DNA from: an uncultured delta proteobacterium
GTDB lineage: Bacteria > Myxococcota_A > Polyangia > Fen-1088
Length of the DNA: 64,000 bases
NCBI GenBank assembly: GCA_963767925.1
Contig: CAVYGB010000003.1
Span: forward strand, 19,734-83,733
Reading direction: 5' to 3'
The notes beneath the pieces were generated by a model that searched no databases, was not told the DNA's origin, and worked only from the letters and a program-made list of their open reading frames with translations. Shown here one piece after another: positions 1 to 64,000 of this stretch. The first letter of the stretch is position 1; each line of letters opens with the position of its first letter. Position numbers and translations under genes: made by a program.

Positions 1-100
1 AGCGGCGCATGAAGGGAACTCCACGCGGCCGACCCACGCGATATACACTGTGCCGCCGCCCAGACGGCGCGTCGATGGGAAACCAGGGAAGGGCTTTTGG

Positions 101-1042
101 ATGAGCAGAAATGAACAGATAGGCCGCGAGCTGCGCGTCATCGGTGCCGTCGCTGCTGGCCTGCTGTGCATGGCTTCCGGGCGCCCCGCCGGCGCGGCCC
201 CGACCGTCGCGCCACCGGTGGTGATCGAGGCGAGCGCGGGCGAGCTGGCGGCGCTGCGGGCCCTCGGTCCCGACGTCCGGCTGTTCACCGCCCGCGGGCG
301 TCCCCTGCGCAGCCTGAGCGAGCTGCGCGAGCCGGGGGTGGAGGTGGGCAGCGCCGACCTCGAGCTGGCCCGCGGGGTGATGGCCCTGCTGCGCGCGGGC
401 GGGGTGAAGTTCGCCGGCGGCGCCTTCGACGTCATGACCCTGACCGGCGACAACCAGCTCGCCTCGCTGTTCACCCGCCGCAAGGCCCTGCGCCTGTTCC
501 TGCTGCGCGCCCGCCCGGGCGGCGCCGAGGGCGCCATCGTCGAGCGCGGCGGCGGCGTGCCGCTCGCCCTCCGGGCCGCGGGTCAGATCGGGGGCGCCCC
601 GGCGGCGGCGCCCGCCCCGGCGGCGGCCCCGGCCAGCACCCGCAGCGGCGTGATGACCGGCTTTGGTTCCCTGCGGCGGGTGGCCCGGGGGACGACCGCC
701 CGCCACCGCACCTGGGTGCGCACCAGCGCCGAGATCGAGGAGAAGCGGGCCCGTCCCGGGCGGGCCTTCGTCGTCGTGCACGTCGAGCGCGACTTCTCGC
801 TGGGCCTCGGCAAGGTCGCCTACCTGTTCGGCAGCGGCATCGTCGTCGACCCCGACTTCAGCCAGCTCGTTGTGCTCGACGGCGCCCGCCGCCACACTCC
901 CGCCGCCGTGTTCGCCGACGGCCCCACCCTCGAGCTGGCCTACGACGTTCCCGCCGGGGCGAAGAACCTGCGCCTGGAGGACGGCGACCTGAGCTGGCCC
1001 CTCGACGAGCGGATGGCCGCCGCCACCCCGATCGGCCCCTGA
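101..1042 (+). CDS. Secreted hypothetical protein (possible C-terminal Ig-like/DUF4352-like domain)
   Basis: ATG at 101, signal-peptide-like N-terminus, GC3-rich codons, C-terminal ...LELAYDVPAGAKNLRL. Confidence 0.6.
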   Translation: MSRNEQIGRELRVIGAVAAGLLCMASGRPAGAAPTVAPPVVIEASAGELAALRALGPDVRLFTARGRPLRSLSELREPGVEVGSADLELARGVMALLRAGGVKFAGGAFDVMTLTGDNQLASLFTRRKALRLFLLRARPGGAEGAIVERGGGVPLALRAAGQIGGAPAAAPAPAAAPASTRSGVMTGFGSLRRVARGTTARHRTWVRTSAEIEEKRARPGRAFVVVHVERDFSLGLGKVAYLFGSGIVVDPDFSQLVVLDGARRHTPAAVFADGPTLELAYDVPAGAKNLRLEDGDLSWPLDERMAAATPIGP

Positions 1043-1060
1043 CGAGCGAGGCCCGGCGCC

Positions 1061-1909
1061 TTACTGGCGGCGCACCAAGACGGCGCCGTTTTCGGGGGGG
1101 ATGAGGGTGTGGACCATCGGCGAGCCGCGGACCGGGACGGCGTCGCCGTGCACGCTGACCTCGGTGCCGAGGTAGCCTACCGCCTCGATGCGATCGCCCG
1201 GGGCCAGCGTGGCCTGCAGGAAGCGGGGCTCGCGCTCGAGCTTGGCGGGCCGCAGGGCCGCGCCCAGGGCCTGGCGGACCTCGCGCGGGACGTCGCCGAC
1301 GTGGCGGGGGGAATCGAGCAGGTGGATGGCGGCCGGGTTTACCCGCACCGAGGACCCGTCGTCGAGCCGCAGGCGGAAGGGCACGCCCCGGATGTCCTCG
1401 CGGGCGGTGGAGCCGGCCCGGTCGGCGGTGCCCACCTCCCAGAACTGGGCCCGCGCGTACACCACCGGCCGCTCGCTGCCGGGCGCGGGGAAGACCTTGC
1501 CCTCCGGCTCGATGGTGCCGGTCAGCCGGACCAGCGTGCCCGGGCTGGCCCCCGCGATGCTCTGGAGCAGCGGCGTGCCGATGAAGCGGCGCCGCTGCCG
1601 CCAGCCCCGGTTCTGGAAGGGCAGGGTCATCAGGCCCAGGGCGGCCCCGAAGACGAGCGACTTCCAGGGCCCCCAGACCTGAGCGGTCAGGTCGAGCGCC
1701 AGCGAGGCGCTCGCCGCCCCCAGCCCCATGAGCAGCGAGGCGCCCCCCGCGCCCAGCCGGCTGTTCTCGAAGATCTCGACCCCGTCGCCCCAGCGACTGC
1801 GCACCAGAGGTCCCAGAGGGGCAGGCGCCGCCAAGGCCCGGCTGCCTTCCGTGGTCGGGCCCGAGGCGCCCGGGATCGGATCCTTCAGCGGCCCCGCACG
1901 GCCATCCAC
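1061..1909 (-). CDS. Membrane protein with GIDE-like domain
   Basis: Two TM segments then GTLVRLTGTI...VPFRLRLDDGS...TLAPGDRIEAVG; GTG start after GAAGGG. Confidence 0.5.
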   Translation of the reverse strand: MDGRAGPLKDPIPGASGPTTEGSRALAAPAPLGPLVRSRWGDGVEIFENSRLGAGGASLLMGLGAASASLALDLTAQVWGPWKSLVFGAALGLMTLPFQNRGWRQRRRFIGTPLLQSIAGASPGTLVRLTGTIEPEGKVFPAPGSERPVVYARAQFWEVGTADRAGSTAREDIRGVPFRLRLDDGSSVRVNPAAIHLLDSPRHVGDVPREVRQALGAALRPAKLEREPRFLQATLAPGDRIEAVGYLGTEVSVHGDAVPVRGSPMVHTLIPPENGAVLVRRQ

Positions 1910-1973
1910 CCCTTCACTATACTGCGACAAGCGCCGTGTCGGCGCGAAGGACTCGGGCCGGCGCAGCTGCTGC

Positions 1974-3434
1974 TCAGGGCATGCCGCCCTGGCGGCGCAG
2001 CAGCCCGAACAGCTCGGCGCGGGTGCGGGGGCCGTGGGCGGAGAAGGTGGGAGAGGGGTTGTTGCGATACTCCCGGCGCGCCTTCGAGACCGCATCCTCC
2101 TTCTGGACCTGGCGGATCTCGTCGGGCTCCACGGCGTAGACCCGGGCCGCGTTCAGTCCGAAGATCTTGGCCTTGGCCTCCCGGGTCAGCGCCGGGTAGC
2201 CGTGTTTCTCCTGCAGCTCGACCGGGATCTGGAAGGCGCGGAAGGCCTGGATCTGGTCCTGGGGCGAGCCGAACCAGATGCCGTCGGTCCCCCAGAGGAT
2301 GCGGTCTTCGCCGAGGTGCTTGAGCAGCTTGCCGATCACGTGGGCCGCCTCGGTCGGTTTTTTCATGACCTCGCGCCAGACCCCGCCGAGCTCGGCCCAG
2401 ACGTTGCCATCCTTGCCGATGCCCGCCAGCTCGAGCGAGCGGATGAGGCCGTTGACCCCCTTCTTGCCGGTGGGGTCGTAGGGCCCCTCGACCGTGTCGG
2501 GCTGGTAGGCCGAGTGGTAGATGAGGAACTTGGCCTTGGGGAACGCCCGCGCCACCGGGCCCACGTCGTCGGCCTGGGCGAACACCGGATCTTGCCCTTC
2601 GAGCGGCAGGCCCTTGTGGATCGCGAAGATCGGCTTGCCCAGCTCGAGGCCGTGGCGGATGGCCGCCAGCCCGGTCGCCGGGTCGTCGAGGCGGTAGCCG
2701 CGGCCGTCGGGACCCCAGACCGGGTACAGCTTCCAGGCGTCGATGCGCTGGGTGTCGGTGAGGGCCTGCATCGAATCGAACAGCTTGTGCCGGTCGTAGA
2801 CCTTGGGCAGCACCAGCGCGTGCAGGCGCAGCCGCCCGCGCCCGAGCTTGGCAGCAACCTCGGCGGTCTCGGCCGCCTCCTCGATGTGCAGCGGGTTGAT
2901 GTCCGGGGTGCCCCACAGCGCGCTCAGCACCGCCAGGTCGGTGTCGCTGTCGATGAAGATGTCCTTGATGTAGGGGTCGCGGGTGAAGCACTCGACGAAG
3001 TTCGGCTTGCAGCTCGCCTGCGGCTGCTTGTCGAGGAAGCTCGCCAGGGTCGGGCGGCTGCTCTGCCACCAGGTGCGATCGGGCGACACGTGGTGGGTCT
3101 GCACGTCGAAGATGAACTCGTCGCCCTCCAGGGTCTCGGCGGCCACGGCCGGCTCGAAGGGGGCCTCCTGCGGCCGCACCAGCTGGTAGGTCGGCCCACA
3201 CCCCGACAGCTCGTTGAGCGACAGCAACACGGTGGCGGCGCCGCAGCTCGACCGGAGGTAGTCGCGCCGGCTCACCCCCAGGCGCCGGGCGTTGTCGAGG
3301 CAGCGCTCGAAGGCGACCTTCTGGACCCGCTGCAGCGCCGGCGAGGACGGCGGCGGGACGTATTCTCCGTTGGAGGTCGGCTCGAGCTTGATGGGGAGCT
3401 GCAGCGGCGATTCCTGGTCGGACTTGCGCATCAC
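1974..3434 (-). CDS. Amidohydrolase family protein (Amidohydro_2)
   Basis: IFDVQTHH metal motif, IHKG, ILWGTDGIWFGSPQDQI, KIFGLNAARVY. Confidence 0.85.
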   Translation of the reverse strand: MMRKSDQESPLQLPIKLEPTSNGEYVPPPSSPALQRVQKVAFERCLDNARRLGVSRRDYLRSSCGAATVLLSLNELSGCGPTYQLVRPQEAPFEPAVAAETLEGDEFIFDVQTHHVSPDRTWWQSSRPTLASFLDKQPQASCKPNFVECFTRDPYIKDIFIDSDTDLAVLSALWGTPDINPLHIEEAAETAEVAAKLGRGRLRLHALVLPKVYDRHKLFDSMQALTDTQRIDAWKLYPVWGPDGRGYRLDDPATGLAAIRHGLELGKPIFAIHKGLPLEGQDPVFAQADDVGPVARAFPKAKFLIYHSAYQPDTVEGPYDPTGKKGVNGLIRSLELAGIGKDGNVWAELGGVWREVMKKPTEAAHVIGKLLKHLGEDRILWGTDGIWFGSPQDQIQAFRAFQIPVELQEKHGYPALTREAKAKIFGLNAARVYAVEPDEIRQVQKEDAVSKARREYRNNPSPTFSAHGPRTRAELFGLLRRQGGMP

Positions 3435-3622
3435 TTACCTCGCCCCGGACCAGATGCGACCGCCCCGCGCGGCTGCAAGCGGGATTCGCCCTTGCTCGCC
3501 GCGAATCGGAGGCCAATCCGATGCGCACTCCGGATGGCCAAATTGGCGGGCCGATCCGGGTGCCAATCCGTGTGCAGCGATGCCCGGGAGATTTCGCGGA
3601 GGTATCCGCCGCGATCGGCGCG

Positions 3623-5374
3623 TCAGCGGTTGGCCACGTCGGCGGCCAGGCGAGTCAGCTCCAGGATGCGGCGATCCTCGACCGCGGCGGCGCGCGGGTC
3701 GGCCACCCGCCGGCGCATCTCCCGCACGAATCCGTCGATGTTGTAGCGGCGGCCGGTCTCCGGGTTGAGCCCGTAGGTGACCCCGGGCGTGCGCTCGCGC
3801 TGCTCGAGCGCGGCGAGGGCCTCCTCCAGGGTGCGCCGGTGGGCGGGCTTGCGATCCTCGAGGTAGAGGCGCTGCGCGAGGTAGGCCCGCAGCCACTCGC
3901 GCGTGAGGACGGCGGCGTCGAGCAGGAAGCGGAAGTCCTCCTCGAGCGGGGCGAGCTGGGCGGGCGGCAGGTAGCGGGCCGCCTGGCGCAGGTCGGCCTG
4001 GCTGGCCCGCACCTGGGCCACCACCGCGTCCTTCTCGGCCATCGCCCGGGCGAAGGTCTCCGCGTCGGGGTGGTAGAGCTTCTCCTCCCGGACCAGGTCG
4101 CCGGGCTCCTGGGTCCACTTGAAGCGGGAGCGGAGCAGGACCCGGCTGTAGAGGTAGGCGTAGTCGGCCCACTCTCGCCCGATCTCCTTGTGCAGCCAGT
4201 ATTCGAGGTGCCAGCGGCCCCGGTGGTTGATGGCCTCGGTGCGGGCCAGCGCCGCCACGACGTGGGGCACCGCCCGTGGCGGGTAGCGGCGGGCGGCCCA
4301 GTCGGTCAGCACCCGGTCGACGCCCAGGGTGGGATCGGCGACGAAGCGGGAGAAGGCGTACAGGTTCACCTCGTGCGAGTCGACGAACGGCTCGGCGGCG
4401 TGCAGGCGGGCCCGCCCCACCAGCCCGACCGCCCTCGTGTCGCGGGCGCGGAGGGCCACCCGGCGGATGTAATCGGTCTGGGCATAGGCGCCGCGGGGAT
4501 CCCAGGCCTTCTCCACTCCCAGGTCGATCTCGATGATCTGCCGCTTGCGCCCCATCTGCCCGTGCAGGGGATCCCAGGGGTAAAAGGGGTGAAACTCGTG
4601 GGTTGTGTCCTTGCTCATGACGATGACGTCGTCGGGCAGGCGCTCGACCCCCCGCTTGAAGTGGGCCATCTCGAGCGGCTCGTAGAAGAAGTTGCGCACG
4701 ATGAGCTGCTTGCCCTTCCGGGCGAGCAGGTCGTAGAGCAGCTTGCTGACCTTGTAGACTCGCTCGGCGACGTCGGCGCCGGCGGCGGTCCGGGTGGCGA
4801 TGTCGCCGTGGCGGAACACCTTGAGGTCGCTCTCGTGCAGGGTGAGCACGAACCCGGCGGTGCCGGGGACGGCGGCCAGCAGCCGCTCGTAGCGCTCGGT
4901 GAGGTAGGTCCAGAGGCCGGGGTTGTCGTAGTCGACCCGCCCCTTGACCAGGAAGCGGGTGGGCAGGTCGTCGAACTCGTGGACCCACAGGTAGTAGGGG
5001 ATGCCCTGCGAGGCGGCGAGATCGCCAATCCGCCGCAGGTCGGTCTTCCAGCCGGGGATGAGGCGGAAGTTCTCGCCCCGCTTGAGCTGCCGCACGTGGG
5101 CCGAGGGGGCGTCGGGCCGGACGTCATCGTCGGAGGCCAGGAACCCTTCCACCGAGCGGAAGAACTCGTGCGAGAAGATGAAGGAGCTCACCCCGTAGCC
5201 GCGCGCCCGCCGGATGGCGTCCTCGAGCTTCGGCAGGTTGAACTCGTGGAACTGCCAGGCGTTCATGGTGAACGGAGAGGCGGCCGCCCGGGCCGGCGCA
5301 GCGGGCAGGGCGGCGGCGAGCGCCAGGGCGAAGGCAACGAGGCGGGTCGCGGTGAGCAGCGGCAGGAGCGGCAT
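3623..5374 (-). CDS. Secreted putative glycoside-hydrolase-like protein
   Basis: Signal peptide, 583 aa coding-like ORF; the family assignment is tentative. Confidence 0.5.
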   Translation of the reverse strand: MPLLPLLTATRLVAFALALAAALPAAPARAAASPFTMNAWQFHEFNLPKLEDAIRRARGYGVSSFIFSHEFFRSVEGFLASDDDVRPDAPSAHVRQLKRGENFRLIPGWKTDLRRIGDLAASQGIPYYLWVHEFDDLPTRFLVKGRVDYDNPGLWTYLTERYERLLAAVPGTAGFVLTLHESDLKVFRHGDIATRTAAGADVAERVYKVSKLLYDLLARKGKQLIVRNFFYEPLEMAHFKRGVERLPDDVIVMSKDTTHEFHPFYPWDPLHGQMGRKRQIIEIDLGVEKAWDPRGAYAQTDYIRRVALRARDTRAVGLVGRARLHAAEPFVDSHEVNLYAFSRFVADPTLGVDRVLTDWAARRYPPRAVPHVVAALARTEAINHRGRWHLEYWLHKEIGREWADYAYLYSRVLLRSRFKWTQEPGDLVREEKLYHPDAETFARAMAEKDAVVAQVRASQADLRQAARYLPPAQLAPLEEDFRFLLDAAVLTREWLRAYLAQRLYLEDRKPAHRRTLEEALAALEQRERTPGVTYGLNPETGRRYNIDGFVREMRRRVADPRAAAVEDRRILELTRLAADVANR

Positions 5375-5761
5375 GGCGGCCCGACGCTATCCCGCCCCGG
5401 CTCCCCCGGCGAGGAAACTGGAGCGACCCTCGGTCCATCGCCTCTCCTGGCGGCCGACCGCGGCCGTGGGGACAGGTCGGCTCGTCTGCGCGCCGGGTGA
5501 GGGACGCCCGCCCCGGCACCTGCCCTCACCCTACCCGAGAGCCCGTCCGGAGGAGGTCCGCGGCGCACGGGGTCAGGGGGCCCCGGGTGGGGCGTTGACC
5601 GAATCTGGGCCCAGCGTTAACGTTGTCGCCCGGCTGCGGAGTTGGCGATATCCTCGCGGCCGGTCCGGGGCCCAGCGCGCGCCTCGGAGATCGTGACCGG
5701 GGTGGGCGGCGGGGCGAGACCCGGTCTCGCGGAGTGGGACTCAAGCAAGAGAGGACTCCAC

Positions 5762-7638
5762 ATGCGTCCGGTTCCACAGCTCAGCGCGGTGCTGCTCTCC
5801 GCGATCGCGCCCCTGGTTTGTCTGGCCTCCGGGTGTGGCCCTTCGGCCTCCCGGTCCCACCCGTTGCCCGAGCTGGTCCAGCCGCCCTACGCGCCCGGGA
5901 GCGCGGGCGGCGGCGCCATGACCCAGGCCGGTGCGCCCGGCGTCGACCAGCCCGCCGATGGCGGCGCCGGGGGAGCCGGCGGGGCCCCGGCCAGCATCGA
6001 TCCGGTGGCGGCGCCGCCTCCGCCCGCGGCGACCGAGGCCGACGCCGGCCCGACCGGCGCTGCCGGCTCCGTCCTGGGCGCGATCTGTGGCGCCGGCGTC
6101 GAGTGCGCGTCGGGGTTCTGCGTGGACGGGATCTGCTGCGCCGAGGCCTGCGCCTCGCCCTGCCAGAGCTGCGGCCAGGTCGACTCCCCCGGCCGCTGCG
6201 TCCCGGTGCCGACCGGCCAGGATCCCGACAACGACTGCGCCTTCGAGCCGGCGGCCATGTGTGGCCTGGACGGGACCTGCGACGGGCAGGGGGCCTGCCG
6301 GCGCCACGTGCTGGGGACCGAATGTGCGCCCGGCGGCTGCGCCGGGGCCAGCGAGCTGGCCGCCCGGGTGTGCGACGGCAACGGCGTCTGCCAGCCGGCG
6401 CAGGCGCGGAGCTGCGCTCCGGCGGTGTGCCGGCAGGGCTCGTGCGCCGCCCGCTGTGCCTCGGGCGCCGACTGCCAGAACGGCTTCTTCTGCGACGGAG
6501 GGATGTGCCGGCTGCGCCGCCCGCTCGGCCAGGCCTGCGGCGCCTCCGGGCAATGTGCCTCCGGGGCCTGCGTCGACGGGGTCTGCTGCAACGGCGCCTG
6601 CACCGAGCGCTGCTCGGCCTGCAACCTCCCGGGGTCGGTGGGCCGCTGCGCGGCGGTCCCGACCGGCCAGGACCCGGCCGCCGAGTGCGCCGCCCAGGAC
6701 CGGGCCACCTGCGGCCGCGACGGCGCCTGCAACGGAGCGGGGGCCTGCCGGCTGCAAGCCGCCGGGACCGAGTGCGCCGCCGCCACCTGCTCCGGCCAGA
6801 CCGCCACCTCCGCCCGGCAGTGCAACGGCCGCGGGCAGTGCGGGGCACCGGCCCGCACCGAAACCTGTGGCGCCTTCGCCTGCGCCGGGGCCACCTGCGC
6901 CAGAGCGTGCGAGGGGGCTCAGGGCTGCGCCGACGGCTTCACCTGCAACGGGACGGTGTGCGCCGAGGACGGCCTGGTCCTGTACTGGAAGCTCGACGAG
7001 GCCGGCGGCGCCACCGCGCTCGACGCCTCGGGCAACGGCTTTGACGGGACCTACCTGGAGGCGCCCAGCCGGCCGTCGCCGTCCGCGCCGGTCGACCCCG
7101 CCCTGCGGTTCGCCAACCCGCGCAGCCGGGCGTTCTCCGGGGCCGAGCAGCAGGGCATCGTCCTGGCCAGCATGCCGGCGCCGCTGCGGCCGACCGAGGA
7201 GCTGACCCTCTCGGTCTGGTACCGCTCCACCGCGGTCGACACCGGCGGCGGCGGCGAGCTGATCAGCCTCGGCAACAACACGCTGGTGCGCGTCCGGACC
7301 GACGACATCGACGTGTCCAAGCGGGTGCCCAACGGCGACGCTCCCGGCGCGTACGCGCGTTGCTTCGGCGCCGCGCCCGGCCACCTCGACGGCAACTGGC
7401 ACCACCTGGCAGCGGTGATCGACGCGACGACGGTGACCGTCTACTTCGACGGCAACCAGGTCTGTCAGCTCATGAACGTCCAGCCGATGCTGTACGACCG
7501 CGGCGCCGATCTGTCCGTGGGGCGCCACGCCGACGGCCAGGACGACTTCGACTTCGACGGCAACATCGACGAGGTCCGGATCTACGCCCGCGCCCTTCCC
7601 CCGACCGCATCGCCCAGCTCGCCCGCGGCAGCAACTAG
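5762..7638 (+). CDS. Cys-rich lipoprotein with C-terminal LamG domain (probable 1-nt frameshift near 7600)
   Basis: Lipobox LASGC; CASGFCVDGICC repeats; GLVLYWKLDE...DASGNG...WHHLA...FDGNIDEVRIY. Natural end ...PDRIAQLARGSN* (7638) is in a shifted frame at a C-run. Confidence 0.8.
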
Positions 7639-7797
7639 CGCACCGCAGTCGAAATAGCGTCAAGGCTGCGCCGACGATCCGCGCCCCCGCTTCGTTGCTC
7701 CTCCTCGGAATACGCCGGATATTCGTCGTCGTCGCGCCTCGCGGGGCCGCAGGCTCGTCGGCGGATCCTTGACCCTATTTCGACTGCGGTGCACTAG
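7635..7797. mobile_element. CTAG-bounded palindromic MITE-like element, copy 1 (163 bp)
   Basis: 31-bp terminal inverted repeat ctagcgcaccgcagtcgaaatagcgtcaagg / ccttgaccctatttcgactgcggtgcactag (2 mismatches); core shared with 43404-43568. Confidence 0.7.
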
Positions 7798-7808
7798 CCC
7801 CGACCGCC

Positions 7809-8262
7809 AGACCCCTCACCCCTCCCTCTCCCCGCTCCGCGGGGCGAGGGCGAACGGAAAACGGGGTGCGAGAATCTCGGCCGAATCTGCCGTACTCCTC
7901 GGACGACTGGGAGAAGCGCCGCTGGTTGGATCCTTCGCTCGGATTGATGATCGGGCATCTGGCGGATCGTTCGCCCTCGCCCCGCGGTCTGCCGCGGGAG
8001 AGGGTGGGGTGAGTTCGCTCGGATTGATGATCGGGGCATCTGGCGGATCGTTCGCCCTCGCCCCGCGGTCTGCCGCGGGAGAGGGTGGGGTGAGTTCGCT
8101 CGGATTGATGATCGGGGCATCTGGCGGATCGTTCGCCCTCGCCCCGCGGTCTGCCGCGGGAGAGGGTGGGGTGAGTTCGCTCGGATTGATGATCGGGCAT
8201 CTGGCGGATCGTTCGCCCTCGCCCCGCGGTCTGCCGCGGGGAGAGGGTGGGGTGAGGGGTCT
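7809..8262. repeat. REP-bracketed (REPIN-like) element with 4 tandem 80-81 bp units
   Basis: Left REP agacccctcacccctccctctccccgc..gcggggcgagggcgaac; units start at 7934, 8014, 8095, 8176 and each contains the inverted REP. Confidence 0.85.
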
Positions 8263-8598
8263 CCGCTGCGCGCTGCCCACGGGCGGGCGCGCGGCGCAAT
8301 TCGTGCGGCGTACGCGCGGCTGCGGTTGTGCAGGTGGCAAGGGACGCCGGCAATGAGCATTGTGTGGGAGCGTGTTGTCGGGCTTTGACCCGTTGCCCGT
8401 GGCGCTCTCGCACGGTGTCGGGGCTTGCGGGCGGTTGTGGGCGTCGTTGTCGGCGGGCAAGCCTCTGCGGCCGATTGCGTTGCGGATTGGCTGGCCCGGT
8501 AACGGATCCGCAACGGCATCGAGCGCATTTTGCTCACGGTCGCGACCGAACGGGACCTATTCTGGAGTCTAAGCCTAAGAGGGGGTACCAAGTTGCTC

Positions 8599-9216
8599 AT
8601 GGGCGTCCGGGGTCGTCTCCGCGCTGGGCGCGGAGCCAGGGTTCTGTTGACCTTTGCGTGTGGTGCCTGCGCGGTCTCCCCGCTGGCCTGCGCCCCGCAC
8701 GCCGCCGATCGCGCCACCGTCGGTGGCCTCGCCGGTGCCGGCGGCTCTGGGCGGGGTCGGACGAGCCCGACCTTGCCCCCTAGCGGTGGCAGCGGCGGCG
8801 CCTCCGGCGGCGTGGCCGGCATGGCGGGTGCGCCGGTGGCAGGCAGCGGCGGCAGCGCCGGACCGGGCCCCGGCGGCGACGCCGGCACCGACAGCGCGAC
8901 GGGCCCCGGGCCCGATCCGATCCCACCGCCGTCCGTCGACGCCGGCAGCGCCGCCGACCTCGCCGTCCTGGACGGCACACCCCGGGACGTCGGCCCGCCG
9001 CTGAGCAACGCCGTCGCCGCGAGCTGCACCAACCTGCCTACCTGGCGATCCGGCGTCCAGTACCAGCAAGGCGCCGACGTCATTCACCTCGAGCCGCGGC
9101 GCCGCTTCGAGTGCCGCACCTGGCCCTACACCCCCTGGTGCGCCCTGTCGGCCTACGAGCCCGGCCTCAACCGCCACTGGCCGGAAGCCTGGGTCGACCG
9201 CGGCCGCTGCCCGTAG
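8599..9216 (+). CDS. Lipoprotein with C-terminal CBM5/12-like carbohydrate-binding module
   Basis: Gly/Pro linker then WRSGVQYQQG...FECRTWPYTPWC...YEPG...W.EAW...GRC. Confidence 0.65.
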   Translation: MGVRGRLRAGRGARVLLTFACGACAVSPLACAPHAADRATVGGLAGAGGSGRGRTSPTLPPSGGSGGASGGVAGMAGAPVAGSGGSAGPGPGGDAGTDSATGPGPDPIPPPSVDAGSAADLAVLDGTPRDVGPPLSNAVAASCTNLPTWRSGVQYQQGADVIHLEPRRRFECRTWPYTPWCALSAYEPGLNRHWPEAWVDRGRCP

Positions 9217-9272
9217 GGAAAACGCCTCGAATCTCCCGCATCCGCGGCGCGGACCTGACGCGTCCTGGCCGC

Positions 9273-9824
9273 TCAGGTCACCCGGCCCGCCGCGCTCCCG
9301 GGGAGGATGAGGGCGGTGTCGGCGAGCTCGTGCGACAGGTAGCCACCGTCGAGGGCGACGGCGTGGGCGGCGCGGAGGAGGGGCACGTCCGCGAAGGCCT
9401 GCAGGAGCTGGTGGTGGCTCTCGTCGGGCTCGTGCAGTCCGGAGAGGATGCCCTGGACCACCCGCAACCGGTGCCCGGGTCCGATGCGCAGGTCGGTCTC
9501 GTCCGCCCCGGCGCGCAGGGCCTCGCCGCGCTGGTCGGCCGCGCGGGCGGCTCCCTCGAGCGCGCGCACCACCGTGGTGCCCACCGCTACCACCCTCCCG
9601 CCGGCTCCGCCGGGTCCGGGCCAGCGCGGCCTCGTCTCGGCCGGGATCTCGTAGGGCTCGGGCAGCGGCAGGCGGGCGTCCAGCTTCGCGTCGCCGGTGG
9701 CGCTGAGGCCGGCGGCGTGGGTGAGGTGGGCCAGGGTCACGCCCGTGCGGCGCAGCTCGAGCAGGATCCGCCAGCTCAGCGCCCGCCCCGCCGACGGCAT
9801 CTCGAAGGCCCAGGGCCCGCTGGC
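9273..9824 (-). pseudogene. QueA-like SAM:tRNA ribosyltransferase-isomerase, C-terminal fragment
   Basis: PWAFEMPSAGR, LTHAAGLS, GGRVVAVGTTVVRALE, SGLHEP, YLSHE; N-terminal half absent. Confidence 0.75.
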
Positions 9825-9943
9825 AGCTCCAGCCCGGCGACGTTGTCGTCTTCCGGGGCGACCAGCGCCACGGTTACCGCAACCTGGGCCCCACCACCGC
9901 GGTGGCCTGCAGCGTGGTGGCCTTCTCCCCGGTCGCGGTCTGA
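9818..9943 (+). pseudogene. C-terminal remnant of XRE-cupin transcriptional regulator
   Basis: Manual translation RWQLQPGDVVVFRGDQRHGYRNLGPTTAVACSVVAFSPVAV*; no start codon or HTH upstream. Confidence 0.65.
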
Positions 9944-9949
9944 GCCCGA

Positions 9950-11146
9950 TCAGAGCGGCGCTTCGAGCCGCAGGACGCGGTGGCCGAGCTGGTCGGTGAA
10001 GTAGAGCCGCCCGTCGGGCCCGAAGGCCATGCCCGCCAGCCCGCCTGGCTGGGCGTCGGTCTGCACCGAGGCCACCTTGCTCCCGTCGAGCCGGAGCTTG
10101 TGGATGATCCCGGTGGCGTTGTCCGAGACGTAGAGGTGGCCCTCGTGGATCTCGAGCCCGCTCGGGACCATCAGCGTCCCGCTCGCCGCCGTCACCACCT
10201 CGGTGAGGGTGGCGCCCGCCATGTCCCAGCTCTGGGCCTCGTCCTGGCGGGGCACGATGGCCCCGCTCGGCGTGCCGCTGGCGGTGGCCAGCTTGACCAC
10301 CCGGGCGTTGCCGCTGTCGGCGATGTACAGCATCTGGTCCTCGGCCCGGTAGGCCAGGTGGCTGGCCACCCGGGGGACCGCCTTGACCTGTCCCAGCACG
10401 TACCGCCAGATCAGCCCGTCGGTGTGGTCGTCGTTGCCCACCCCGTGGTCGAGCTGGAAGTCGTATTTGCTGATCGACCCGTTGAGCCCGTTGAAGGTCC
10501 AGTACACGTTCCCGACGCCGGCCCAGGCGATGCCCATGCACTGCGGGCTCTGGTGGAGCATGTCGAGGTGGGATCCCAGGGTGCCGTTGCGGACGGCGAA
10601 CACCGAGAGGTCGCTCGACCACAACACCGGGCCCATGAAGTCGTTGCCCCCGTTGCGCGACTCCTGGCAGGTGGCGAAGGTGCCCGGGGCCAGGGCGGCG
10701 TTGATCGCGGCGTCGTTTGTCGCGTCGGCCCCGAAGGCCAGGCTGGTCGGCGCGGGCATGAAGTGGGCGTGGTTGCGGTCGCGCCGCTGCTCGACCCGGA
10801 AGCCGGCGGCGGTGGCGCCGAACACGAGGGTCACCGAGTTTGTGTCGGCGTTGACCACCCAGAGCTCGCCCGCGCGCCGGGGGTTGAAGGCCAGGTCGCG
10901 CGGTCCGCTGACCTGGGGGGCGGCGGCGAGCAACGTCATCACCGCCGTGCTCTGCACCGGCGGCGCCGGGGCCCCCAGCTCGCAGCGGTTCCGGCCGGCC
11001 TGACAGGACAGCCCCGTGTCGCAGGCGCCCGCGGTGGTGCAGGTGCACCCCTCGCTGCCGACCAGGCAGGAGGGCTCTTCTCCTTCGCAGCCAGCGGCGA
11101 GGGCGGCCGTGGCGAGCACGGTGATGGCGAGGATCCGGTACTTCAT
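9950..11146 (-). CDS. Lipoprotein, NHL/beta-propeller-like
   Basis: Lipobox LAAGC, Cys-rich stretch, repeats PRDLAF, LYIADSGNARV, GMAFGPDGRLYFTD. Confidence 0.75.
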   Translation of the reverse strand: MKYRILAITVLATAALAAGCEGEEPSCLVGSEGCTCTTAGACDTGLSCQAGRNRCELGAPAPPVQSTAVMTLLAAAPQVSGPRDLAFNPRRAGELWVVNADTNSVTLVFGATAAGFRVEQRRDRNHAHFMPAPTSLAFGADATNDAAINAALAPGTFATCQESRNGGNDFMGPVLWSSDLSVFAVRNGTLGSHLDMLHQSPQCMGIAWAGVGNVYWTFNGLNGSISKYDFQLDHGVGNDDHTDGLIWRYVLGQVKAVPRVASHLAYRAEDQMLYIADSGNARVVKLATASGTPSGAIVPRQDEAQSWDMAGATLTEVVTAASGTLMVPSGLEIHEGHLYVSDNATGIIHKLRLDGSKVASVQTDAQPGGLAGMAFGPDGRLYFTDQLGHRVLRLEAPL

Positions 11147-11255
11147 GGCGTGCTTACCTCCTTGGGGCCGGCGGTCGACCCTACACGTGGGCCTGCCGCC
11201 TGTCCACGCGCGCTCGCGCGTCGCGCTGGACGGCGTGGACGCGGTGACATCGTGA

Positions 11256-12662
11256 TCATGGTCGCACCTCGAGCATGCCCATCAGGCCGAGCTCGGCGTG
11301 ATCGAGGATGTGGCAGTGGAACATCCAGAGGCCGGGCCGATCGTCGAAGCGCACCGCCAGCACCGCGCTGCTGAGGGCCGGCAGGTTGAGGGTGTCCTTC
11401 CACTCGACCGGCTCGGCCGGCCGCAACGTCTGCTGGTCGAGGCGCTGGAAGAAGAAGCCGTGCAGGTGAAAGGGGTGATCGAACCGGGTGTGGTTGGCGA
11501 CGCTGAAGAGCTGCGTCTCGCCGACCTGCGCGCGCAGGTGGGGATGGCTGCCCGACGGCTGCTCGTTGATCACGAACCCCTCCGGGCGCTCGCCGATCCG
11601 GATCGACTGCTGCACCACCATGGGCGGCAGGGCCAGCCGCTCGATCGTGCGCAGGCGGGCGGGCAGGGCGGAGCGAACCCCGCCGGCGCCGTCGACAAGA
11701 TCCAGATACAGGATCTCCTGCGACGGGCCCGGCAGGTCGCCGCCCCGGTCGTGGGGCTGCAGGCGCACCGCCACCCGGTCGCCGGCCGCTCCCGCCAGCT
11801 CGAGCGCCACCTCCGCCCGCTCGCCCGGCACCAGCAGCAGGCGATCCACCGGCGGCTGGGGGGCTTCCAGCAGCCCACCATCGCCGCCGACCCGGGTGAG
11901 GGTGTGGCCCGCGACCTCGAGCAGGAAGAACCGGCTGCGGGCGGCGTTGATCAGCCGCCAGCGCTGCCGCTCGCCGCGCGGCACCGCCACCGCCGGCCGC
12001 TCGCGGCCGTTGACCAGCACCCGCGGGCCTTCCCGGCCGTTGCGGACGCCGGCGTCGCTGGAGGCGGTCGGATCCGGGTCGGGCGCGAGGTCGCTCAGCA
12101 CCAGCAGCACCGGCCGGCCCAGGCTGGCCGCCTCGGCGGCATCTGCTTTTTCTTCCACCACCAGCGGCGCGTACAGCCCCCGCTCGACCTGCCCCGCCGA
12201 CTGGTGGTGGGGGTGGTACCAGAAGGTCCCCGCGTCGAGCAGCTCGAAGGCGTAGCGGAAGCTGCCCCCCGGCGGCACCGCCTCTTCGGCGGTGGCCACG
12301 CCGTCCATGGCGTTGGGCACGCGCAGCCCGTGCCAGTGGACGGTTGTCGGCTCGGGCAGCCCATTTTCGAAGTGGACGATCAGCCGGTCGCCCCGCCGGC
12401 CCCGGATGAGCGGCCCCGGGACCTGCCCGTCGTAACCCCACAGGCCCGGACGCAGCGGAGCCGCCGCCGTCCCCACCGGCCGGGCCTGCACCCGCACCTC
12501 GACAACGCCGGGATCGGGGTCGAGGTCCTCGGCGATCGGCAGCGGGATCTCGTCGTAGCTCGGCGGCCAGGGCCCCGCCGGCGCCGGCGGCGGGTCGTCC
12601 CCGGCGCAGCCGGGCCCGCCGGCCAGCCCGAGCAACGCGATCCAGCAGCAAAGCGCCCGCAC
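11256..12662 (-). CDS. Multicopper oxidase (lipoprotein)
   Basis: TVHWHG, FWYHPH, HPFHLHG, HCHILDHAELGLM copper motifs. Confidence 0.92.
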   Translation of the reverse strand: MRALCCWIALLGLAGGPGCAGDDPPPAPAGPWPPSYDEIPLPIAEDLDPDPGVVEVRVQARPVGTAAAPLRPGLWGYDGQVPGPLIRGRRGDRLIVHFENGLPEPTTVHWHGLRVPNAMDGVATAEEAVPPGGSFRYAFELLDAGTFWYHPHHQSAGQVERGLYAPLVVEEKADAAEAASLGRPVLLVLSDLAPDPDPTASSDAGVRNGREGPRVLVNGRERPAVAVPRGERQRWRLINAARSRFFLLEVAGHTLTRVGGDGGLLEAPQPPVDRLLLVPGERAEVALELAGAAGDRVAVRLQPHDRGGDLPGPSQEILYLDLVDGAGGVRSALPARLRTIERLALPPMVVQQSIRIGERPEGFVINEQPSGSHPHLRAQVGETQLFSVANHTRFDHPFHLHGFFFQRLDQQTLRPAEPVEWKDTLNLPALSSAVLAVRFDDRPGLWMFHCHILDHAELGLMGMLEVRP

Positions 12663-12768
12663 GCGCCCGCAGGTTACACCACGCCGAGCGCCCGCCGGCC
12701 GTGGTCGGCGCGCCGCCGTGGTTGGCATCGGACGGAGACCCGGGCATGCTGGCGCCCGGTGCCTGGCC

Positions 12769-14085
12769 ATGCGCGCTCCTCCATCTCGACGGTCCTCTTC
12801 GCCGCCCCGATCCCCGAGCCGGCGTGAAGCGCTCGGCCTGGCCGGCGCCTTCGCCCTGCCGGACGCCGGGCCGCGCCGCCCCGCCACCCCCGCGCCCCCG
12901 GCGGTCGCGCCGGGACCCGGGGGACCGGACCTGGGGAACCTGCACGGGCTGTTCGCCTGGCTGGCCGAGAGCCAGGGCCCGTCGCTGTCGTTCCTCGATC
13001 CCCGCTGGCGCTCGCTGGAGGCCTGGAAGCGGGCGGCCCGCCCCGTCTACAAGCGTCACCTCAGCTACGACCCGCCGCCGCTGCCGCTGGCCGCCGAGCT
13101 AATCGACCGCGAGGATCGCAGCGGCGAGGGTCCCGGCCTGATCGTCGAATCGGTCCGGATCCGGGCCACCTCGGCCTACGACATCCCCGCCAAGGTGCTG
13201 TATCCCGCCCAGCGGAAGGGGCGGCTGCCCGGGGTCCTGGCCCTCCACTGCCACAGCGGCCGCTACCAGTGGGGCCACGAGAAGCTGGTGAGCGCGCCCG
13301 GCGACTCGCCGGCCCTGCGCGCCTTCCGCGATCAGGCTTACGGCCGCCCCTGGGCCGAGGCGCTCGCCCGCCGCGGCTACGTCGTCCTCGTCATCGACGC
13401 CTTCTACTTCGGGTCGCGCCGGCTGAAGGTGGAGGCGCTCGATCCGGTGGCGGCCCCCTCGGAGGCCCGGGATCTGCTCTCCGCCCTGGCGGCGGTGGGA
13501 CCGGAGAGCCCCGAGCGGCTGGCGGCCATCGACCGCCTGTGTGGCCGCTACGAGCACCTCACCGCCAAGACCCTCGCCGCCAGCGGCGCTACCTGGCCCG
13601 GCCTGCTGGCCTGGGACGATCGCCGCAGCCTCGACTACCTGGCCACCCGGCCCGAGGTGGATCCCCGGCGGCTGGGCTGCCTGGGGCTGTCGATCGGCGG
13701 CCTGCGCACCGCCCACCTGCTCGGCCTCGAGAACCGCCTGCGCGCTGCCTGCGTCGTCGGCTGGATGACCGAGTTCGCCCTGCAACTCCGCAACCACCTC
13801 CGCTCGCACACCTGGATGGCCTACGTCCCCGGGCTCTACCGCTCGCTCGACCTTCCCGACGTCGCCGCCCTCGGCGCCCCCGGGGCCCTCCTGGTGCAGC
13901 AGTGCTCCCGGGACACCCTCTATCCACCGGACGCGATGAAGGCCGCGGTCACCCGCCTCGAGCGCATCTACGCCAAGGCCGGCCTGCGCGACCGCTTCGC
14001 CGCCACCTTCCACGACGAGCCCCACAGCTTCCGCCCCGCCATGCAGGACCAGGCCTTCGACTGGCTCGACCGCTGGCTGACCTGA
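12769..14085 (+). CDS. Tat-exported alpha/beta hydrolase (dienelactone hydrolase-like)
   Basis: SRREAL Tat motif, GLSIGG nucleophile elbow, DYLATRPEVD, C-terminal PHSF. Confidence 0.8.
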   Translation: MRAPPSRRSSSPPRSPSRREALGLAGAFALPDAGPRRPATPAPPAVAPGPGGPDLGNLHGLFAWLAESQGPSLSFLDPRWRSLEAWKRAARPVYKRHLSYDPPPLPLAAELIDREDRSGEGPGLIVESVRIRATSAYDIPAKVLYPAQRKGRLPGVLALHCHSGRYQWGHEKLVSAPGDSPALRAFRDQAYGRPWAEALARRGYVVLVIDAFYFGSRRLKVEALDPVAAPSEARDLLSALAAVGPESPERLAAIDRLCGRYEHLTAKTLAASGATWPGLLAWDDRRSLDYLATRPEVDPRRLGCLGLSIGGLRTAHLLGLENRLRAACVVGWMTEFALQLRNHLRSHTWMAYVPGLYRSLDLPDVAALGAPGALLVQQCSRDTLYPPDAMKAAVTRLERIYAKAGLRDRFAATFHDEPHSFRPAMQDQAFDWLDRWLT

Positions 14086-14290
14086 TCGGCCGGGCCGCGC
14101 TCGGAAGAGGACGGGCCCAAGAGACGCGGAAAAGAGACCCGGGAAAAGGACTCGGAGAAAAGCAGGCCCCGCTCGACGGATCGCGGGTCCCGCGCGTTCC
14201 TCCCCTTGCATGGTCGCACCAGCACGGGGAGCGCGCGGGCCCGGCGGCCGGGGACCCCTCGCCAGCCTTCGGGTGGGGGGGCGCGAGCCG

Positions 14291-14752
14291 TCAGCTCCGG
14301 ATGTTGCTGACGGCCGATTTGGCGGTGTCGTGCGCGGACTTCAGGACGTTGCTGAGGGTGGTGAAGCGGCGGTTCTCGTCCTGGACGTTCTGCTGCAGGT
14401 TGAGGAGCTGGAGGTTGAAGCTCTGGCTCTCGCGCTGCATGGCAAACATCTGCGACATCTCCGCGCCCTGGGTCGGCGCGTTCATCACGCCGGCCGCGCC
14501 GCCCGCGCCACCGCCACCGCCACCCGCGCCGCCGCCTCCGGTGAGGGCGCCCCCCAGGACCTGACTGCCGGCCTCGCGGACCGCAGCCGCGAGCACCGGG
14601 CCCCCGACGAGGCCGTTGTTCGACTGGGCGCCACTGACCACCGCCTGGTTTCCCGACAGCACCTGGCCAAACGGGGTGGAGGGCGCCTGACGGACCTTGG
14701 GAGCCTCCATCGGCATGGCGGGCGAGTTGGGATCGACGCGTGGGCTGGACAT
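14291..14752 (-). CDS. Small Gly-rich protein with T3SS needle/filament-like C-terminus (paralog A)
   Basis: AGGAGG RBS; last 56 aa identical to 32228-32710; ends FTTLSNVLKSAHDTAKSAVSNIRS. Confidence 0.7.
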   Translation of the reverse strand: MSSPRVDPNSPAMPMEAPKVRQAPSTPFGQVLSGNQAVVSGAQSNNGLVGGPVLAAAVREAGSQVLGGALTGGGGAGGGGGGAGGAAGVMNAPTQGAEMSQMFAMQRESQSFNLQLLNLQQNVQDENRRFTTLSNVLKSAHDTAKSAVSNIRS

Positions 14753-14777
14753 TCTCGATTGCCTCCTGCGGCTATCT

Positions 14778-14801
14778 TCGGACACCAGGGAAAAAGGTTG
14801 C
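14778..14801 (-). promoter_or_regulatory. GCAAC-N15-CCGA putative alternative-sigma promoter
   Basis: Minus strand gcaac ctttttccctggtgt ccga, 10 nt before AGGAGG; same motif at 32734, 32828, 43780. Confidence 0.55.
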
Positions 14802-14829
14802 TAGGAATTATCGCCAGTGATGATGCATT

Positions 14830-14854
14830 GCACACAAGGGCCCCTTTTGTGTGC
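14830..14854. promoter_or_regulatory. Inverted repeat GCACACAA-N9-TTGTGTGC, putative operator
   Basis: Perfect 8-bp IR in the AT-richer divergent intergenic region. Confidence 0.4.
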
Positions 14855-15033
14855 TGCGGCGGTTACAATGATGAGGTGTGTAGCGTGTTCGTTACCCTTG
14901 CTTCTCGTCCCCGGACCGGGTCGTCGGACCCGGCGCGGGGCCCGTACGCCTCGCCCCCGGGACTGGATGGGGCCGCTCGCTCGCGCGACGGCGTTCCGGC
15001 ACTCCAGTCGGAGCCCCCGTGTCGCCGCGGTTG

Positions 15034-17520
15034 ATGGCGCGGCTTGAGCGGGCGCTCGGCGGCGCCGCCGCCCGCGCGCATCGCCGCCCGCTGCCGGCCC
15101 TGCTGATCGCCCTCGGCCTTGTCGGCCTGGGGGTCTGGTCCGCGTCGCGGCTGAGCCTCAACACGGATCTCACCGAGCTCTTGCCCCGGTCCTTCGAGAG
15201 CGTGCAGGGGCTGGACAAGCTGAAGGACAACTTCGGCGGCATCGGCTACGTCGCGGTCGCCGGCTACGGGGCCGAGCCGGAGGGCCTGCGCCGCTTCGCC
15301 CGCGAGATGGCGCCCAAGATCGAGGCCCTGCCCGGCATCCGCTTCGTCGAATACGAGCGGGCGAACGCCTTCTTCGAGGACCGGGCCCTCTATTACCTGT
15401 CGCTCGAGGATCTCGGCGAGGTCGAGCAGCGGATCCGGGCCCGCGAGAAATACGAGCGCCGCCAGAAGAACCCGATGTACATCAAGCTCGATAAGGAGGA
15501 AGAGCCGTCGCTCGACTTCTCCGACATCGAGGCGAAGTACAGCGGCCAGTCCTCGCGCCGGCTGTCGGGCGACGGCGAGGCCTATTACCTCGACCCTCGC
15601 GAGAAGATGGTCGTGTTGCTGGCCAAGCCCGAGGGCAACTCGACCGACCTGGGCTTTTCCCGCAGCGTTGTCGGCCAGGTCGAGAAGCTCCTGGCCCAGC
15701 AGGACCTCCGCGCGTACGGCCCCGAGTTCAAGGTCCAGCTCACCGGCACGTACAAGAAGAAGGTCGACCAGCAGGCCCAGATCGCCCACGACCTCTCCTC
15801 CGCCTCGACGGTCGCCCTGGCCCTGCTGTTCGGCTATCTGCTGTTTCACTTTCGCAGCCTGCTGGCGGTGGTGTTCAACCTGCTGCCGGTGCTGGCCAGC
15901 CTGGCCTGGACCTACGGGGTGGTCGGCTGGATCTACGGCTCGGTCAACCTGCTCACCGGCTTTCTGGCGGCGATCCTCGGCGGCCTCGGCATCGAGCACG
16001 GGATCCACCTGCTGGGGCGCTACGAGGCCCTGCGCCAGCGGGGTGACAGCTCGGAGGCCGCCACCCGGGAGGCCTTCACCCACACCGGCCTGGCGGCGCT
16101 GATCTCCGCGCTGGTGGCGGCGGTGACCTTCCTCTCGCTCGCCATCTCCGAGTTCCGCGCCTTCCGCGAGTTCGGGGTCATCGCGGCCATCGGCATGGTG
16201 CTGGTGGTGGGGGCCTACGTCCTTGTGTTGCCCGCCCTGCTGGGCCTGGCCGGCCGCCTGGGCTGGCGGCCCTCGAGCGCGGTGGCGACCGGCAGCCGCT
16301 CCGAGCTGGCCCGCTGGCTCCTGCTCCCCCGCTTCCGCCGGGCGGTGGCGATCGGCATGGGGGTCTGGCTGGGGGCGCTGTGCCTCAACGCCCCCAACGC
16401 CACCTTCAACTACGACTTCGCCGCGCTCGAGGACAACAGCTTGCCCTCGTTCATCTACGACAAGCTCACCAACAAGGTGCTCGGCTATTCGCAGACGCCG
16501 GTGGTGGTCTTGACCTCCGATCCCGCGACCGAGCGGGCGGTGGTGGCCGAGCTGAGCCGGCGCAAGAAGGAGCTCGGCAAGGCCTCGACCGTCGACTTCG
16601 TCGCCGCGCTCGACGATCTGGTGCCGCAGCAGCAGCCCGAGAAGCAGGCCCTGCTCGTCTCGATCGGCGAGGTGCTCGCCAAGGTGAAGCGCGACGGGTT
16701 GTCCGAGGACCAGCGGAGCAAGTTCGACGACCTCCAGAAGGCGGTCGCCGCCCAGCCCTTCACCCGGGCCGATCTGCCGGCCAGCGTGCGCCGCCAGTTC
16801 ATGGGCATCAAGGAAGACCAGACCGGCTTCGTGCTGGTCTTCCCCGCCATCAGCCTGGCAGACGGCAGCAAGGTGCGACAGTTCGCTCAGGAGGTCCGGG
16901 CGATCTCGGCGCCGGGTGGACAGCAGGTGTCGGCCGCCGGCGAGGCGATGATCCTCGCCGACATCATCGAGATGGTCACCCGCGAGATGCCGCGTATCCT
17001 CACTGCGGCGGTGGTCTCGGTGCTGTTGGTGATGGGACTCACACTGGGCAGCTTCAAGCTGGCGGTCCTGTGCCTGTCACCTACCGTGATCTCCCTGATC
17101 GCCCTCACGGGTTTGATGCCGCTGTTCGAGCTGCAGTTCAACTACCTCAACATCATCGTGCTCACCGTGTTGATCGGTGTGACGGTGGACGCCGGGGTGC
17201 ACCTCGTGTCGCGCCTGCAAACCGCCGGTGAAGACTTCACGGCAGTTTATGGCGAGACCGGCCGCGCCATCTGCGGCGGCATCTTGACCAGCGCGGTCGG
17301 CTTTGGAGCGATGCTCCTGGCCGACCATCCGGGGCTGAACTCGATCGGGCAGATGGCCAACCTGGGATTCGCGACGAATCTTCTCGTCATGTTGTTGGCC
17401 TTCCCGGCCTTCCTGCTACCCATCTTGATGCGCAGGCGGGAGGCGACAGCGGCTGGCGCTGAACAGAACGGCCCTCCCGCTGTGTCCAACGAACCGAAGA
17501 AGGAGAGTGCCCCCCCATGA
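15034..17520 (+). CDS. MMPL/RND family transporter (HpnN-like)
   Basis: Two repeats of periplasmic domain plus TM bundle; GLGIEHGIHL and GVTVDAGVHL motifs. Confidence 0.9.
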   Translation: MARLERALGGAAARAHRRPLPALLIALGLVGLGVWSASRLSLNTDLTELLPRSFESVQGLDKLKDNFGGIGYVAVAGYGAEPEGLRRFAREMAPKIEALPGIRFVEYERANAFFEDRALYYLSLEDLGEVEQRIRAREKYERRQKNPMYIKLDKEEEPSLDFSDIEAKYSGQSSRRLSGDGEAYYLDPREKMVVLLAKPEGNSTDLGFSRSVVGQVEKLLAQQDLRAYGPEFKVQLTGTYKKKVDQQAQIAHDLSSASTVALALLFGYLLFHFRSLLAVVFNLLPVLASLAWTYGVVGWIYGSVNLLTGFLAAILGGLGIEHGIHLLGRYEALRQRGDSSEAATREAFTHTGLAALISALVAAVTFLSLAISEFRAFREFGVIAAIGMVLVVGAYVLVLPALLGLAGRLGWRPSSAVATGSRSELARWLLLPRFRRAVAIGMGVWLGALCLNAPNATFNYDFAALEDNSLPSFIYDKLTNKVLGYSQTPVVVLTSDPATERAVVAELSRRKKELGKASTVDFVAALDDLVPQQQPEKQALLVSIGEVLAKVKRDGLSEDQRSKFDDLQKAVAAQPFTRADLPASVRRQFMGIKEDQTGFVLVFPAISLADGSKVRQFAQEVRAISAPGGQQVSAAGEAMILADIIEMVTREMPRILTAAVVSVLLVMGLTLGSFKLAVLCLSPTVISLIALTGLMPLFELQFNYLNIIVLTVLIGVTVDAGVHLVSRLQTAGEDFTAVYGETGRAICGGILTSAVGFGAMLLADHPGLNSIGQMANLGFATNLLVMLLAFPAFLLPILMRRREATAAGAEQNGPPAVSNEPKKESAPP

Positions 17521-18185
17521 CAACCGCATGCGACATCGTTGTGCGCCGGCGCCGGCTGCTTATCGCGGCGGCCGCTGGTGGACTGTGGCTGATCGGCGCT
17601 GTCTCACCCACCTGGGCCGCCCCCGCCGCCGGAGAACGCACCGAGGCCCTCATCGCCACCTTCAAGAAGGTGAAGTCGGGGGACAAGCTCACCGCCGCCG
17701 ACCGCAAGGCCAACGAGCAGGTCTTCACCGAGATCGACAAGTTCCTCGACTTCGAGGCGCTCACCACCCGGCCCATCGAGCCGCGCGCGGACAAGTTCAC
17801 GGCCAAGCAGAAGGCGGAGTTTTCCAGCAAGTTTCGCGAGCTGGTCCGGGCCATCGCCTACCCCGACTCGGGCAGCTTCTTCCGGGACGCCAGGATGAAG
17901 TTCGGGGCCCCGGTCGAGAAGGGCGAGGTCACCGTGGTCCCCATCGACGCCAGTGTGCCGAAGGACGATCTCAAGACCAAGCTCGAGTTCCACTGGGCCA
18001 AGAAGGACGGAGCGCTTAAGATCAGCGACGTGGCGTTCGATGGCGACTCGCTCATCAAGGACTACCAGAACCAGTTCGCCCGCATCATCGACAAGGAGGG
18101 CGTGGCCGGTCTGATGAAGAAGCTCGACGAGAAGAAGGCCGAGCTCGATCGGGGCGCGGCCAAGGGGGCCCGGGCAGCGAAATGA
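17517..18185 (+). CDS. MlaC/Ttg2D (HpnM-like) periplasmic lipid-binding protein
   Basis: Signal peptide; FLDFEAL...F..L; ISDVAFDGDSLIKDYQNQFARII; ATGA overlap with MMPL. Confidence 0.85.
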   Translation: MTTACDIVVRRRRLLIAAAAGGLWLIGAVSPTWAAPAAGERTEALIATFKKVKSGDKLTAADRKANEQVFTEIDKFLDFEALTTRPIEPRADKFTAKQKAEFSSKFRELVRAIAYPDSGSFFRDARMKFGAPVEKGEVTVVPIDASVPKDDLKTKLEFHWAKKDGALKISDVAFDGDSLIKDYQNQFARIIDKEGVAGLMKKLDEKKAELDRGAAKGARAAK

Positions 18186-19627
18186 CAGGCCCACGGGCGG
18201 GTCTACTTTCACGACCGCCCGCCCGGGCGCTGAAGCTGTTTTTGCCAGCGCTGCTGGCGCTGGCCGCCCTGCCGGCCGGCGCCGCCGCCCAGACTGCCAC
18301 GCCAGCCGTGAAGACCGAGCCGGCCGCGCGGTCCGGGGCCGAGCCGCGCAAGGTGACGCCCGACGAGGCGGTGGCCATCGCCCTGCGCGACAGCGGGCAG
18401 GTGCTCGAGGCCCAGGGCAAGGTGCAAGAGTGGGTGGGGCGGCTGGCCGAGGTGCAGTCGGTGTTTTATCCCAAGCTGGTCGGGATGGGCTACCTGGCGC
18501 CGATGTTCCGGGTGCGCGACAAGCCCGACCTGCGCAGCGCCCCCGACGTGGAGCGCGACTTCACCGAGTGGGGACCGTACCTGCACCTGCAGGCGGTGCT
18601 GGCCCAGCCCCTCTACACCTTCGGGCGTGTCGCCGCGGGCAAGCAGGCGGCCCAGGCCCGGGTCGAGGTGGAGCGGGCCCGGGTGGAGCAGACCCGCAAC
18701 GTGCTGGCGTTCGAGGTGCGCAAGTTCTACTGGCTGCACCTGTTCGCGCACAGCATGCGCCCCGCCCTGGAGAACGCCCGGGAGATCCTCGACAAGGCCC
18801 AGAACAAGGCCAGGGAGGAGTACGAGGACAACACCGGCAAGGTGACGAACGTCGACATCCAGCGGCTGGCCTTCGCCTCGTCGGAGCTCGACAAGGTCCG
18901 CATCCAGGCCGAGATCGGGGAGGACCTGGCCCTGGCGGCCATGAAACACAGCATGGGGTTGCCCCAGGACGCCCCCGTCGTCGCCGCCGACGAGATGTTG
19001 CCCGACCCGCCCGAGAACCTGCCCCCGCTGCCGGCCCTGCTGAAGAAGGCCTCCGAGGGGCGGCCCGAGTGGACCCAGATCAAGCGGGGCAAGGAGGGCG
19101 CCCTCTCGCTCGAGCAGGCCGAGAAGCTGGCCAACGCGCCGGTGGTCTTCCTGGGCGGGCAGTTCTACGCCGACTGGACCCCCATGCGTCCCGACGTCCG
19201 CAACCCGTACAACTGGGACCCCTACAACCAGATGTTCGGGGGCGTGGCGCTGGGCCTCATGTTCGACTTCGACCCCGTCAAGGCGGCGGCCAAGGCCCAG
19301 CAGGCCCGGGCCCTGCAGACCCAGGTCGAGGGCCTGGAGCGGTTCGCCCGCACCGGCATCCCGATGGAGGTGCGCAAGGCCCACGACGAGGCCGTCCAGG
19401 CCAAGCGCATCGCCGCCGTCGCCGAGGAGGGCTCCACCGCCGCCCGCAAGTGGATGATCTTCGCCGGCGCCGCCTTCGCCACCGGCACCGGCGAGGCCAA
19501 GGACCTGCTCGAGGGCCTGGCCGCCTACCTGCAGGCCAAGCGTGGCCACTACGAGGCCCTGCAGAACATGCAGGTCGCCCTGGCCCAGCTCCTCTACGTC
19601 ACCGGGGAGAGCGGCGGCAAGCCGTAG
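18182..19627 (+). CDS. TolC family outer-membrane efflux protein
   Basis: Signal peptide, QPLYTFGR, RPE, two OEP-like halves; ATGA overlap. Confidence 0.85.
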   Translation: MTGPRAGLLSRPPARALKLFLPALLALAALPAGAAAQTATPAVKTEPAARSGAEPRKVTPDEAVAIALRDSGQVLEAQGKVQEWVGRLAEVQSVFYPKLVGMGYLAPMFRVRDKPDLRSAPDVERDFTEWGPYLHLQAVLAQPLYTFGRVAAGKQAAQARVEVERARVEQTRNVLAFEVRKFYWLHLFAHSMRPALENAREILDKAQNKAREEYEDNTGKVTNVDIQRLAFASSELDKVRIQAEIGEDLALAAMKHSMGLPQDAPVVAADEMLPDPPENLPPLPALLKKASEGRPEWTQIKRGKEGALSLEQAEKLANAPVVFLGGQFYADWTPMRPDVRNPYNWDPYNQMFGGVALGLMFDFDPVKAAAKAQQARALQTQVEGLERFARTGIPMEVRKAHDEAVQAKRIAAVAEEGSTAARKWMIFAGAAFATGTGEAKDLLEGLAAYLQAKRGHYEALQNMQVALAQLLYVTGESGGKP

Positions 19628-19649
19628 CGCACCCGCGAACGCCGGAGGG

Positions 19650-20476
19650 CCCCTCACCCCGCCCTCTCCCCGCTGCCGCGGGGCGAGGGCGAACAATCAG
19701 CGGTGCCCGGTCATCCTCCGAGAGGTGCTCACGACGGATTAGCCGGAGATTTTCGCCCCCCCCGGGCCGGTCATCCTCCGAGAGGTGCTCACGACGGATT
19801 AGCCGGAGATTTTCGCCCCCCCCGGGCCGGTCATCCTCCGAGAGGTGCTCACGACGGATTAGCCGGAGATTTTCGCCCCCCCCCGGGCCGGTCATCCTCC
19901 GAGAGGTGCTCACGACGGATAAGCCGGAGATTTTCGCCCCCCCCGGGCCGGTCATCCTCCGAGAGGTGCTCACGACGGATAAGCCGGAGATTTTCGCCCC
20001 CCCCCGGGCCGGTCATCCTCCGAGAGGTGCTCACGACGGATAAGCCGGAGATTTTCGCCCCCCCGGGCCGGTCATCCTCCGAGAGGTGCTCACGACGGAT
20101 TAGCCGGAGATTTTCGCCCCCCCCCGGGCCGGTCATCCTCCGAGAGGTGCTCACGACGGATTAGCCGGAGATTTTCGCCCCCCCGGGCCGGTCATCCTCC
20201 GAGAGGTGCTCACGACGGATTAGCCGGAGATTTTCGCCCCCCCCGGGCCGGTCATCCTCCGAGAGGTGCTCACGACGGATTAGCCGGAGATTTTCGCCCC
20301 CCCCGGGCCGGTCATCCTCCGAGAGGTGCTCACGACGGATTAGCCGGAGATTTTCGCCCCCCCCGGGCCGGTCATCCTCCGAGAGGTGCTCACGACGGAT
20401 TAGCCGGAGATTTTCGCCCCCCCCGGGCCGTTCGCCCTCGCCCCGCGCAGCGGGGAGAGGGAGGGGTGAGGGGTCT
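19650..20476. repeat. REP-bracketed element with 12 tandem ~60-bp units
   Basis: Unit ccggtcatcctccgagaggtgctcacgacggat(t/a)agccggagattttcg(c)nggg from 19707 to ~20430, flanked by inverted REPs. Confidence 0.95.
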
Positions 20477-20480
20477 CCGC

Positions 20481-21680
20481 TCAGCCGGGTGGGGTCAGGG
20501 TCTTGCGAGGCGGGTTGAAGAACGGGAGCTTGGCCACCCGGGCCGGCACCCGGTACCTCACCGCCTCCACCGTCACCTCCATCTCCAGCGCCGTGCCCGG
20601 CCGGGCCTGCGCGCTCCCCACCAGGGCCAGGGCGATCAGCTTCTTCAGGGTCGGCGACCAGGTTGTCGAGGTCGCCTTGCCGACCTGGATCCCCGCCGCG
20701 AAGACCGGCACCGCCACCCGGGAGGCGGCCGCCGAGATCGCGGGCGGCAGCCCGACCCGCTCGTAGAGCGCCTCGACCGAGGGCCAGTCCACCTCCAGCC
20801 CCACGATCTGGCGGGCCGGACCGCGGGCCTGCTCGGCCGCCAGGGCCCGCTGGCCCACGAAGCTGCTCTTCGACAGGTCGACCAGCCGCCCCAGCCCCAT
20901 CTCGTAGGGCGAGAAGGTCTGGGCCCCGTTGAGCGCCTTGCGGCTGCTGATGAAGTCCACGTCGAGCAGCAGCAGTCCGGCCTCGATGCGGGCGACGTCG
21001 AGGGCCAGCATGCCGGCCGCGTAGAGGTCGAAGGATCGCCCGGCCTCGACCAGCGCGTCCCAGACCGGCAGGGCCTCGCTGGCCGGGAGCCAGATCTCGT
21101 AGCCCAGGTCGCCGGTGTAGCCGGTGCGGGAGATGTCGACCGGCACCCCGGCGATGCGCCCGCGGGTCACCCGGAAGTACTTGAGCCCGTCGATGTCGGC
21201 CTCGGCCACGTGGCGCAGCAGGCGCGCCGACATGGGGCCCTGCAGGGCGAGGGCGGCCAGGGGCTCGGAGATGTCCTCGATCTCCACCTGCAGCCCCACC
21301 GCGTTCTGGTGGAACCAGCGCAGGTTCGGCTCCGCCGCCGTCCAGCGGTAGACGTCCGGCTCCAGGCGGGCCACGGTGCCGTCGTCGAGGACCTTGCCCC
21401 GCTCGTCGCACCAGGGGGTGTAGATCACCTGGCCGACGCCCACCTTGCCGAGGTCCCGCGTGATGATCCGGTCGACCAGGCGGGTGGCGTCGCGCCCGCT
21501 CAGCCGGTACTTGTAGAGCGGGCTGATGTCGATGAGGGCGGCGGCGTTGCGGATGGCGTTGTATTCGTGCTCGTGGTGCGGCTCGTAGGAGCTGACGGCG
21601 TAGTAGCCGGACCACTCGCGGTAGTTGAGGCTCTCGCACAGCGAGAAGGTGCGGGCGTGAAAGGCGGTTCCGATCGGCAT
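20481..21680 (-). CDS. Aminomethyltransferase family protein (GcvT-like)
   Basis: EYNAIRNAAALIDISPLYK, GKVLDDG, SRTGYTGDLGYEIW, ARIEAG. Confidence 0.9.
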   Translation of the reverse strand: MPIGTAFHARTFSLCESLNYREWSGYYAVSSYEPHHEHEYNAIRNAAALIDISPLYKYRLSGRDATRLVDRIITRDLGKVGVGQVIYTPWCDERGKVLDDGTVARLEPDVYRWTAAEPNLRWFHQNAVGLQVEIEDISEPLAALALQGPMSARLLRHVAEADIDGLKYFRVTRGRIAGVPVDISRTGYTGDLGYEIWLPASEALPVWDALVEAGRSFDLYAAGMLALDVARIEAGLLLLDVDFISSRKALNGAQTFSPYEMGLGRLVDLSKSSFVGQRALAAEQARGPARQIVGLEVDWPSVEALYERVGLPPAISAAASRVAVPVFAAGIQVGKATSTTWSPTLKKLIALALVGSAQARPGTALEMEVTVEAVRYRVPARVAKLPFFNPPRKTLTPPG

Positions 21681-21695
21681 GTGTCCTCGCGGGGG

Positions 21696-23402
21696 TCAGC
21701 CCAGGTCCCTGAGGATCTCTCGGCTGGCGTTGGCGCCCGAGGCGCCGGTGATCAACCCGGCGCCCCCGGGGTGGGTCCCCGAGCCGCACAGGTACAGGCG
21801 GGCGACGGGGCTGCGGTAGCGCGCCCAGCCGACCAGCGGCCGGAAGGCGAAGAGCTGGTCGAGGGCCGGCTCGCCGTGCAGCAGGTGCCCGCCGCTGAGG
21901 CCGTACTCGCGCTCGAGGTCGAGGGGGGTGAGCACCTGCTGCCCCACGATCACCTTCGGCAGGTCGGGGGCGTATTCGGCCAGGGTCTCGATCACCACCC
22001 GGGCCACCTCCTCGCGTTGCCGCTCCAGGGCGAGGTCGAGGTGGGCGCCGTCGTGGCCGTGGCCGTGGCGCTTGTCGGCGCCGTTGCCGGTGCCGTGCCC
22101 GTTGCCATGGCCGTTGCCGTGCCCGTTCCGGCGGCCGGTAGCGTCGGGCAGGTAGGGGACGAACTGGGCGTGGATCGACATCACGTGGCCACCGGAGGGG
22201 GCCAGGCCGGGATCGAGCAGAGTGGGGATGCTGACGTCGAGGTAGGGCCGGGGCGAGATCTCCCCGTATTTGGCGGCGTCGTAGGCCCGCTCGAGGTAGT
22301 CGATGCTGGGGCCGATGTGGATGCGCCCGCTCAGCGCCTCCACCCCGGTGTTGTCGCCGAGGGGCGTGCGGGTCTTCCAGCGCGGCAGCCGCGACAGCGC
22401 CAGGTTGACCTTGGCCGCGGTGCCCACGCAGCGGTAGTTGCGGATCTTCCCCACGAACTCGGGGCCCAGGGTGGCGGCGTCGAGCAGGCCCAGGAAGGTG
22501 CGGTGGGGATCGGCGCTCGACACGACCGCGGAGGCGGCGATCTCCTCGCCGCTGTCGAGCACCACTCCGGTGGCGGCCCCGCCCCGGACGGCGATGTGGG
22601 CCACCCGGGCGCCCGTGCGGATCTCCGCGCCGGCCGCCCGCGCGGCGGCGGCCAGGGCGTCGCTGAGCGCGCCCATGCCGCCCTTCGGGAACAGGGCGGG
22701 GGCGGTGGCCTGCCCGTCGAGGGCGGCCTGCAGCAGGATGCCCACGCTGGTGCCGGCCGAGCGGGGCCCGGCGAAGCTGGCGTGGATGCCGCGGGCGGCG
22801 ATGGCCGCCCGCAGGAGCTCGCTCTCGAACCACTCGCTGGCGAAGTCGGAGACCGCCATGGGTCCCCAGCGGATCACCCGGTAGGCGTCGCGCTTGCCCA
22901 GCCCGCGCACGCGCTTGCCGAGCTTCAGCAGGTTCCACAGGTCGCGGCCGCTGGGATCGCCGGTGTCGGGCGGGGTCATCGACAGCAGGGGGGCCAGGGC
23001 GCCGCCGATGCGGGCCAGGGTGGCGGCGAACTCGGGGTAGACCTCGGCGTCGCGCCCGCCGAGGGCCTTGAGGTCGGCGGCGGTCTGCCCGGGGTCGTCG
23101 CGCAGGGCCAGCGAGGGGCCGTCGAGCGCGGGGGCGAACAGCCGCACCTTCGGCACCAGCCACTGCAGCCCGTGCCGTTCGAGGGCCAGCTCGCGCGCCA
23201 CCCGGGGCAGCAGGGGACCGGCCGAGTGGGTCACGGTGGGGCAGCGGAAGCCGGGGTGGATCTCCTCGGTGACCGCCCGCCCGCCCACGGTGGCGCGCGC
23301 CTCCAGCACCACCGGCCGCAGCCCGGCCCGGGCCAGGTAGGCGGCGGTGGTGAGGCCGTTGGGCCCCGCGCCGATGACGACGACCGTGCGATCGCGGGCC
23401 AT
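21696..23402 (-). CDS. Phytoene-desaturase-like FAD/NAD(P) oxidoreductase
   Basis: IGAGPNGLTTAAYLARAG, PKGGMGA, LYLCGSGTHPG; carries a His/Gly-rich insertion. Confidence 0.88.
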   Translation of the reverse strand: MARDRTVVVIGAGPNGLTTAAYLARAGLRPVVLEARATVGGRAVTEEIHPGFRCPTVTHSAGPLLPRVARELALERHGLQWLVPKVRLFAPALDGPSLALRDDPGQTAADLKALGGRDAEVYPEFAATLARIGGALAPLLSMTPPDTGDPSGRDLWNLLKLGKRVRGLGKRDAYRVIRWGPMAVSDFASEWFESELLRAAIAARGIHASFAGPRSAGTSVGILLQAALDGQATAPALFPKGGMGALSDALAAAARAAGAEIRTGARVAHIAVRGGAATGVVLDSGEEIAASAVVSSADPHRTFLGLLDAATLGPEFVGKIRNYRCVGTAAKVNLALSRLPRWKTRTPLGDNTGVEALSGRIHIGPSIDYLERAYDAAKYGEISPRPYLDVSIPTLLDPGLAPSGGHVMSIHAQFVPYLPDATGRRNGHGNGHGNGHGTGNGADKRHGHGHDGAHLDLALERQREEVARVVIETLAEYAPDLPKVIVGQQVLTPLDLEREYGLSGGHLLHGEPALDQLFAFRPLVGWARYRSPVARLYLCGSGTHPGGAGLITGASGANASREILRDLG

Positions 23403-23404
23403 CG

Positions 23405-24985
23405 TCAGACCGCCTCGCGCAGGATGCGCTCGGCCGCGTTCCGGCCGGGCGCTCCCATGATGCCGCCGCCGGGATGGGTGGCCGAGCCGCACATGTACAG
23501 GTTGCGCACGGGCGTGCGGTACTGGGCCCAGCCGGGGGCGGGCCGCAGGAAGAAGAGCTGCTCGAGGGTCAGCTCGCCCTGGAAGATGTTCCCCTCGGAC
23601 AGCCCGGTCTGTCGTTCGATGTCGAGGGGGGTGAGCACCTGCCGGTGCAAGATGAGGTCCTTCAGGTTGGGGGCGTATTCGCTGATGGTGTCGATCACGG
23701 TGTCGCCGAAGGCCTTCCGGTTGGCGTCCCAGCTCCCCTCCTTGAGGTCGTAGGGGGCGTATTGCACGAAGCAGGACATCACGTGTTTGCCGGCCGGCGC
23801 CACCGAGGGATCGGTGAGGCTGGGGATCACGATGTCGATGTAAGGGCGGCGCGAGTAGCGCCCGTATTTGGCCTCGTCGTAGGCCCGCTCCATGTATTCG
23901 ACGCTGGGGGAGATGGAGATGGCGCCGCGCAGGTGGGCCCCGGGGCCGGGCAGGCACTTGAAGTCGGGCAGCCCGTCGAGGGCCAGGTTCACCTTGCCCG
24001 ACGAGCCCCGGAACTTGTAGCGGGTGATGTCCTCGACGAAGGGGCCCGGCAGGTGCTCCTGCCCCACCAGGCGCAGGAAGGTGAGGCGGGGATCCAGACT
24101 GGAGGCCACCACCTTGGCGGTGATCTCGTCGCCGTTGTCGAGCACCACCCCGCCGGCGGCCCCGTTTTTCATGAGGATGCGGGCCACCGGGGTCTCGGTG
24201 CGGATCTCGACGCCCGCCTCGACGGCGGCGGCGGCGATGGCCCCGGAGATCGCCCCCGTCCCACCCCGGGGCAGGCCCCAGGAGCGGAAGGCGCCGTCGA
24301 TCTCGCCCATGTAGTGGTGCAGCAGCACATAGGCCGTGCCGGGCGAGCGCACCCCTTGAAAGGTGCCGATGATGCCCGAGGCGGCCATGGTGGCCTTGAG
24401 GACGTCGGTCTCGAACCACTGGTCGAGCAGATCGATCGCGCTCTTGGTGAGGAGCTGCACCTGGTTGTAGCGGGCGTCCTCCGACAGCGCCCCGAAGCGG
24501 CGGCCCAGCCCGAGGAGCTGCTTGAGGGAGGCGGGGTTCAACGAGGTGGGATCGGGCGGGGTCATGCCGAGGATCGGCTTGACGAAGCGGCCCATCTCCA
24601 CCATCGCCTTGCCGTATTCGTCGTAGGCCTCGGCGTCGAGGCGCGAGTGGCGGGCGATCTCCCGGTGGGTGCGGGCGTGGTCGTTCATGCGCCACAGGTA
24701 GTTGCCGTCGGGCATGGGGGTGAAGGTCCCATCGAGCGGCAGGATCTCGAGGCCGTGCCGGGGCAGATCCAGCTCGCGGATGATCTCCGGGCGCAGCAGG
24801 GAGACGACGTAGGAGAAGACCGAGAAGCGGAAGCCGGGGAACACCTCCTCGGTGATGGCGGCCCCGCCCAGCAGGTGCCGCCGCTCCAGCACGAGGACCT
24901 TGCGCCCGGCCCGGGCCAGGTAGGCGGCCGCCACCAGCCCGTTGTGGCCGCCGCCCACGACGATGACGTCGTAGTGGCGTTTCAT
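23405..24985 (-). CDS. Phytoene-desaturase-like FAD/NAD(P) oxidoreductase
   Basis: VGGGHNGLVAAAYLARAG, GNIFQGEL, LYMCGSATHPGGG. Confidence 0.9.
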   Translation of the reverse strand: MKRHYDVIVVGGGHNGLVAAAYLARAGRKVLVLERRHLLGGAAITEEVFPGFRFSVFSYVVSLLRPEIIRELDLPRHGLEILPLDGTFTPMPDGNYLWRMNDHARTHREIARHSRLDAEAYDEYGKAMVEMGRFVKPILGMTPPDPTSLNPASLKQLLGLGRRFGALSEDARYNQVQLLTKSAIDLLDQWFETDVLKATMAASGIIGTFQGVRSPGTAYVLLHHYMGEIDGAFRSWGLPRGGTGAISGAIAAAAVEAGVEIRTETPVARILMKNGAAGGVVLDNGDEITAKVVASSLDPRLTFLRLVGQEHLPGPFVEDITRYKFRGSSGKVNLALDGLPDFKCLPGPGAHLRGAISISPSVEYMERAYDEAKYGRYSRRPYIDIVIPSLTDPSVAPAGKHVMSCFVQYAPYDLKEGSWDANRKAFGDTVIDTISEYAPNLKDLILHRQVLTPLDIERQTGLSEGNIFQGELTLEQLFFLRPAPGWAQYRTPVRNLYMCGSATHPGGGIMGAPGRNAAERILREAV

Positions 24986-26118
24986 GGCAGCACCTCGAGC
25001 CCGGGCTCGCCCACCCGCTCCACCACCCAGCGGTCGAAGGCTGCGAGCATCTCCTCCCGGTTGGAGTAGGGGCCGGGCCGGTAGCCCCGCGAGCGGATGC
25101 CGGCCTGGGCCAGGTCGGACAGCTCCCAGTCCTGGCGGTTGGTCAGATCCCAGAAGTCGACCGCGTCCGAGGGGTCGAAGCCGGGGCGCTGCACCTCGCT
25201 CTCGTGGAACAGCCACTCACATTCGATGTCGGTGCGATCGACCCCCCGGGGATCGAAGCGGAAGGTGACGACGTAGTCCGGGTGCAGGTTGATCAGCATG
25301 TTGGGCAAGATCGCGTAGTAGTGGACGGTGCGCAGCTCGTGCGGCTCGAGGCGGGGCAGGGGGCGGCGCCGGGCCTGGACGCTGGTGCTGAGGGTGGTGA
25401 CCCCCTCGCGCAGATCCATGCGCGAGCCCAGGTAGGTCGGCTGGGGCGGCTCGTTCTCCCCGCTCAGGTAGTGCGAGACGCGGTTGAGCTGGGGGTGGGC
25501 GGTCGGGCAGTGCAGGCACTCGTGGTAGTTCTGGACGATGAGCTTCCAGTTGGCCCGCACCTCGTAGCGGCGGTGGTCGGCGACCCGCAGCTCGTCCATG
25601 GCGTAGTTGGCGAAGCGCCGGTCGAGGTCGGCGAGGTGCTCGGCGAAGGGGACGGGCCGGGGCGACAGGTTGATGAAGACGTTCCCCGCCCAGGTGGCCA
25701 CCGCGACCGGGCCCAGGGGGTAGTCGGCCTCCAGGAAGCCGCGCACCTTCTCCATGTGGGGCGCCTGGGCCAGGGTGCCGTCGAGGCGGTAGGTCCAGGC
25801 GTGGTAGGGACAGCGGATCCGGCCGGGCAGGCTGCCCCGCTGCTCGCTGCACAGGCGGGTGCCCCGGTGGCGGCACACGTTGTGGAAGGCCCGCACCTGG
25901 CCGCGCTCGTCGCGCAGCACCAGCACCTCGGCGTCGGCGATCGGGAACAGGAAGTAGTCCCCCGGCCGGGGGATGCGGTCGGCCCGCCCCGCGTAGAGCC
26001 ACATCTCGAGGTGGATGCGCTCGAGCTCGCGCCGGTACCAGGCCGGGTCGGTGTAGACCCGGGCCGGCAGGGTCCTGGTGCCGGCGTCGCTGATCGGGCG
26101 GTCGTTGACCGGGATCAA
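24982..26118 (-). CDS. Rieske non-heme iron oxygenase alpha subunit (betaine/choline-oxygenase-like)
   Basis: NVCRHRG...CPYHAW Rieske motif, NWKL..QNYHECLHCPTAH, QD; TTG start overlaps IclR stop. Confidence 0.9.
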   Translation of the reverse strand: MIPVNDRPISDAGTRTLPARVYTDPAWYRRELERIHLEMWLYAGRADRIPRPGDYFLFPIADAEVLVLRDERGQVRAFHNVCRHRGTRLCSEQRGSLPGRIRCPYHAWTYRLDGTLAQAPHMEKVRGFLEADYPLGPVAVATWAGNVFINLSPRPVPFAEHLADLDRRFANYAMDELRVADHRRYEVRANWKLIVQNYHECLHCPTAHPQLNRVSHYLSGENEPPQPTYLGSRMDLREGVTTLSTSVQARRRPLPRLEPHELRTVHYYAILPNMLINLHPDYVVTFRFDPRGVDRTDIECEWLFHESEVQRPGFDPSDAVDFWDLTNRQDWELSDLAQAGIRSRGYRPGPYSNREEMLAAFDRWVVERVGEPGLEVLP

Positions 26119-26888
26119 GGCCGCCTCCAGCCGAGGCGCTCGGAGATGCTGTCGGCGGCGGCGGGCAGATCGCGGGCGATGCGGGCGACAACCGCCGGGG
26201 TGAACCGGCTGCGGGGACCACCCACGCTCACGGCGGCGATGATCGCCCCGGCGCCGGCCCGCACCGGGGCGCCGACCGCCACGAAGCCGGGCTCCAGCTC
26301 CTCCACGCTGGTGGCGTAGCCGCGCGCGTCCACCCGGGCCAGCTCGCGGCGCAGGGCGGTGGGGGTCACGATGGTGCGGGGGGTGAAGGCGGCCAGCGGG
26401 GAGCGGGTGCGCTCCTGCCGCTCGTCCTCGCCCAGCCCGGCCAGGAGCACCTTGCCGGTCGAGGTGGCGTGCGCCGGCCAGCGGGTGCCCAGCGAGGGCA
26501 TGGCCGCGATCACGTGGCTGCCCACCACCTCGTCGACGATGAGCACCTCGTCGTCGACGAGCACCTCGAGGGTGATGGTCTCGCGGGTGGCCGCCGCCAG
26601 CGCCAGCAGGGCCGGCCGCCCCGCGGCCAGCAGGGCGCGGCTGCCGAGGGCCTGCCCGGCCAGCCGTGCCACCTCCGCCCCGATCTGGTAGGCCTCGCCG
26701 TCGGCGGTCCGCTCCACCAGCCCCGCGCTCTCCAGCGCCGACAGCAGGCGGAAGGCGGTGGTCTTGTTGAGGTCCACCGCCCGGGCCAGGTCCGACAGCC
26801 GCCGGCCCGGTCCGCCCTGCCCACAAGCCTTCAGCAAGCGGACGGCCCGCTGGACCGCCTGCGTTCCCGGATAAGCTGCCTGTTTCAT
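26115..26888 (-). CDS. IclR family transcriptional regulator
   Basis: HTH LNKTTAFRLLSALE; HATSTGKVLLA; GYATSVEE. Confidence 0.92.
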   Translation of the reverse strand: MKQAAYPGTQAVQRAVRLLKACGQGGPGRRLSDLARAVDLNKTTAFRLLSALESAGLVERTADGEAYQIGAEVARLAGQALGSRALLAAGRPALLALAAATRETITLEVLVDDEVLIVDEVVGSHVIAAMPSLGTRWPAHATSTGKVLLAGLGEDERQERTRSPLAAFTPRTIVTPTALRRELARVDARGYATSVEELEPGFVAVGAPVRAGAGAIIAAVSVGGPRSRFTPAVVARIARDLPAAADSISERLGWRRP

Positions 26889-26899
26889 ATTGTGAAACA
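26881..26899. promoter_or_regulatory. Palindrome TGTTTCA-N5-TGAAACA over the IclR start codon (likely IclR operator)
   Basis: tgtttcatattgtgaaaca, an AT-rich perfect 7-bp IR in GC-rich DNA. Confidence 0.65.
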
Positions 26900-27020
26900 C
26901 CCAGTGCGCATCCTGAAACCGGACCGTAGCCGAGCCCCCGGCCAGGGTCAACCGCGCGCCGGCTGGCCATGCCGTTCGGTCAGGCGGAGCTTCACCTCTC
27001 CGGCGGGGCGCCGCGCCTAT

Positions 27021-27080
27021 CACCTCTCCCCGCGGTCTTCCGTGGGAGAGGTCGGCGCGTCTGCGCGCCGGGTGAGGGGC
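27021..27080. repeat. Solitary REP-like palindrome (related copies at ~5440-5530, ~31478-31510, ~50648-50680)
   Basis: cacctctccc..gggagaggtcggcgcgtctgcgcgccgggtgagggg; near-identical tail at 5474-5503. Confidence 0.6.
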
Positions 27081-27122
27081 CTCCGGCCTGGCCCCCCCCT
27101 CGCCCAACCAGGCGGGATCTTT

Positions 27123-27929
27123 CTACTCGGCTTCGCGCAGCGTATCGAAGAGGCGCTCGGCGATCAGCTCGTGCCCGCGAGGGCCGGGGTGGAAGCGGTC
27201 GCCCGCCAGGCGTTCGGGGCGCTCGGCGAACAGATCCGCCACCGGGACCACCAGGACGTCCTTGTAGTCGAAGGTCGCCCGCTCGAGGGCGCTGTTCCAG
27301 GCCAGGAGCTGCGCCCGCACCTGGGCCTCGGCCGAGGGGAGCACCTCGAAGGGGTTGTAAAGCCCGATCATCCGGATGGGGGCCGTCGGGTTGGCCGTCC
27401 GGATGCGGGTGAGGATCTGCTTGAGGTTGGTGCTGGCCTGGTTCAGGGACACGTCCGACTGCAGCGGGTCGCCCAGGCCGTCCTCGTCCATCCGGCCCCG
27501 CAGGCCGTGGGTCAGGTCGTTGCCCCCGATCGACATGAGGATGAGCTGCGCCTCGCCGATCCGTTGCAACGTTTCCGGGGAGTCGAGCTTGCGCAGCAGG
27601 TCCGAGGTCTCGTCGCCCGGCTCGGCCAGGTTGTTGAGGCTGACCCGGCGGCCCCGATCGCGCAGCTCCTCGACAAGCCGTCCGACGTACCCTCGCTCGG
27701 GCGCGTCGCCGATGCCGTCGGTGACCGAGTCGCCGATCGCCACCACCCGGAAGCCCCCGCTGCCCCAGCCGCGTCCGGCCGCCGCCGCCGGCGGGGGACC
27801 CAGCCGGTCGCCGAACCCGGCGGTCAGGGCGAGATAAAAGCCGATGCCGACGACGACAGCGGAAAACGCTCCCATCGCGACGGGGATGAACCAATCGAGC
27901 GCGCGCCGGCCTGACACGTGCGCTAGCAT
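27123..27929 (-). CDS. GDSL/SGNH hydrolase, membrane anchored
   Basis: IGDSVT, SIGGND, IGLYNPF, DRFHP. Confidence 0.88.
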   Translation of the reverse strand: MLAHVSGRRALDWFIPVAMGAFSAVVVGIGFYLALTAGFGDRLGPPPAAAAGRGWGSGGFRVVAIGDSVTDGIGDAPERGYVGRLVEELRDRGRRVSLNNLAEPGDETSDLLRKLDSPETLQRIGEAQLILMSIGGNDLTHGLRGRMDEDGLGDPLQSDVSLNQASTNLKQILTRIRTANPTAPIRMIGLYNPFEVLPSAEAQVRAQLLAWNSALERATFDYKDVLVVPVADLFAERPERLAGDRFHPGPRGHELIAERLFDTLREAE

Positions 27930-27939
27930 GACATAACCA

Positions 27940-29025
27940 ATGTCGCTGTCGCCTGATCTGCCCGAGGAACGTGGCGCCGCCCCGGCCGGCGCCGCCCCCC
28001 GTGCGGCCGCCGCTCCCGCGGCCGGCCCGGTCCCGCGCCCCTTCGTCGGCCTCGTCGAGAACGAGTGTCTCAAGCTCCTGCGCCGCAAGCGCCCCCAGCT
28101 CGTGTTCCTGGTGCTCGCCATCTTCCTCGGCATCTCGACCTGGGCCCAGTGGCGCCAGCAGACCATGCGCGAGCGCGTCAGCCCCGACGAGGACTGGCGC
28201 CCGCGCACCGAGCGCCGGCTGGCCAACGCCGAGCGCCGCATGCAGACCCGCCGGATCTTCGTGGGTGTGAACCGCACGCTCCGCTTCGAGGCCGTGCGCC
28301 TCCGCTACCACCTCGAGCGCGACATCAACCCCGACGAGCGCACCGGGCCCCTCTTCTCCCGGGCCTTCGCCGCCGTGGCGAGCGCCCTGCTGCTGCCCCT
28401 GCTGGTCACGGTGCTGGTCGCCGACCTGGTCTCCTCCGAGCGCAGCGCCGGCACCATCAAGATGTTGCTCACCCGCCCGGTAAGCCGGTCGCGCGTGCTG
28501 GCCTCCAAGCTGACCGCCATGGCGATCTTCACCAGCAGCCTGGTGCTGGCCTCCGCCGTGCTGTCCTGGCTGATCGCCGGCCTGGCCTTCGGCTGGCAAG
28601 GCTTCGACGCCCCGGTGCTCACCGGCTTCCGCTTCGCCCTCGACGGCCCCGATCTGACCAACGTTCGCATGGCGCCGCTCTGGATCGACACCCTGGCGGC
28701 CTACGGCCTGGTCTGGTTCTCGGCCCTCACCGTGGGCGCCATCGGGGTCACGTTTTCGGTGCTGTTCCGCTCCACCGCCGCCGCCATGGGCACCCTGCTG
28801 GCTCTGGTTGTCTCGGGCGTCCTGCTCGGCCAGCTCGCCTCCGACTGGGAGCCGACCAAGTGGATCTTCGTGACCAACCTGCCGCTCGCCCAGTTCTACT
28901 CGGGCGTCCCCCCGCCCGTGGCCGGCATGACCCTCGGCCACTCGGTCGCCGTGCTCGCCGCCTGGGGCGTCGCCGCCATCGCCGTCGGGATGTTCGTGTT
29001 CAGCCGGCGCGACGTCACGGCCTGA
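27940..29025 (+). CDS. ABC-2 type transporter permease
   Basis: VENECLKL, ADLVSSERSAGTIKMLLTRPVSRSRVLASK, FSRRDV. Confidence 0.88.
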   Translation: MSLSPDLPEERGAAPAGAAPRAAAAPAAGPVPRPFVGLVENECLKLLRRKRPQLVFLVLAIFLGISTWAQWRQQTMRERVSPDEDWRPRTERRLANAERRMQTRRIFVGVNRTLRFEAVRLRYHLERDINPDERTGPLFSRAFAAVASALLLPLLVTVLVADLVSSERSAGTIKMLLTRPVSRSRVLASKLTAMAIFTSSLVLASAVLSWLIAGLAFGWQGFDAPVLTGFRFALDGPDLTNVRMAPLWIDTLAAYGLVWFSALTVGAIGVTFSVLFRSTAAAMGTLLALVVSGVLLGQLASDWEPTKWIFVTNLPLAQFYSGVPPPVAGMTLGHSVAVLAAWGVAAIAVGMFVFSRRDVTA

Positions 29026-29049
29026 TCGGGCGGTCCCGCGGCGCCCGCC

Positions 29050-29225
29050 TCCTTCAGGGGCGGCGCCGCTCCCGGATCAGCGTCTCGACGCCGTAGAGCA
29101 GGCGCTGCAGGCCGAAGGCGAGGGTGTCGTTCTCGGGGGCGGCGGGCGCGCCGGCGAGGATGCGGGCCAGGTTCTCGAAGCGGCCGTCGCTCGACAGCCG
29201 CTCGAGGAGCTGCCGCGTAGTCGGC
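29050..29225 (-). pseudogene. Remnant of a TetR-family C-terminal domain
   Basis: Manual translation QLLERLSSDGRFENLARILAG...DTLAFGLQRLLYGVETLIRER; no HTH or start. Confidence 0.5.
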
Positions 29226-29345
29226 CGGTGCGTTCAGACGTGCCCAACCCGAACGTACTTCGTCCACGGGCTTTCGGGCCGGACAGCAAACGAAAAAACC
29301 CTCCCCCTCCCGGACACCGGGAGGAGGAGGTGGGTGGCGCGCTTG

Positions 29346-29894
29346 TCACCGGGCGCCGGTGGTGGTGTCCTCCGGCGCGGGCGGGCCCTTGTGGCCCCGG
29401 CGGCCGTGTTTGCCCTGCATCTTGCCGCGCATCTCCTGCAGCTTGGTCCGCTGCTCGGCGGTCAAGATGCCGTCGATCTGGGTGCGCAGGGCCTCGCGCC
29501 GGGCGTGCAGGGCCTTGTGCGCGGCTGCGAGCTGCTCGGTGTTGCCCTTGCCGGCGCGTTCGGCGTCGCGCTGGTCCCGGACCGTCTGGAACAGCTTCTC
29601 CATCTCCGGGCGGGCCGCTTGCTCGGCGCCTCTTATCGCCTCGAGCTGCTGGGCGGTGATGCCCAGCTCGGCGCCGTGGCGCGAGAGCCGCTCGGCGAAC
29701 GAGCCATGAAGGCCCCGGCGATGGCCCCACCGTGGTCCCTTCTGCTCGCCGGGCGCGGCATTGTCTGCCTGGCCCGGCGGCCGGCCCGGCCCGGCCTTGC
29801 CCGGCTGGCCCGGGCTGTCGGCAACCGCGAAGGCCGCCACCGAGGCGCCCGCCAGCAGGCCGACGAGCAACAGGGGTTTCGTGAGCTTCTTCAT
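29346..29894 (-). CDS. Spy/CpxP family periplasmic protein
   Basis: Signal peptide, LGITAQQ and ILTAEQR (LTxxQ) motifs, AGGAG RBS. Confidence 0.8.
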   Translation of the reverse strand: MKKLTKPLLLVGLLAGASVAAFAVADSPGQPGKAGPGRPPGQADNAAPGEQKGPRWGHRRGLHGSFAERLSRHGAELGITAQQLEAIRGAEQAARPEMEKLFQTVRDQRDAERAGKGNTEQLAAAHKALHARREALRTQIDGILTAEQRTKLQEMRGKMQGKHGRRGHKGPPAPEDTTTGAR

Positions 29895-29947
29895 CTGGTC
29901 TTTCTCCTTTTTCCAGGGCGGCGGCTGCCGCCCTCGCTCCCTGTCAC

Positions 29948-29963
29948 AGCAGGACCGATGCCA
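29948..29963 (-). promoter_or_regulatory. Sigma-54 promoter
   Basis: Minus strand TGGCATCGGTCCTGCT = GG-N10-GC, ~55 nt upstream of the Spy/CpxP gene. Confidence 0.55.
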
Positions 29964-30097
29964 GCCCGCGAGGCCCTGGAAATGGCGCTTTTCCGGCCAC
30001 GACGCACCCCGGGCTGCGGGTTGCGCATGGGGGGCTGCGGATCCCGCGCACAAACAACCCGATACAGCCGCCGGCGGGCTCGGTATTGTCGGCCCCC

Positions 30098-31411
30098 GTG
30101 AGCGAGCTGCGGCGATCCTTCGGGCTGTTCGACGCCACCATGGTGAACGTCGGCGTGATGGTCGGGTCGGCGGTGTTCCTCACGGCGGGGGACGTCGCCC
30201 GGGCCTTGCCCCATCCGCTGTTGCAGCTCGGGGTCTGGCTGGTGGCTGCCGTGTTCTCGCTGGCCGGCGCGCTCACCATCGCCGAGCTGGGGGCGTCCCT
30301 GCCCCAGGCGGGTGGGCTGACGGTCTACCTGCGCGAGGCCTTCGGTCCGCCCTGGGGCTTCCTGTACGGCTGGGCGCTGTTCACGGTGATCCAGACGGCC
30401 GCCATCGCCGCGGTGGGGGTCGCCTTCGCCACCTACTGCCGCCACTTCTTCGACCTGTCGCCGCTGGGCGTGCAGCTCCTGGCGGCGGCCATCGTGGCGG
30501 TGCTGAGCGGGCTCAACGCCCTCGGCGTGCGCGAGGGGGTCGTCACCCAGAACCTGTTCACGGTGGCCAAGCTGGCGGTGATGGTCGGGCTGGTGGCGGT
30601 CGCCTTCGGCGGCAGCGGCGGGAGCTGGTCCAACCTGGCGGCGCCCGCGGCCGGCGCGATCCAGCCGATCACCCTGGCCGGCCTGGGCGCGGCCCTCATC
30701 GGCCCGCTGTTCGCGTTCGACGGCTGGATCACCACCAGCTACATCGGCGGCGAGGTGAAGCGCCCGGCGCGCACCTTGCCGCTGGCGGCGCTCGCCTCGG
30801 TCGCCATCGTGGCGGCGCTCTACCTCGCGCTCAACGCCGCCTACCTCTACGTGCTCGGTCCCGGCGAGGTGGCCCGCGCCCCGCTGGTGGCGGCGCAGAC
30901 CGCGCAGGTGCTCCTGGGGCCGCGCGGGGCGGACCTGGCGGCGTTGATGGTGGTCATCGCCACCTTCGGGGCGCTCAACGGCAACATCCTGGCCGGGGCC
31001 CGCGTGCTCTACGCCCTGGCGGCGGCCGGGCTGTTCTGGCGGCGGGTCGAGCGCATCCACCCGCGCTTCGGCACCCCCGCGGCAGCCCTGGCGGCGCAGG
31101 GGCTGGTCTCGGTGGCGCTGGTCTTCACCGGGCGGTTCGACCAGCTCCTGGCGAGCTGCCTGTTCGCCTCCTGGCTGTTCTACGCCCTCGGGGGCGTGGC
31201 GGTCTTCGTGCTGCGCCGCCGGACCGACCTGCCGCGCCCCTACCGCGTGTGGGGCTACCCGGTCGTGCCGGCCCTGTTCGTGGCCTTCGCGCTGCTGCTG
31301 CTGGCGGCGACCATCGCCGCCGCCCCCCGCGACGCCGCCATCGGCACCGCCCTCCTGCTGACCGGCGTCCCCGCCTACTTCCTCTTCAAACGCGCCCGCC
31401 GCCTTCGCTAG
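30098..31411 (+). CDS. APC family amino acid permease
   Basis: GVMVGSAVF, AELG..LPQAGG, FAFDGW..GGEVKRP, RPYRVWGYP. Confidence 0.9.
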   Translation: MSELRRSFGLFDATMVNVGVMVGSAVFLTAGDVARALPHPLLQLGVWLVAAVFSLAGALTIAELGASLPQAGGLTVYLREAFGPPWGFLYGWALFTVIQTAAIAAVGVAFATYCRHFFDLSPLGVQLLAAAIVAVLSGLNALGVREGVVTQNLFTVAKLAVMVGLVAVAFGGSGGSWSNLAAPAAGAIQPITLAGLGAALIGPLFAFDGWITTSYIGGEVKRPARTLPLAALASVAIVAALYLALNAAYLYVLGPGEVARAPLVAAQTAQVLLGPRGADLAALMVVIATFGALNGNILAGARVLYALAAAGLFWRRVERIHPRFGTPAAALAAQGLVSVALVFTGRFDQLLASCLFASWLFYALGGVAVFVLRRRTDLPRPYRVWGYPVVPALFVAFALLLLAATIAAAPRDAAIGTALLLTGVPAYFLFKRARRLR

Positions 31412-31601
31412 CCGCGGGCCGACCGTGCGCTGGCCGCGGACTCTGCTTCAGTCGAGCAAGAACCCGCTGTCTGTTTACCCTCTCCCCACGGCAGAGCACG
31501 GGGAGAGGTGGTGGCCGGGCGCCCGACTGAACTTAGAGCCAGCCGCTGAAACCTGTGGAGAATTTGCCCGATGGGCGAAACGAGGTATCGAGGCCGGGAC
31601 G

Positions 31602-31786
31602 CGTGCTCGTGGGCGTGTTCGAGCTCGTGGGCGTGTTCGAGCGCGTGTTCGTGTTCGAGTTCGTGTGGGGCGAGCGTTGAGCGGCCAGGCGGCTCTCGGT
31701 GCGCGTAAATCACGCGAGCCGAGGCCCGCGGGCCGAACACGCTCACCACACACGGACACGAACTCGCACACGAGCACGACCACGAC
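31602..31786. repeat. Inverted low-complexity hexamer repeats (CGTG(T/C)T / GAGCAC-like)
   Basis: Arm 31602-31666 cgtgctcgtgggcgtgttcgag... is complementary to arm 31747-31786 cacggacacgaactcgcacacgagcacgac. Confidence 0.6.
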
Positions 31787-31800
31787 AGCCGCGGCAGTCA

Positions 31801-32130
31801 TCAGGGTTGGTGGCGGTGCATGCCGGCGAGCCGAGTGAGCATCGCGCACAGCCGGTCGAGCAGAGACATCACCGCTTCGATCTCGGTATCGGGAGCAAGT
31901 CCCAGGATTGCAACCGCCTCCAAGGCGGCTGCCGCCTCGGACGCTTCGCCTCTGGCGGTGCGGAACCGTGAGATCCTGTCGGCGCCCGTTCGGCTGGATG
32001 CCTCGGCGATGCCCAGGTATGCCGACAACAGCGCGCGCCGAAGCTGGTCCTGCAACGTCGCATACCCGCGTGGCATTCTCCGCGCAAGAGCGTCGCCCAA
32101 GCGTAGAGCATCGCGGGCCACGCAACGCAA
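31801..32130 (-). CDS. Four-helix-bundle protein (23S rRNA IVS-protein-like family), N-terminus possibly eroded
   Basis: LQDQLRRA..S..L.IAE....RF..ARGEASE..A.L ... AMLTRL; only a TTG start. Confidence 0.75.
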   Translation of the reverse strand: MRCVARDALRLGDALARRMPRGYATLQDQLRRALLSAYLGIAEASSRTGADRISRFRTARGEASEAAAALEAVAILGLAPDTEIEAVMSLLDRLCAMLTRLAGMHRHQP

Positions 32131-32227
32131 AGCCGAGAATTACTTAGCCTTCGTTCGGCTCGCCTGTGCGCTGATTGCTTTCAACGCTGCCTCTCGTGCG
32201 TAATTCACAGGTTTCAGCGGCTCGCTC

Positions 32228-32710
32228 CTAGCTGCGGATGTTGCTGACGGCCGACTTGGCGGTGTCGTGGGCGGATTTGAGGACGTTGCTGAGGGTGGTG
32301 AAGCGGCGGTTCTCGTCCTGGACGTTCTGCTGCAGGTTGAGGAGCTGGAGGTTGAAGCTCTGGCTCTCGCGCTGCATGGCGAACATCTGCGACATCTCGC
32401 CGTTCTTGCTGGTGGCGCCCGCGGCACCGCCGGCCGCACCGCCGAGGCCACCCGCGGCACCCCCCCCACCGCCGCCGCCACCTCCACCGCCGCCGCTGAC
32501 GGCGCCGAGGAGCTGACCGCCCGCCTCGCGGACCGCGGCGGCCAGGACCGGCCCACCGACGAGGCCGGTCACGACCTCGGCGCCGGTCAGCAGGACGTTG
32601 GCCCCGCTCGACAGCACCTGGCTGAACGGCGTGGCTGGTGGAGCCGCGGTCTGGCGCTGTGTGGTCTGGGCGACCTGAACCGACGTTGTCGCGGGGTCGA
32701 TCTTGGACAT
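32228..32710 (-). CDS. Small Gly-rich protein with T3SS needle/filament-like C-terminus (paralog B)
   Basis: AGGAGG RBS; MSKIDPATT...; last 56 aa identical to paralog A. Confidence 0.7.
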   Translation of the reverse strand: MSKIDPATTSVQVAQTTQRQTAAPPATPFSQVLSSGANVLLTGAEVVTGLVGGPVLAAAVREAGGQLLGAVSGGGGGGGGGGGGAAGGLGGAAGGAAGATSKNGEMSQMFAMQRESQSFNLQLLNLQQNVQDENRRFTTLSNVLKSAHDTAKSAVSNIRS

Positions 32711-32733
32711 CCGAATGCCTCCTGGCCTGGTTG

Positions 32734-32757
32734 TCGGTCGGGCCGTGGAAGAGTTGC
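32734..32757 (-). promoter_or_regulatory. GCAAC-N15-CCGA putative promoter
   Basis: Minus strand gcaac tcttccacggcccga ccga, 10 nt before AGGAGG. Confidence 0.55.
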
Positions 32758-32827
32758 TTCGACGACGCGGTATTCCGATCGCGCGTTGCGCTGTCATTTT
32801 ATAGAGCGCCCGGGGGAGGCCCGGCAA

Positions 32828-32851
32828 GCAACTTCTGGCCGTCGAGGCCGA
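32828..32851 (+). promoter_or_regulatory. GCAAC-N15-CCGA putative promoter (divergent)
   Basis: gcaac ttctggccgtcgagg ccga, 12 nt upstream of ATG 32864. Confidence 0.45.
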
Positions 32852-32863
32852 GACCCAGCCATC

Positions 32864-33283
32864 ATGCCGCGCCCGCCCCGCCTGCCCCGCCTGCCCCGCC
32901 TGCCCCGCCTGCCCCGCTGGATCCATACCCTCGGCTTGCCCCTGGGCCTCCTGCTCGCGAGCAGCGCGCTGCTGCCCGCGGCCGCCCGGGCCGACGCCGC
33001 CCTGGACCTGGTCCGCAGCGTCGCCGCGGAGTCGGTCGTCGCCTCGCCCTCGCCCCGAGCGCGCCGCCGCCAGCCGCTCCGGACCGCCCGCGCGAAGCGG
33101 ATCCGCCCTCCCGCGCGCTACGCCCCGAAAGCCGGCCTCGAGCTGACCGCGGCCCAGCGGGGCAGCGGCCGGGTCGACGTCTTGCGGGTGACCGACGCCC
33201 CCTCCGCCGGCGCGGGCGCCACGCCGGCGGTCGAGCGCAAGGGCGGCTTCGGATCGGGCCTGGTAGCGGTTCGCACGCGTTGA
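32864..33283 (+). CDS. Small exported hypothetical protein with N-terminal (PRL)n 9-bp repeat
   Basis: MPRPPRLPRLPRLPRLPRW then hydrophobic signal ending ARA-D. Confidence 0.5.
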   Translation: MPRPPRLPRLPRLPRLPRWIHTLGLPLGLLLASSALLPAAARADAALDLVRSVAAESVVASPSPRARRRQPLRTARAKRIRPPARYAPKAGLELTAAQRGSGRVDVLRVTDAPSAGAGATPAVERKGGFGSGLVAVRTR

Positions 33284-33330
33284 CCCCGCCGTCCGTGGCG
33301 GAGACGCGGTCCGTGCGACAAGCTGGCCGC

Positions 33331-33777
33331 ATGCCGTCCCCGCAGCCCGCCGACCGAGACCGCGCCCTTGTCGCCGCCGAGAAGATCGCGCGGCTCATGG
33401 ACGGGTTCCACCTCGACCCGCTGCTGGGCCTGTTCGTGCCCTGGGCGGGCGACGTCATCGGCGGTGGCCTCGGCCTCTACCCGGTGTACCTGGCCTGGAA
33501 GCGGGGCGCGCCGAAGGCGCTGCTCGCCCGCATGTTGCTCAACCTCAGCGTCGATCTCCTGGCCGGCGCGATCCCGGTGCTCGGCGACGTCTGGGACTTC
33601 TTCTTCCGGGCCCACCGCCGCAACCTGACCCTGCTGCGCTCGCGCTGGCAAGACGGGGCCATCCGCTCCCGCCCGCGCGACGGCCTCGTCGTGACCGCCG
33701 CGCTGCTGGTCTTCCTGCTGGCCCTGGCCACCCCCATCGTCCTGCTGGTGCTCGCCATCGGCGCCATCGGGCTGTGA
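33331..33777 (+). CDS. DUF4112 family membrane protein
   Basis: ARLMD...LDPLLGLFVPWAGD, RMLLN, GAIPVLGDVWDFFFRAHRRN. Confidence 0.85.
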   Translation: MPSPQPADRDRALVAAEKIARLMDGFHLDPLLGLFVPWAGDVIGGGLGLYPVYLAWKRGAPKALLARMLLNLSVDLLAGAIPVLGDVWDFFFRAHRRNLTLLRSRWQDGAIRSRPRDGLVVTAALLVFLLALATPIVLLVLAIGAIGL

Positions 33778-33830
33778 CCGCGTAGCGGACGCTTTCGCGG
33801 ACGCCGCGCCAGACGCCCACAACGGACGCT

Positions 33831-34628
33831 TCAACGGACGCTCTTACTATCCTGGCGGTCGGCGGCGAGGACCTCTTCCAGCTCGAGCTGGGCGTTGGCG
33901 TAGGCGGCGGCGCCGTACATGTCCGGGAACAGCTGGCGGTGGTCGATGCCGTGCAGGTCGAGGTCGCGCAGCGCTTCGGGGATCACGTGGTTGGACACCT
34001 CGGCCAGGGTGAGCAGATCGCCTCGGCCGGTGTCGTCGAGCAGCGAGCCGAGATCGAAGTGCGACTCCGAGCGGATCCAGGTGAACAGCCCCCGCTGCTG
34101 CTGCATGCGCCCCAGCTCGTCGATGGGCGTGCGCACCAGCTCGAGGGTCTCGTCTTCCAGCCGGTCGGTCCGGGCCAGCCGGTACATCGCGAAGCAGTCG
34201 GCCGTGGCCCGGACATCGGGCTCCCGCTCGATCTGGGGAGCCGGTCCGCGGAGGGCGAAGAAGAGGGCCACGAACGGTTTTTCCGTCCAGTCGAGCAGGG
34301 GCGTGCTCAGCCCGTGGTGCCGGCCCAGAGCCCACCACTGGTCCTCGGTGAGATCTTTGGGGGAGGCCCCCCGCAGGCCGCTCGCCGCCGACCGGAACCG
34401 ATCCAGGTGGGCCTTCATCAGCACGCGCAGCCGCCGATCGCCGGTCCCCCGCGGCAAGCGCCCCGGCGCGCAGCCCCCGGTCAAGGCCAGCACGTGCCGC
34501 TCGAGCGAGGAGACGAGCGGCCAGCCGGGATCGCGTTGCCCCCGCCAGAAGTAGGTCGCCCCTCCCTCGGGAGGCTCTTCGAGGAGCTCCCGGAACTCCG
34601 CCCAGCCATCGAACCGCCGCCGCTGCAT
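33831..34628 (-). CDS. FRG domain protein
   Basis: YFWRGQ..W.L.SSL.R, GRHHGLSTPLLDWTEKPFVALFFA, RMQQQRGLFT, LFPD. Confidence 0.88.
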   Translation of the reverse strand: MQRRRFDGWAEFRELLEEPPEGGATYFWRGQRDPGWPLVSSLERHVLALTGGCAPGRLPRGTGDRRLRVLMKAHLDRFRSAASGLRGASPKDLTEDQWWALGRHHGLSTPLLDWTEKPFVALFFALRGPAPQIEREPDVRATADCFAMYRLARTDRLEDETLELVRTPIDELGRMQQQRGLFTWIRSESHFDLGSLLDDTGRGDLLTLAEVSNHVIPEALRDLDLHGIDHRQLFPDMYGAAAYANAQLELEEVLAADRQDSKSVR

Positions 34629-34643
34629 GCCTCCCCGTCGAGC

Positions 34644-35189
34644 TCAGTAGGTGATCGTCGCGGCGAAGCTCATGCCCACGTCGGCGCTCCAGGCCACGGT
34701 GGGGAGCTCCCCGGTGATGTGCAGCGTGAACAGCAGGGACGCGTCCTTCCACAGCTCGGTCACGTCGACGGGCGGATCGGTGGTCAGGGTCAAGGTCGCG
34801 CCCACCTCGGCGTCGTCCGACCGCTCGTAGGCCGCCACCTCGATCGGCGCCTCCCGGGCCGCCTCGGCCTTGGGCGAGGTGGCGGTGATCCGCAGCCGGC
34901 GCAGGAACGACAGGTCGTCGAGCCCGCCGGTGGTGGCGATCTGGACGCCGAGGACGCGGACCTTCGAGAAGCTCGCCCCCTGCAGCCCCACCCGGGCCGG
35001 CTGCTGCCGGAAGCTCACCGCCAGCGACACCTCGTTGCCGTCGGCCTCGGCCGGCGCGGCAGGGATGGCGAGGTCCCGCTCGGTCACCTCCACCTCGGGC
35101 AGCTCCCCTTCCGCCGACAGCGCACAGCCGGCCAGCAGCGCCAGCCCCAGCAGGGCCGGCGCCCGCGGTTTCTGCCTCGGTCGCGCCAT
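34644..35189 (-). CDS. Hypothetical lipoprotein
   Basis: Lipobox LLAGC; directly downstream of the barrel-like gene. Confidence 0.65.
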   Translation of the reverse strand: MARPRQKPRAPALLGLALLAGCALSAEGELPEVEVTERDLAIPAAPAEADGNEVSLAVSFRQQPARVGLQGASFSKVRVLGVQIATTGGLDDLSFLRRLRITATSPKAEAAREAPIEVAAYERSDDAEVGATLTLTTDPPVDVTELWKDASLLFTLHITGELPTVAWSADVGMSFAATITY

Positions 35190-35200
35190 GTTCGCGCGCT

Positions 35201-35839
35201 TCATTGCAGGTAGACCACCAGGCCGACCTTCGCCGAGGGGACCAGCAGGCGCAGGTGGGGGTCCTGCTTGAAGGTGACGGTGGTGCGCCCGGGGCGGGCG
35301 GGGTTGACCTCGGTCGGCGCCGAGACCTGGTGCAACGTCGACCGCAGGTAGGTGAACCCGCCGTGCACGAAGAAGGTGGCGCTGCGGGTGCCGAGCTCGA
35401 TCCCGGCGTGGGCGTTGAAGAACGTGTAGCTGAAGCGCCGGACATACGAGCCGAAGTCGCCCAGGCCGGCGAACAGCGAGCGCATGAGGGCGTTGGTCCC
35501 GCCCTCGCTGTAGTGGCCCACCTCCAGGTTCAGCGAGGGGCCCTCGCCGACCGGCAGGATGGTCAGTCCCCCGCGCAGGCCGGGGCTGATGGTGTTGCTG
35601 CCCGCCCCGACGTGCAGCCGGGTGTACGGCACCGGGCGGATCACCACCGAGCCGATCACCCCGTCGGGCAGGCCGGCGTCGATCATGAACCCGATGGGCG
35701 GCAGCCGGGGCTCCTCGTCGGGCGCGTCCTGCTCGAAGGGGGGCACCGACATCTCGGTCAAAGGCGCCGCCTGGGCGGCCGCGGGCGCGAACAGCCACGC
35801 CCCGATGCTCGCAAGGGTGGCGACACGTAGCGCGCCCAT
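35201..35839 (-). CDS. Putative outer-membrane beta-barrel protein
   Basis: Signal peptide, alternating beta-strand pattern, ends SAKVGLVVYLQ. Confidence 0.55.
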   Translation of the reverse strand: MGALRVATLASIGAWLFAPAAAQAAPLTEMSVPPFEQDAPDEEPRLPPIGFMIDAGLPDGVIGSVVIRPVPYTRLHVGAGSNTISPGLRGGLTILPVGEGPSLNLEVGHYSEGGTNALMRSLFAGLGDFGSYVRRFSYTFFNAHAGIELGTRSATFFVHGGFTYLRSTLHQVSAPTEVNPARPGRTTVTFKQDPHLRLLVPSAKVGLVVYLQ

Positions 35840-36008
35840 GGAAGGAAGGTAAGTCTGAACGTCTTTGCCGCTCACGCAAAGAATTCTCATTGATCTTCGC
35901 CCATTCGCTGTGCGTCGCCCCGGGGCTGCCGGCGCCGTGATCCGCCTTTCAGTGGGGCGCCCCTTCCGCCGATGACGAGGACGAACCCGAGCGCGTCGAG
36001 CTGGAACG

Positions 36009-37595
36009 GTGCCCGAAGCACGCCCACCCCTCAACAAACGCTGCCACGTCTGTGGATACCGCTACGAATCCACGGTGGTCGAGTGTCCATTTGATCACGT
36101 CACCCTGAGGTCCAGGCCCGGGGTCGAGCACCTCGGCCCCTACCGGCTCGTCGAGCGGCTGGCCACCGGGGGGATGGGCGCCGTCTACCGCGCCCTCCAC
36201 CAGAAGGTGGGCCGCGGGGTGGCGCTCAAGCTGCTGCACCAGTCCCTGCGCAACGAGGTGGTGGGCGTCAGCCGGTTCTTCCACGAGGCCCGCGCGGTCA
36301 ACAGCATCCGCCACCCCAACGTGGTCGAGGTCTACGACCTCTCGGGCGAGGGCGAAGACGTGTACATGGTGCTCGAGCTGCTCTCGGGCAACGACCTGCG
36401 CACCTTGCTGGGGCGCCAGACCGGCGGCTGCCTGCCCGCCAACCGGGTGGTCAACATCCTCGAGCAGGTCTGCGGCGCCCTGCAAGCCACCCACGCCCGC
36501 AAGATCGTGCACCGCGACCTCAAGCCCGAAAACGTCTTCCTCTGCACGCACACCGGGCGGCAGGACTTCGTCAAGCTGCTCGACTTCGGGGTGGCCAAGC
36601 TCGAGCGCCCCGAGGGCCGTTTGACCCGGGAGGGCATCGCCCTCGGGACGCCCGAATACATGGCCCCCGAGCAGGCGCGAGGCGCCGACGTCGACGGCCG
36701 CACCGACATCTATGCGGTCGGCTGCATCGCCTTCGAGATGTTGACCGGGCGGACCGTGTTCCAGGGGCCGGCCCCCGGCGACGTGATGATGAAACACGTG
36801 CGCACCCCGCCGCCGTCGCCGCGCGACCTGAACCCCCTGGTGCCGCCCGCGCTCGAGACGGTGGTGCTGCGCTGCCTGGCCAAGTCGCCCAGGTCCCGGC
36901 CCCAGACCGCCCTCGATCTGGCCCAGGAGCTGTGCGCGGCGGTGGGGGTGCCCTTCGATCAGACGGGCGCCTTCATCGGCTGGAAGGAGTGGGGGGACGT
37001 CGTCTCGGGCGTTGTCGAGATGCCCATGCTGGAGGTCAAGGCGCCGCGGCGCTCCCTCACCCAGACCCTGCACGAGATGGTGGCGAAGGTGCCCGGCCGG
37101 CGCCGCGCGCTGATCGCCGCCGGCGCGGCCGCCGCCCTCGGGGTGGGCGGCTGGCTGGCCCTGTCTTCGCGGGGTGGGGGCGCCATCGTGCAAGCCTCCG
37201 GAGTCGCCGCCGCCCAGGCCGCCCCCGAGCCGGTCGTGTCCGAGCTTGTCGTGCAGTCGAGTCCCCTGGCGGCCGAGGTGTTCGACGAGCAGGGCACCCG
37301 CCTCGGCGTCACGCCGCACCGCCTGAAGCTGGCCCCCGGCACCTCCCTGAAGGTGCGCCTGCAGCGGGCCGGCTACCTCCCGGCCGAGCGGGTTGTCAGC
37401 GCCGACTCTCCCGAACGGACCATCGTGGTTCCCCTCGATCCCCAGGATCCGCGCCCGCAGCAAGCCGACCCCCCGCCCGGTCAAGGTCCGCGACCGGGGT
37501 CGCAAGCCCCCTCCGCGGTAGCCGGGCCTGCGCGCAGCGGGGGGCCCCCGGCCACTTTCTGGCGCGAGCTCCGGCCGGGCGCAGCGGTGCACTAG
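36009..37595 (+). CDS. Hanks-type Ser/Thr protein kinase with TM and PEGA domain
   Basis: GGMGAVY, VALK, HRDLKPEN, DFG, GTPEYMAPE; PEGA SSP..AEV..LGVTP. Confidence 0.93.
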   Translation: MPEARPPLNKRCHVCGYRYESTVVECPFDHVTLRSRPGVEHLGPYRLVERLATGGMGAVYRALHQKVGRGVALKLLHQSLRNEVVGVSRFFHEARAVNSIRHPNVVEVYDLSGEGEDVYMVLELLSGNDLRTLLGRQTGGCLPANRVVNILEQVCGALQATHARKIVHRDLKPENVFLCTHTGRQDFVKLLDFGVAKLERPEGRLTREGIALGTPEYMAPEQARGADVDGRTDIYAVGCIAFEMLTGRTVFQGPAPGDVMMKHVRTPPPSPRDLNPLVPPALETVVLRCLAKSPRSRPQTALDLAQELCAAVGVPFDQTGAFIGWKEWGDVVSGVVEMPMLEVKAPRRSLTQTLHEMVAKVPGRRRALIAAGAAAALGVGGWLALSSRGGGAIVQASGVAAAQAAPEPVVSELVVQSSPLAAEVFDEQGTRLGVTPHRLKLAPGTSLKVRLQRAGYLPAERVVSADSPERTIVVPLDPQDPRPQQADPPPGQGPRPGSQAPSAVAGPARSGGPPATFWRELRPGAAVH

Positions 37596-37647
37596 ACCCG
37601 CCCGCGATGGGAGGGTATTACTCCCGGATCCTGACTGGGACGCGGAT

Positions 37648-40035
37648 GTGAGCGACACCTCGCCTGAAGACACTTCTCCCGATCTGGGGTTCCTGGACTG
37701 GCCCGAGCTGCTCGAGCGGCTCGCGCTCCAGGCGCAGTCTGCCCGGGGCCAGGGGGCCTGCCGGAGCCTGGCGCTGGCGGCCGTTCCCGAGGAGGCCGAG
37801 GCGCGCATGGCCGACGTGGCCGAGGCGGTGGCCCTGGCCCGCGCGGGCGAGAGCCTGCCCGGGCTGAGCTTCCCCGAGGTGGAGCAACACCTCGACGCCG
37901 CCGAGAAGGGGGTGCCCCTGTCGGCCGAGGAGCTCAAGCAGGTGGCCGGCCAGTGCGAGGTGGCGCTGTCGGTGCGCCGCTGGTTCTCGCGGCTCGATCC
38001 GGGCGACGGCGCCGGGCCCACCCCGGGCGGGCCCCGGGCCACCCGCCTGCTGGCGGTGGCGGGCGATCTGTCCGGGCAGGAGGAGATCGTCTTTCACGCC
38101 CGCGACACCTTCGACCCGAGCGGGGAGCTGCGCGACAGCGCCTCGCCCGAGCTGTTCCGCCTGCGCCGGGAGCGGGATCAGGTCGCCTCGCGGGTGCGGG
38201 GCGAGGCCGAGCGCCACCTGCGCTCCGAGGAGTATGCCCCCTACCTGCAGGACGAATACGTCACCCTGCGCGAGGACCGCTTCGTGCTGCCGCTCAAGGC
38301 CTCCTTCAAATCGATGGGGCTCGGCATCGTGCACGACACCTCCCGCTCGGGCGAGACGGTGTTCGTCGAGCCGACCGCCATGGTGGGCCTCAACAACCGG
38401 CTCAAGGTGGCGGAGATCGAGATCCGCCGGGAGAGCCGGCGCATCCTCGAGGAGCTCGCGGCCCTCATCGCGGGGGCGGCGCCCTCGCTGCGGGCGGATC
38501 GGGAGATCCTCACCCGGCTCGACGTCATCTTCGCCTCGGCCCGGCTGGCCCTGGCCTACGACGGCACGCCGGTCACCATCACGCGCGAGCCAGTGGTCGA
38601 TCTGCGCGCCCTGCGCCACCCGCTGCTCGCGCTGCCCTCCAGCCGCTCGCCGGTGGTGGCCAACGACGTCGCCCTCGGCGAGGTGCCGGGAAAGAGCGAG
38701 GCCAAGATCCTCGTGGTCAGCGGCCCCAACGCCGGCGGCAAGACCGTCCTGCTCAAGGCGGTGGGCCTGGCCGCCCTGGCCGCCCGGGCCGGGTTGCTGG
38801 TGCCCGCCGCGCCGGGCAGCCGGGTCGGGTTCTTCGATCGGGTGCTGGCCGACATCGGCGATCAGCAGTCGGTGGTGAGCGATCTGTCGACCTTCTCTGC
38901 CCACCTGGCCAACCTGGCCCGCATCATCGAGGCGGTGCAGGGCGCGTCGCCGGAGGCCCCCCTGCTGGTCCTGTGCGACGAGCTGATGGCCGGCACCCAC
39001 CCCGAGCAGGGAGCGGCGCTGGCCCGGGCCACGCTGGAGGCCCTGGCCGAAGGTCCCGCGCTGGTCATCACCACCACCCACTACGACAGCCTCAAGGCCC
39101 TGACCGAGGGGGACCGCCGCTTCCGCAACGCCGGCATGGAGTACGACCTCGAGCACCTGCGCCCCACCTTCCGGCTGCGCGACGGCCTGCCCGGTCGCTC
39201 CTACGCCCTCGACATCGCCGCCCGCATGGGCCTGCCGGCCCCCGTGCTGGCGCGTGCCGAGGAGCTGCTCGACGCGAGCTCGCTTGGCCTCGAGAACGTC
39301 CTGCGCGATCTCGAGCAGCGCGAGGAGGGGCTGGTGCGGGCCGAGCAGGCCCTCGAGCAGGCCCGCCTGGCCCTCGAGGCGCGGGCCGAGGAGACCCAGG
39401 CCGCCACCCAGTCGCTGGTGCGCAAGGAGCGGGAGCTGGGGCTCAAGAGCCGCGAGCTGCTCGACCAGGCGGTGCGCGACGCGCGCAACGCCATCGCGGA
39501 GGTGGTCAAGGAGGTCAAGAGCCAGCGGTCGCTCAACAGCGCGGCGGTGGCCCGGCAGAAGGTGGAGCAGGAGGCGGCCAAGGCGCGGGCCAGCCTGCCC
39601 GAGCCGGCGCCCCTCGAGCTCGAGGTGAACAAGCTGCGCGAGGCGCTGGCCAGCCGGGCCCTCGGCCTCGGCGGTAAAAACGCCGGCAAGATCAGCGGCA
39701 AGATCAGCAGCAACGTAGGCGGCGGCGCCAGCGGGGGCAAGCCGGCCGCCCCCGCGCCGGAGCCGGCCGTGCCGATCGCCCTGCAGAGCCGGAGCAACTC
39801 GGTCGACGTGCGCGGCAAGCGCGCCGACGAGGCTCTGCGCGACATCGAGGCGTTCCTCGACAAGGCCGCCCTGGAAGGCTCCGACAACATCTTCGTGATC
39901 CACGGCCACGGCACCGGCGCCCTCCGCAAGGCGGTGCGCGAGTACCTGGCCAACTCTCCCTACGTGTCCCGCTTCCGCCCCGGCGGCGCCGGCGAGGGGG
40001 GCGACGGGGTCAGCGTCGTGTCGGTGCGGGGCTAG
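37648..40035 (+). CDS. mutS2: Endonuclease MutS2 (Smr domain)
   Basis: GIVHDTSRSGETVFVEP, SGPNAGGKT, DIGDQQS..LSTFSAH, TTHY, Smr IHGHGTGALR. Confidence 0.95.
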   Translation: MSDTSPEDTSPDLGFLDWPELLERLALQAQSARGQGACRSLALAAVPEEAEARMADVAEAVALARAGESLPGLSFPEVEQHLDAAEKGVPLSAEELKQVAGQCEVALSVRRWFSRLDPGDGAGPTPGGPRATRLLAVAGDLSGQEEIVFHARDTFDPSGELRDSASPELFRLRRERDQVASRVRGEAERHLRSEEYAPYLQDEYVTLREDRFVLPLKASFKSMGLGIVHDTSRSGETVFVEPTAMVGLNNRLKVAEIEIRRESRRILEELAALIAGAAPSLRADREILTRLDVIFASARLALAYDGTPVTITREPVVDLRALRHPLLALPSSRSPVVANDVALGEVPGKSEAKILVVSGPNAGGKTVLLKAVGLAALAARAGLLVPAAPGSRVGFFDRVLADIGDQQSVVSDLSTFSAHLANLARIIEAVQGASPEAPLLVLCDELMAGTHPEQGAALARATLEALAEGPALVITTTHYDSLKALTEGDRRFRNAGMEYDLEHLRPTFRLRDGLPGRSYALDIAARMGLPAPVLARAEELLDASSLGLENVLRDLEQREEGLVRAEQALEQARLALEARAEETQAATQSLVRKERELGLKSRELLDQAVRDARNAIAEVVKEVKSQRSLNSAAVARQKVEQEAAKARASLPEPAPLELEVNKLREALASRALGLGGKNAGKISGKISSNVGGGASGGKPAAPAPEPAVPIALQSRSNSVDVRGKRADEALRDIEAFLDKAALEGSDNIFVIHGHGTGALRKAVREYLANSPYVSRFRPGGAGEGGDGVSVVSVRG

Positions 40036-41984
40036 TGCGCGGGCGGCTCGTGGCCCTGGGCGCGCTGGCGGCGTTCGCCGCCGGGAGCGTGGCGCTGGTC
40101 GGTCACTTCGCCCTGTTCTTCGCCCGGGCGGCCTTCCCCCTCGACCTCGAGTGGATGGAGGGGGGGCTGCTGCTGCATGCCTTGCGCTACGCCGAGGGCA
40201 AGAACATCTACGTGCCCCCCTCGCTCGAGTTCGTCCCCTACCTCTACACGCCGCTCTATCCGGCCCTGCTGGCCGCGCTGTCGAAGGTGGTGCCGCTGGG
40301 GTATCTGCTCGGGCGGCTCGTGTCGATCCTGGCGTTCGCCGGGGCGCTGGCGCTGCTGCTGCTGGCGGCGGTCCGGGCGGCGGGGCAGGGGGCGGGCGTC
40401 CCGGCCGCTTGCTGGCGGTCGCCGGTCCGGCTGGCCGGCCTGGGTCTGGGGGTGGGGGCGGCGGGGGCGGTGGCGGCGAGCTTCGTCGCCACCGGCGGCT
40501 TTTACGATCTCGTCCGGGCCGACTCGCTGCTGCTGGTGCTCGTCGCCGCGACGCTGTCTTTGGGCCTCGCCGCCGCCGCCGGGGGCGGGTACCGGACCGC
40601 CGCGGCGGCCGGCGTCCTGATCGCCCTGGCCTTCTTCAGCAAGCAGACCGCCTCGCTGCTGGGCGTGTCGATCGGGCTGGGGCTGCTGCTGGCCCGCTGG
40701 CGGCAGGGCCTCGTGTACGGCGCCGCCGCGGCGGTCACCCTGGGCCTGGGCCTGCTCCTGCTCGATCGAACCTCCGGCGGCTGGTTCTGGACCTACGTGT
40801 ACGAGCTGCACCAGAGCCACGAATTTTACGCGCGCCGCGCCTTCGTCGAGACGCCGCTGCACCTGTTCCGGCTGGCGCGCCCGCTCTACCTGGTGTGGAT
40901 CGTGGCCGGCGTCGCCCTCCTGCGCGCGCGCGCCCTCCACCGCCGCGACGTCGTTCACGTCGCGGCGGCCCTGGGGGGCGTGGTCTCGGCCTGCGTCGGC
41001 TTCGGCACCCAGTGGGCCTTCGACAACGCCTACATCCCGGCGATCTACTTTCCCGCCTTCTCGGCCGCGATCTGGACCGCCCGCCTGGCCGGGCTGGCCC
41101 TGGCCGCGCCCCGCGGGATCGCCTTGCCTGCGATCGCCGCCCTGGCCGGGCTGGCCCTGGCCTTCCAGGTGGTGCCGGCGGCGCTCCCCGATCGGCGCCG
41201 GCTGGCGCCCGGCCGGCAGGACCGTGTGGCGGCCCAGCGTTTCCTGGCCCACCTGCGCGGGCTGCCCGGCCCCCTGTTCATCCCCTTTCATCCCTATTAC
41301 GCCGTGCTGGCCGGCCAGCCGCCCCACCTGCACCGGATGGGCGTCTGGGACGTCGGCGCCAGGCTGGGGCGACCGGCCGGGCTCGACGAGGCGCTGGCCG
41401 CCGGGCGGTTCTCCCACGTCGTGCTCGACTGGAAGTCGCAGCCCGGGGAGTGGCCCACCCTGGCCGGCCACTACCGGGAGGTCCACCAGTTCGCCGACGG
41501 GGTCGACGCGGTCCGCTCCTTCTCCGGCGCCGAGACCTCCCCCCGCCGCCTGCTCGCCCGGGCCAGCGCCGCCCCTCTGCCGGCCGGTGGGGCCCGCCTG
41601 TTCGACTTCGAGCGCGGTTATGCCGGCTTTCGTGCCAGCGGGGACGCCTTCGGCGCCGAGCCCGCCCCGGCCGCCCCCGATCTGTTCGGCACCGGGGCGG
41701 CCGACTCGCGCCGCGCTGGCCCCGGGGCCACTGGCGCGCTCACCTCGCCGCCCTTCACCGTCTCGCGCCCGCGCCTGCGCTTCACCCTGGCCGGCGACCG
41801 GGACCCCCGCCTGCGGGTCCTGCTGCTCGACGGCGCCGAGGCCAGCCACGTCGCCTCCCCCGTGGGCGCCACGACCACGGTCGAGTGGGATCTGACCCGG
41901 CTGGCCGGCCGCAGCGCGACCCTGGTCATCGAGGACGCCTCGACGACCGGGGGGCTGGCGGTTGACGAGGTCGTGGCGTTCTAG
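40035..41984 (+). CDS. GT-C fold (ArnT/PMT-like) membrane protein with periplasmic C-terminal domain
   Basis: EWMEG, YLYTPLYP, RADSL, FFSKQT, multiple TMs. Confidence 0.65.
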   Translation: MRGRLVALGALAAFAAGSVALVGHFALFFARAAFPLDLEWMEGGLLLHALRYAEGKNIYVPPSLEFVPYLYTPLYPALLAALSKVVPLGYLLGRLVSILAFAGALALLLLAAVRAAGQGAGVPAACWRSPVRLAGLGLGVGAAGAVAASFVATGGFYDLVRADSLLLVLVAATLSLGLAAAAGGGYRTAAAAGVLIALAFFSKQTASLLGVSIGLGLLLARWRQGLVYGAAAAVTLGLGLLLLDRTSGGWFWTYVYELHQSHEFYARRAFVETPLHLFRLARPLYLVWIVAGVALLRARALHRRDVVHVAAALGGVVSACVGFGTQWAFDNAYIPAIYFPAFSAAIWTARLAGLALAAPRGIALPAIAALAGLALAFQVVPAALPDRRRLAPGRQDRVAAQRFLAHLRGLPGPLFIPFHPYYAVLAGQPPHLHRMGVWDVGARLGRPAGLDEALAAGRFSHVVLDWKSQPGEWPTLAGHYREVHQFADGVDAVRSFSGAETSPRRLLARASAAPLPAGGARLFDFERGYAGFRASGDAFGAEPAPAAPDLFGTGAADSRRAGPGATGALTSPPFTVSRPRLRFTLAGDRDPRLRVLLLDGAEASHVASPVGATTTVEWDLTRLAGRSATLVIEDASTTGGLAVDEVVAF

Positions 41985-41996
41985 GAAGGTACGCCC

Positions 41997-42374
41997 ATGC
42001 GCAAGCCGGTCATCACGGACAAGGCCCCCAAGCCGGTGGGCCCCTATTCTCAGGCAATCATCGAGGGCGATCTGATCTTCCTGGCAGGGCAGGGCCCGGG
42101 CAACCCGGCCAGCGGCCAGCTCGAGCGGGGGGACGTCAAGGTCGAGACGCGCCAGACCCTGGAGAACGTCAAGGCCATCCTCGAGGCGGCCGGCTCGTCG
42201 ATCGACAAGGTCCTCAAGTGCAACGTCTACCTGCGGGACATCAACGACTTCGCGGCGATGAACGAGGTGTACGCCGCCTTCTTCAGCGCGCCTTATCCGG
42301 CCCGGACCACCATCCAGGCCGGCGCGCTGCCCGGGGGCATCGCGGTCGAGATCGAGTGCATCGCCCGCCGCTGA
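41997..42374 (+). CDS. ridA: RidA family enamine/imine deaminase
   Basis: APKPVGPYSQA, FAAMNEVY, PARTT, LPGG..VEIECIA. Confidence 0.9.
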   Translation: MRKPVITDKAPKPVGPYSQAIIEGDLIFLAGQGPGNPASGQLERGDVKVETRQTLENVKAILEAAGSSIDKVLKCNVYLRDINDFAAMNEVYAAFFSAPYPARTTIQAGALPGGIAVEIECIARR

Positions 42375-42396
42375 GCGCGCGGGAGCAAGCTGCACC

Positions 42397-43407
42397 ATGA
42401 ACGCCTTCGATCTCGACACCCCCTCGGTCTACGTCGACCTCGACATCCTCGAGCGCAACATCCGCTCGATGCAGGAGCGCTGCCGGGCCTGGGGCGTGGG
42501 GCTGCGCCCCCACGCCAAGACCCACAAGATCGCCGAGATCGCCCGCATGCAGCTCGACGCAGGGGCCATCGGCATCACGGTGGCGAAGATCGGCGAGGCC
42601 GAGGTGCTGCCCGGCGACGACGTGCTCATCGCCTACCCGATCATGGCCGACAAGCTGCCGCGCCTGCGGGCGCTGGGGGCCAAGCGGCGGGTGACGGTTG
42701 TCGTCGACTCGCTCGAGGCCGCCCGCGCGCTGCCGGGGGTGGGCGCCATGGTCGAGGTGGACGTGGGCGCCGGCCGCTGCGGGGTCGAGACGCCCGAGCA
42801 GGTGGTGGCCATCGCCCGGGCCTGCGCCGAGTTCCGCGGCCTGTTCTACTGGCCGTCGTGGATCGACGAGGCCGGCTTCGAGAAGGCCCGCCAGCGGGTC
42901 GACCTGCACGTCGCCGCCCTGAAGGCGGCCGGGTTCGACGTGCCGATCGTCTCGGGCGGCTCGACCCCCGGCGCCGCCAAGACGCCGCTGGTCCCCGCCA
43001 CCACCGAGATCCGCCCCGGCACCTACGTCTTCAACGACGCGAGCTGCGTGGCCAACAACCTGGCGAAGATGGAGGACTGCGCCCTGCGGGTGCTCGTCAC
43101 GGTCGTGAGCACCGCGGTGGCGGGCCAGTGCGTCGTCGACGGGGGGACAAAAACGTTCTCGGGCGACGCGACGGTCAACGTCGGAACGCACGGCATCTTT
43201 CCGGAGCGACCCGACTGGACGATGACGAAGATGAACGAGGAGCACGGCTACGTCCGCAACGGCTCGCCGGCGCGGATCGGCGAGAAGGTCTGGGTCGTCC
43301 CCAGCCACGTCTGCACCACCGTCAACATGCACGACGAGATCGCCTACGGCCGCGGTGGCCGCGTCGAGGGCAGCTTTCGCGTCAGCGCCCGCGGCCGGGT
43401 TCGCTAG
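42397..43407 (+). CDS. Fold-type III PLP enzyme (DSD1/D-threonine aldolase-like)
   Basis: LDTP, LRPHAKTHK, SGGSTP, EIRPGTYVFND, NEEHG, PSHVCTTVN. Confidence 0.88.
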   Translation: MNAFDLDTPSVYVDLDILERNIRSMQERCRAWGVGLRPHAKTHKIAEIARMQLDAGAIGITVAKIGEAEVLPGDDVLIAYPIMADKLPRLRALGAKRRVTVVVDSLEAARALPGVGAMVEVDVGAGRCGVETPEQVVAIARACAEFRGLFYWPSWIDEAGFEKARQRVDLHVAALKAAGFDVPIVSGGSTPGAAKTPLVPATTEIRPGTYVFNDASCVANNLAKMEDCALRVLVTVVSTAVAGQCVVDGGTKTFSGDATVNVGTHGIFPERPDWTMTKMNEEHGYVRNGSPARIGEKVWVVPSHVCTTVNMHDEIAYGRGGRVEGSFRVSARGRVR

Positions 43408-43568
43408 TCCCCTGGAAAGGTGATTTCTTGCCTATCTCGCCGGTCCTCTTCGTCCCTGGCTGCGTTGCTCGTCGGTTAAATACGCCGGGTATTCGCCCTC
43501 CTCGCGCCTTGCCAGGAACGAAGATGCCTCGCCGACATATGCAAGCCTTCACCTTTCCAGGGGACTAG
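43404..43568. mobile_element. CTAG-bounded palindromic MITE-like element, copy 2 (165 bp)
   Basis: Perfect 20-bp TIR ctagtcccctggaaaggtga / tcacctttccaggggactag; core shared with 7635-7797. Confidence 0.7.
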
Positions 43569-43779
43569 CCGGGCCTGAGCAGCGCGGGAACCCAGCTAGT
43601 CCTGCAATAGCTTCCCGCCCGCTCAGGGGCCCTCGCTCCGGGAGGGTGATCGCGATCGCGCGATGGCGCGCAGGAATCGCCGGAACATTCTCGACGGCCC
43701 GATCGAAATCGATACGGTTTTGACCTGGCGCGTGGGCGCACCCGTGCTAACGTGGTGGTTCTCGGCGCTCGCCTCTTCC

Positions 43780-43803
43780 GCAACAAAATCGGCGGGCGTC
43801 CGA
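43780..43803 (+). promoter_or_regulatory. GCAAC-N15-CCGA putative promoter
   Basis: gcaac aaaatcggcgggcgt ccga, 21 nt upstream of ATG 43825. Confidence 0.5.
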
Positions 43804-43824
43804 GAAACCTGGTTGGAGTTGCTT

Positions 43825-45039
43825 ATGTCTTCGGTGAAGCGATCGGGCCCTGCGTGCCTGAGCCTGTTCGGGCTCGTCCTTGGCGCGGCCCTGTCGTTCG
43901 CGGGCTGCGGCACCAACTCCGTCGGCCTTCCGGTCGACGCCAGCTTGACGCCGCCACCCCCGCCTCCGACCCCGGACGCCGGCGTGCGCGTCCCGCCGGT
44001 CATCATGCCGCCCGACGGCGCGCCCGTCGAGCCGACCGACGGCGGTGCCGATCGGCCCCCGACGGTGACCTGCCCGGCCACCAACCTGCAGCCCACCCCG
44101 GCCTGCACCTTCGGCTACCACGCGCTCAAGCGGGCCACGCCGGAGGTCGCCCTGGTCTTCGACCGGTCGAGCGCCATGTTGCGCATGGTCCCCGGCACCA
44201 CCCAGAGCCGCTGGGGCGAGATGGTGGCGGCGGTCGAGGACTCGATCAAGAAGAGCCACGCGGGCCTGCTCTGGGGGCTCAAGCTGTTCCCCTCGGCCCC
44301 CACGATGATGTGCAACGTGACCGACAACCTCGACGTCGCCGTCGGGCTGTCGAACTTCGACCCCGTGATCATCCGGATCCGGGGCGTCCCCCCGAGCACC
44401 GGGCCCGAGGGCTCGCCGCTCGATCTCGGCATCAAGAAGGCGGCGGCCGGTCTGCGCATGACGCCCTCGACCAACCCCCGTTACCTGGTGCTCGCCACCG
44501 ACGGGGTGCCCAACTGCCCGCCCGGGGCCCCCGGCGACACCGAGGCCGTCAAGTCGGTCTCGATGCTCGAGCAGCAGGGCCTGCGCACGTTCGTCATCGG
44601 GACGGCCACGGTCACCAGCCCGCAGCACCGCACCCTGAACGACCTGGCGTCGGCCGGCGGTGAGCCGCGGGTGGGCGACCAGCGGTATTTCCCGGTGCTC
44701 AACAAGACCCAGATGCTCGAGGCGCTCGACGAGATCACCGGGCGGCTGACCTCCTGCGTGTTGACCGTCAACGCCCCGGCGCCCTCGCCCAACTTCGTGG
44801 CGATGAACATCGGCAACATCCGCGTCCCCCGCGACCCCGCCCGCCGGGAGGGCTGGAACTGGGGCGGCAACGTGCAGGTCATCCGCGACGGAACCGTCGG
44901 CGGGACCCTGCCGGTGGTCCACGTCTACGGCGAGGCCTGCTCGATGCTGAAGGCCAATCCGCTGGCCGTGACCGAGCTGGTGTTCGGGTGCCCCGGCCAC
45001 GAGCCGCCCCCGCCCCCGCCCTGCTCGGTCGTCCCGTAG
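43825..45039 (+). CDS. vWA domain lipoprotein (myxobacterial type)
   Basis: Lipobox FAGC, Pro linker, MIDAS FDRSSAM, LATDGVPNC, TFVIG. Confidence 0.85.
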   Translation: MSSVKRSGPACLSLFGLVLGAALSFAGCGTNSVGLPVDASLTPPPPPPTPDAGVRVPPVIMPPDGAPVEPTDGGADRPPTVTCPATNLQPTPACTFGYHALKRATPEVALVFDRSSAMLRMVPGTTQSRWGEMVAAVEDSIKKSHAGLLWGLKLFPSAPTMMCNVTDNLDVAVGLSNFDPVIIRIRGVPPSTGPEGSPLDLGIKKAAAGLRMTPSTNPRYLVLATDGVPNCPPGAPGDTEAVKSVSMLEQQGLRTFVIGTATVTSPQHRTLNDLASAGGEPRVGDQRYFPVLNKTQMLEALDEITGRLTSCVLTVNAPAPSPNFVAMNIGNIRVPRDPARREGWNWGGNVQVIRDGTVGGTLPVVHVYGEACSMLKANPLAVTELVFGCPGHEPPPPPPCSVVP

Positions 45040-45136
45040 CCCCCCGCCAGGCCCCGACGTCCAGGCGCCTGCGTGCGGGAGAGCCGCTCGGGAAAGGCCT
45101 TCCCTCACGCGTCGGACAATCCTTTATCATGGCGGC

Positions 45137-46275
45137 ATGCTGGCGACCCAGGTGCGGCAGAAGGACAGCGTCTTTTACTTCGTGGCGTATCCGACCGAGG
45201 ACCTGCTCGACAAGGTGCAGTTCATCAGCCGGTTCTACGGCGAGGGGGAGAGCATCGCCGCCGAGGAGGTCGCGGCCGAGGACGAGGTGGCGCAGTTCAT
45301 CGCGCGCATCGAGCACACCGACAAGGCCTTCCAGCGGCAGCTCTCGCGCAAGGAAGGTCGCGGCCATCCAGAACTTCTACGAGACGGCGGTGAGCCAGCC
45401 GCCCATCCCCGGCACGGTCCTGCTGTTCACGCCCGAGCGCCTGAGCTTCGAGGCGGTGCGGGGCTTCGACAACGTGGGGCACCTCGAGGAGCCGGAGGGC
45501 AAGTACCTCATCATCGACGGCCAGCACCGCCTGGCGGCGCTGCACTTCTACCGGAGCCAGCACCCCGACGAGGCGCAGACCATGCACGTCCCCTGCGTCA
45601 TCTTCGACGGCAAGAGCGAGGACTTCGCCACCGAGATGTTCGTCATCATCAACTCGACCCCCACCCGCATCAACAAGAGCCACCTGGTCGACCTGTACGA
45701 GCGGGTCTCCTGGGCGGCGCCCGACCGCAAGTTCGCCGCCCGCGTCGTCGAGCAGCTCTACAGCGAGGGCGACAGCCCGCTGCGCTACAAGATCAACCGC
45801 CTGGGCGGGCGCAGCCAGCAGGAGAAGTGGATCCTGCAGGCGGAGCTGTTCAACGAGATCCACCGCTGGGCCACGGCGGACTGGCGGGCCATCGAGAAGA
45901 AGGGCGCCGGAGTCCGCGAGGTCGAGCGCTTCTACGAGCGGGTGCGCGACTTCCTCAAGGCGGCGGAGAAGGTCTGGGGCGACGCCTGGGGCAACGGCTC
46001 GTTCATGGTCACCAAGGCCGGTCACCCTGAAGGCCATGATCCGCGTCTGCGCCGACCTCAGCCGCGAGGACGCCGAGCCGGTCGACGGCCGCCTGAAGCG
46101 CTGGGAGCGCCGGCTGGGCGCCTGGCGCGAGCTGCTCCGCCAGTTCCGGGCGGAGGGCTTCTACGAGCGCTTCCCGGCCAAGGGCCAGATCGAGCGCGTG
46201 GCCCGGGTGCACCGCGAGCTGAGCCGCGCCCTCGGGATCGAGCCGCGCCGGGCGCGGGGCGAAGCGGCGGGCTGA
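45137..46275 (+). CDS. DGQHR domain (DndB-like) protein, split by two +1 frameshifts (~45352, ~46017)
   Basis: FQRQLS, IIDGQHRL, MFVIINSTPTRINKS; removing one G at each caagg gives one continuous ORF. Confidence 0.85.
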
Positions 46276-46335
46276 GGCCCGCCCACCCCCCGTGAGCCTG
46301 GAGCCGGCGACCCGGGTACGGTACGCTCCCGCGTC

Positions 46336-47259
46336 TTGACGATTGCCGCCGAGAGCCCGCAGGCCGCAGCGCCGCCTTCGCCCCGTGCCGCCCCCGGCCG
46401 CCTCGCCTTCGGGGCGGCGGCGGCGCTCTTGCTGCTGGCCGTGGTCGAGGCGGTCACCGCCGTGCTGTCGCCCCTGCGCACCCCCAGTGACGCCGACTGG
46501 ACGGCGGCCGCAGCCTGGGTCCGGGCCGGGCAGGGCGAGCGCGACCTGATCGTGGCGGCGCCGGCCTGGGCCGACCAGGTCCTGCGCCTGCACCTGGGCG
46601 ATCTCCTGCCCCCGAAGAAGGCGGCCCGGATGGACCACGCGATCTACCCGCGCATCTGGGAGCTGTCGCAGCGGGGAGCCGACGCGCCCGAGCGGGCGGG
46701 CGGGCGGCTGCTGCAGGAGCGCCAGTTCGGCCAGCTCCGTGCCCGCCTCTACCAGCGCGAGGCCTCCGATCCGAAGTACGACTTCTTCGATAGCTGGGCC
46801 AGCGCCCGGGTCGCCCGGCTGGAGCGGGGTGGCCGGGCCGTCCCCTGCCCGCTGGGACCCGAGTCGCACCGGTGCCCGGGCGACGGGTTCAACTTCGTGC
46901 AGCCGCGCGTGCTGGAGATCGGCAACCAGCTCCGCCGGGGGCTGCTGGTCCTGCCCGTCCACGACGCCACCATGGCCATCGACTACGAAGCGGTGCCGCT
47001 GGGCAAGGAGCTGGCGGTGGGCGGCGGCTTGCACAACGTGTGGCGCCGCAAGGGGGGTGACGGCACCGTCCTCCTGCGCGTGCTGGTCGACGGGCAGGAG
47101 CTCGGCCGGCTCGAGAGCGGCAACCGCACCGGCTGGCAGGTCGCCCGCTTCCCCACGCCGGCCTTTGCCGGGCGCACCGCCCGGGTGCGCTTCGAGATCA
47201 CCTCGGCCCGGCCGCAGTCGCGCTGGTTCGGCTTCGCGGCGGAGGCGCGCGGGTCGTGA
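46336..47259 (+). CDS. Membrane-anchored hypothetical protein (C-terminal NPCBM/galactose-binding-like)
   Basis: Single TM; VLLRVLVDGQE...GW...RVRFEI; GTGA-coupled to the GT39 gene. Confidence 0.55.
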   Translation: MTIAAESPQAAAPPSPRAAPGRLAFGAAAALLLLAVVEAVTAVLSPLRTPSDADWTAAAAWVRAGQGERDLIVAAPAWADQVLRLHLGDLLPPKKAARMDHAIYPRIWELSQRGADAPERAGGRLLQERQFGQLRARLYQREASDPKYDFFDSWASARVARLERGGRAVPCPLGPESHRCPGDGFNFVQPRVLEIGNQLRRGLLVLPVHDATMAIDYEAVPLGKELAVGGGLHNVWRRKGGDGTVLLRVLVDGQELGRLESGNRTGWQVARFPTPAFAGRTARVRFEITSARPQSRWFGFAAEARGS

Positions 47260-49106
47260 CCGGTGAGGTGGCCCCGGTGCAGCGGCGGCGGCGCGTCGAC
47301 GGGCTGTTCGCCCTCGCCCTGTTCGTCCTCACGGCCGGCTGGATGCTCGGCGTGGAAGGGCGCCAGGGCATCGGCCGCGACGAGGTGCAGTACTTCCGCG
47401 CCGCCGAGCGCTACTGGGGCTGGTTCGAGGCCCTGGCCCAGAACGTGAAGACCGGGCGCCTGGCGCAGTCGTTCACGGCGGCCGGCATCAACCCGTACTG
47501 GGGCGACAACCCGGAGCACCCGGTCGTCATGAAGACCCTTTATGGGATCTCCTGGCGACTGTTCCACCGCTGCGAGTGTGTAAAGGAGGCCCGGTACCAC
47601 TACATCGCGGTTCCCCACAAGCACATCACCTTGCCCCTCTTTCCTCGCGAGTCGACCGCCTTCCGCTTCCCGGCCATCCTGATGGCCGGGCTGGGGGCGG
47701 CGCTGGTCTTCCTGCTGGCCCGCCGCTGGGTGGGGCGGGGGCCGGCGCTGGCGGCGGGCGTGCTGTCCGTGGCGCAGCCGCACTACTTCTTCCACGCCCA
47801 GATCGCCGCCTTCGACGCTCCCATCACGGTGATGGCGGTGGCGGTGGGGTACTGCTACTGGAAGGCGCTCCGCTCGGCCCGCTGGGCGATCGTCGCGGGG
47901 GTCGTGTTCGGCATCGCTCTGGGGGTCAAGCACAACGCCTGGCTGATGCCGATCTTCCTCGTCGGGCACTACCTCTGGATGCGGCGCCACGACCTGATCG
48001 GCGGCTCCGGGGTGACGGGTCGCCGCCGCCGCATCCCGCCCATCCCCCTGGTGTTCCTGTCGATGGCGGTGCTGGGGCCGCTCGTGTTCTTCCTGCACTG
48101 GCCCAAGCTGTGGGTCAACCCGACCGGGCACACGCGCTGGTACGTGCAGCGCCACATGCAGCACGAGCACTACAACTTCGAGTACCTCGGCCGCAACTGG
48201 AACAACCCCCCCAAGGAGTGGGACCGCAAGCTGGTGCGCATGACCTTCCCCTTCGTGTCGACCGCGCTGACCGTGCCGGTCACCACCCTGGCCCTGGCGC
48301 TGGTGGGGGGCGGGCTGCTGCTGCGGCGGGCGCGCCGGCGGGGCCGGGGCCAGGCTGACGAGACGTTGCTGCCCGACCCGCTGCCCGCCGAGCCGCCGCG
48401 CGCCTCCTGGCTGCGCCCGGCGTCCGACGTCGACCGGGCGCCGGGGGCCTTCCTGTTCGTGCAGGTGCTGGGGCCGCTGGCCGTGCTGGCGGTGCCGAGC
48501 ACGCCCATCTTCGGGGGGGTCAAGCACTTCATGCCGGCCATGCCCTACCTGGCCATCGCGGCGGCCGTCGGGCTGCGCTGGTTGATCCAGGTGGTGGGCG
48601 AGGCGGGCGCCACCTGGCTGCGCCGCGAGCGGCTGCAGCGGGCGCTGCCCGCCGCCGTGGCGGCGCTGTGTTGCCTGCCGGCGCTGCTCGAGACCCGGCG
48701 CTCGCACCCCGACGGGCTGTCCCACTACAACCTGCTGGCCGGCGGCTTCGCCGGCGGCGCCTCGCTGGGCATGAACCGGCAGTTCTGGGGCTATTCCATC
48801 CTGCCGATGCTCGACTGGATCGCGGCCAACGCCCCGCCCAGCCGGCTCACCTACTGGCACGACGTGTTCGGCGACGCTCAGAACTTCTACATCCGCGACG
48901 GGCGGCTCCCGGCCGGGCTGGGCGACGTCGGCATCGGCGAGCCGGTGGTGGCCAGCTCCGACTTCGGCCTGCTCATCCACGAGCGTCACTTCGTGCTCTA
49001 CGAGGGGCTCATCTGGGAGGCCTACGGCACCACCCGCCCGTCCTACGTGCGGACCCGGGAAGGGGTCCCCATCGTCACCGCCTACAAGCGGGTGAAACCG
49101 CGTTGA
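47256..49106 (+). CDS. ArnT/GT39-family glycosyltransferase
   Basis: RDEVQY, EHPVVMK, FRFP, FDAP, ALGVKHNA, many TMs. Confidence 0.8.
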   Translation: MTGEVAPVQRRRRVDGLFALALFVLTAGWMLGVEGRQGIGRDEVQYFRAAERYWGWFEALAQNVKTGRLAQSFTAAGINPYWGDNPEHPVVMKTLYGISWRLFHRCECVKEARYHYIAVPHKHITLPLFPRESTAFRFPAILMAGLGAALVFLLARRWVGRGPALAAGVLSVAQPHYFFHAQIAAFDAPITVMAVAVGYCYWKALRSARWAIVAGVVFGIALGVKHNAWLMPIFLVGHYLWMRRHDLIGGSGVTGRRRRIPPIPLVFLSMAVLGPLVFFLHWPKLWVNPTGHTRWYVQRHMQHEHYNFEYLGRNWNNPPKEWDRKLVRMTFPFVSTALTVPVTTLALALVGGGLLLRRARRRGRGQADETLLPDPLPAEPPRASWLRPASDVDRAPGAFLFVQVLGPLAVLAVPSTPIFGGVKHFMPAMPYLAIAAAVGLRWLIQVVGEAGATWLRRERLQRALPAAVAALCCLPALLETRRSHPDGLSHYNLLAGGFAGGASLGMNRQFWGYSILPMLDWIAANAPPSRLTYWHDVFGDAQNFYIRDGRLPAGLGDVGIGEPVVASSDFGLLIHERHFVLYEGLIWEAYGTTRPSYVRTREGVPIVTAYKRVKPR

Positions 49107-49119
49107 AACGGTCATCGCC

Positions 49120-50583
49120 ATGAATGCTGGATCAAAGCCCGAGACCCCCGCCGCACCTCCCCCTCCGGAGGGCGACAGCCGCATCGACAGGTTGTTCCAG
49201 GGCCGCTGGGGCCTGATCATCATCTACGCCTTCTTCCTGGCGGCCTACCTGGGCGCCTCCGGCCCGCGGCTCAAGCGGCACTCGCAATACAACCACTTCG
49301 TCTACCTGGCCGAGGGCTGGCTGGACGGGCGCCTGGCCCTCAAGGGCCAGCCCCCCAACGAGAACGACTGGGCGCGCGTCGAGGAGCTGACCCTCGCCGA
49401 CGGGCGCAAGGTGCGCGGCAAGTTCGGCAGCACCGGGGCCAGCGACCGCTTCTATTTCACGAAGGGCGGCAGCGAGACCATCGACGACTCGGAGATCCAG
49501 AGCCGGAGCTCCGTGCGCTACGTGTCGTTCCCACCCTTCCCGGCGGTGCCGATGTTGCCCTTCGTGGCCTTCGCCGGGCTGAGCTTCAACGACGTCGCCT
49601 TCACGGCGGTGTGGGCCGCCTTCAACCCGGTGCTGATGTTCCTGCTGCTGCGGCACCTGCGCCGCCGGGGCTACTCGCGCCGGAGCGTCTCCGACGACCT
49701 CTGGCTGGTGGCGCTGCTGGGCGTGGGGTCGGTCTACTACTACAGCTCGGTCATCGGTCAGGTCTGGTACACGGCCCACGTCATCGCCGTGACGATCATC
49801 ATCCTGTACATGTGGGCCTCGCTGGAGGCGGCCCACCCCTGGCTGGCGGGGATCATGCTGGGCATCGGCTTCGCCACCCGCCCACCCATCGGCTACATGG
49901 TCCCGCTCTTCGTCTTCGAGGCGGTGCGGATGACGGGCGGGTGGAAGGTCCTGTGGGAGACGCTGCGCAAGCGCCGGCGCCTGCCCGAGGGCCTGTTCGA
50001 CCGGCTGTGGAAGTGCGCCCTGCCGGCGGCGGCCCTGCTGGCCCTCATCTTCCTGTTCAACTACGCCCGCTTCGACAAGCTCACCGTGTTCGGGCACGAG
50101 TACCTGAACATCTCCTGGAAAGAGCGGGTCGAGCGCTGGGGCCTGCTCAACTACCACTTCCTCTCGCGCAACCTGGCCTGCGCCCTGGTGCTGCTGCCGA
50201 AGATCTTCACCGCCTACCCCTGGGTGCAATACAGCCGCCACGGCATGTCGCTGTTCGTGACCTCACCCAACCTGGCCTGGCTGCTCGGCACGCGCGAGCG
50301 CAGCCCCCTGGCCCCGGCGCTGTGGATCACGATCCTCGTCGCCGCCCTGCCGACGTTCTTCTATCAAAACTCGGGCTACCAGCAGTTCGGCTACCGCTTC
50401 GTCAACGACTACGTCGTGTATCTGATCGTGCTGCTGGCGGTGGGCGGTCAGCGCTTCGGCTGGCTGTTCAAGACGCTGCTGATCCTGTCAGCCGGCATCA
50501 ACCTGTTCGGCGCGATCACCTTCGACCGCTACCAGCAGTTCAGCTACGAAGACAACTGCATCTTCCCCCACGGCTGCAACTGA
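49120..50583 (+). CDS. Integral membrane protein, probable GT-C fold
   Basis: YVSFPPFPAVPMLP, GQVWY, TRP, NYARF, QFGYRF..DY. Confidence 0.65.
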   Translation: MNAGSKPETPAAPPPPEGDSRIDRLFQGRWGLIIIYAFFLAAYLGASGPRLKRHSQYNHFVYLAEGWLDGRLALKGQPPNENDWARVEELTLADGRKVRGKFGSTGASDRFYFTKGGSETIDDSEIQSRSSVRYVSFPPFPAVPMLPFVAFAGLSFNDVAFTAVWAAFNPVLMFLLLRHLRRRGYSRRSVSDDLWLVALLGVGSVYYYSSVIGQVWYTAHVIAVTIIILYMWASLEAAHPWLAGIMLGIGFATRPPIGYMVPLFVFEAVRMTGGWKVLWETLRKRRRLPEGLFDRLWKCALPAAALLALIFLFNYARFDKLTVFGHEYLNISWKERVERWGLLNYHFLSRNLACALVLLPKIFTAYPWVQYSRHGMSLFVTSPNLAWLLGTRERSPLAPALWITILVAALPTFFYQNSGYQQFGYRFVNDYVVYLIVLLAVGGQRFGWLFKTLLILSAGINLFGAITFDRYQQFSYEDNCIFPHGCN

Positions 50584-50692
50584 CGCGTCCGCGGGGGCAG
50601 GGTGAGGGGCGGTTGCCCGTTCGGGCGCACCTCCGAGCGCGCACGGCCACCTCTCCCCGGAGTAGCCCGCGGGGAGAGGTGATGTCGCTACT

Positions 50693-51946
50693 CTAGCGGC
50701 GCCAGCCGCCGCCGCCGCCGCTGCGGAAGCCGCCGCCGCGGAAGCTGCCGGAGGAGGACGACGGGGATGCGGGCGAGGCCCGCATCGGCGCCGAGGGGGC
50801 GGGGCTGCTGCGGAAGGAGGGGGAGGGGGCGCTGCGGTAAGAGGGCGCGGCCGGGGCGGGCGAGGCGCGGTAGCCCCCCCAGCCCGGGCTGGGCCCCTGC
50901 GACCCAGCCTGCGGCTGCACGCGGACGCTGCGGGGGGTGGTGAAGCCGCCGCCATTCCAGCCGCCCGACGGCGCGGCCGGCGCCGGCGCCACCGAGCGCG
51001 TGGTGCCGGGACGGCTCGACCAGCCGAGCGAGGGGACCTCACCCTTGTCGGCCGGCGCGGGCGAGGCCCGGCCCGGCGAGCTGGAGGGCCAGCCGCTGGT
51101 CGACGAGGACCAGCCGGGGGTGCGGTTCCAGGAGCCGCGCGCGGGCGCGGGGGCAGGGCCGCCGGTGCGGAAGCCACCGCCCGCCCCGCTCGGCATGGCC
51201 CGGGCCGGGCGGCCCGCGACCCGACCGATCGGCGGCGCGACGACGCGGTCGTGGCGCCGGCCCCGGTAAAAGCGCCCGCCGCCGTAGTAGCGCGGGTAAT
51301 AGGCCCGGTAGTAGTGGGCGTAGTAAGGCCAGTGGTTCCAGAAGAAGGGATCGTACGCCCCCTGCCAGTAGAACCAGGGCCCGGCCACCGTGAAGTAGGG
51401 CGACCAGGGCCGCCACCAGTGGGCGTGCCCGCCGATCATGAAACACCAGCCGCCGCCGTACGATTCGAGCACCGGGTGCGCGCCGTAGTAGCTGTAGGTC
51501 CGGCCGCGGTAGCCGAAGTCGGTGGGGTCGCCGATGAAGTGGTAACAGCCGTCGCGCAGGACGAACAGCCGCAGGTCGAACGGGGGGTACGGGTGGAGGT
51601 GCGTCCCCTCGGTCTCGTCCCAGGCCGTCCCCGCCACCACCCGCGTGTCGACCGGGTGCGCGCCGCCGAAGCAGTAGTTGTTCCCGCCGGGCGCCGCCGC
51701 GGGCGGCTGCTCCACGTCGGGCGGCACGGGGACCTGGACCATCACCGTCGGGTCCTGCCCGGGGACCTGGGCGGCGTAGACCTGGCCCTGCGCCTGGTAG
51801 GCGTCCGCCCGGTTGTAAGCCTCGTCGTAGGCCTCGCCGACCTCGTCGTGGTCGGTGGCGTCGTGCGCCTCGTGAGCCGACGACACGCGCGCTCCGGCGA
51901 GCGAGACGGCGGTCGCGAGGACAGCCGTCAAACTGCTCCTGGTCAT
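50693..51946 (-). CDS. Secreted protein with aromatic/His-rich core and Pro/Ser/Gly-rich tail
   Basis: Signal peptide, YYGAHP..GGGWC...HAHWW, low-complexity C-terminus. Confidence 0.6.
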   Translation of the reverse strand: MTRSSLTAVLATAVSLAGARVSSAHEAHDATDHDEVGEAYDEAYNRADAYQAQGQVYAAQVPGQDPTVMVQVPVPPDVEQPPAAAPGGNNYCFGGAHPVDTRVVAGTAWDETEGTHLHPYPPFDLRLFVLRDGCYHFIGDPTDFGYRGRTYSYYGAHPVLESYGGGWCFMIGGHAHWWRPWSPYFTVAGPWFYWQGAYDPFFWNHWPYYAHYYRAYYPRYYGGGRFYRGRRHDRVVAPPIGRVAGRPARAMPSGAGGGFRTGGPAPAPARGSWNRTPGWSSSTSGWPSSSPGRASPAPADKGEVPSLGWSSRPGTTRSVAPAPAAPSGGWNGGGFTTPRSVRVQPQAGSQGPSPGWGGYRASPAPAAPSYRSAPSPSFRSSPAPSAPMRASPASPSSSSGSFRGGGFRSGGGGGWRR

Positions 51947-52070
51947 GGTGCTACCCCCAGACGCAGTCTAACCCCTGGTTTTTCCGCGGGCAAAGGCCCA
52001 TCCCGCAATCGGGGAGCGAACCCGGTGGCGCCGGTCACGACGGCGCGAGTTGAGCTACACTGCGCGCTCC

Positions 52071-52544
52071 ATGTCCATCGAGACGCAGATCGGCGACCTC
52101 CTCAAAGATGCGATGCGCACCCGGGATCAGGGCACCAAAGACGTCATCGCGATGATCAAGACCAAGCACATGGAGCGGCGCACCTCCGCCGGCTTCAAGG
52201 GCCCGCTCGATGACGCGCTCTGGGTCGAGGTGATTGGCGCGTACCAGAAACAGCTCCGCAAGGCCCGGGACGAATACGCCGCCCTGGGCGAAAAGGGCGC
52301 CGAGACCCTGCCGCAGCTCGACTTCGAGATCGCCTTCTGCGCCCGCTTCCTCCCCCAGCTCGCCGGCGAGGACGACGTCCGCGCCGCCGTGAAGGAAGCC
52401 CTCTCCCGCATGACCATCACCGACCCCAAACAATCCGGCCGCGTGATGGGCGAGATCATGAAGACCAACAAGGGCAAGTTCGACCCCGCCATGGTCAAGC
52501 GCCTGGTCGAAGAAGAGCTCGCCAAGGCCGCCACCCCGGCCTGA
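52071..52544 (+). CDS. GatB/YqeY domain protein
   Basis: LKDAMR.RD, EI.F...FLPQL, GRVMGEIMK, MVKRLVEE. Confidence 0.9.
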   Translation: MSIETQIGDLLKDAMRTRDQGTKDVIAMIKTKHMERRTSAGFKGPLDDALWVEVIGAYQKQLRKARDEYAALGEKGAETLPQLDFEIAFCARFLPQLAGEDDVRAAVKEALSRMTITDPKQSGRVMGEIMKTNKGKFDPAMVKRLVEEELAKAATPA

Positions 52545-52877
52545 CCGCGGCCCAGCCCGACGAAGATCTCCTCTTCCACGCGCCGACCCTCACGGCCGTG
52601 AGTTAGATGGTGGAGCACGTGCCCCGCGGGCTCCGTTCGCTCAAGACGAAGATCCACTGGGCGATCACGCGGCCCTTTCGTAGTGTGTGGCGCTCCACGA
52701 GGCGACCGACGCGCGGACACTCCCCGCTGGTCCGCTCGAGCCCACCGGGCAGCCGGCCGATGGCGGTCTGTCGACATCGTCGCCGCCTCATCCGAAAAAA
52801 GCATATTGCTCCACGCCATCCGCTCACGGTAGAGGTGGCGAGGGAGGTTTCGTCGTGTCGAACCCGACAAGTTGCTC

Positions 52878-53933
52878 GTGACACTCGACCGGAGCGGCTT
52901 CCGGACTGCCCGGCATGTCCTCCAGGTGATGCTCCTCCTGATTGGTGGTGGCTCCGTCGGAGTGGCCGCCCCGGTCGATGAGGCAAACGCTCTCATCGCC
53001 AAGGGGAATGCTCTCCGGATGGCCGGCGACGATGTCGGGTCCCTTCCGCTCCTGCAGCAGGCCTACCAGATCAATCCCGGTCCGCGCACGGCTGTCCATC
53101 TCGGCATGGCCGAATACGCGGTCGGCCGGTGGGCCGACGCCGACCTGCATCTTACCGAAGCGTTGAAGTCGCGGGATGACCCCTGGGTCAAGAAGAACGA
53201 GACACAGATTCTCGAGTCTCTACGAATCACCAAGACGCACGTGAGCCGAATCGAGATCACGGGCGACCCACCGGGTGCCGAGGTCCTGGTCAACGGCCGG
53301 GCCGTGGGGCGGCTTCCGCTCAGTCAACCTGTCGCAGTCTCCGCGGGCAGCGTCGATATCGAGGTGCGCGCTCCGGGATACGAGCCGGGCTCCCGCACGC
53401 TGGCCGTGACGGGAGGACAATATCAGCCGGTCGTCATTCGCCTCGCCAGGTCCGGTACCCCGGCCGACTCCGGTCCAGGGGCGTCCGGCCGCTCCGCCGG
53501 CCCTCCTCGGTCGTTTGAATCCGAACTGGACGATACCGACCGACGTGAATTGAGTTTGCGGCCGCTCATCGTCGGTATCAGCCTGGGAGGCGCGGGCCTC
53601 GGACTCGCCCTCGGCGGATACGGCGTGTGGCAACACGAGCATCACGCCACCGCATTCAACAAGCGCGGGTGCTTCGAGGCCGGGAACGGCAGCGCCATAA
53701 GAGCAGATGGCCTGCCCGACGATGCCTGCAAACGGTCGATGTCGGGATATCGCGAAGCGCGCATCCTCCAGGTCCTGGGCTTCGCCACCGCTGGCGCCCT
53801 CGCCGGCGCTGCCCTCGTTGCATACCTCGTGGGTTCCAGCAGCCAGTCCAGCGCCAGCGCCCCGCTCGTCACCTCGATAGCCTGCGCCCCCGCCTTCTTT
53901 CAGGTTGGCCTGGGCTGCGAAATGCGGTTCTGA
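52878..53933 (+). CDS. TPR plus PEGA domain membrane protein
   Basis: TPR-like helices, PPGAEVLVNG PEGA, two TMs, ends GLGCEMRF; start uncertain. Confidence 0.75.
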   Translation: MTLDRSGFRTARHVLQVMLLLIGGGSVGVAAPVDEANALIAKGNALRMAGDDVGSLPLLQQAYQINPGPRTAVHLGMAEYAVGRWADADLHLTEALKSRDDPWVKKNETQILESLRITKTHVSRIEITGDPPGAEVLVNGRAVGRLPLSQPVAVSAGSVDIEVRAPGYEPGSRTLAVTGGQYQPVVIRLARSGTPADSGPGASGRSAGPPRSFESELDDTDRRELSLRPLIVGISLGGAGLGLALGGYGVWQHEHHATAFNKRGCFEAGNGSAIRADGLPDDACKRSMSGYREARILQVLGFATAGALAGAALVAYLVGSSSQSSASAPLVTSIACAPAFFQVGLGCEMRF

Positions 53934-54047
53934 GCCCGATCGAGACGGCCCAAAGGGCCGGGCAGAACTGTGGTGTGTGTGCGCATGTAGACACCGCGTC
54001 TAGGTGTGATAGGGTGCGTAATTAGTATTTGCCGGAAGGTGAGCGTC

Positions 54048-56134
54048 ATGACACTTCGGTGCATCAAGTTCGTCGGTCTCATCTCCCTTGCTGTCGCCGG
54101 CTGCACGCAGCCGAACAAGTGGCCGTTCGAGATCGGCCCGGACGGGGGCGGGGTGAGTCCAGATCGTTCGGCTCAAGGTCGCGATGGTCCCGTGGGGGAT
54201 CCGGTGGAACCAATTCCCCGGCCAGCGGGGGCCTCGAGCCCAGCACCATGTGCGGGACCGCGTGCGAGGCCGAAAGGAATGATGGCTGCTGCCCAGTTGG
54301 CTGCACTGCCGCCACGGATGTCGACTGCAAAGCCCAGTGCGGAAACGGGGCCCTCGAGCGGGGCGAGCAGTGTGATCCCCCCGGCTCCTGCCCGGCGAGC
54401 TGTCCCAATCGGGGGTGCACGAAGTTCAGCCTCGAAGGCTCAGCGGCGGAGTGCACCGCCGTCTGTGCCGAGGCCGGCTTGGAGACCGCCTGCAAGCCGG
54501 ACGACGGCTGCTGCCCCACCGGCTGTACCACCGCCGACGACAACGACTGCGCCGTTACGTGTGGGAACGGCACCAAGGAAAGCAACGAGACCTGCGACCC
54601 TCTGGCGTCCTGCCCAAATGCTTGCCCCGCGCAGGCCTGCCAGCTGAGGAAGCTCGTCAACGCCGGCACCTGCACCGCCGAGTGCGTGAACGACCGTCTG
54701 CAGACGACCTGCGTGGCTGGAGACGGGTGCTGCCCAGCAGGCTGTCACACCGGCAACGACGCCGACTGCAGCGCCGCCTGCGACAACGGCGTCAAGGAAA
54801 GCGGAGAGACCTGCGATCCTTTGGCCTCATGCCCTTCCACCTGCCCCGCCAACGAGTGCCAGCTCCGCAAGCTAGCGAATCCCGACACCTGTAAGGCCCA
54901 GTGCATCAACGATCGGCTGCAGACGGCCTGCCAATCTGGCGACGACTGCTGCCCTCCGGGCTGCAACACCGCCAATGACACCGACTGCAGCGTCCGCTGT
55001 GGCGACGGCGTCAAGGACCCCAGCGAGACCTGCGACCCCCTGGCCACCTGTCCTTCCCGGTGTCCCGCGATGGGCTGCCAACTCCGCGAGCTCAAGAACG
55101 CGGGCACCTGCAAAGCCGTCTGCGAAAACTCTCGCATGCAGACCACCTGCGCATCCGACGACGACTGCTGCCCGGGCGCCTGCAACAACAACAACGACAT
55201 TGACTGCGCCCCCCGATGCGGCAACAGCGTCGTAGAACGCGACGAAAAGTGCGAGCCCGTGGCCGAGTGCATGCGCCGCCAGGCCGCTTGCCGCAGCGAC
55301 CGCGACACCATCCGCGAGGGCCGAGGCAACCCCGGCCAATGCACCTTCGAGTGCGCCGAATCTGCCCGACGTTGCGGTGATGCCGACGGCCAGTGCCCCT
55401 CAGGCTGTCAGAACGATCCAGATTGCAAGCGGGCGAACGGCTCGGTCTGCGAAAGCGCCGGGCAATGCCTATCGAACCGATGCACGGACGGTCGGTGCTG
55501 CGCGGAGACGTGCGGGCTCTGCGAGAGGTGCACGGGCGGTGGCGGCACTTGTCAGATGATGCCGAACACACGGGTCTGTGGAAATAGCTGCGTCCCGAGC
55601 AGTCAATGCTGCCAAAGCTGCGGGAACGAGTGCAGTCCGTGCGACCCCAGCAGCGGACAGTGCCGGCCAGCCGGGGGGAGAAGCTGCAACGGTGGTCGTG
55701 GAACCTGCAACGGCAGCGGTGCGTGCGTGCCGAACTGTGCTGTCGGCCAGGCGTGCGGCGCCACCAACCAATGCACGAGAGGCGAAACCACCTGCCCCGG
55801 GTGCCGTCGCATCGATGCGCCTGATGGCACCGATTGCGGAGACTGCCGCGAGTGCCGAGGCGGATCATGCCAGCCGACCTGCCGCTCGGGACAGAACTGT
55901 CAGGGCGACCGTTGCGTCGAGATTTGCGGCGTTGAAGGCAGTACGTGCTGCAACAACGGCACTTGTAACAACCGTTTTCTCGAGTGCGCACAGAACAATC
56001 GGTGTCGACAATGCGGCCGTGCCGTCGGACAGCCTTGCTGCATCGAATTCGGTTCGGATCAGGACCGGTTCTTCTGTGATGAGAGCAGAAGACTAGGCTG
56101 CGATGAGGGGACGGCCGAGTGCGTCGCTTTCTGA
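54048..56134 (+). CDS. Cys-rich repeat lipoprotein (myxobacterial CGNG..E.GE.CD repeats), frameshift near 54200
   Basis: Lipobox VAGC in one frame; ~73-aa CGNG..ETCDPLASCP...DGCCP.GC...ND.DC repeats in the other. Confidence 0.75.
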
Positions 56135-56395
56135 GCGTCTGGCCTTTCTGGCCGGCTTTAAGCGATTCCCCGGAACCTAAACGCGCCACGCCCGGCTGAG
56201 CGGGCGGGCGCCTCTCGTTGCTGAGAAGCGCCCTTCGTCGTTCAGCGGGCGGTCCGCCCCCGGCTCGTCGCGCGCACTAGGGCTCGCTTCGCGCGCCGGA
56301 GACAAGCTCGGCGGATCCGGGACCCTCGGCGGATCCCGGATCGAGCCGACGGCCTCGACCTGGGGACTGTTTTCGAAGTAGTCGGGTTCCCTCGC

Positions 56396-57489
56396 TTAGG
56401 TCGGGCCCGACAGGCGATGCCGGTCGTCGCGGTGGCGATGCGGGCCAGGAACATGTCGGCGCAGATGTAGAGCGTCTTGCCGTCGCCGCCGAACTTGCAG
56501 TTGGCGGTGGCCTGGCCGGTCAGGATGGTGCCGAGGTGCTCGCCCGCCGGGGAGATGACGAGGACGCCGCCGGGGCCGGTCGCGAACAGGTTGCCCTGCT
56601 TGTCGATGGCCATGCCGTCGAACGAGCCCTTGAGGTCGGGCTTCTTGGCGAGGAGCTCGGCGCCGTTGAAGAAGATGCGCGGGTTCTCGACCGAGCGATC
56701 GGCCTTCACGTCGAAGGCCATGATCACCGGGCGGGGCCCGTGCGAGTTGGCCACGTAGAGCGTCTTCTCGTCGGGCGACAGGCCGATGCCGTTGGGGCGC
56801 TCCATCTTGTCGTGGACCAGGTGGACCTTGCCCCGGGTGTCGAGGCGGAACACCCCCTGGAAGGGCAAATCCTTCTCCTTGTCCTCCATCTGCTTGGCGA
56901 GGCCGTAGGGCGGGTCGGTGAAGAAGAGGTCGCCGCTCGAGTGGAAGACGAGATCGTTGGGCGAGTTGAAGCGCTTGCCGTCGTATTTCTCGCCGAGAGC
57001 GACCTGTTTGCCCTGCGGGCGGGTCAGCGAGGCCAGCTTGGCGATGCGGCGGTTGCCGTGCTGGCACATCACCAGCTCACCGCGCTTGTTGATGGCCAGG
57101 CCGTTGGTGCCCGGCTCCTTCATGTCGGTGCGGTCGCCGTGGTAGCCGGCCGGCTTCATGAACACCGACAGGCCCTTGCCCTCTTGCCACTTGTAGATGG
57201 TGTTGGGCGGGATGTCCGAGAACAGGAGGTAGCCGCCCTTTTTCACCCAGACGGGACCTTCGGTCCAGTCGAAGCCCTCGGCCAGCTTCTCGAGCTTGGC
57301 CTCGGTGGGGACGAGCTGATCGAACCCCGGCTGCAGGCGATCGATCGAGCCGAAGGCGGGGTAGGGCGCCGAGAGCGACTTGACCGTCTCGGGCACGGCA
57401 GGGGCAGCAGCCGCCGGCGCCGCGAAGGCGCGGGCAGCCGGGAGCAGCGCAGAGCTGGCGAGGACAGTGCGGCGGGTGAGCGTCGACAT
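56396..57489 (-). CDS. SMP-30/gluconolactonase family protein (Tat)
   Basis: TRRTVL Tat motif, WTEGPVW, FSDIP, FNSPNDL, FTDPPYG, PNGI; probable 1-nt slip near 56413. Confidence 0.9.
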
Positions 57490-57590
57490 GGCCGGGCATG
57501 CTACCAGGAGCCGGCGCCGCCGGCAGCCGGGGCGGCGCGCGCGACCGGGGGCCTCAACATCGTGCGCGGTAAGTCCGATGCCAGATCGGC

Positions 57591-58538
57591 GTGTCGGTCG
57601 GGGAGGGTGGACGTCGAGGGTCGAGAGGGAAAGGCCGGGCGGCGGGCGGAGCGCTCGTGGCGCTGCTGCTCGGCGTCGGCTCGTGCGCCGGGCCAGAGCT
57701 GGACGACGCCCTGCTGGCATCGGCCGGCGAGGCGACCCCGAGCGGCTGCCCGGCCCCACCGCCCGGGATGACCGCGGCCGCCGACGCCGCCATCGACGAG
57801 GTCAACCGCATCCGCAGGCGCGCCGGCCTGGGCTGCATCGAGCAGGTCCCCGCCATCGCCCGCGCCGCCGAACGCCACTGCCAGTACTACGTCGCCAACA
57901 GCGGCCCGTGCATCGTCCGCCCCCACCGGGAAGCCAGCGACTGCCCGAGCTTCGTCGGCGAGACCTTCGGCGATCGCCTGCGCATCGCCGGCTACCGCGG
58001 CCACCCCAGCTTCGAGGTGATGGCCTACGTGGGCGACGGCCGCACCTCCGTGAGGATGTGGCTCGACAGCGTCTGGCATCGGGTCCCGATCCTGAGCCCC
58101 GAAGTCGAGCACGCCGGCTACGGCGCCGCCGGCCGCTGCGACACCCTCGACTTCGGCACTCCGGGCGACCGCTCCCTCACCTGGCGCGACGTGGTCTACC
58201 CCCACGACGGCCAGACCGACGTCCCCCGCGCCTTCGCCGGCCGCGAATCCCCCGAGCCCCCGCCACCCCCCACCGGCTGGCCCAGCGGCTACCCCGTCAC
58301 CCTCTACGCCGCCGGCCTCCAGGTCACCCAGCACGACATCCGCGTCGACGGCAGCGCCACCCCGCTCCCCCACACCTTCATCCCCCCGGAGCACCCCGCC
58401 GCCGCCGGCCTCCTCATCCACGAATTCATGCTCTACACCCACACCCCCCTCGCCCCCCAGACCCGCCACCGCGTCCACATCACCGGCACCCGCGAAGGCC
58501 ACCCCCACACCTTCGAGTGGACCTTCACCACCCGGTAG
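57591..58538 (+). CDS. CAP (SCP-like) domain lipoprotein
   Basis: VNRIRRRAGL, AAERHCQY, HRE, WLDSVWHRVPIL. Confidence 0.85.
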   Translation: MSVGEGGRRGSRGKGRAAGGALVALLLGVGSCAGPELDDALLASAGEATPSGCPAPPPGMTAAADAAIDEVNRIRRRAGLGCIEQVPAIARAAERHCQYYVANSGPCIVRPHREASDCPSFVGETFGDRLRIAGYRGHPSFEVMAYVGDGRTSVRMWLDSVWHRVPILSPEVEHAGYGAAGRCDTLDFGTPGDRSLTWRDVVYPHDGQTDVPRAFAGRESPEPPPPPTGWPSGYPVTLYAAGLQVTQHDIRVDGSATPLPHTFIPPEHPAAAGLLIHEFMLYTHTPLAPQTRHRVHITGTREGHPHTFEWTFTTR

Positions 58539-59519
58539 CGCGCGAGTCTCCGTGGTCGTGGACGGCAGGAGCGCGTGGCCTCTCGATGGTCGAACGAGCC
58601 CCGGCAGAAAACGCCGCGAGAGAATTCCGCGGGAGACCTTACCGATCGATACCGAAACATCCGGGGGGCTGAGTTTCGGACGGTTCCGATGTGACAGTTT
58701 CTCCCACATCAGCGACGGAAATATTTGCCCGCGCACCCGCATTCTCCACCGGCTGTCCAGAAACACGCATGTTAGGATGGCTCCCCTTCGCAACGGTGTC
58801 GGGTGGCATCGGGGCGCATGGGTCGAAGTCAGCCGTAGGAGGAGATCATGATGCTCGAGCGGCGCACAGAGGGAGCCAGCGATCGCGACCAGGACCGCCA
58901 CCAGGACCGCCAGCCGGCGACCAGTCCGCTCGAACCCACACCCTCCGAACCCGCCCGCCTGGAGTCAATCGACGACCCCTTCCGCGGCATGAGCGACGGC
59001 GACGTCCTCCAGCGGCTGGAGTGGCTGTAGGCTAGGTTGGGTTTCGGGTCAGTTGGGAGCGGGCGGCGGCAATGAGACCTCCGCCAGCGACCGCGCCAGG
59101 ACGCGACGGCTAGAACGCCTCTCGCGCTGAGCCGTCGCTTCAGGGGATGTGCACGCCTAACGCGTCGAGCCTCGACGACGGCCCGCGCGATCGAGTTGGA
59201 GGCGGCGCGCCGGATCGATTCGTTCTGCCTTCGTGGCCCGTGGGTGCTCGTGCTTGAGAGAACTCTGGCACCGACGTCGCTATAGAACTATGTTTCCCGG
59301 CTCTTCGGGGTTGGTTGGAAGTGGTAGGTTTCGGCAGGGGCACGTCACTCACTGACGTACCGACGTGGGTGTTTTGAACCTTGGCCGGACCGAGAGGCCA
59401 CTTTGGGTGGAGAAAACGATTCTGGTCCCCCTGGGCGGGAACTTTCACGTAACGCGGCGGTAGGACGGGGAGGTGTTCCAGCGCCCTTCGTGAGAACTCT
59501 CGAACACGTGAGGTAAAGC

Positions 59520-60911
59520 ATGAAATCACTGAAGAACTCCCCCGCGAGACTCCTCGCTCCAGCCGGATATGCTGGTGACATTGGTGCTCGCCGCTTACGC
59601 CTGCTCCTCAGAAGGGGATGGCGCCGGAACCGAGCGCCCCCGCCACGCCCCCGGTCGGCTCCACGCCTCCTCCCACCCCCGTGCCTCCAGCACCGCCGAC
59701 GCCGACGCCGTCGCCGCCGTCCACGCCCCCGAACGTGACGCCGCCGATGCCGACGCCTCCGCCGTCGACGCCCCCGGTCGATCCCCCCGTGGTGAATCCG
59801 CCGACCACGCCCCCGTCGCCTCCCGGCATGATGCCGCCGAGCAGCCCCCCCACGCCGCCACCGTCCATGCCGCCCGCGGCCGCGAACGTCGTCTGTGACA
59901 CCGCCCCGGCGATGACGCCTCCCGCCCTCCGGCGGAGCGCTCCGATCTCGATCCCGAACGGTGGACAGACCGGTCAGGTCGTAGGCGTACCCGGCGAAAA
60001 CGTCCTCTACGTGGTCGGTCACACCAACGGCCGTGTGCACATCGTGAAGGACGGCATGGCAACTGGCATGTCCCTCATCAACCCACCGCTCTCCGTCTCC
60101 GGCGGCGCGGGTGGGCCCGAAGCCGGCTTCCTGTCGATCGCGCTCCACCCCGAGTTTGCGAAGAACAAGCTCTTCTACGTCTTCTATACCGGGAACCCTG
60201 GCGGGCGGACCGTGGTCGACGAGTACGAGCGTCTGACCGATACCACCTCGATGAAGAAGAGGAACGTCTACGATCGGGCCCGCGCCAACAACGGCCCGTT
60301 CCACAACGGCGGGACGATCTATTTCAGCCCGAAGGATGAGAAGCCGTTCATTTACCTGTCAATCGGCGACCACCAGCAACCCGGCAGCTCTCGCGCGGCC
60401 AACGGTGTCGCCGGCCGAATCCTAAAGATCGACGTCGCCGCTGGCATGGCCGGCGTAACGAGCTACGGGCACGGCCTCCGGAATCCTTACCGCATGAGCA
60501 TCGACCGGGGCACCGGCGACATGTGGATCGGTGACGTGGGCAACGGTCAGGGTGGCGCCGTCAAGTTCAAGGCCGGCGGAAGCGAAGGCGTCACCGACTT
60601 TGGCTGGACCGGCGGCGAAGTCCCGGGTGGGATTAGCGGCTACCAGGTGGCGGTGCCGCCATCATGGTGGTGTCGTCTACCGCGGGAAGAAGATCGACGG
60701 GCTCTGCGGGCGATACTTCTTCGCTATGCACAGCACCGGTCAAGTCCGGTCGCTCATCCAGCAGGGTGGCCAGCGCGTCGGTGGCCTCGTGACGCACGGC
60801 GATCTTACTGTGCCTGGCCGGATCAGCTCCTTCGGCGAAGACGGCGAGGGCGAGATCTGGATGTCCAGCATGAATCAGAACGCGATCTTCAAGATCGAAG
60901 CTGCCAACTGA
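59520..60911 (+). CDS. PQQ-dependent glucose/sorbosone dehydrogenase-like lipoprotein, several frameshifts
   Basis: LSIALHPEF, HNGGTIYF, GLRNPYRMS, GDVG, ISSFGED; pieces in three frames (breaks ~59565, ~59630, ~60655). Confidence 0.75.
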
Positions 60912-60945
60912 TCCAGCCAGATTCTGGACTATCATTCAGCCCATT

Positions 60946-62407
60946 ATGACTCGCTCACCGAGCGCGCTCGCCGGCATCCTTTCGATCCTCGCCCTTGCGT
61001 GCGAGCCGATGGGAAGTGTGATTCCCGCTCCGTCCAACGACGCGGGAACCGGCGGGAGCGGGGGGAGAACGGGTCAGGGGGGCGCCGCTGGAACCGGAGG
61101 GGGAGGTGTCGACGCAATGGTCGACACCGCTCCCTCTCCGGATTCCGCCGGTCAGACACCGGATTCCAGCGCACCGGACCTCGGCGGCAGCGACAGCCAG
61201 GGCCCCTCGGTCTCGAGCGATTGCACGCCAGCTCTGCCGAACTCCCTGTTCTGCAACCCCCTCGGGCCCATGCCCCGGACCATAAAGGAAACGGGGATCT
61301 TTCCAGCGGCTCCAGACCTGACCAAGCACCCCGCGACGATGCTCGAATACGTGCCGGACCCCGCTCTCTGGAGCGACGGCATGGAGAAGCAACGGTTCAT
61401 GGTGTTGCCGCCTGGAAAGCAGATCGACAACACCGATCGGCAAGTCTGGCAATTTCCAACGGGCACCGTCTTTATAAAGACGTTTTTTGACGATTCCGGT
61501 CCGGGAGGCTCTTCCCGCGCGATTGAGACCCGCTTCATCCGCGCTGGAAAAACGACGCCGTACGAGTTCTATCTCTACCGCTGGAATCCCGAGGGTACGG
61601 ACGCGACCCTCGTTCTAGAGGACATCGCCGGGGATCCCGAGAAGGAGACCCTCGCTCCGGTTGTCATTAACCGGACGATCAACGGGCAGCCCTTTCGCGT
61701 GAACAACGGCCAAGCGTTCATGCATTCGCTGCCGTCACGGAACGCATGCGGCGAGTGCCACGAAGAGAACGGGATGCACGCGCAGGTGTTCATCGGCTTC
61801 GACGAGATTCGTCTCAATACGCCGTCGCCGCTGGCCGTGGGCAAGACGCAGCTGCAAGCGTTCGCCGAGGCGGGTGTCTTCAGCAAGCCGATCCCCACGG
61901 ACCCGCCAAGATTACCGATGACTCCAACGACAACGGTCGCCTGCTCCGGATCAAGCGATTCGTGTTCGGCAACTGTGTTCACTGCCATAGCGGCGCCTCC
62001 CAGGTCGACCTCCGTCCGGACGTCTTCGAGGAAAACACAATCGGGAGGGAGACCGAGGCGCAGAGCGTGATCCCGCCGATGGGTTGGCTTCGAGTGATCC
62101 CGCGCGATCCGGAGCGAAGCGTGTTGTTCGTGCAGGTAAGACGGCAGCCTCTTCCGGCCCCGGCGGGGGGCGGCACCACGAATCGCCTGAGAGCCATGCC
62201 CCCATAGGCGTCTCCCAGGTCGCCGCGGATCAGGAAGCGGTCGCGGATATCACTGCATGGATCATGTCGCTTCCTCTTCCGCGCTGCAGACGATCTCGTT
62301 CGATACTCGTCGCTCGAGGATGTGGCTGGGGCGCTTGCTCACTGGCCAGCGGTCGCAGGCCAAGGTCACGTGGCCCTGGGCGATACTCGAACCCAGGACG
62401 GAGATAG
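60946..62407 (+). CDS. Diheme c-type cytochrome lipoprotein, frameshifted (~61905, ~62200); 3' end uncertain
   Basis: LALAC lipobox, LWSDG.EKQR, FPTGTVFIKTF, IETR, CGECH and CVHCH, P.RS...MPP. Confidence 0.7.
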
Positions 62408-62413
62408 AAGCGC

Positions 62414-63603
62414 GTGACGTCGGGGGTCGGCGGAAAACAAGCAGCGTCCCCTCTGGAGACCATTGCCGCCTCGGTCGGTTTGCCGCTGGACGAATACCGC
62501 GAGCGGCGGCTGAAGCAGGCGGTTGTCTATGACCAGAGCTTCGGGAACTGGAACGTCTTTCGATATGTTGACGCCGCGAGGATCCTGAACGAGCCGACTG
62601 TGTTCTCGTCGGAGGGGAAGGGCTCCTATGCAATGGCCCTGCCCAGCATCGTCGGAATCGATGGCGGCAGGCACCGCAAGCTGCGGGGCCTGGTCGTTCA
62701 GGCGTTTACTCCGCGCATGGTCGATCAGCTGGTTCCGCGTATCCGTACCATCGCGGAAGAGCTTCTGCAGTCTGCGCAGGCGCGTGAGAGCTTCGACGTG
62801 CATTCAGGACTTTGCCTATCCGTTACCGATCCGGATCATCGCCGAGCTGCTCGGTATTCCGTTGCAGGACCAAGCGACTTTTCGGCGCTGGTCCGAGACC
62901 CTCGTGGCCGGGCCGCGCACGGATGCCCGGCGAGGTCGGTCGTTCGCGGAGGAACGCACACGGACTCTGGTCGAGCTGAACGACTACCTGGCGGGACAGC
63001 TGGAAGCCAGGCGCCGCACGCCCGGCGGTGACCTCATCAGCCGTCTTCTCGCCGCCGAGGTCGACGGAGAACGCCTGACGGAAACCGAGTTACTCGAATT
63101 CTGTCGCCTCCTGCTCATTGCCGGATACGAGACGACCGCCTGCCAGATTGGCATTGGCGCCCTCGCGCTCGCGGAGATGCCCGACGTGGCTGCGGAGTTG
63201 CGGGCCGATCCTGCTCTGGTCCCATCGGCGGTCGAGGAGCTGGTGCGGTGCTTTCCTTCCGGTCGCCGCCACGGTGAGGGTGGCGCTCGCCGACGTCGAG
63301 TTGGGAGGTCAGAAGATCGGCAATGGGCAGTCTCTGATCGTGTGGGCGGGCTCCGCAAACTACGACGACGCGGTCTTCGCCGAGCCGGAGCGCTTCGATA
63401 TCCGAAGGTCGCCCAATCGACACCTTGGCTTCGGACTTGGACCCCACTCTTGCCTGGGGGCGCCCCTTGCCCGCCTGGAGGTGCGCCTCGCGCTCGAGGT
63501 CTTGCTCGGACACCTGGCACGAATCGAACGAGCTGAGGGGATCCTCGAACCCATGGAGAGTCCGTTTCTTCTCGGCGTGAAGAACCTCATCCTCAAGGTG
63601 TGA
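62414..63603 (+). CDS. Cytochrome P450, frameshifted (~62801, ~63258)
   Basis: HRKLR..V..AFTPR, AGYETT I-helix, EELVR, PERFD, HLGFGLGPHSCLG. Confidence 0.88.
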
Positions 63604-64000
63604 CCGGAAGCGGCAGCGTCTCTCGTGTCACAGCCCGTCGAATCGGCACCGGACGAGGAGACGCCGCGTTGAGGAACGGGCCGTCTCGTTCCTCACTTCC
63701 GATCTCGCCAAAGTTGTTGTGGGTCTCCTGACATCTTCGTGGGTGTCCGATTCCGCGTCTTGCTGAAGCCTGGGCCGGCGGCCAGGCTACGCCCTGGCCG
63801 GATCTTGGCCCTCCGGCAGCGACGGGCGGCGGGGTCCAGGCTCGCGTAGCGACGGCCGCAGGCCGCTGGGCCTGGACGCCGCCGACAGGCGCTGGTACCC
63901 CCACTTGGCGCGTGCGGCGACCTGGGGGTCAGTCACGGCTCTGGCGGCGCGTTCTCGTCGGAAGACGGGTCTCTGCGGGCGCCACGTGCACCCACGAAGA

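Follow-up and report, generated by a model that had tools for sequence, protein, structure and literature searches.

A divergent SctF/HrpA-like family as candidate needle subunit of the myxobacterial type III secretion system, with two relocated gene copies in an uncultured delta proteobacterium

The SctF needle subunits of type III secretion systems (T3SSs), such as MxiH, AscF and the SctF of Desulfovibrio (PF09392, TIGR02105), are proteins of about 83 residues. Their genes occupy a slot before sctI and sctJ, preceded by an E-like gene and followed by a TPR gene, in the order E-F-G-H-I-J (ascE-F-G-H-I-J in Aeromonas, and likewise in the Desulfovibrio cluster). YscG and PscG shield the helix of the needle subunit in the cytoplasm, and needle–chaperone complexes have already been solved. 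The SctI inner rod belongs to the same superfamily of C-terminal helices. In the HrpA-type pilins (PF09589), the N-terminus is variable and the C-terminus conserved. Models of injectisome evolution assume that SctF was lost in the myxobacterial branch, which is the earliest one.

In Myxococcus xanthus, the cluster termed T3SS* comprises MXAN_2434-2464; one source gives MXAN_2445 as sctQ and calls the systems degenerate (PMC10196010). Elsewhere, the myxobacterial T3SS is described as lacking a needle or SctF (PMC3459982; PMC10433427; PMC10849154; PMC12075869; PMC11509652). Several of these papers report no secretin for the system (PMC3459982; PMC10433427; PMC10849154), treat the route of T3SS-mediated prey lysis as an open question (PMC3459982; PMC10433427; PMC10849154; PMC12075869) and, in one case, define long and short types of T3SS locus (PMC3459982). 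MXAN_2434 is not mentioned in eight supplementary files of PMC12075869. Literature searches found no paper naming a myxobacterial SctF; subscription papers could contain an earlier remark.

The window, the whole stretch of 64,000 nucleotides analysed here, derives from an uncultured delta proteobacterium and carries two genes for SctF/HrpA-like subunit candidates, both on the minus strand. Copy A (14291..14752; 153 aa) is solitary, with a hydrolase gene on one side and an RND/MMPL-type operon on the other, and copy B (160 aa) occupies 32228..32710. An earlier note on this DNA had placed open reading frames of these lengths at these positions and had reported an identical 56-residue tail, shared motifs and a Gly linker, all of which the sequence bears out. 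The tail, a needle-like C-terminal helix, takes up 14291..14461 in copy A and 32228..32398 in copy B (minus strand, stop codon included). The last 56 residues are identical in the two copies, and the corresponding DNA differs at 8 of 171 nucleotides (stop included), namely at six third positions, all synonymous as noted before, and at two positions in the stop codon. Over their whole length, the copies are 64-66% identical. Their N-termini, earlier called divergent, are indeed variable, but the N-terminal halves are homologous (36 identities within the first ~70 aa). A linker lies on the minus strand between the two parts, Gly-rich in copy A (14489..14539; residues about 72-88, as read from the sequence) and Gly/Ala-rich in copy B (32417..32494; residues about 73-98, from the sequence and from an AlphaFold pLDDT below 50). 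Codon use is coding-like in both copies, and an identical ribosome-binding motif, CAGGAGGCA, precedes each of them on the minus strand (14760..14768 for copy A, 32716..32724 for copy B); promoter scans detected no promoter.

In the AlphaFold monomer model of copy B (pTM 0.31), helices 29-51 and 56-71 are of low confidence and the long helix 102-159 is confident. From its N-terminus, which is disordered, the model runs through two helices of low confidence and the Gly linker to a confident C-terminal helix of 58 residues, and shows no confident hairpin. A hydrophobic N-terminal segment is absent from the window proteins and from MXAN_2434.

As judged by similarity searches, both window genes belong to a large unannotated family of Myxococcota. 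Of 8000 candidates scored in one search, 188 were relatives, nearly all without a name and one labelled Polyangia bacterium; a profile search gave 2210 representatives (50% clustering) at E<=0.001, the best 150 of which were examined. Some Corallococcus members bear the UniRef label 'Type III secretion protein'. The Atlas assigns the family to Myxococcota clusters that lack a common Pfam family; of its two leads, both below 0.9, one is a cluster in which T3SS_needle_F makes up 11% and the other an HrpA cluster (0.82). Tail homologs with signal-peptide-like N-termini occur in Aminicenantes, in a genome without an FHIPEP match, and as a second copy in genome G135, and a Spirosoma plasmid carries a further tail homolog; a helix of the tail type is thus, to go by homology, also employed outside T3SS genomes.

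By its sequence, the gene that opens the 'needleless' T3SS* cluster is a member of this family. MXAN_2434 (M. xanthus DK1622, annotated as hypothetical) falls in the 90% cluster of a member that heads a long T3SS locus in genome G293, reaches 59.7 bits against a profile made from the window protein's first matches, and is 40% identical to copy B over 65 residues. Its only NCBIfam match at E<=0.05 is SctF (E 0.019). In the long locus of G293, sctQ is the twelfth gene counting from the family gene, in agreement with the published assignment of MXAN_2445 as sctQ (PMC10196010).

The homology of the tail to SctF is remote but specific, as far as profile comparisons can tell. The tail matched a small alignment of 14 SctF rows (12 of 14 of Desulfovibrio type), collected from annotated plasmids and by one search, over 52 gapless columns with a probability of 80%, an E-value of 1.4e-5 and a score of 29.9. 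Among the controls, most of which were single sequences, 100 column shuffles reached at most 18.7, the reversed comparison 11.7, a myxobacterial SctI alignment 10.8 and 20 single proteins at most 20.5 (the top one being flagellin). With 100 Myxococcaceae-type tails, the probability was 86% and the score 32.3. A tail HMM gave 20.0 bits with the Desulfovibrio SctF and 8.7-16.5 bits with 11 of 12 relatives of that protein, the best unrelated protein of the window's own genome (G000) scoring 7.7. Aligned without gaps, MxiH and the window tail have L, Q, S, N, K, D, N and R in common (8/38), and the tail matches the Desulfovibrio SctF at 13/38 positions; a C-terminal helix with conserved Q, S(N), K and D in fixed register is common to the family and SctF. 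The needle-like C-terminal pattern described in the earlier note is upheld by these matches, and synteny, co-occurrence and a chaperone model agree with it.

Searches with curated models gave fainter signals. Among 129 members scanned at E<=0.1, the commonest Pfam matches were T3SS_needle_F (18 members, best 3.3e-4) and HrpA_pilin (8 members, best 1.6e-4), the latter being weak profile matches. At E<=1, unrelated Pfam families lead in two other sets, one of 64 members and one of 51 tails, and the needle family appeared in 4 and 6 members, respectively. Pfam and NCBIfam scans of the window proteins returned nothing useful and no match to needle models or to HrpA pilin. To judge from these scores, the family is best filed as SctF-like and outside PF09392, as the curated SctF cut-offs (PF09392/TIGR02105) were not reached (15.4 vs 41.7 bits for MXAN_2434). 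It also differs from SctF, with its length of about 80-90 residues, in a median length of 157 aa (241 collected members, fragments included), with a long disordered N-terminus, extra helices and a Gly linker, in the lack of a confident hairpin in the monomer model, and in that no dedicated secretin is reported. Like the HrpA-type pilins, the family has a variable N-terminus and a conserved C-terminus; those pilins belong to another phylum and another cluster type. The structural comparison with needle and filament subunits that the earlier note had proposed did not yield a needle fold: Foldseek with the model found no match, a VIA-align fold search found only generic coiled coils and helices (Z<=6.0) and no solved needle, and PDB sequence searches at E<=10 (one protein, two full-length profiles and the tail profile) found no needle chain, only Gly-rich or generic proteins.

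The strongest evidence is synteny. In close relatives, the family gene is single-copy, and a conserved unknown gene, c2, follows next downstream. In G042, the operon order is family gene, c2, sigma factor, sctI, sctJ, K-like gene, sctL, sctN, sctO and sctQ (labels assigned by similarity). In the class of G188, the order is a small E-like gene, the family gene, a TPR gene, c2, the sigma factor and sctI, which parallels the E-F-G-H-I-J order of the reference clusters; as for SctF, the slot lies before sctI-sctJ with an E-like gene before and a TPR gene after. A gene upstream of sctI-sctJ and flanked by chaperone genes is thus found in relatives and is absent from the window. In genomes with both long and short T3SS loci, a family member heads each; in G293, both loci open with a family gene ahead of sctI-sctJ. 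The short type corresponds to T3SS(2) (MXAN_5643-5654), and its heading by a member was read in G293 and its relatives, not in DK1622. The family gene is not SctI itself, as a separate sctI stands between it and sctJ in the same clusters; moreover, the family tail scores only 10.8-19.6 with SctI, whereas SctF and the myxobacterial SctI score 30.8. The gene c2 has no family in Pfam or the Atlas, and its best Z in a fold search is 5.2. A homology of c2 to AscH/YopR fits its position and was rejected because the sequences show no likeness; from its place before the sigma factor, an anti-sigma (FlgM-like) function is only a guess. Similarity of the E-like gene to AscE or to the Desulfovibrio E-position gene was not significant.

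This arrangement is fixed in place and orientation. In a sample of 131 genomes, counting stronger rows only (133 family and 134 sctJ matches, with weaker rows and 153 unlisted matches excluded), 82 of 134 sctJ genes are preceded, at no more than 4.5 kb and in the same orientation, by a family member, and none has one downstream or on the opposite strand. Where sctJ shares a contig with a member, 82 of 84 are linked upstream, and both sctJ genes are linked to a member in 22 of 23 two-sctJ genomes.

Co-occurrence with T3SS genes, a check that the earlier note had proposed, gave a positive result. SctJ was chosen as marker because FHIPEP alone could not tell FlhA from SctV. Among 151 genomes of the window's phylum, the family was found at E<=1e-5 in 30 of 35 SctJ-positive genomes (near-full-length SctJ match, read from the table) and in none of 116 SctJ-negative ones, one of which has a weak tail match (E 2.7e-4). 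The five SctJ-positive, family-negative genomes yielded nothing credible when re-searched at E<=1. Among 131 genomes of G188's phylum, both were found in 112, neither in 15, only the family in 2 and only SctJ in 2, a few rows on each side being weak. All these counts include kin and are not independent. The earlier note had taken lack of structural similarity, together with lack of T3SS genes in genomes carrying the family, as arguing against its reading; only the former was found, as T3SS genes accompany the family and a structural needle match did not appear.

In one modelled pair, the product of the TPR gene next to the family gene resembles a needle chaperone. The complex of the G190 tail with the adjacent TPR protein scored 0.81, the best of three controls scoring 0.36; at least 87% of the contacts recur between runs, and the pLDDT of the partner is at least 71. 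The complex thereby passes a mark that 116 of 157 solved pairs and 2 of 215 mismatched ones attained in a benchmark that applies roughly here. As needle–chaperone complexes had been solved before, this result denotes likeness and not binding. For the G190 pair, the model places the tail in the TPR protein, a possible parallel to SctF. In G000, no clear ortholog of the TPR chaperone or the E-like gene was found.

Unlike M. xanthus, whose T3SS* is published as lacking a needle homolog, the window's genome has a scattered system and a duplicated subunit gene. The 9.3 Mb assembly contains flagellar clusters and a scattered non-flagellar T3SS with sctI, J, L, N, Q, R, S, T, U and V: sigma-sctI-sctJ lie at C8:3090-3093k, K-like-sctL-sctN at C8:1122-1125k, a weak needle-length-ruler match followed by sctQ at C8:1140k, sctRSTU at C8:2004-2007k, and sctV, in pieces, at C2:1269-1271k. 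The breaks in sctV may be assembly errors, as housekeeping genes of G000 are likewise in pieces; a quick tree does not assign its SctV to either the long or the short type. A genome-wide homolog count, also proposed before, gave copies A and B as the only strong family copies, a distant paralog (C2:1315984-1316481, E 9.6e-8) and a decayed remnant (C8:2789667-2790035). The remnant, a 15-residue match (E 2e-5 in a 367-nt target), is all that is found in the ancestral slot before c2 (C8:2790k), and this slot is shorter still in the same-genus genome G001. Copies A and B each have a syntenic counterpart in G001. No T3SS genes were found near them within the 64-kb window, so that the earlier description of both as orphans holds for the window; the window copies are relocated duplicates, and their orphan state is derived, as other Myxococcota keep the gene in the T3SS operon.

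The tails of the two copies are invariant, as the earlier note put it, within a genome (56/56 identical within G000 and within G001) but not between genomes (42/56 between G000 and G001). Quick trees of eight genes agree with this: the 3' 168 nt cluster by genome (support 96 and 95), whereas the 5' parts of the two A copies cluster by locus (92), those of the B copies being unresolved. Purifying selection, to which the identity had been ascribed, was therefore rejected as its sole cause, since the tails group by genome on the trees, and concerted evolution explains it better. Fourteen replacements are present in both copies; such paired replacements would fit gene conversion or tight co-adaptation of a common polymer interface.

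Taken together, this divergent SctF/HrpA-like family most likely supplies the needle subunit missing from descriptions of the myxobacterial T3SS, as suggested in silico by the remote tail homology, the sctF position, the co-occurrence with sctJ and the membership of MXAN_2434. Likewise, the window genes probably encode the needle or filament subunit of the non-flagellar T3SS of myxobacteria. Their products would be divergent homologs of SctF that carry a long extension at the N-terminus and are closer in layout to the plant Hrp pilins than to SctF. The disordered N-terminus would serve as export signal, and the subunit would be exported via SctRSTUV and nucleate on the SctI rod; its C-terminal helices would then stack to form a hollow filament whose outer face carries the variable N-terminal part and the Gly linker. 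If the next gene encodes a TPR protein, that protein would cover the helix in the cytoplasm in the manner of YscG/PscG. The T3SS of this lineage is scattered over at least six loci, and the ancestral subunit copy has decayed. Through concerted evolution, the two relocated copies would retain one common polymerising tail, and their exposed parts would diverge. Copies A and B could co-assemble or alternate.

Alternatively, the SctF homolog could form no more than a short stub or plug in the periplasm, seated on the inner rod, or could have become dispensable; the system would then lack a working needle and pass its substrates to another machine such as the Kil/Tad pilus. Published work reports no secretin in the myxobacterial T3SS (PMC3459982; PMC10433427), states that SctF can remain periplasmic if the secretin is missing (PMC3459982) and proposes Kil tips in place of a needle (PMC12075869), all in line with this possibility. 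Clean losses point the same way: in the window's own family (24 relatives), sctJ is present in 24/24 and a strong member in 11/24, one more having a fragment at a contig end. Of 10 member-negative relatives checked, nine have c2, with no member beside it in any (0/9), and the usual flanking gene abuts c2 in eight of these loci, so these are real losses; about half of the close relatives that keep sctJ have lost the member gene. However, retention with sctJ is 112/114 in G188's phylum, a separate sctI is already there for the rod, and a gene in the ruler position stands between sctO and sctQ. The duplication and homogenised tails in two genomes also suit an abundant, exposed polymer better, and the stub is unlikely.

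Even less probable is a substrate of the tip, filament-extension or translocator class (with a role like that of EspA, SseB or Bsp22) in place of a needle subunit. A length twice that of SctF, the extra Ala/Gly-rich helices, a faint SseD match of copy A (E 0.35) and the further distant paralogs with a related tail in many genomes would suit such a protein, as would the adjacent TPR protein, which matches SycD/LcrH (E 4e-14) better than CdsG (E 0.0016). However, no tip family and no EspA/SseB/Bsp22-type family is among the 25 listed Pfam families in three member-set scans, and other LcrH-like chaperones and small substrates sit at the far end of the long locus. The family gene itself holds the sctF position, and in the short locus it directly precedes sctI with no other SctF candidate seen. 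A generic secreted coiled-coil protein with convergent likeness to SctF, for which the merely generic helices from fold searches, the lack of a needle chain in PDB searches and the tails in Aminicenantes and Spirosoma might speak, is very improbable, as it leaves unexplained why the gene lies, in constant place and orientation, ahead of sctI-sctJ in both T3SS loci, why its neighbourhood is E-F-G-like and why the conserved Q, S, K and D keep their register.

With the needle-subunit reading, a non-flagellar T3SS in scattered form is extended to Polyangia-type lineages, and candidate chaperones are named. The myxobacterial T3SS may, tentatively and at somewhat below even chances, not be needleless at all: the MXAN_2434 family would build an extracellular filament that crosses the outer membrane without a dedicated secretin, and predatory Myxococcota would use it to deliver lytic effectors into bacterial prey. 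If true, this would be an antibacterial injectisome with the earliest-branching needle, and the filament of the window lineage would have two surface variants and one homogenised core. A candidate needle subunit at the head of the T3SS* cluster of M. xanthus, which is harmless and open to genetics, makes the question of prey lysis experimentally tractable.

Two further traces of the family, the Myxococcota proteins related to copies A and B, lie in the genome to which the window belongs. A distant paralog with a related tail (contig C2, 1315984-1316870; locus L231) is set in a low-GC island behind a SycD/LcrH-like TPR gene (E 2.7e-6), and a decayed family-gene remnant (contig C8, 2789667-2790035; L233) occupies the ancestral slot before c2, the conserved gene downstream of the family gene in relatives. 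The sctV gene and replication genes are broken into pieces in this genome (contig C2, 1269203-1271317 and 1344-1350k), suggesting that its assembly contains indel errors. Flagellar gene clusters encoding flagellin, hook, rings and motor (contig C8, 502-514k and 556-580k) coexist with the non-flagellar T3SS in this myxobacterial genome.

In the window, a four-helix-bundle protein gene (31801-32130, minus strand; TIGR02436, E 4e-11, above the cut-off) adjoins copy B on its downstream side and is followed by short repeats at ~31450-31750. Head-to-tail repeats with a unit of ~75 bp, read from ORF translations, lie at ~19700-20480 between an outer-membrane efflux gene and a glycine-cleavage-like operon.

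The c2 protein has a disordered start and a small helical C-terminal domain, and its gene is often immediately followed by that of a FliA-like sigma factor (L194, 10654-11852; L092, 10246-11376). c2 is possibly an exported anti-sigma checkpoint; profile and fold searches provided no support for an anti-sigma role.

In four small genomes of ~2 Mb (G202, G192, G193 and G201; L199-L202), two tandem, divergent family genes fill the E-F-G slot, the needle-gene position of the T3SS cluster. Proteins with unrelated N-termini also end in the family's C-terminal helix (L001, 9746-10207; L083, 9544-10083; L105, 5731-6147). They come from Aminicenantes, from a myxobacterium and from a Spirosoma plasmid, and two of the three have a signal-peptide-like start. 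The long T3SS locus encodes, at its distal end, small proteins of 72-74 aa amid LcrH-like chaperones (G308, L217, 9726-10820; G293, L212, 12666-15891). These small proteins are candidate tip or translocator-like substrates; in G308, three in tandem match the tail profile. Matches to this profile number up to 14 in one genome (G217, G251 and others; L207, L209), some being 270-540-aa proteins with a related helix at the end. Multiple tail-profile proteins per genome perhaps represent a wider set of T3SS substrates.
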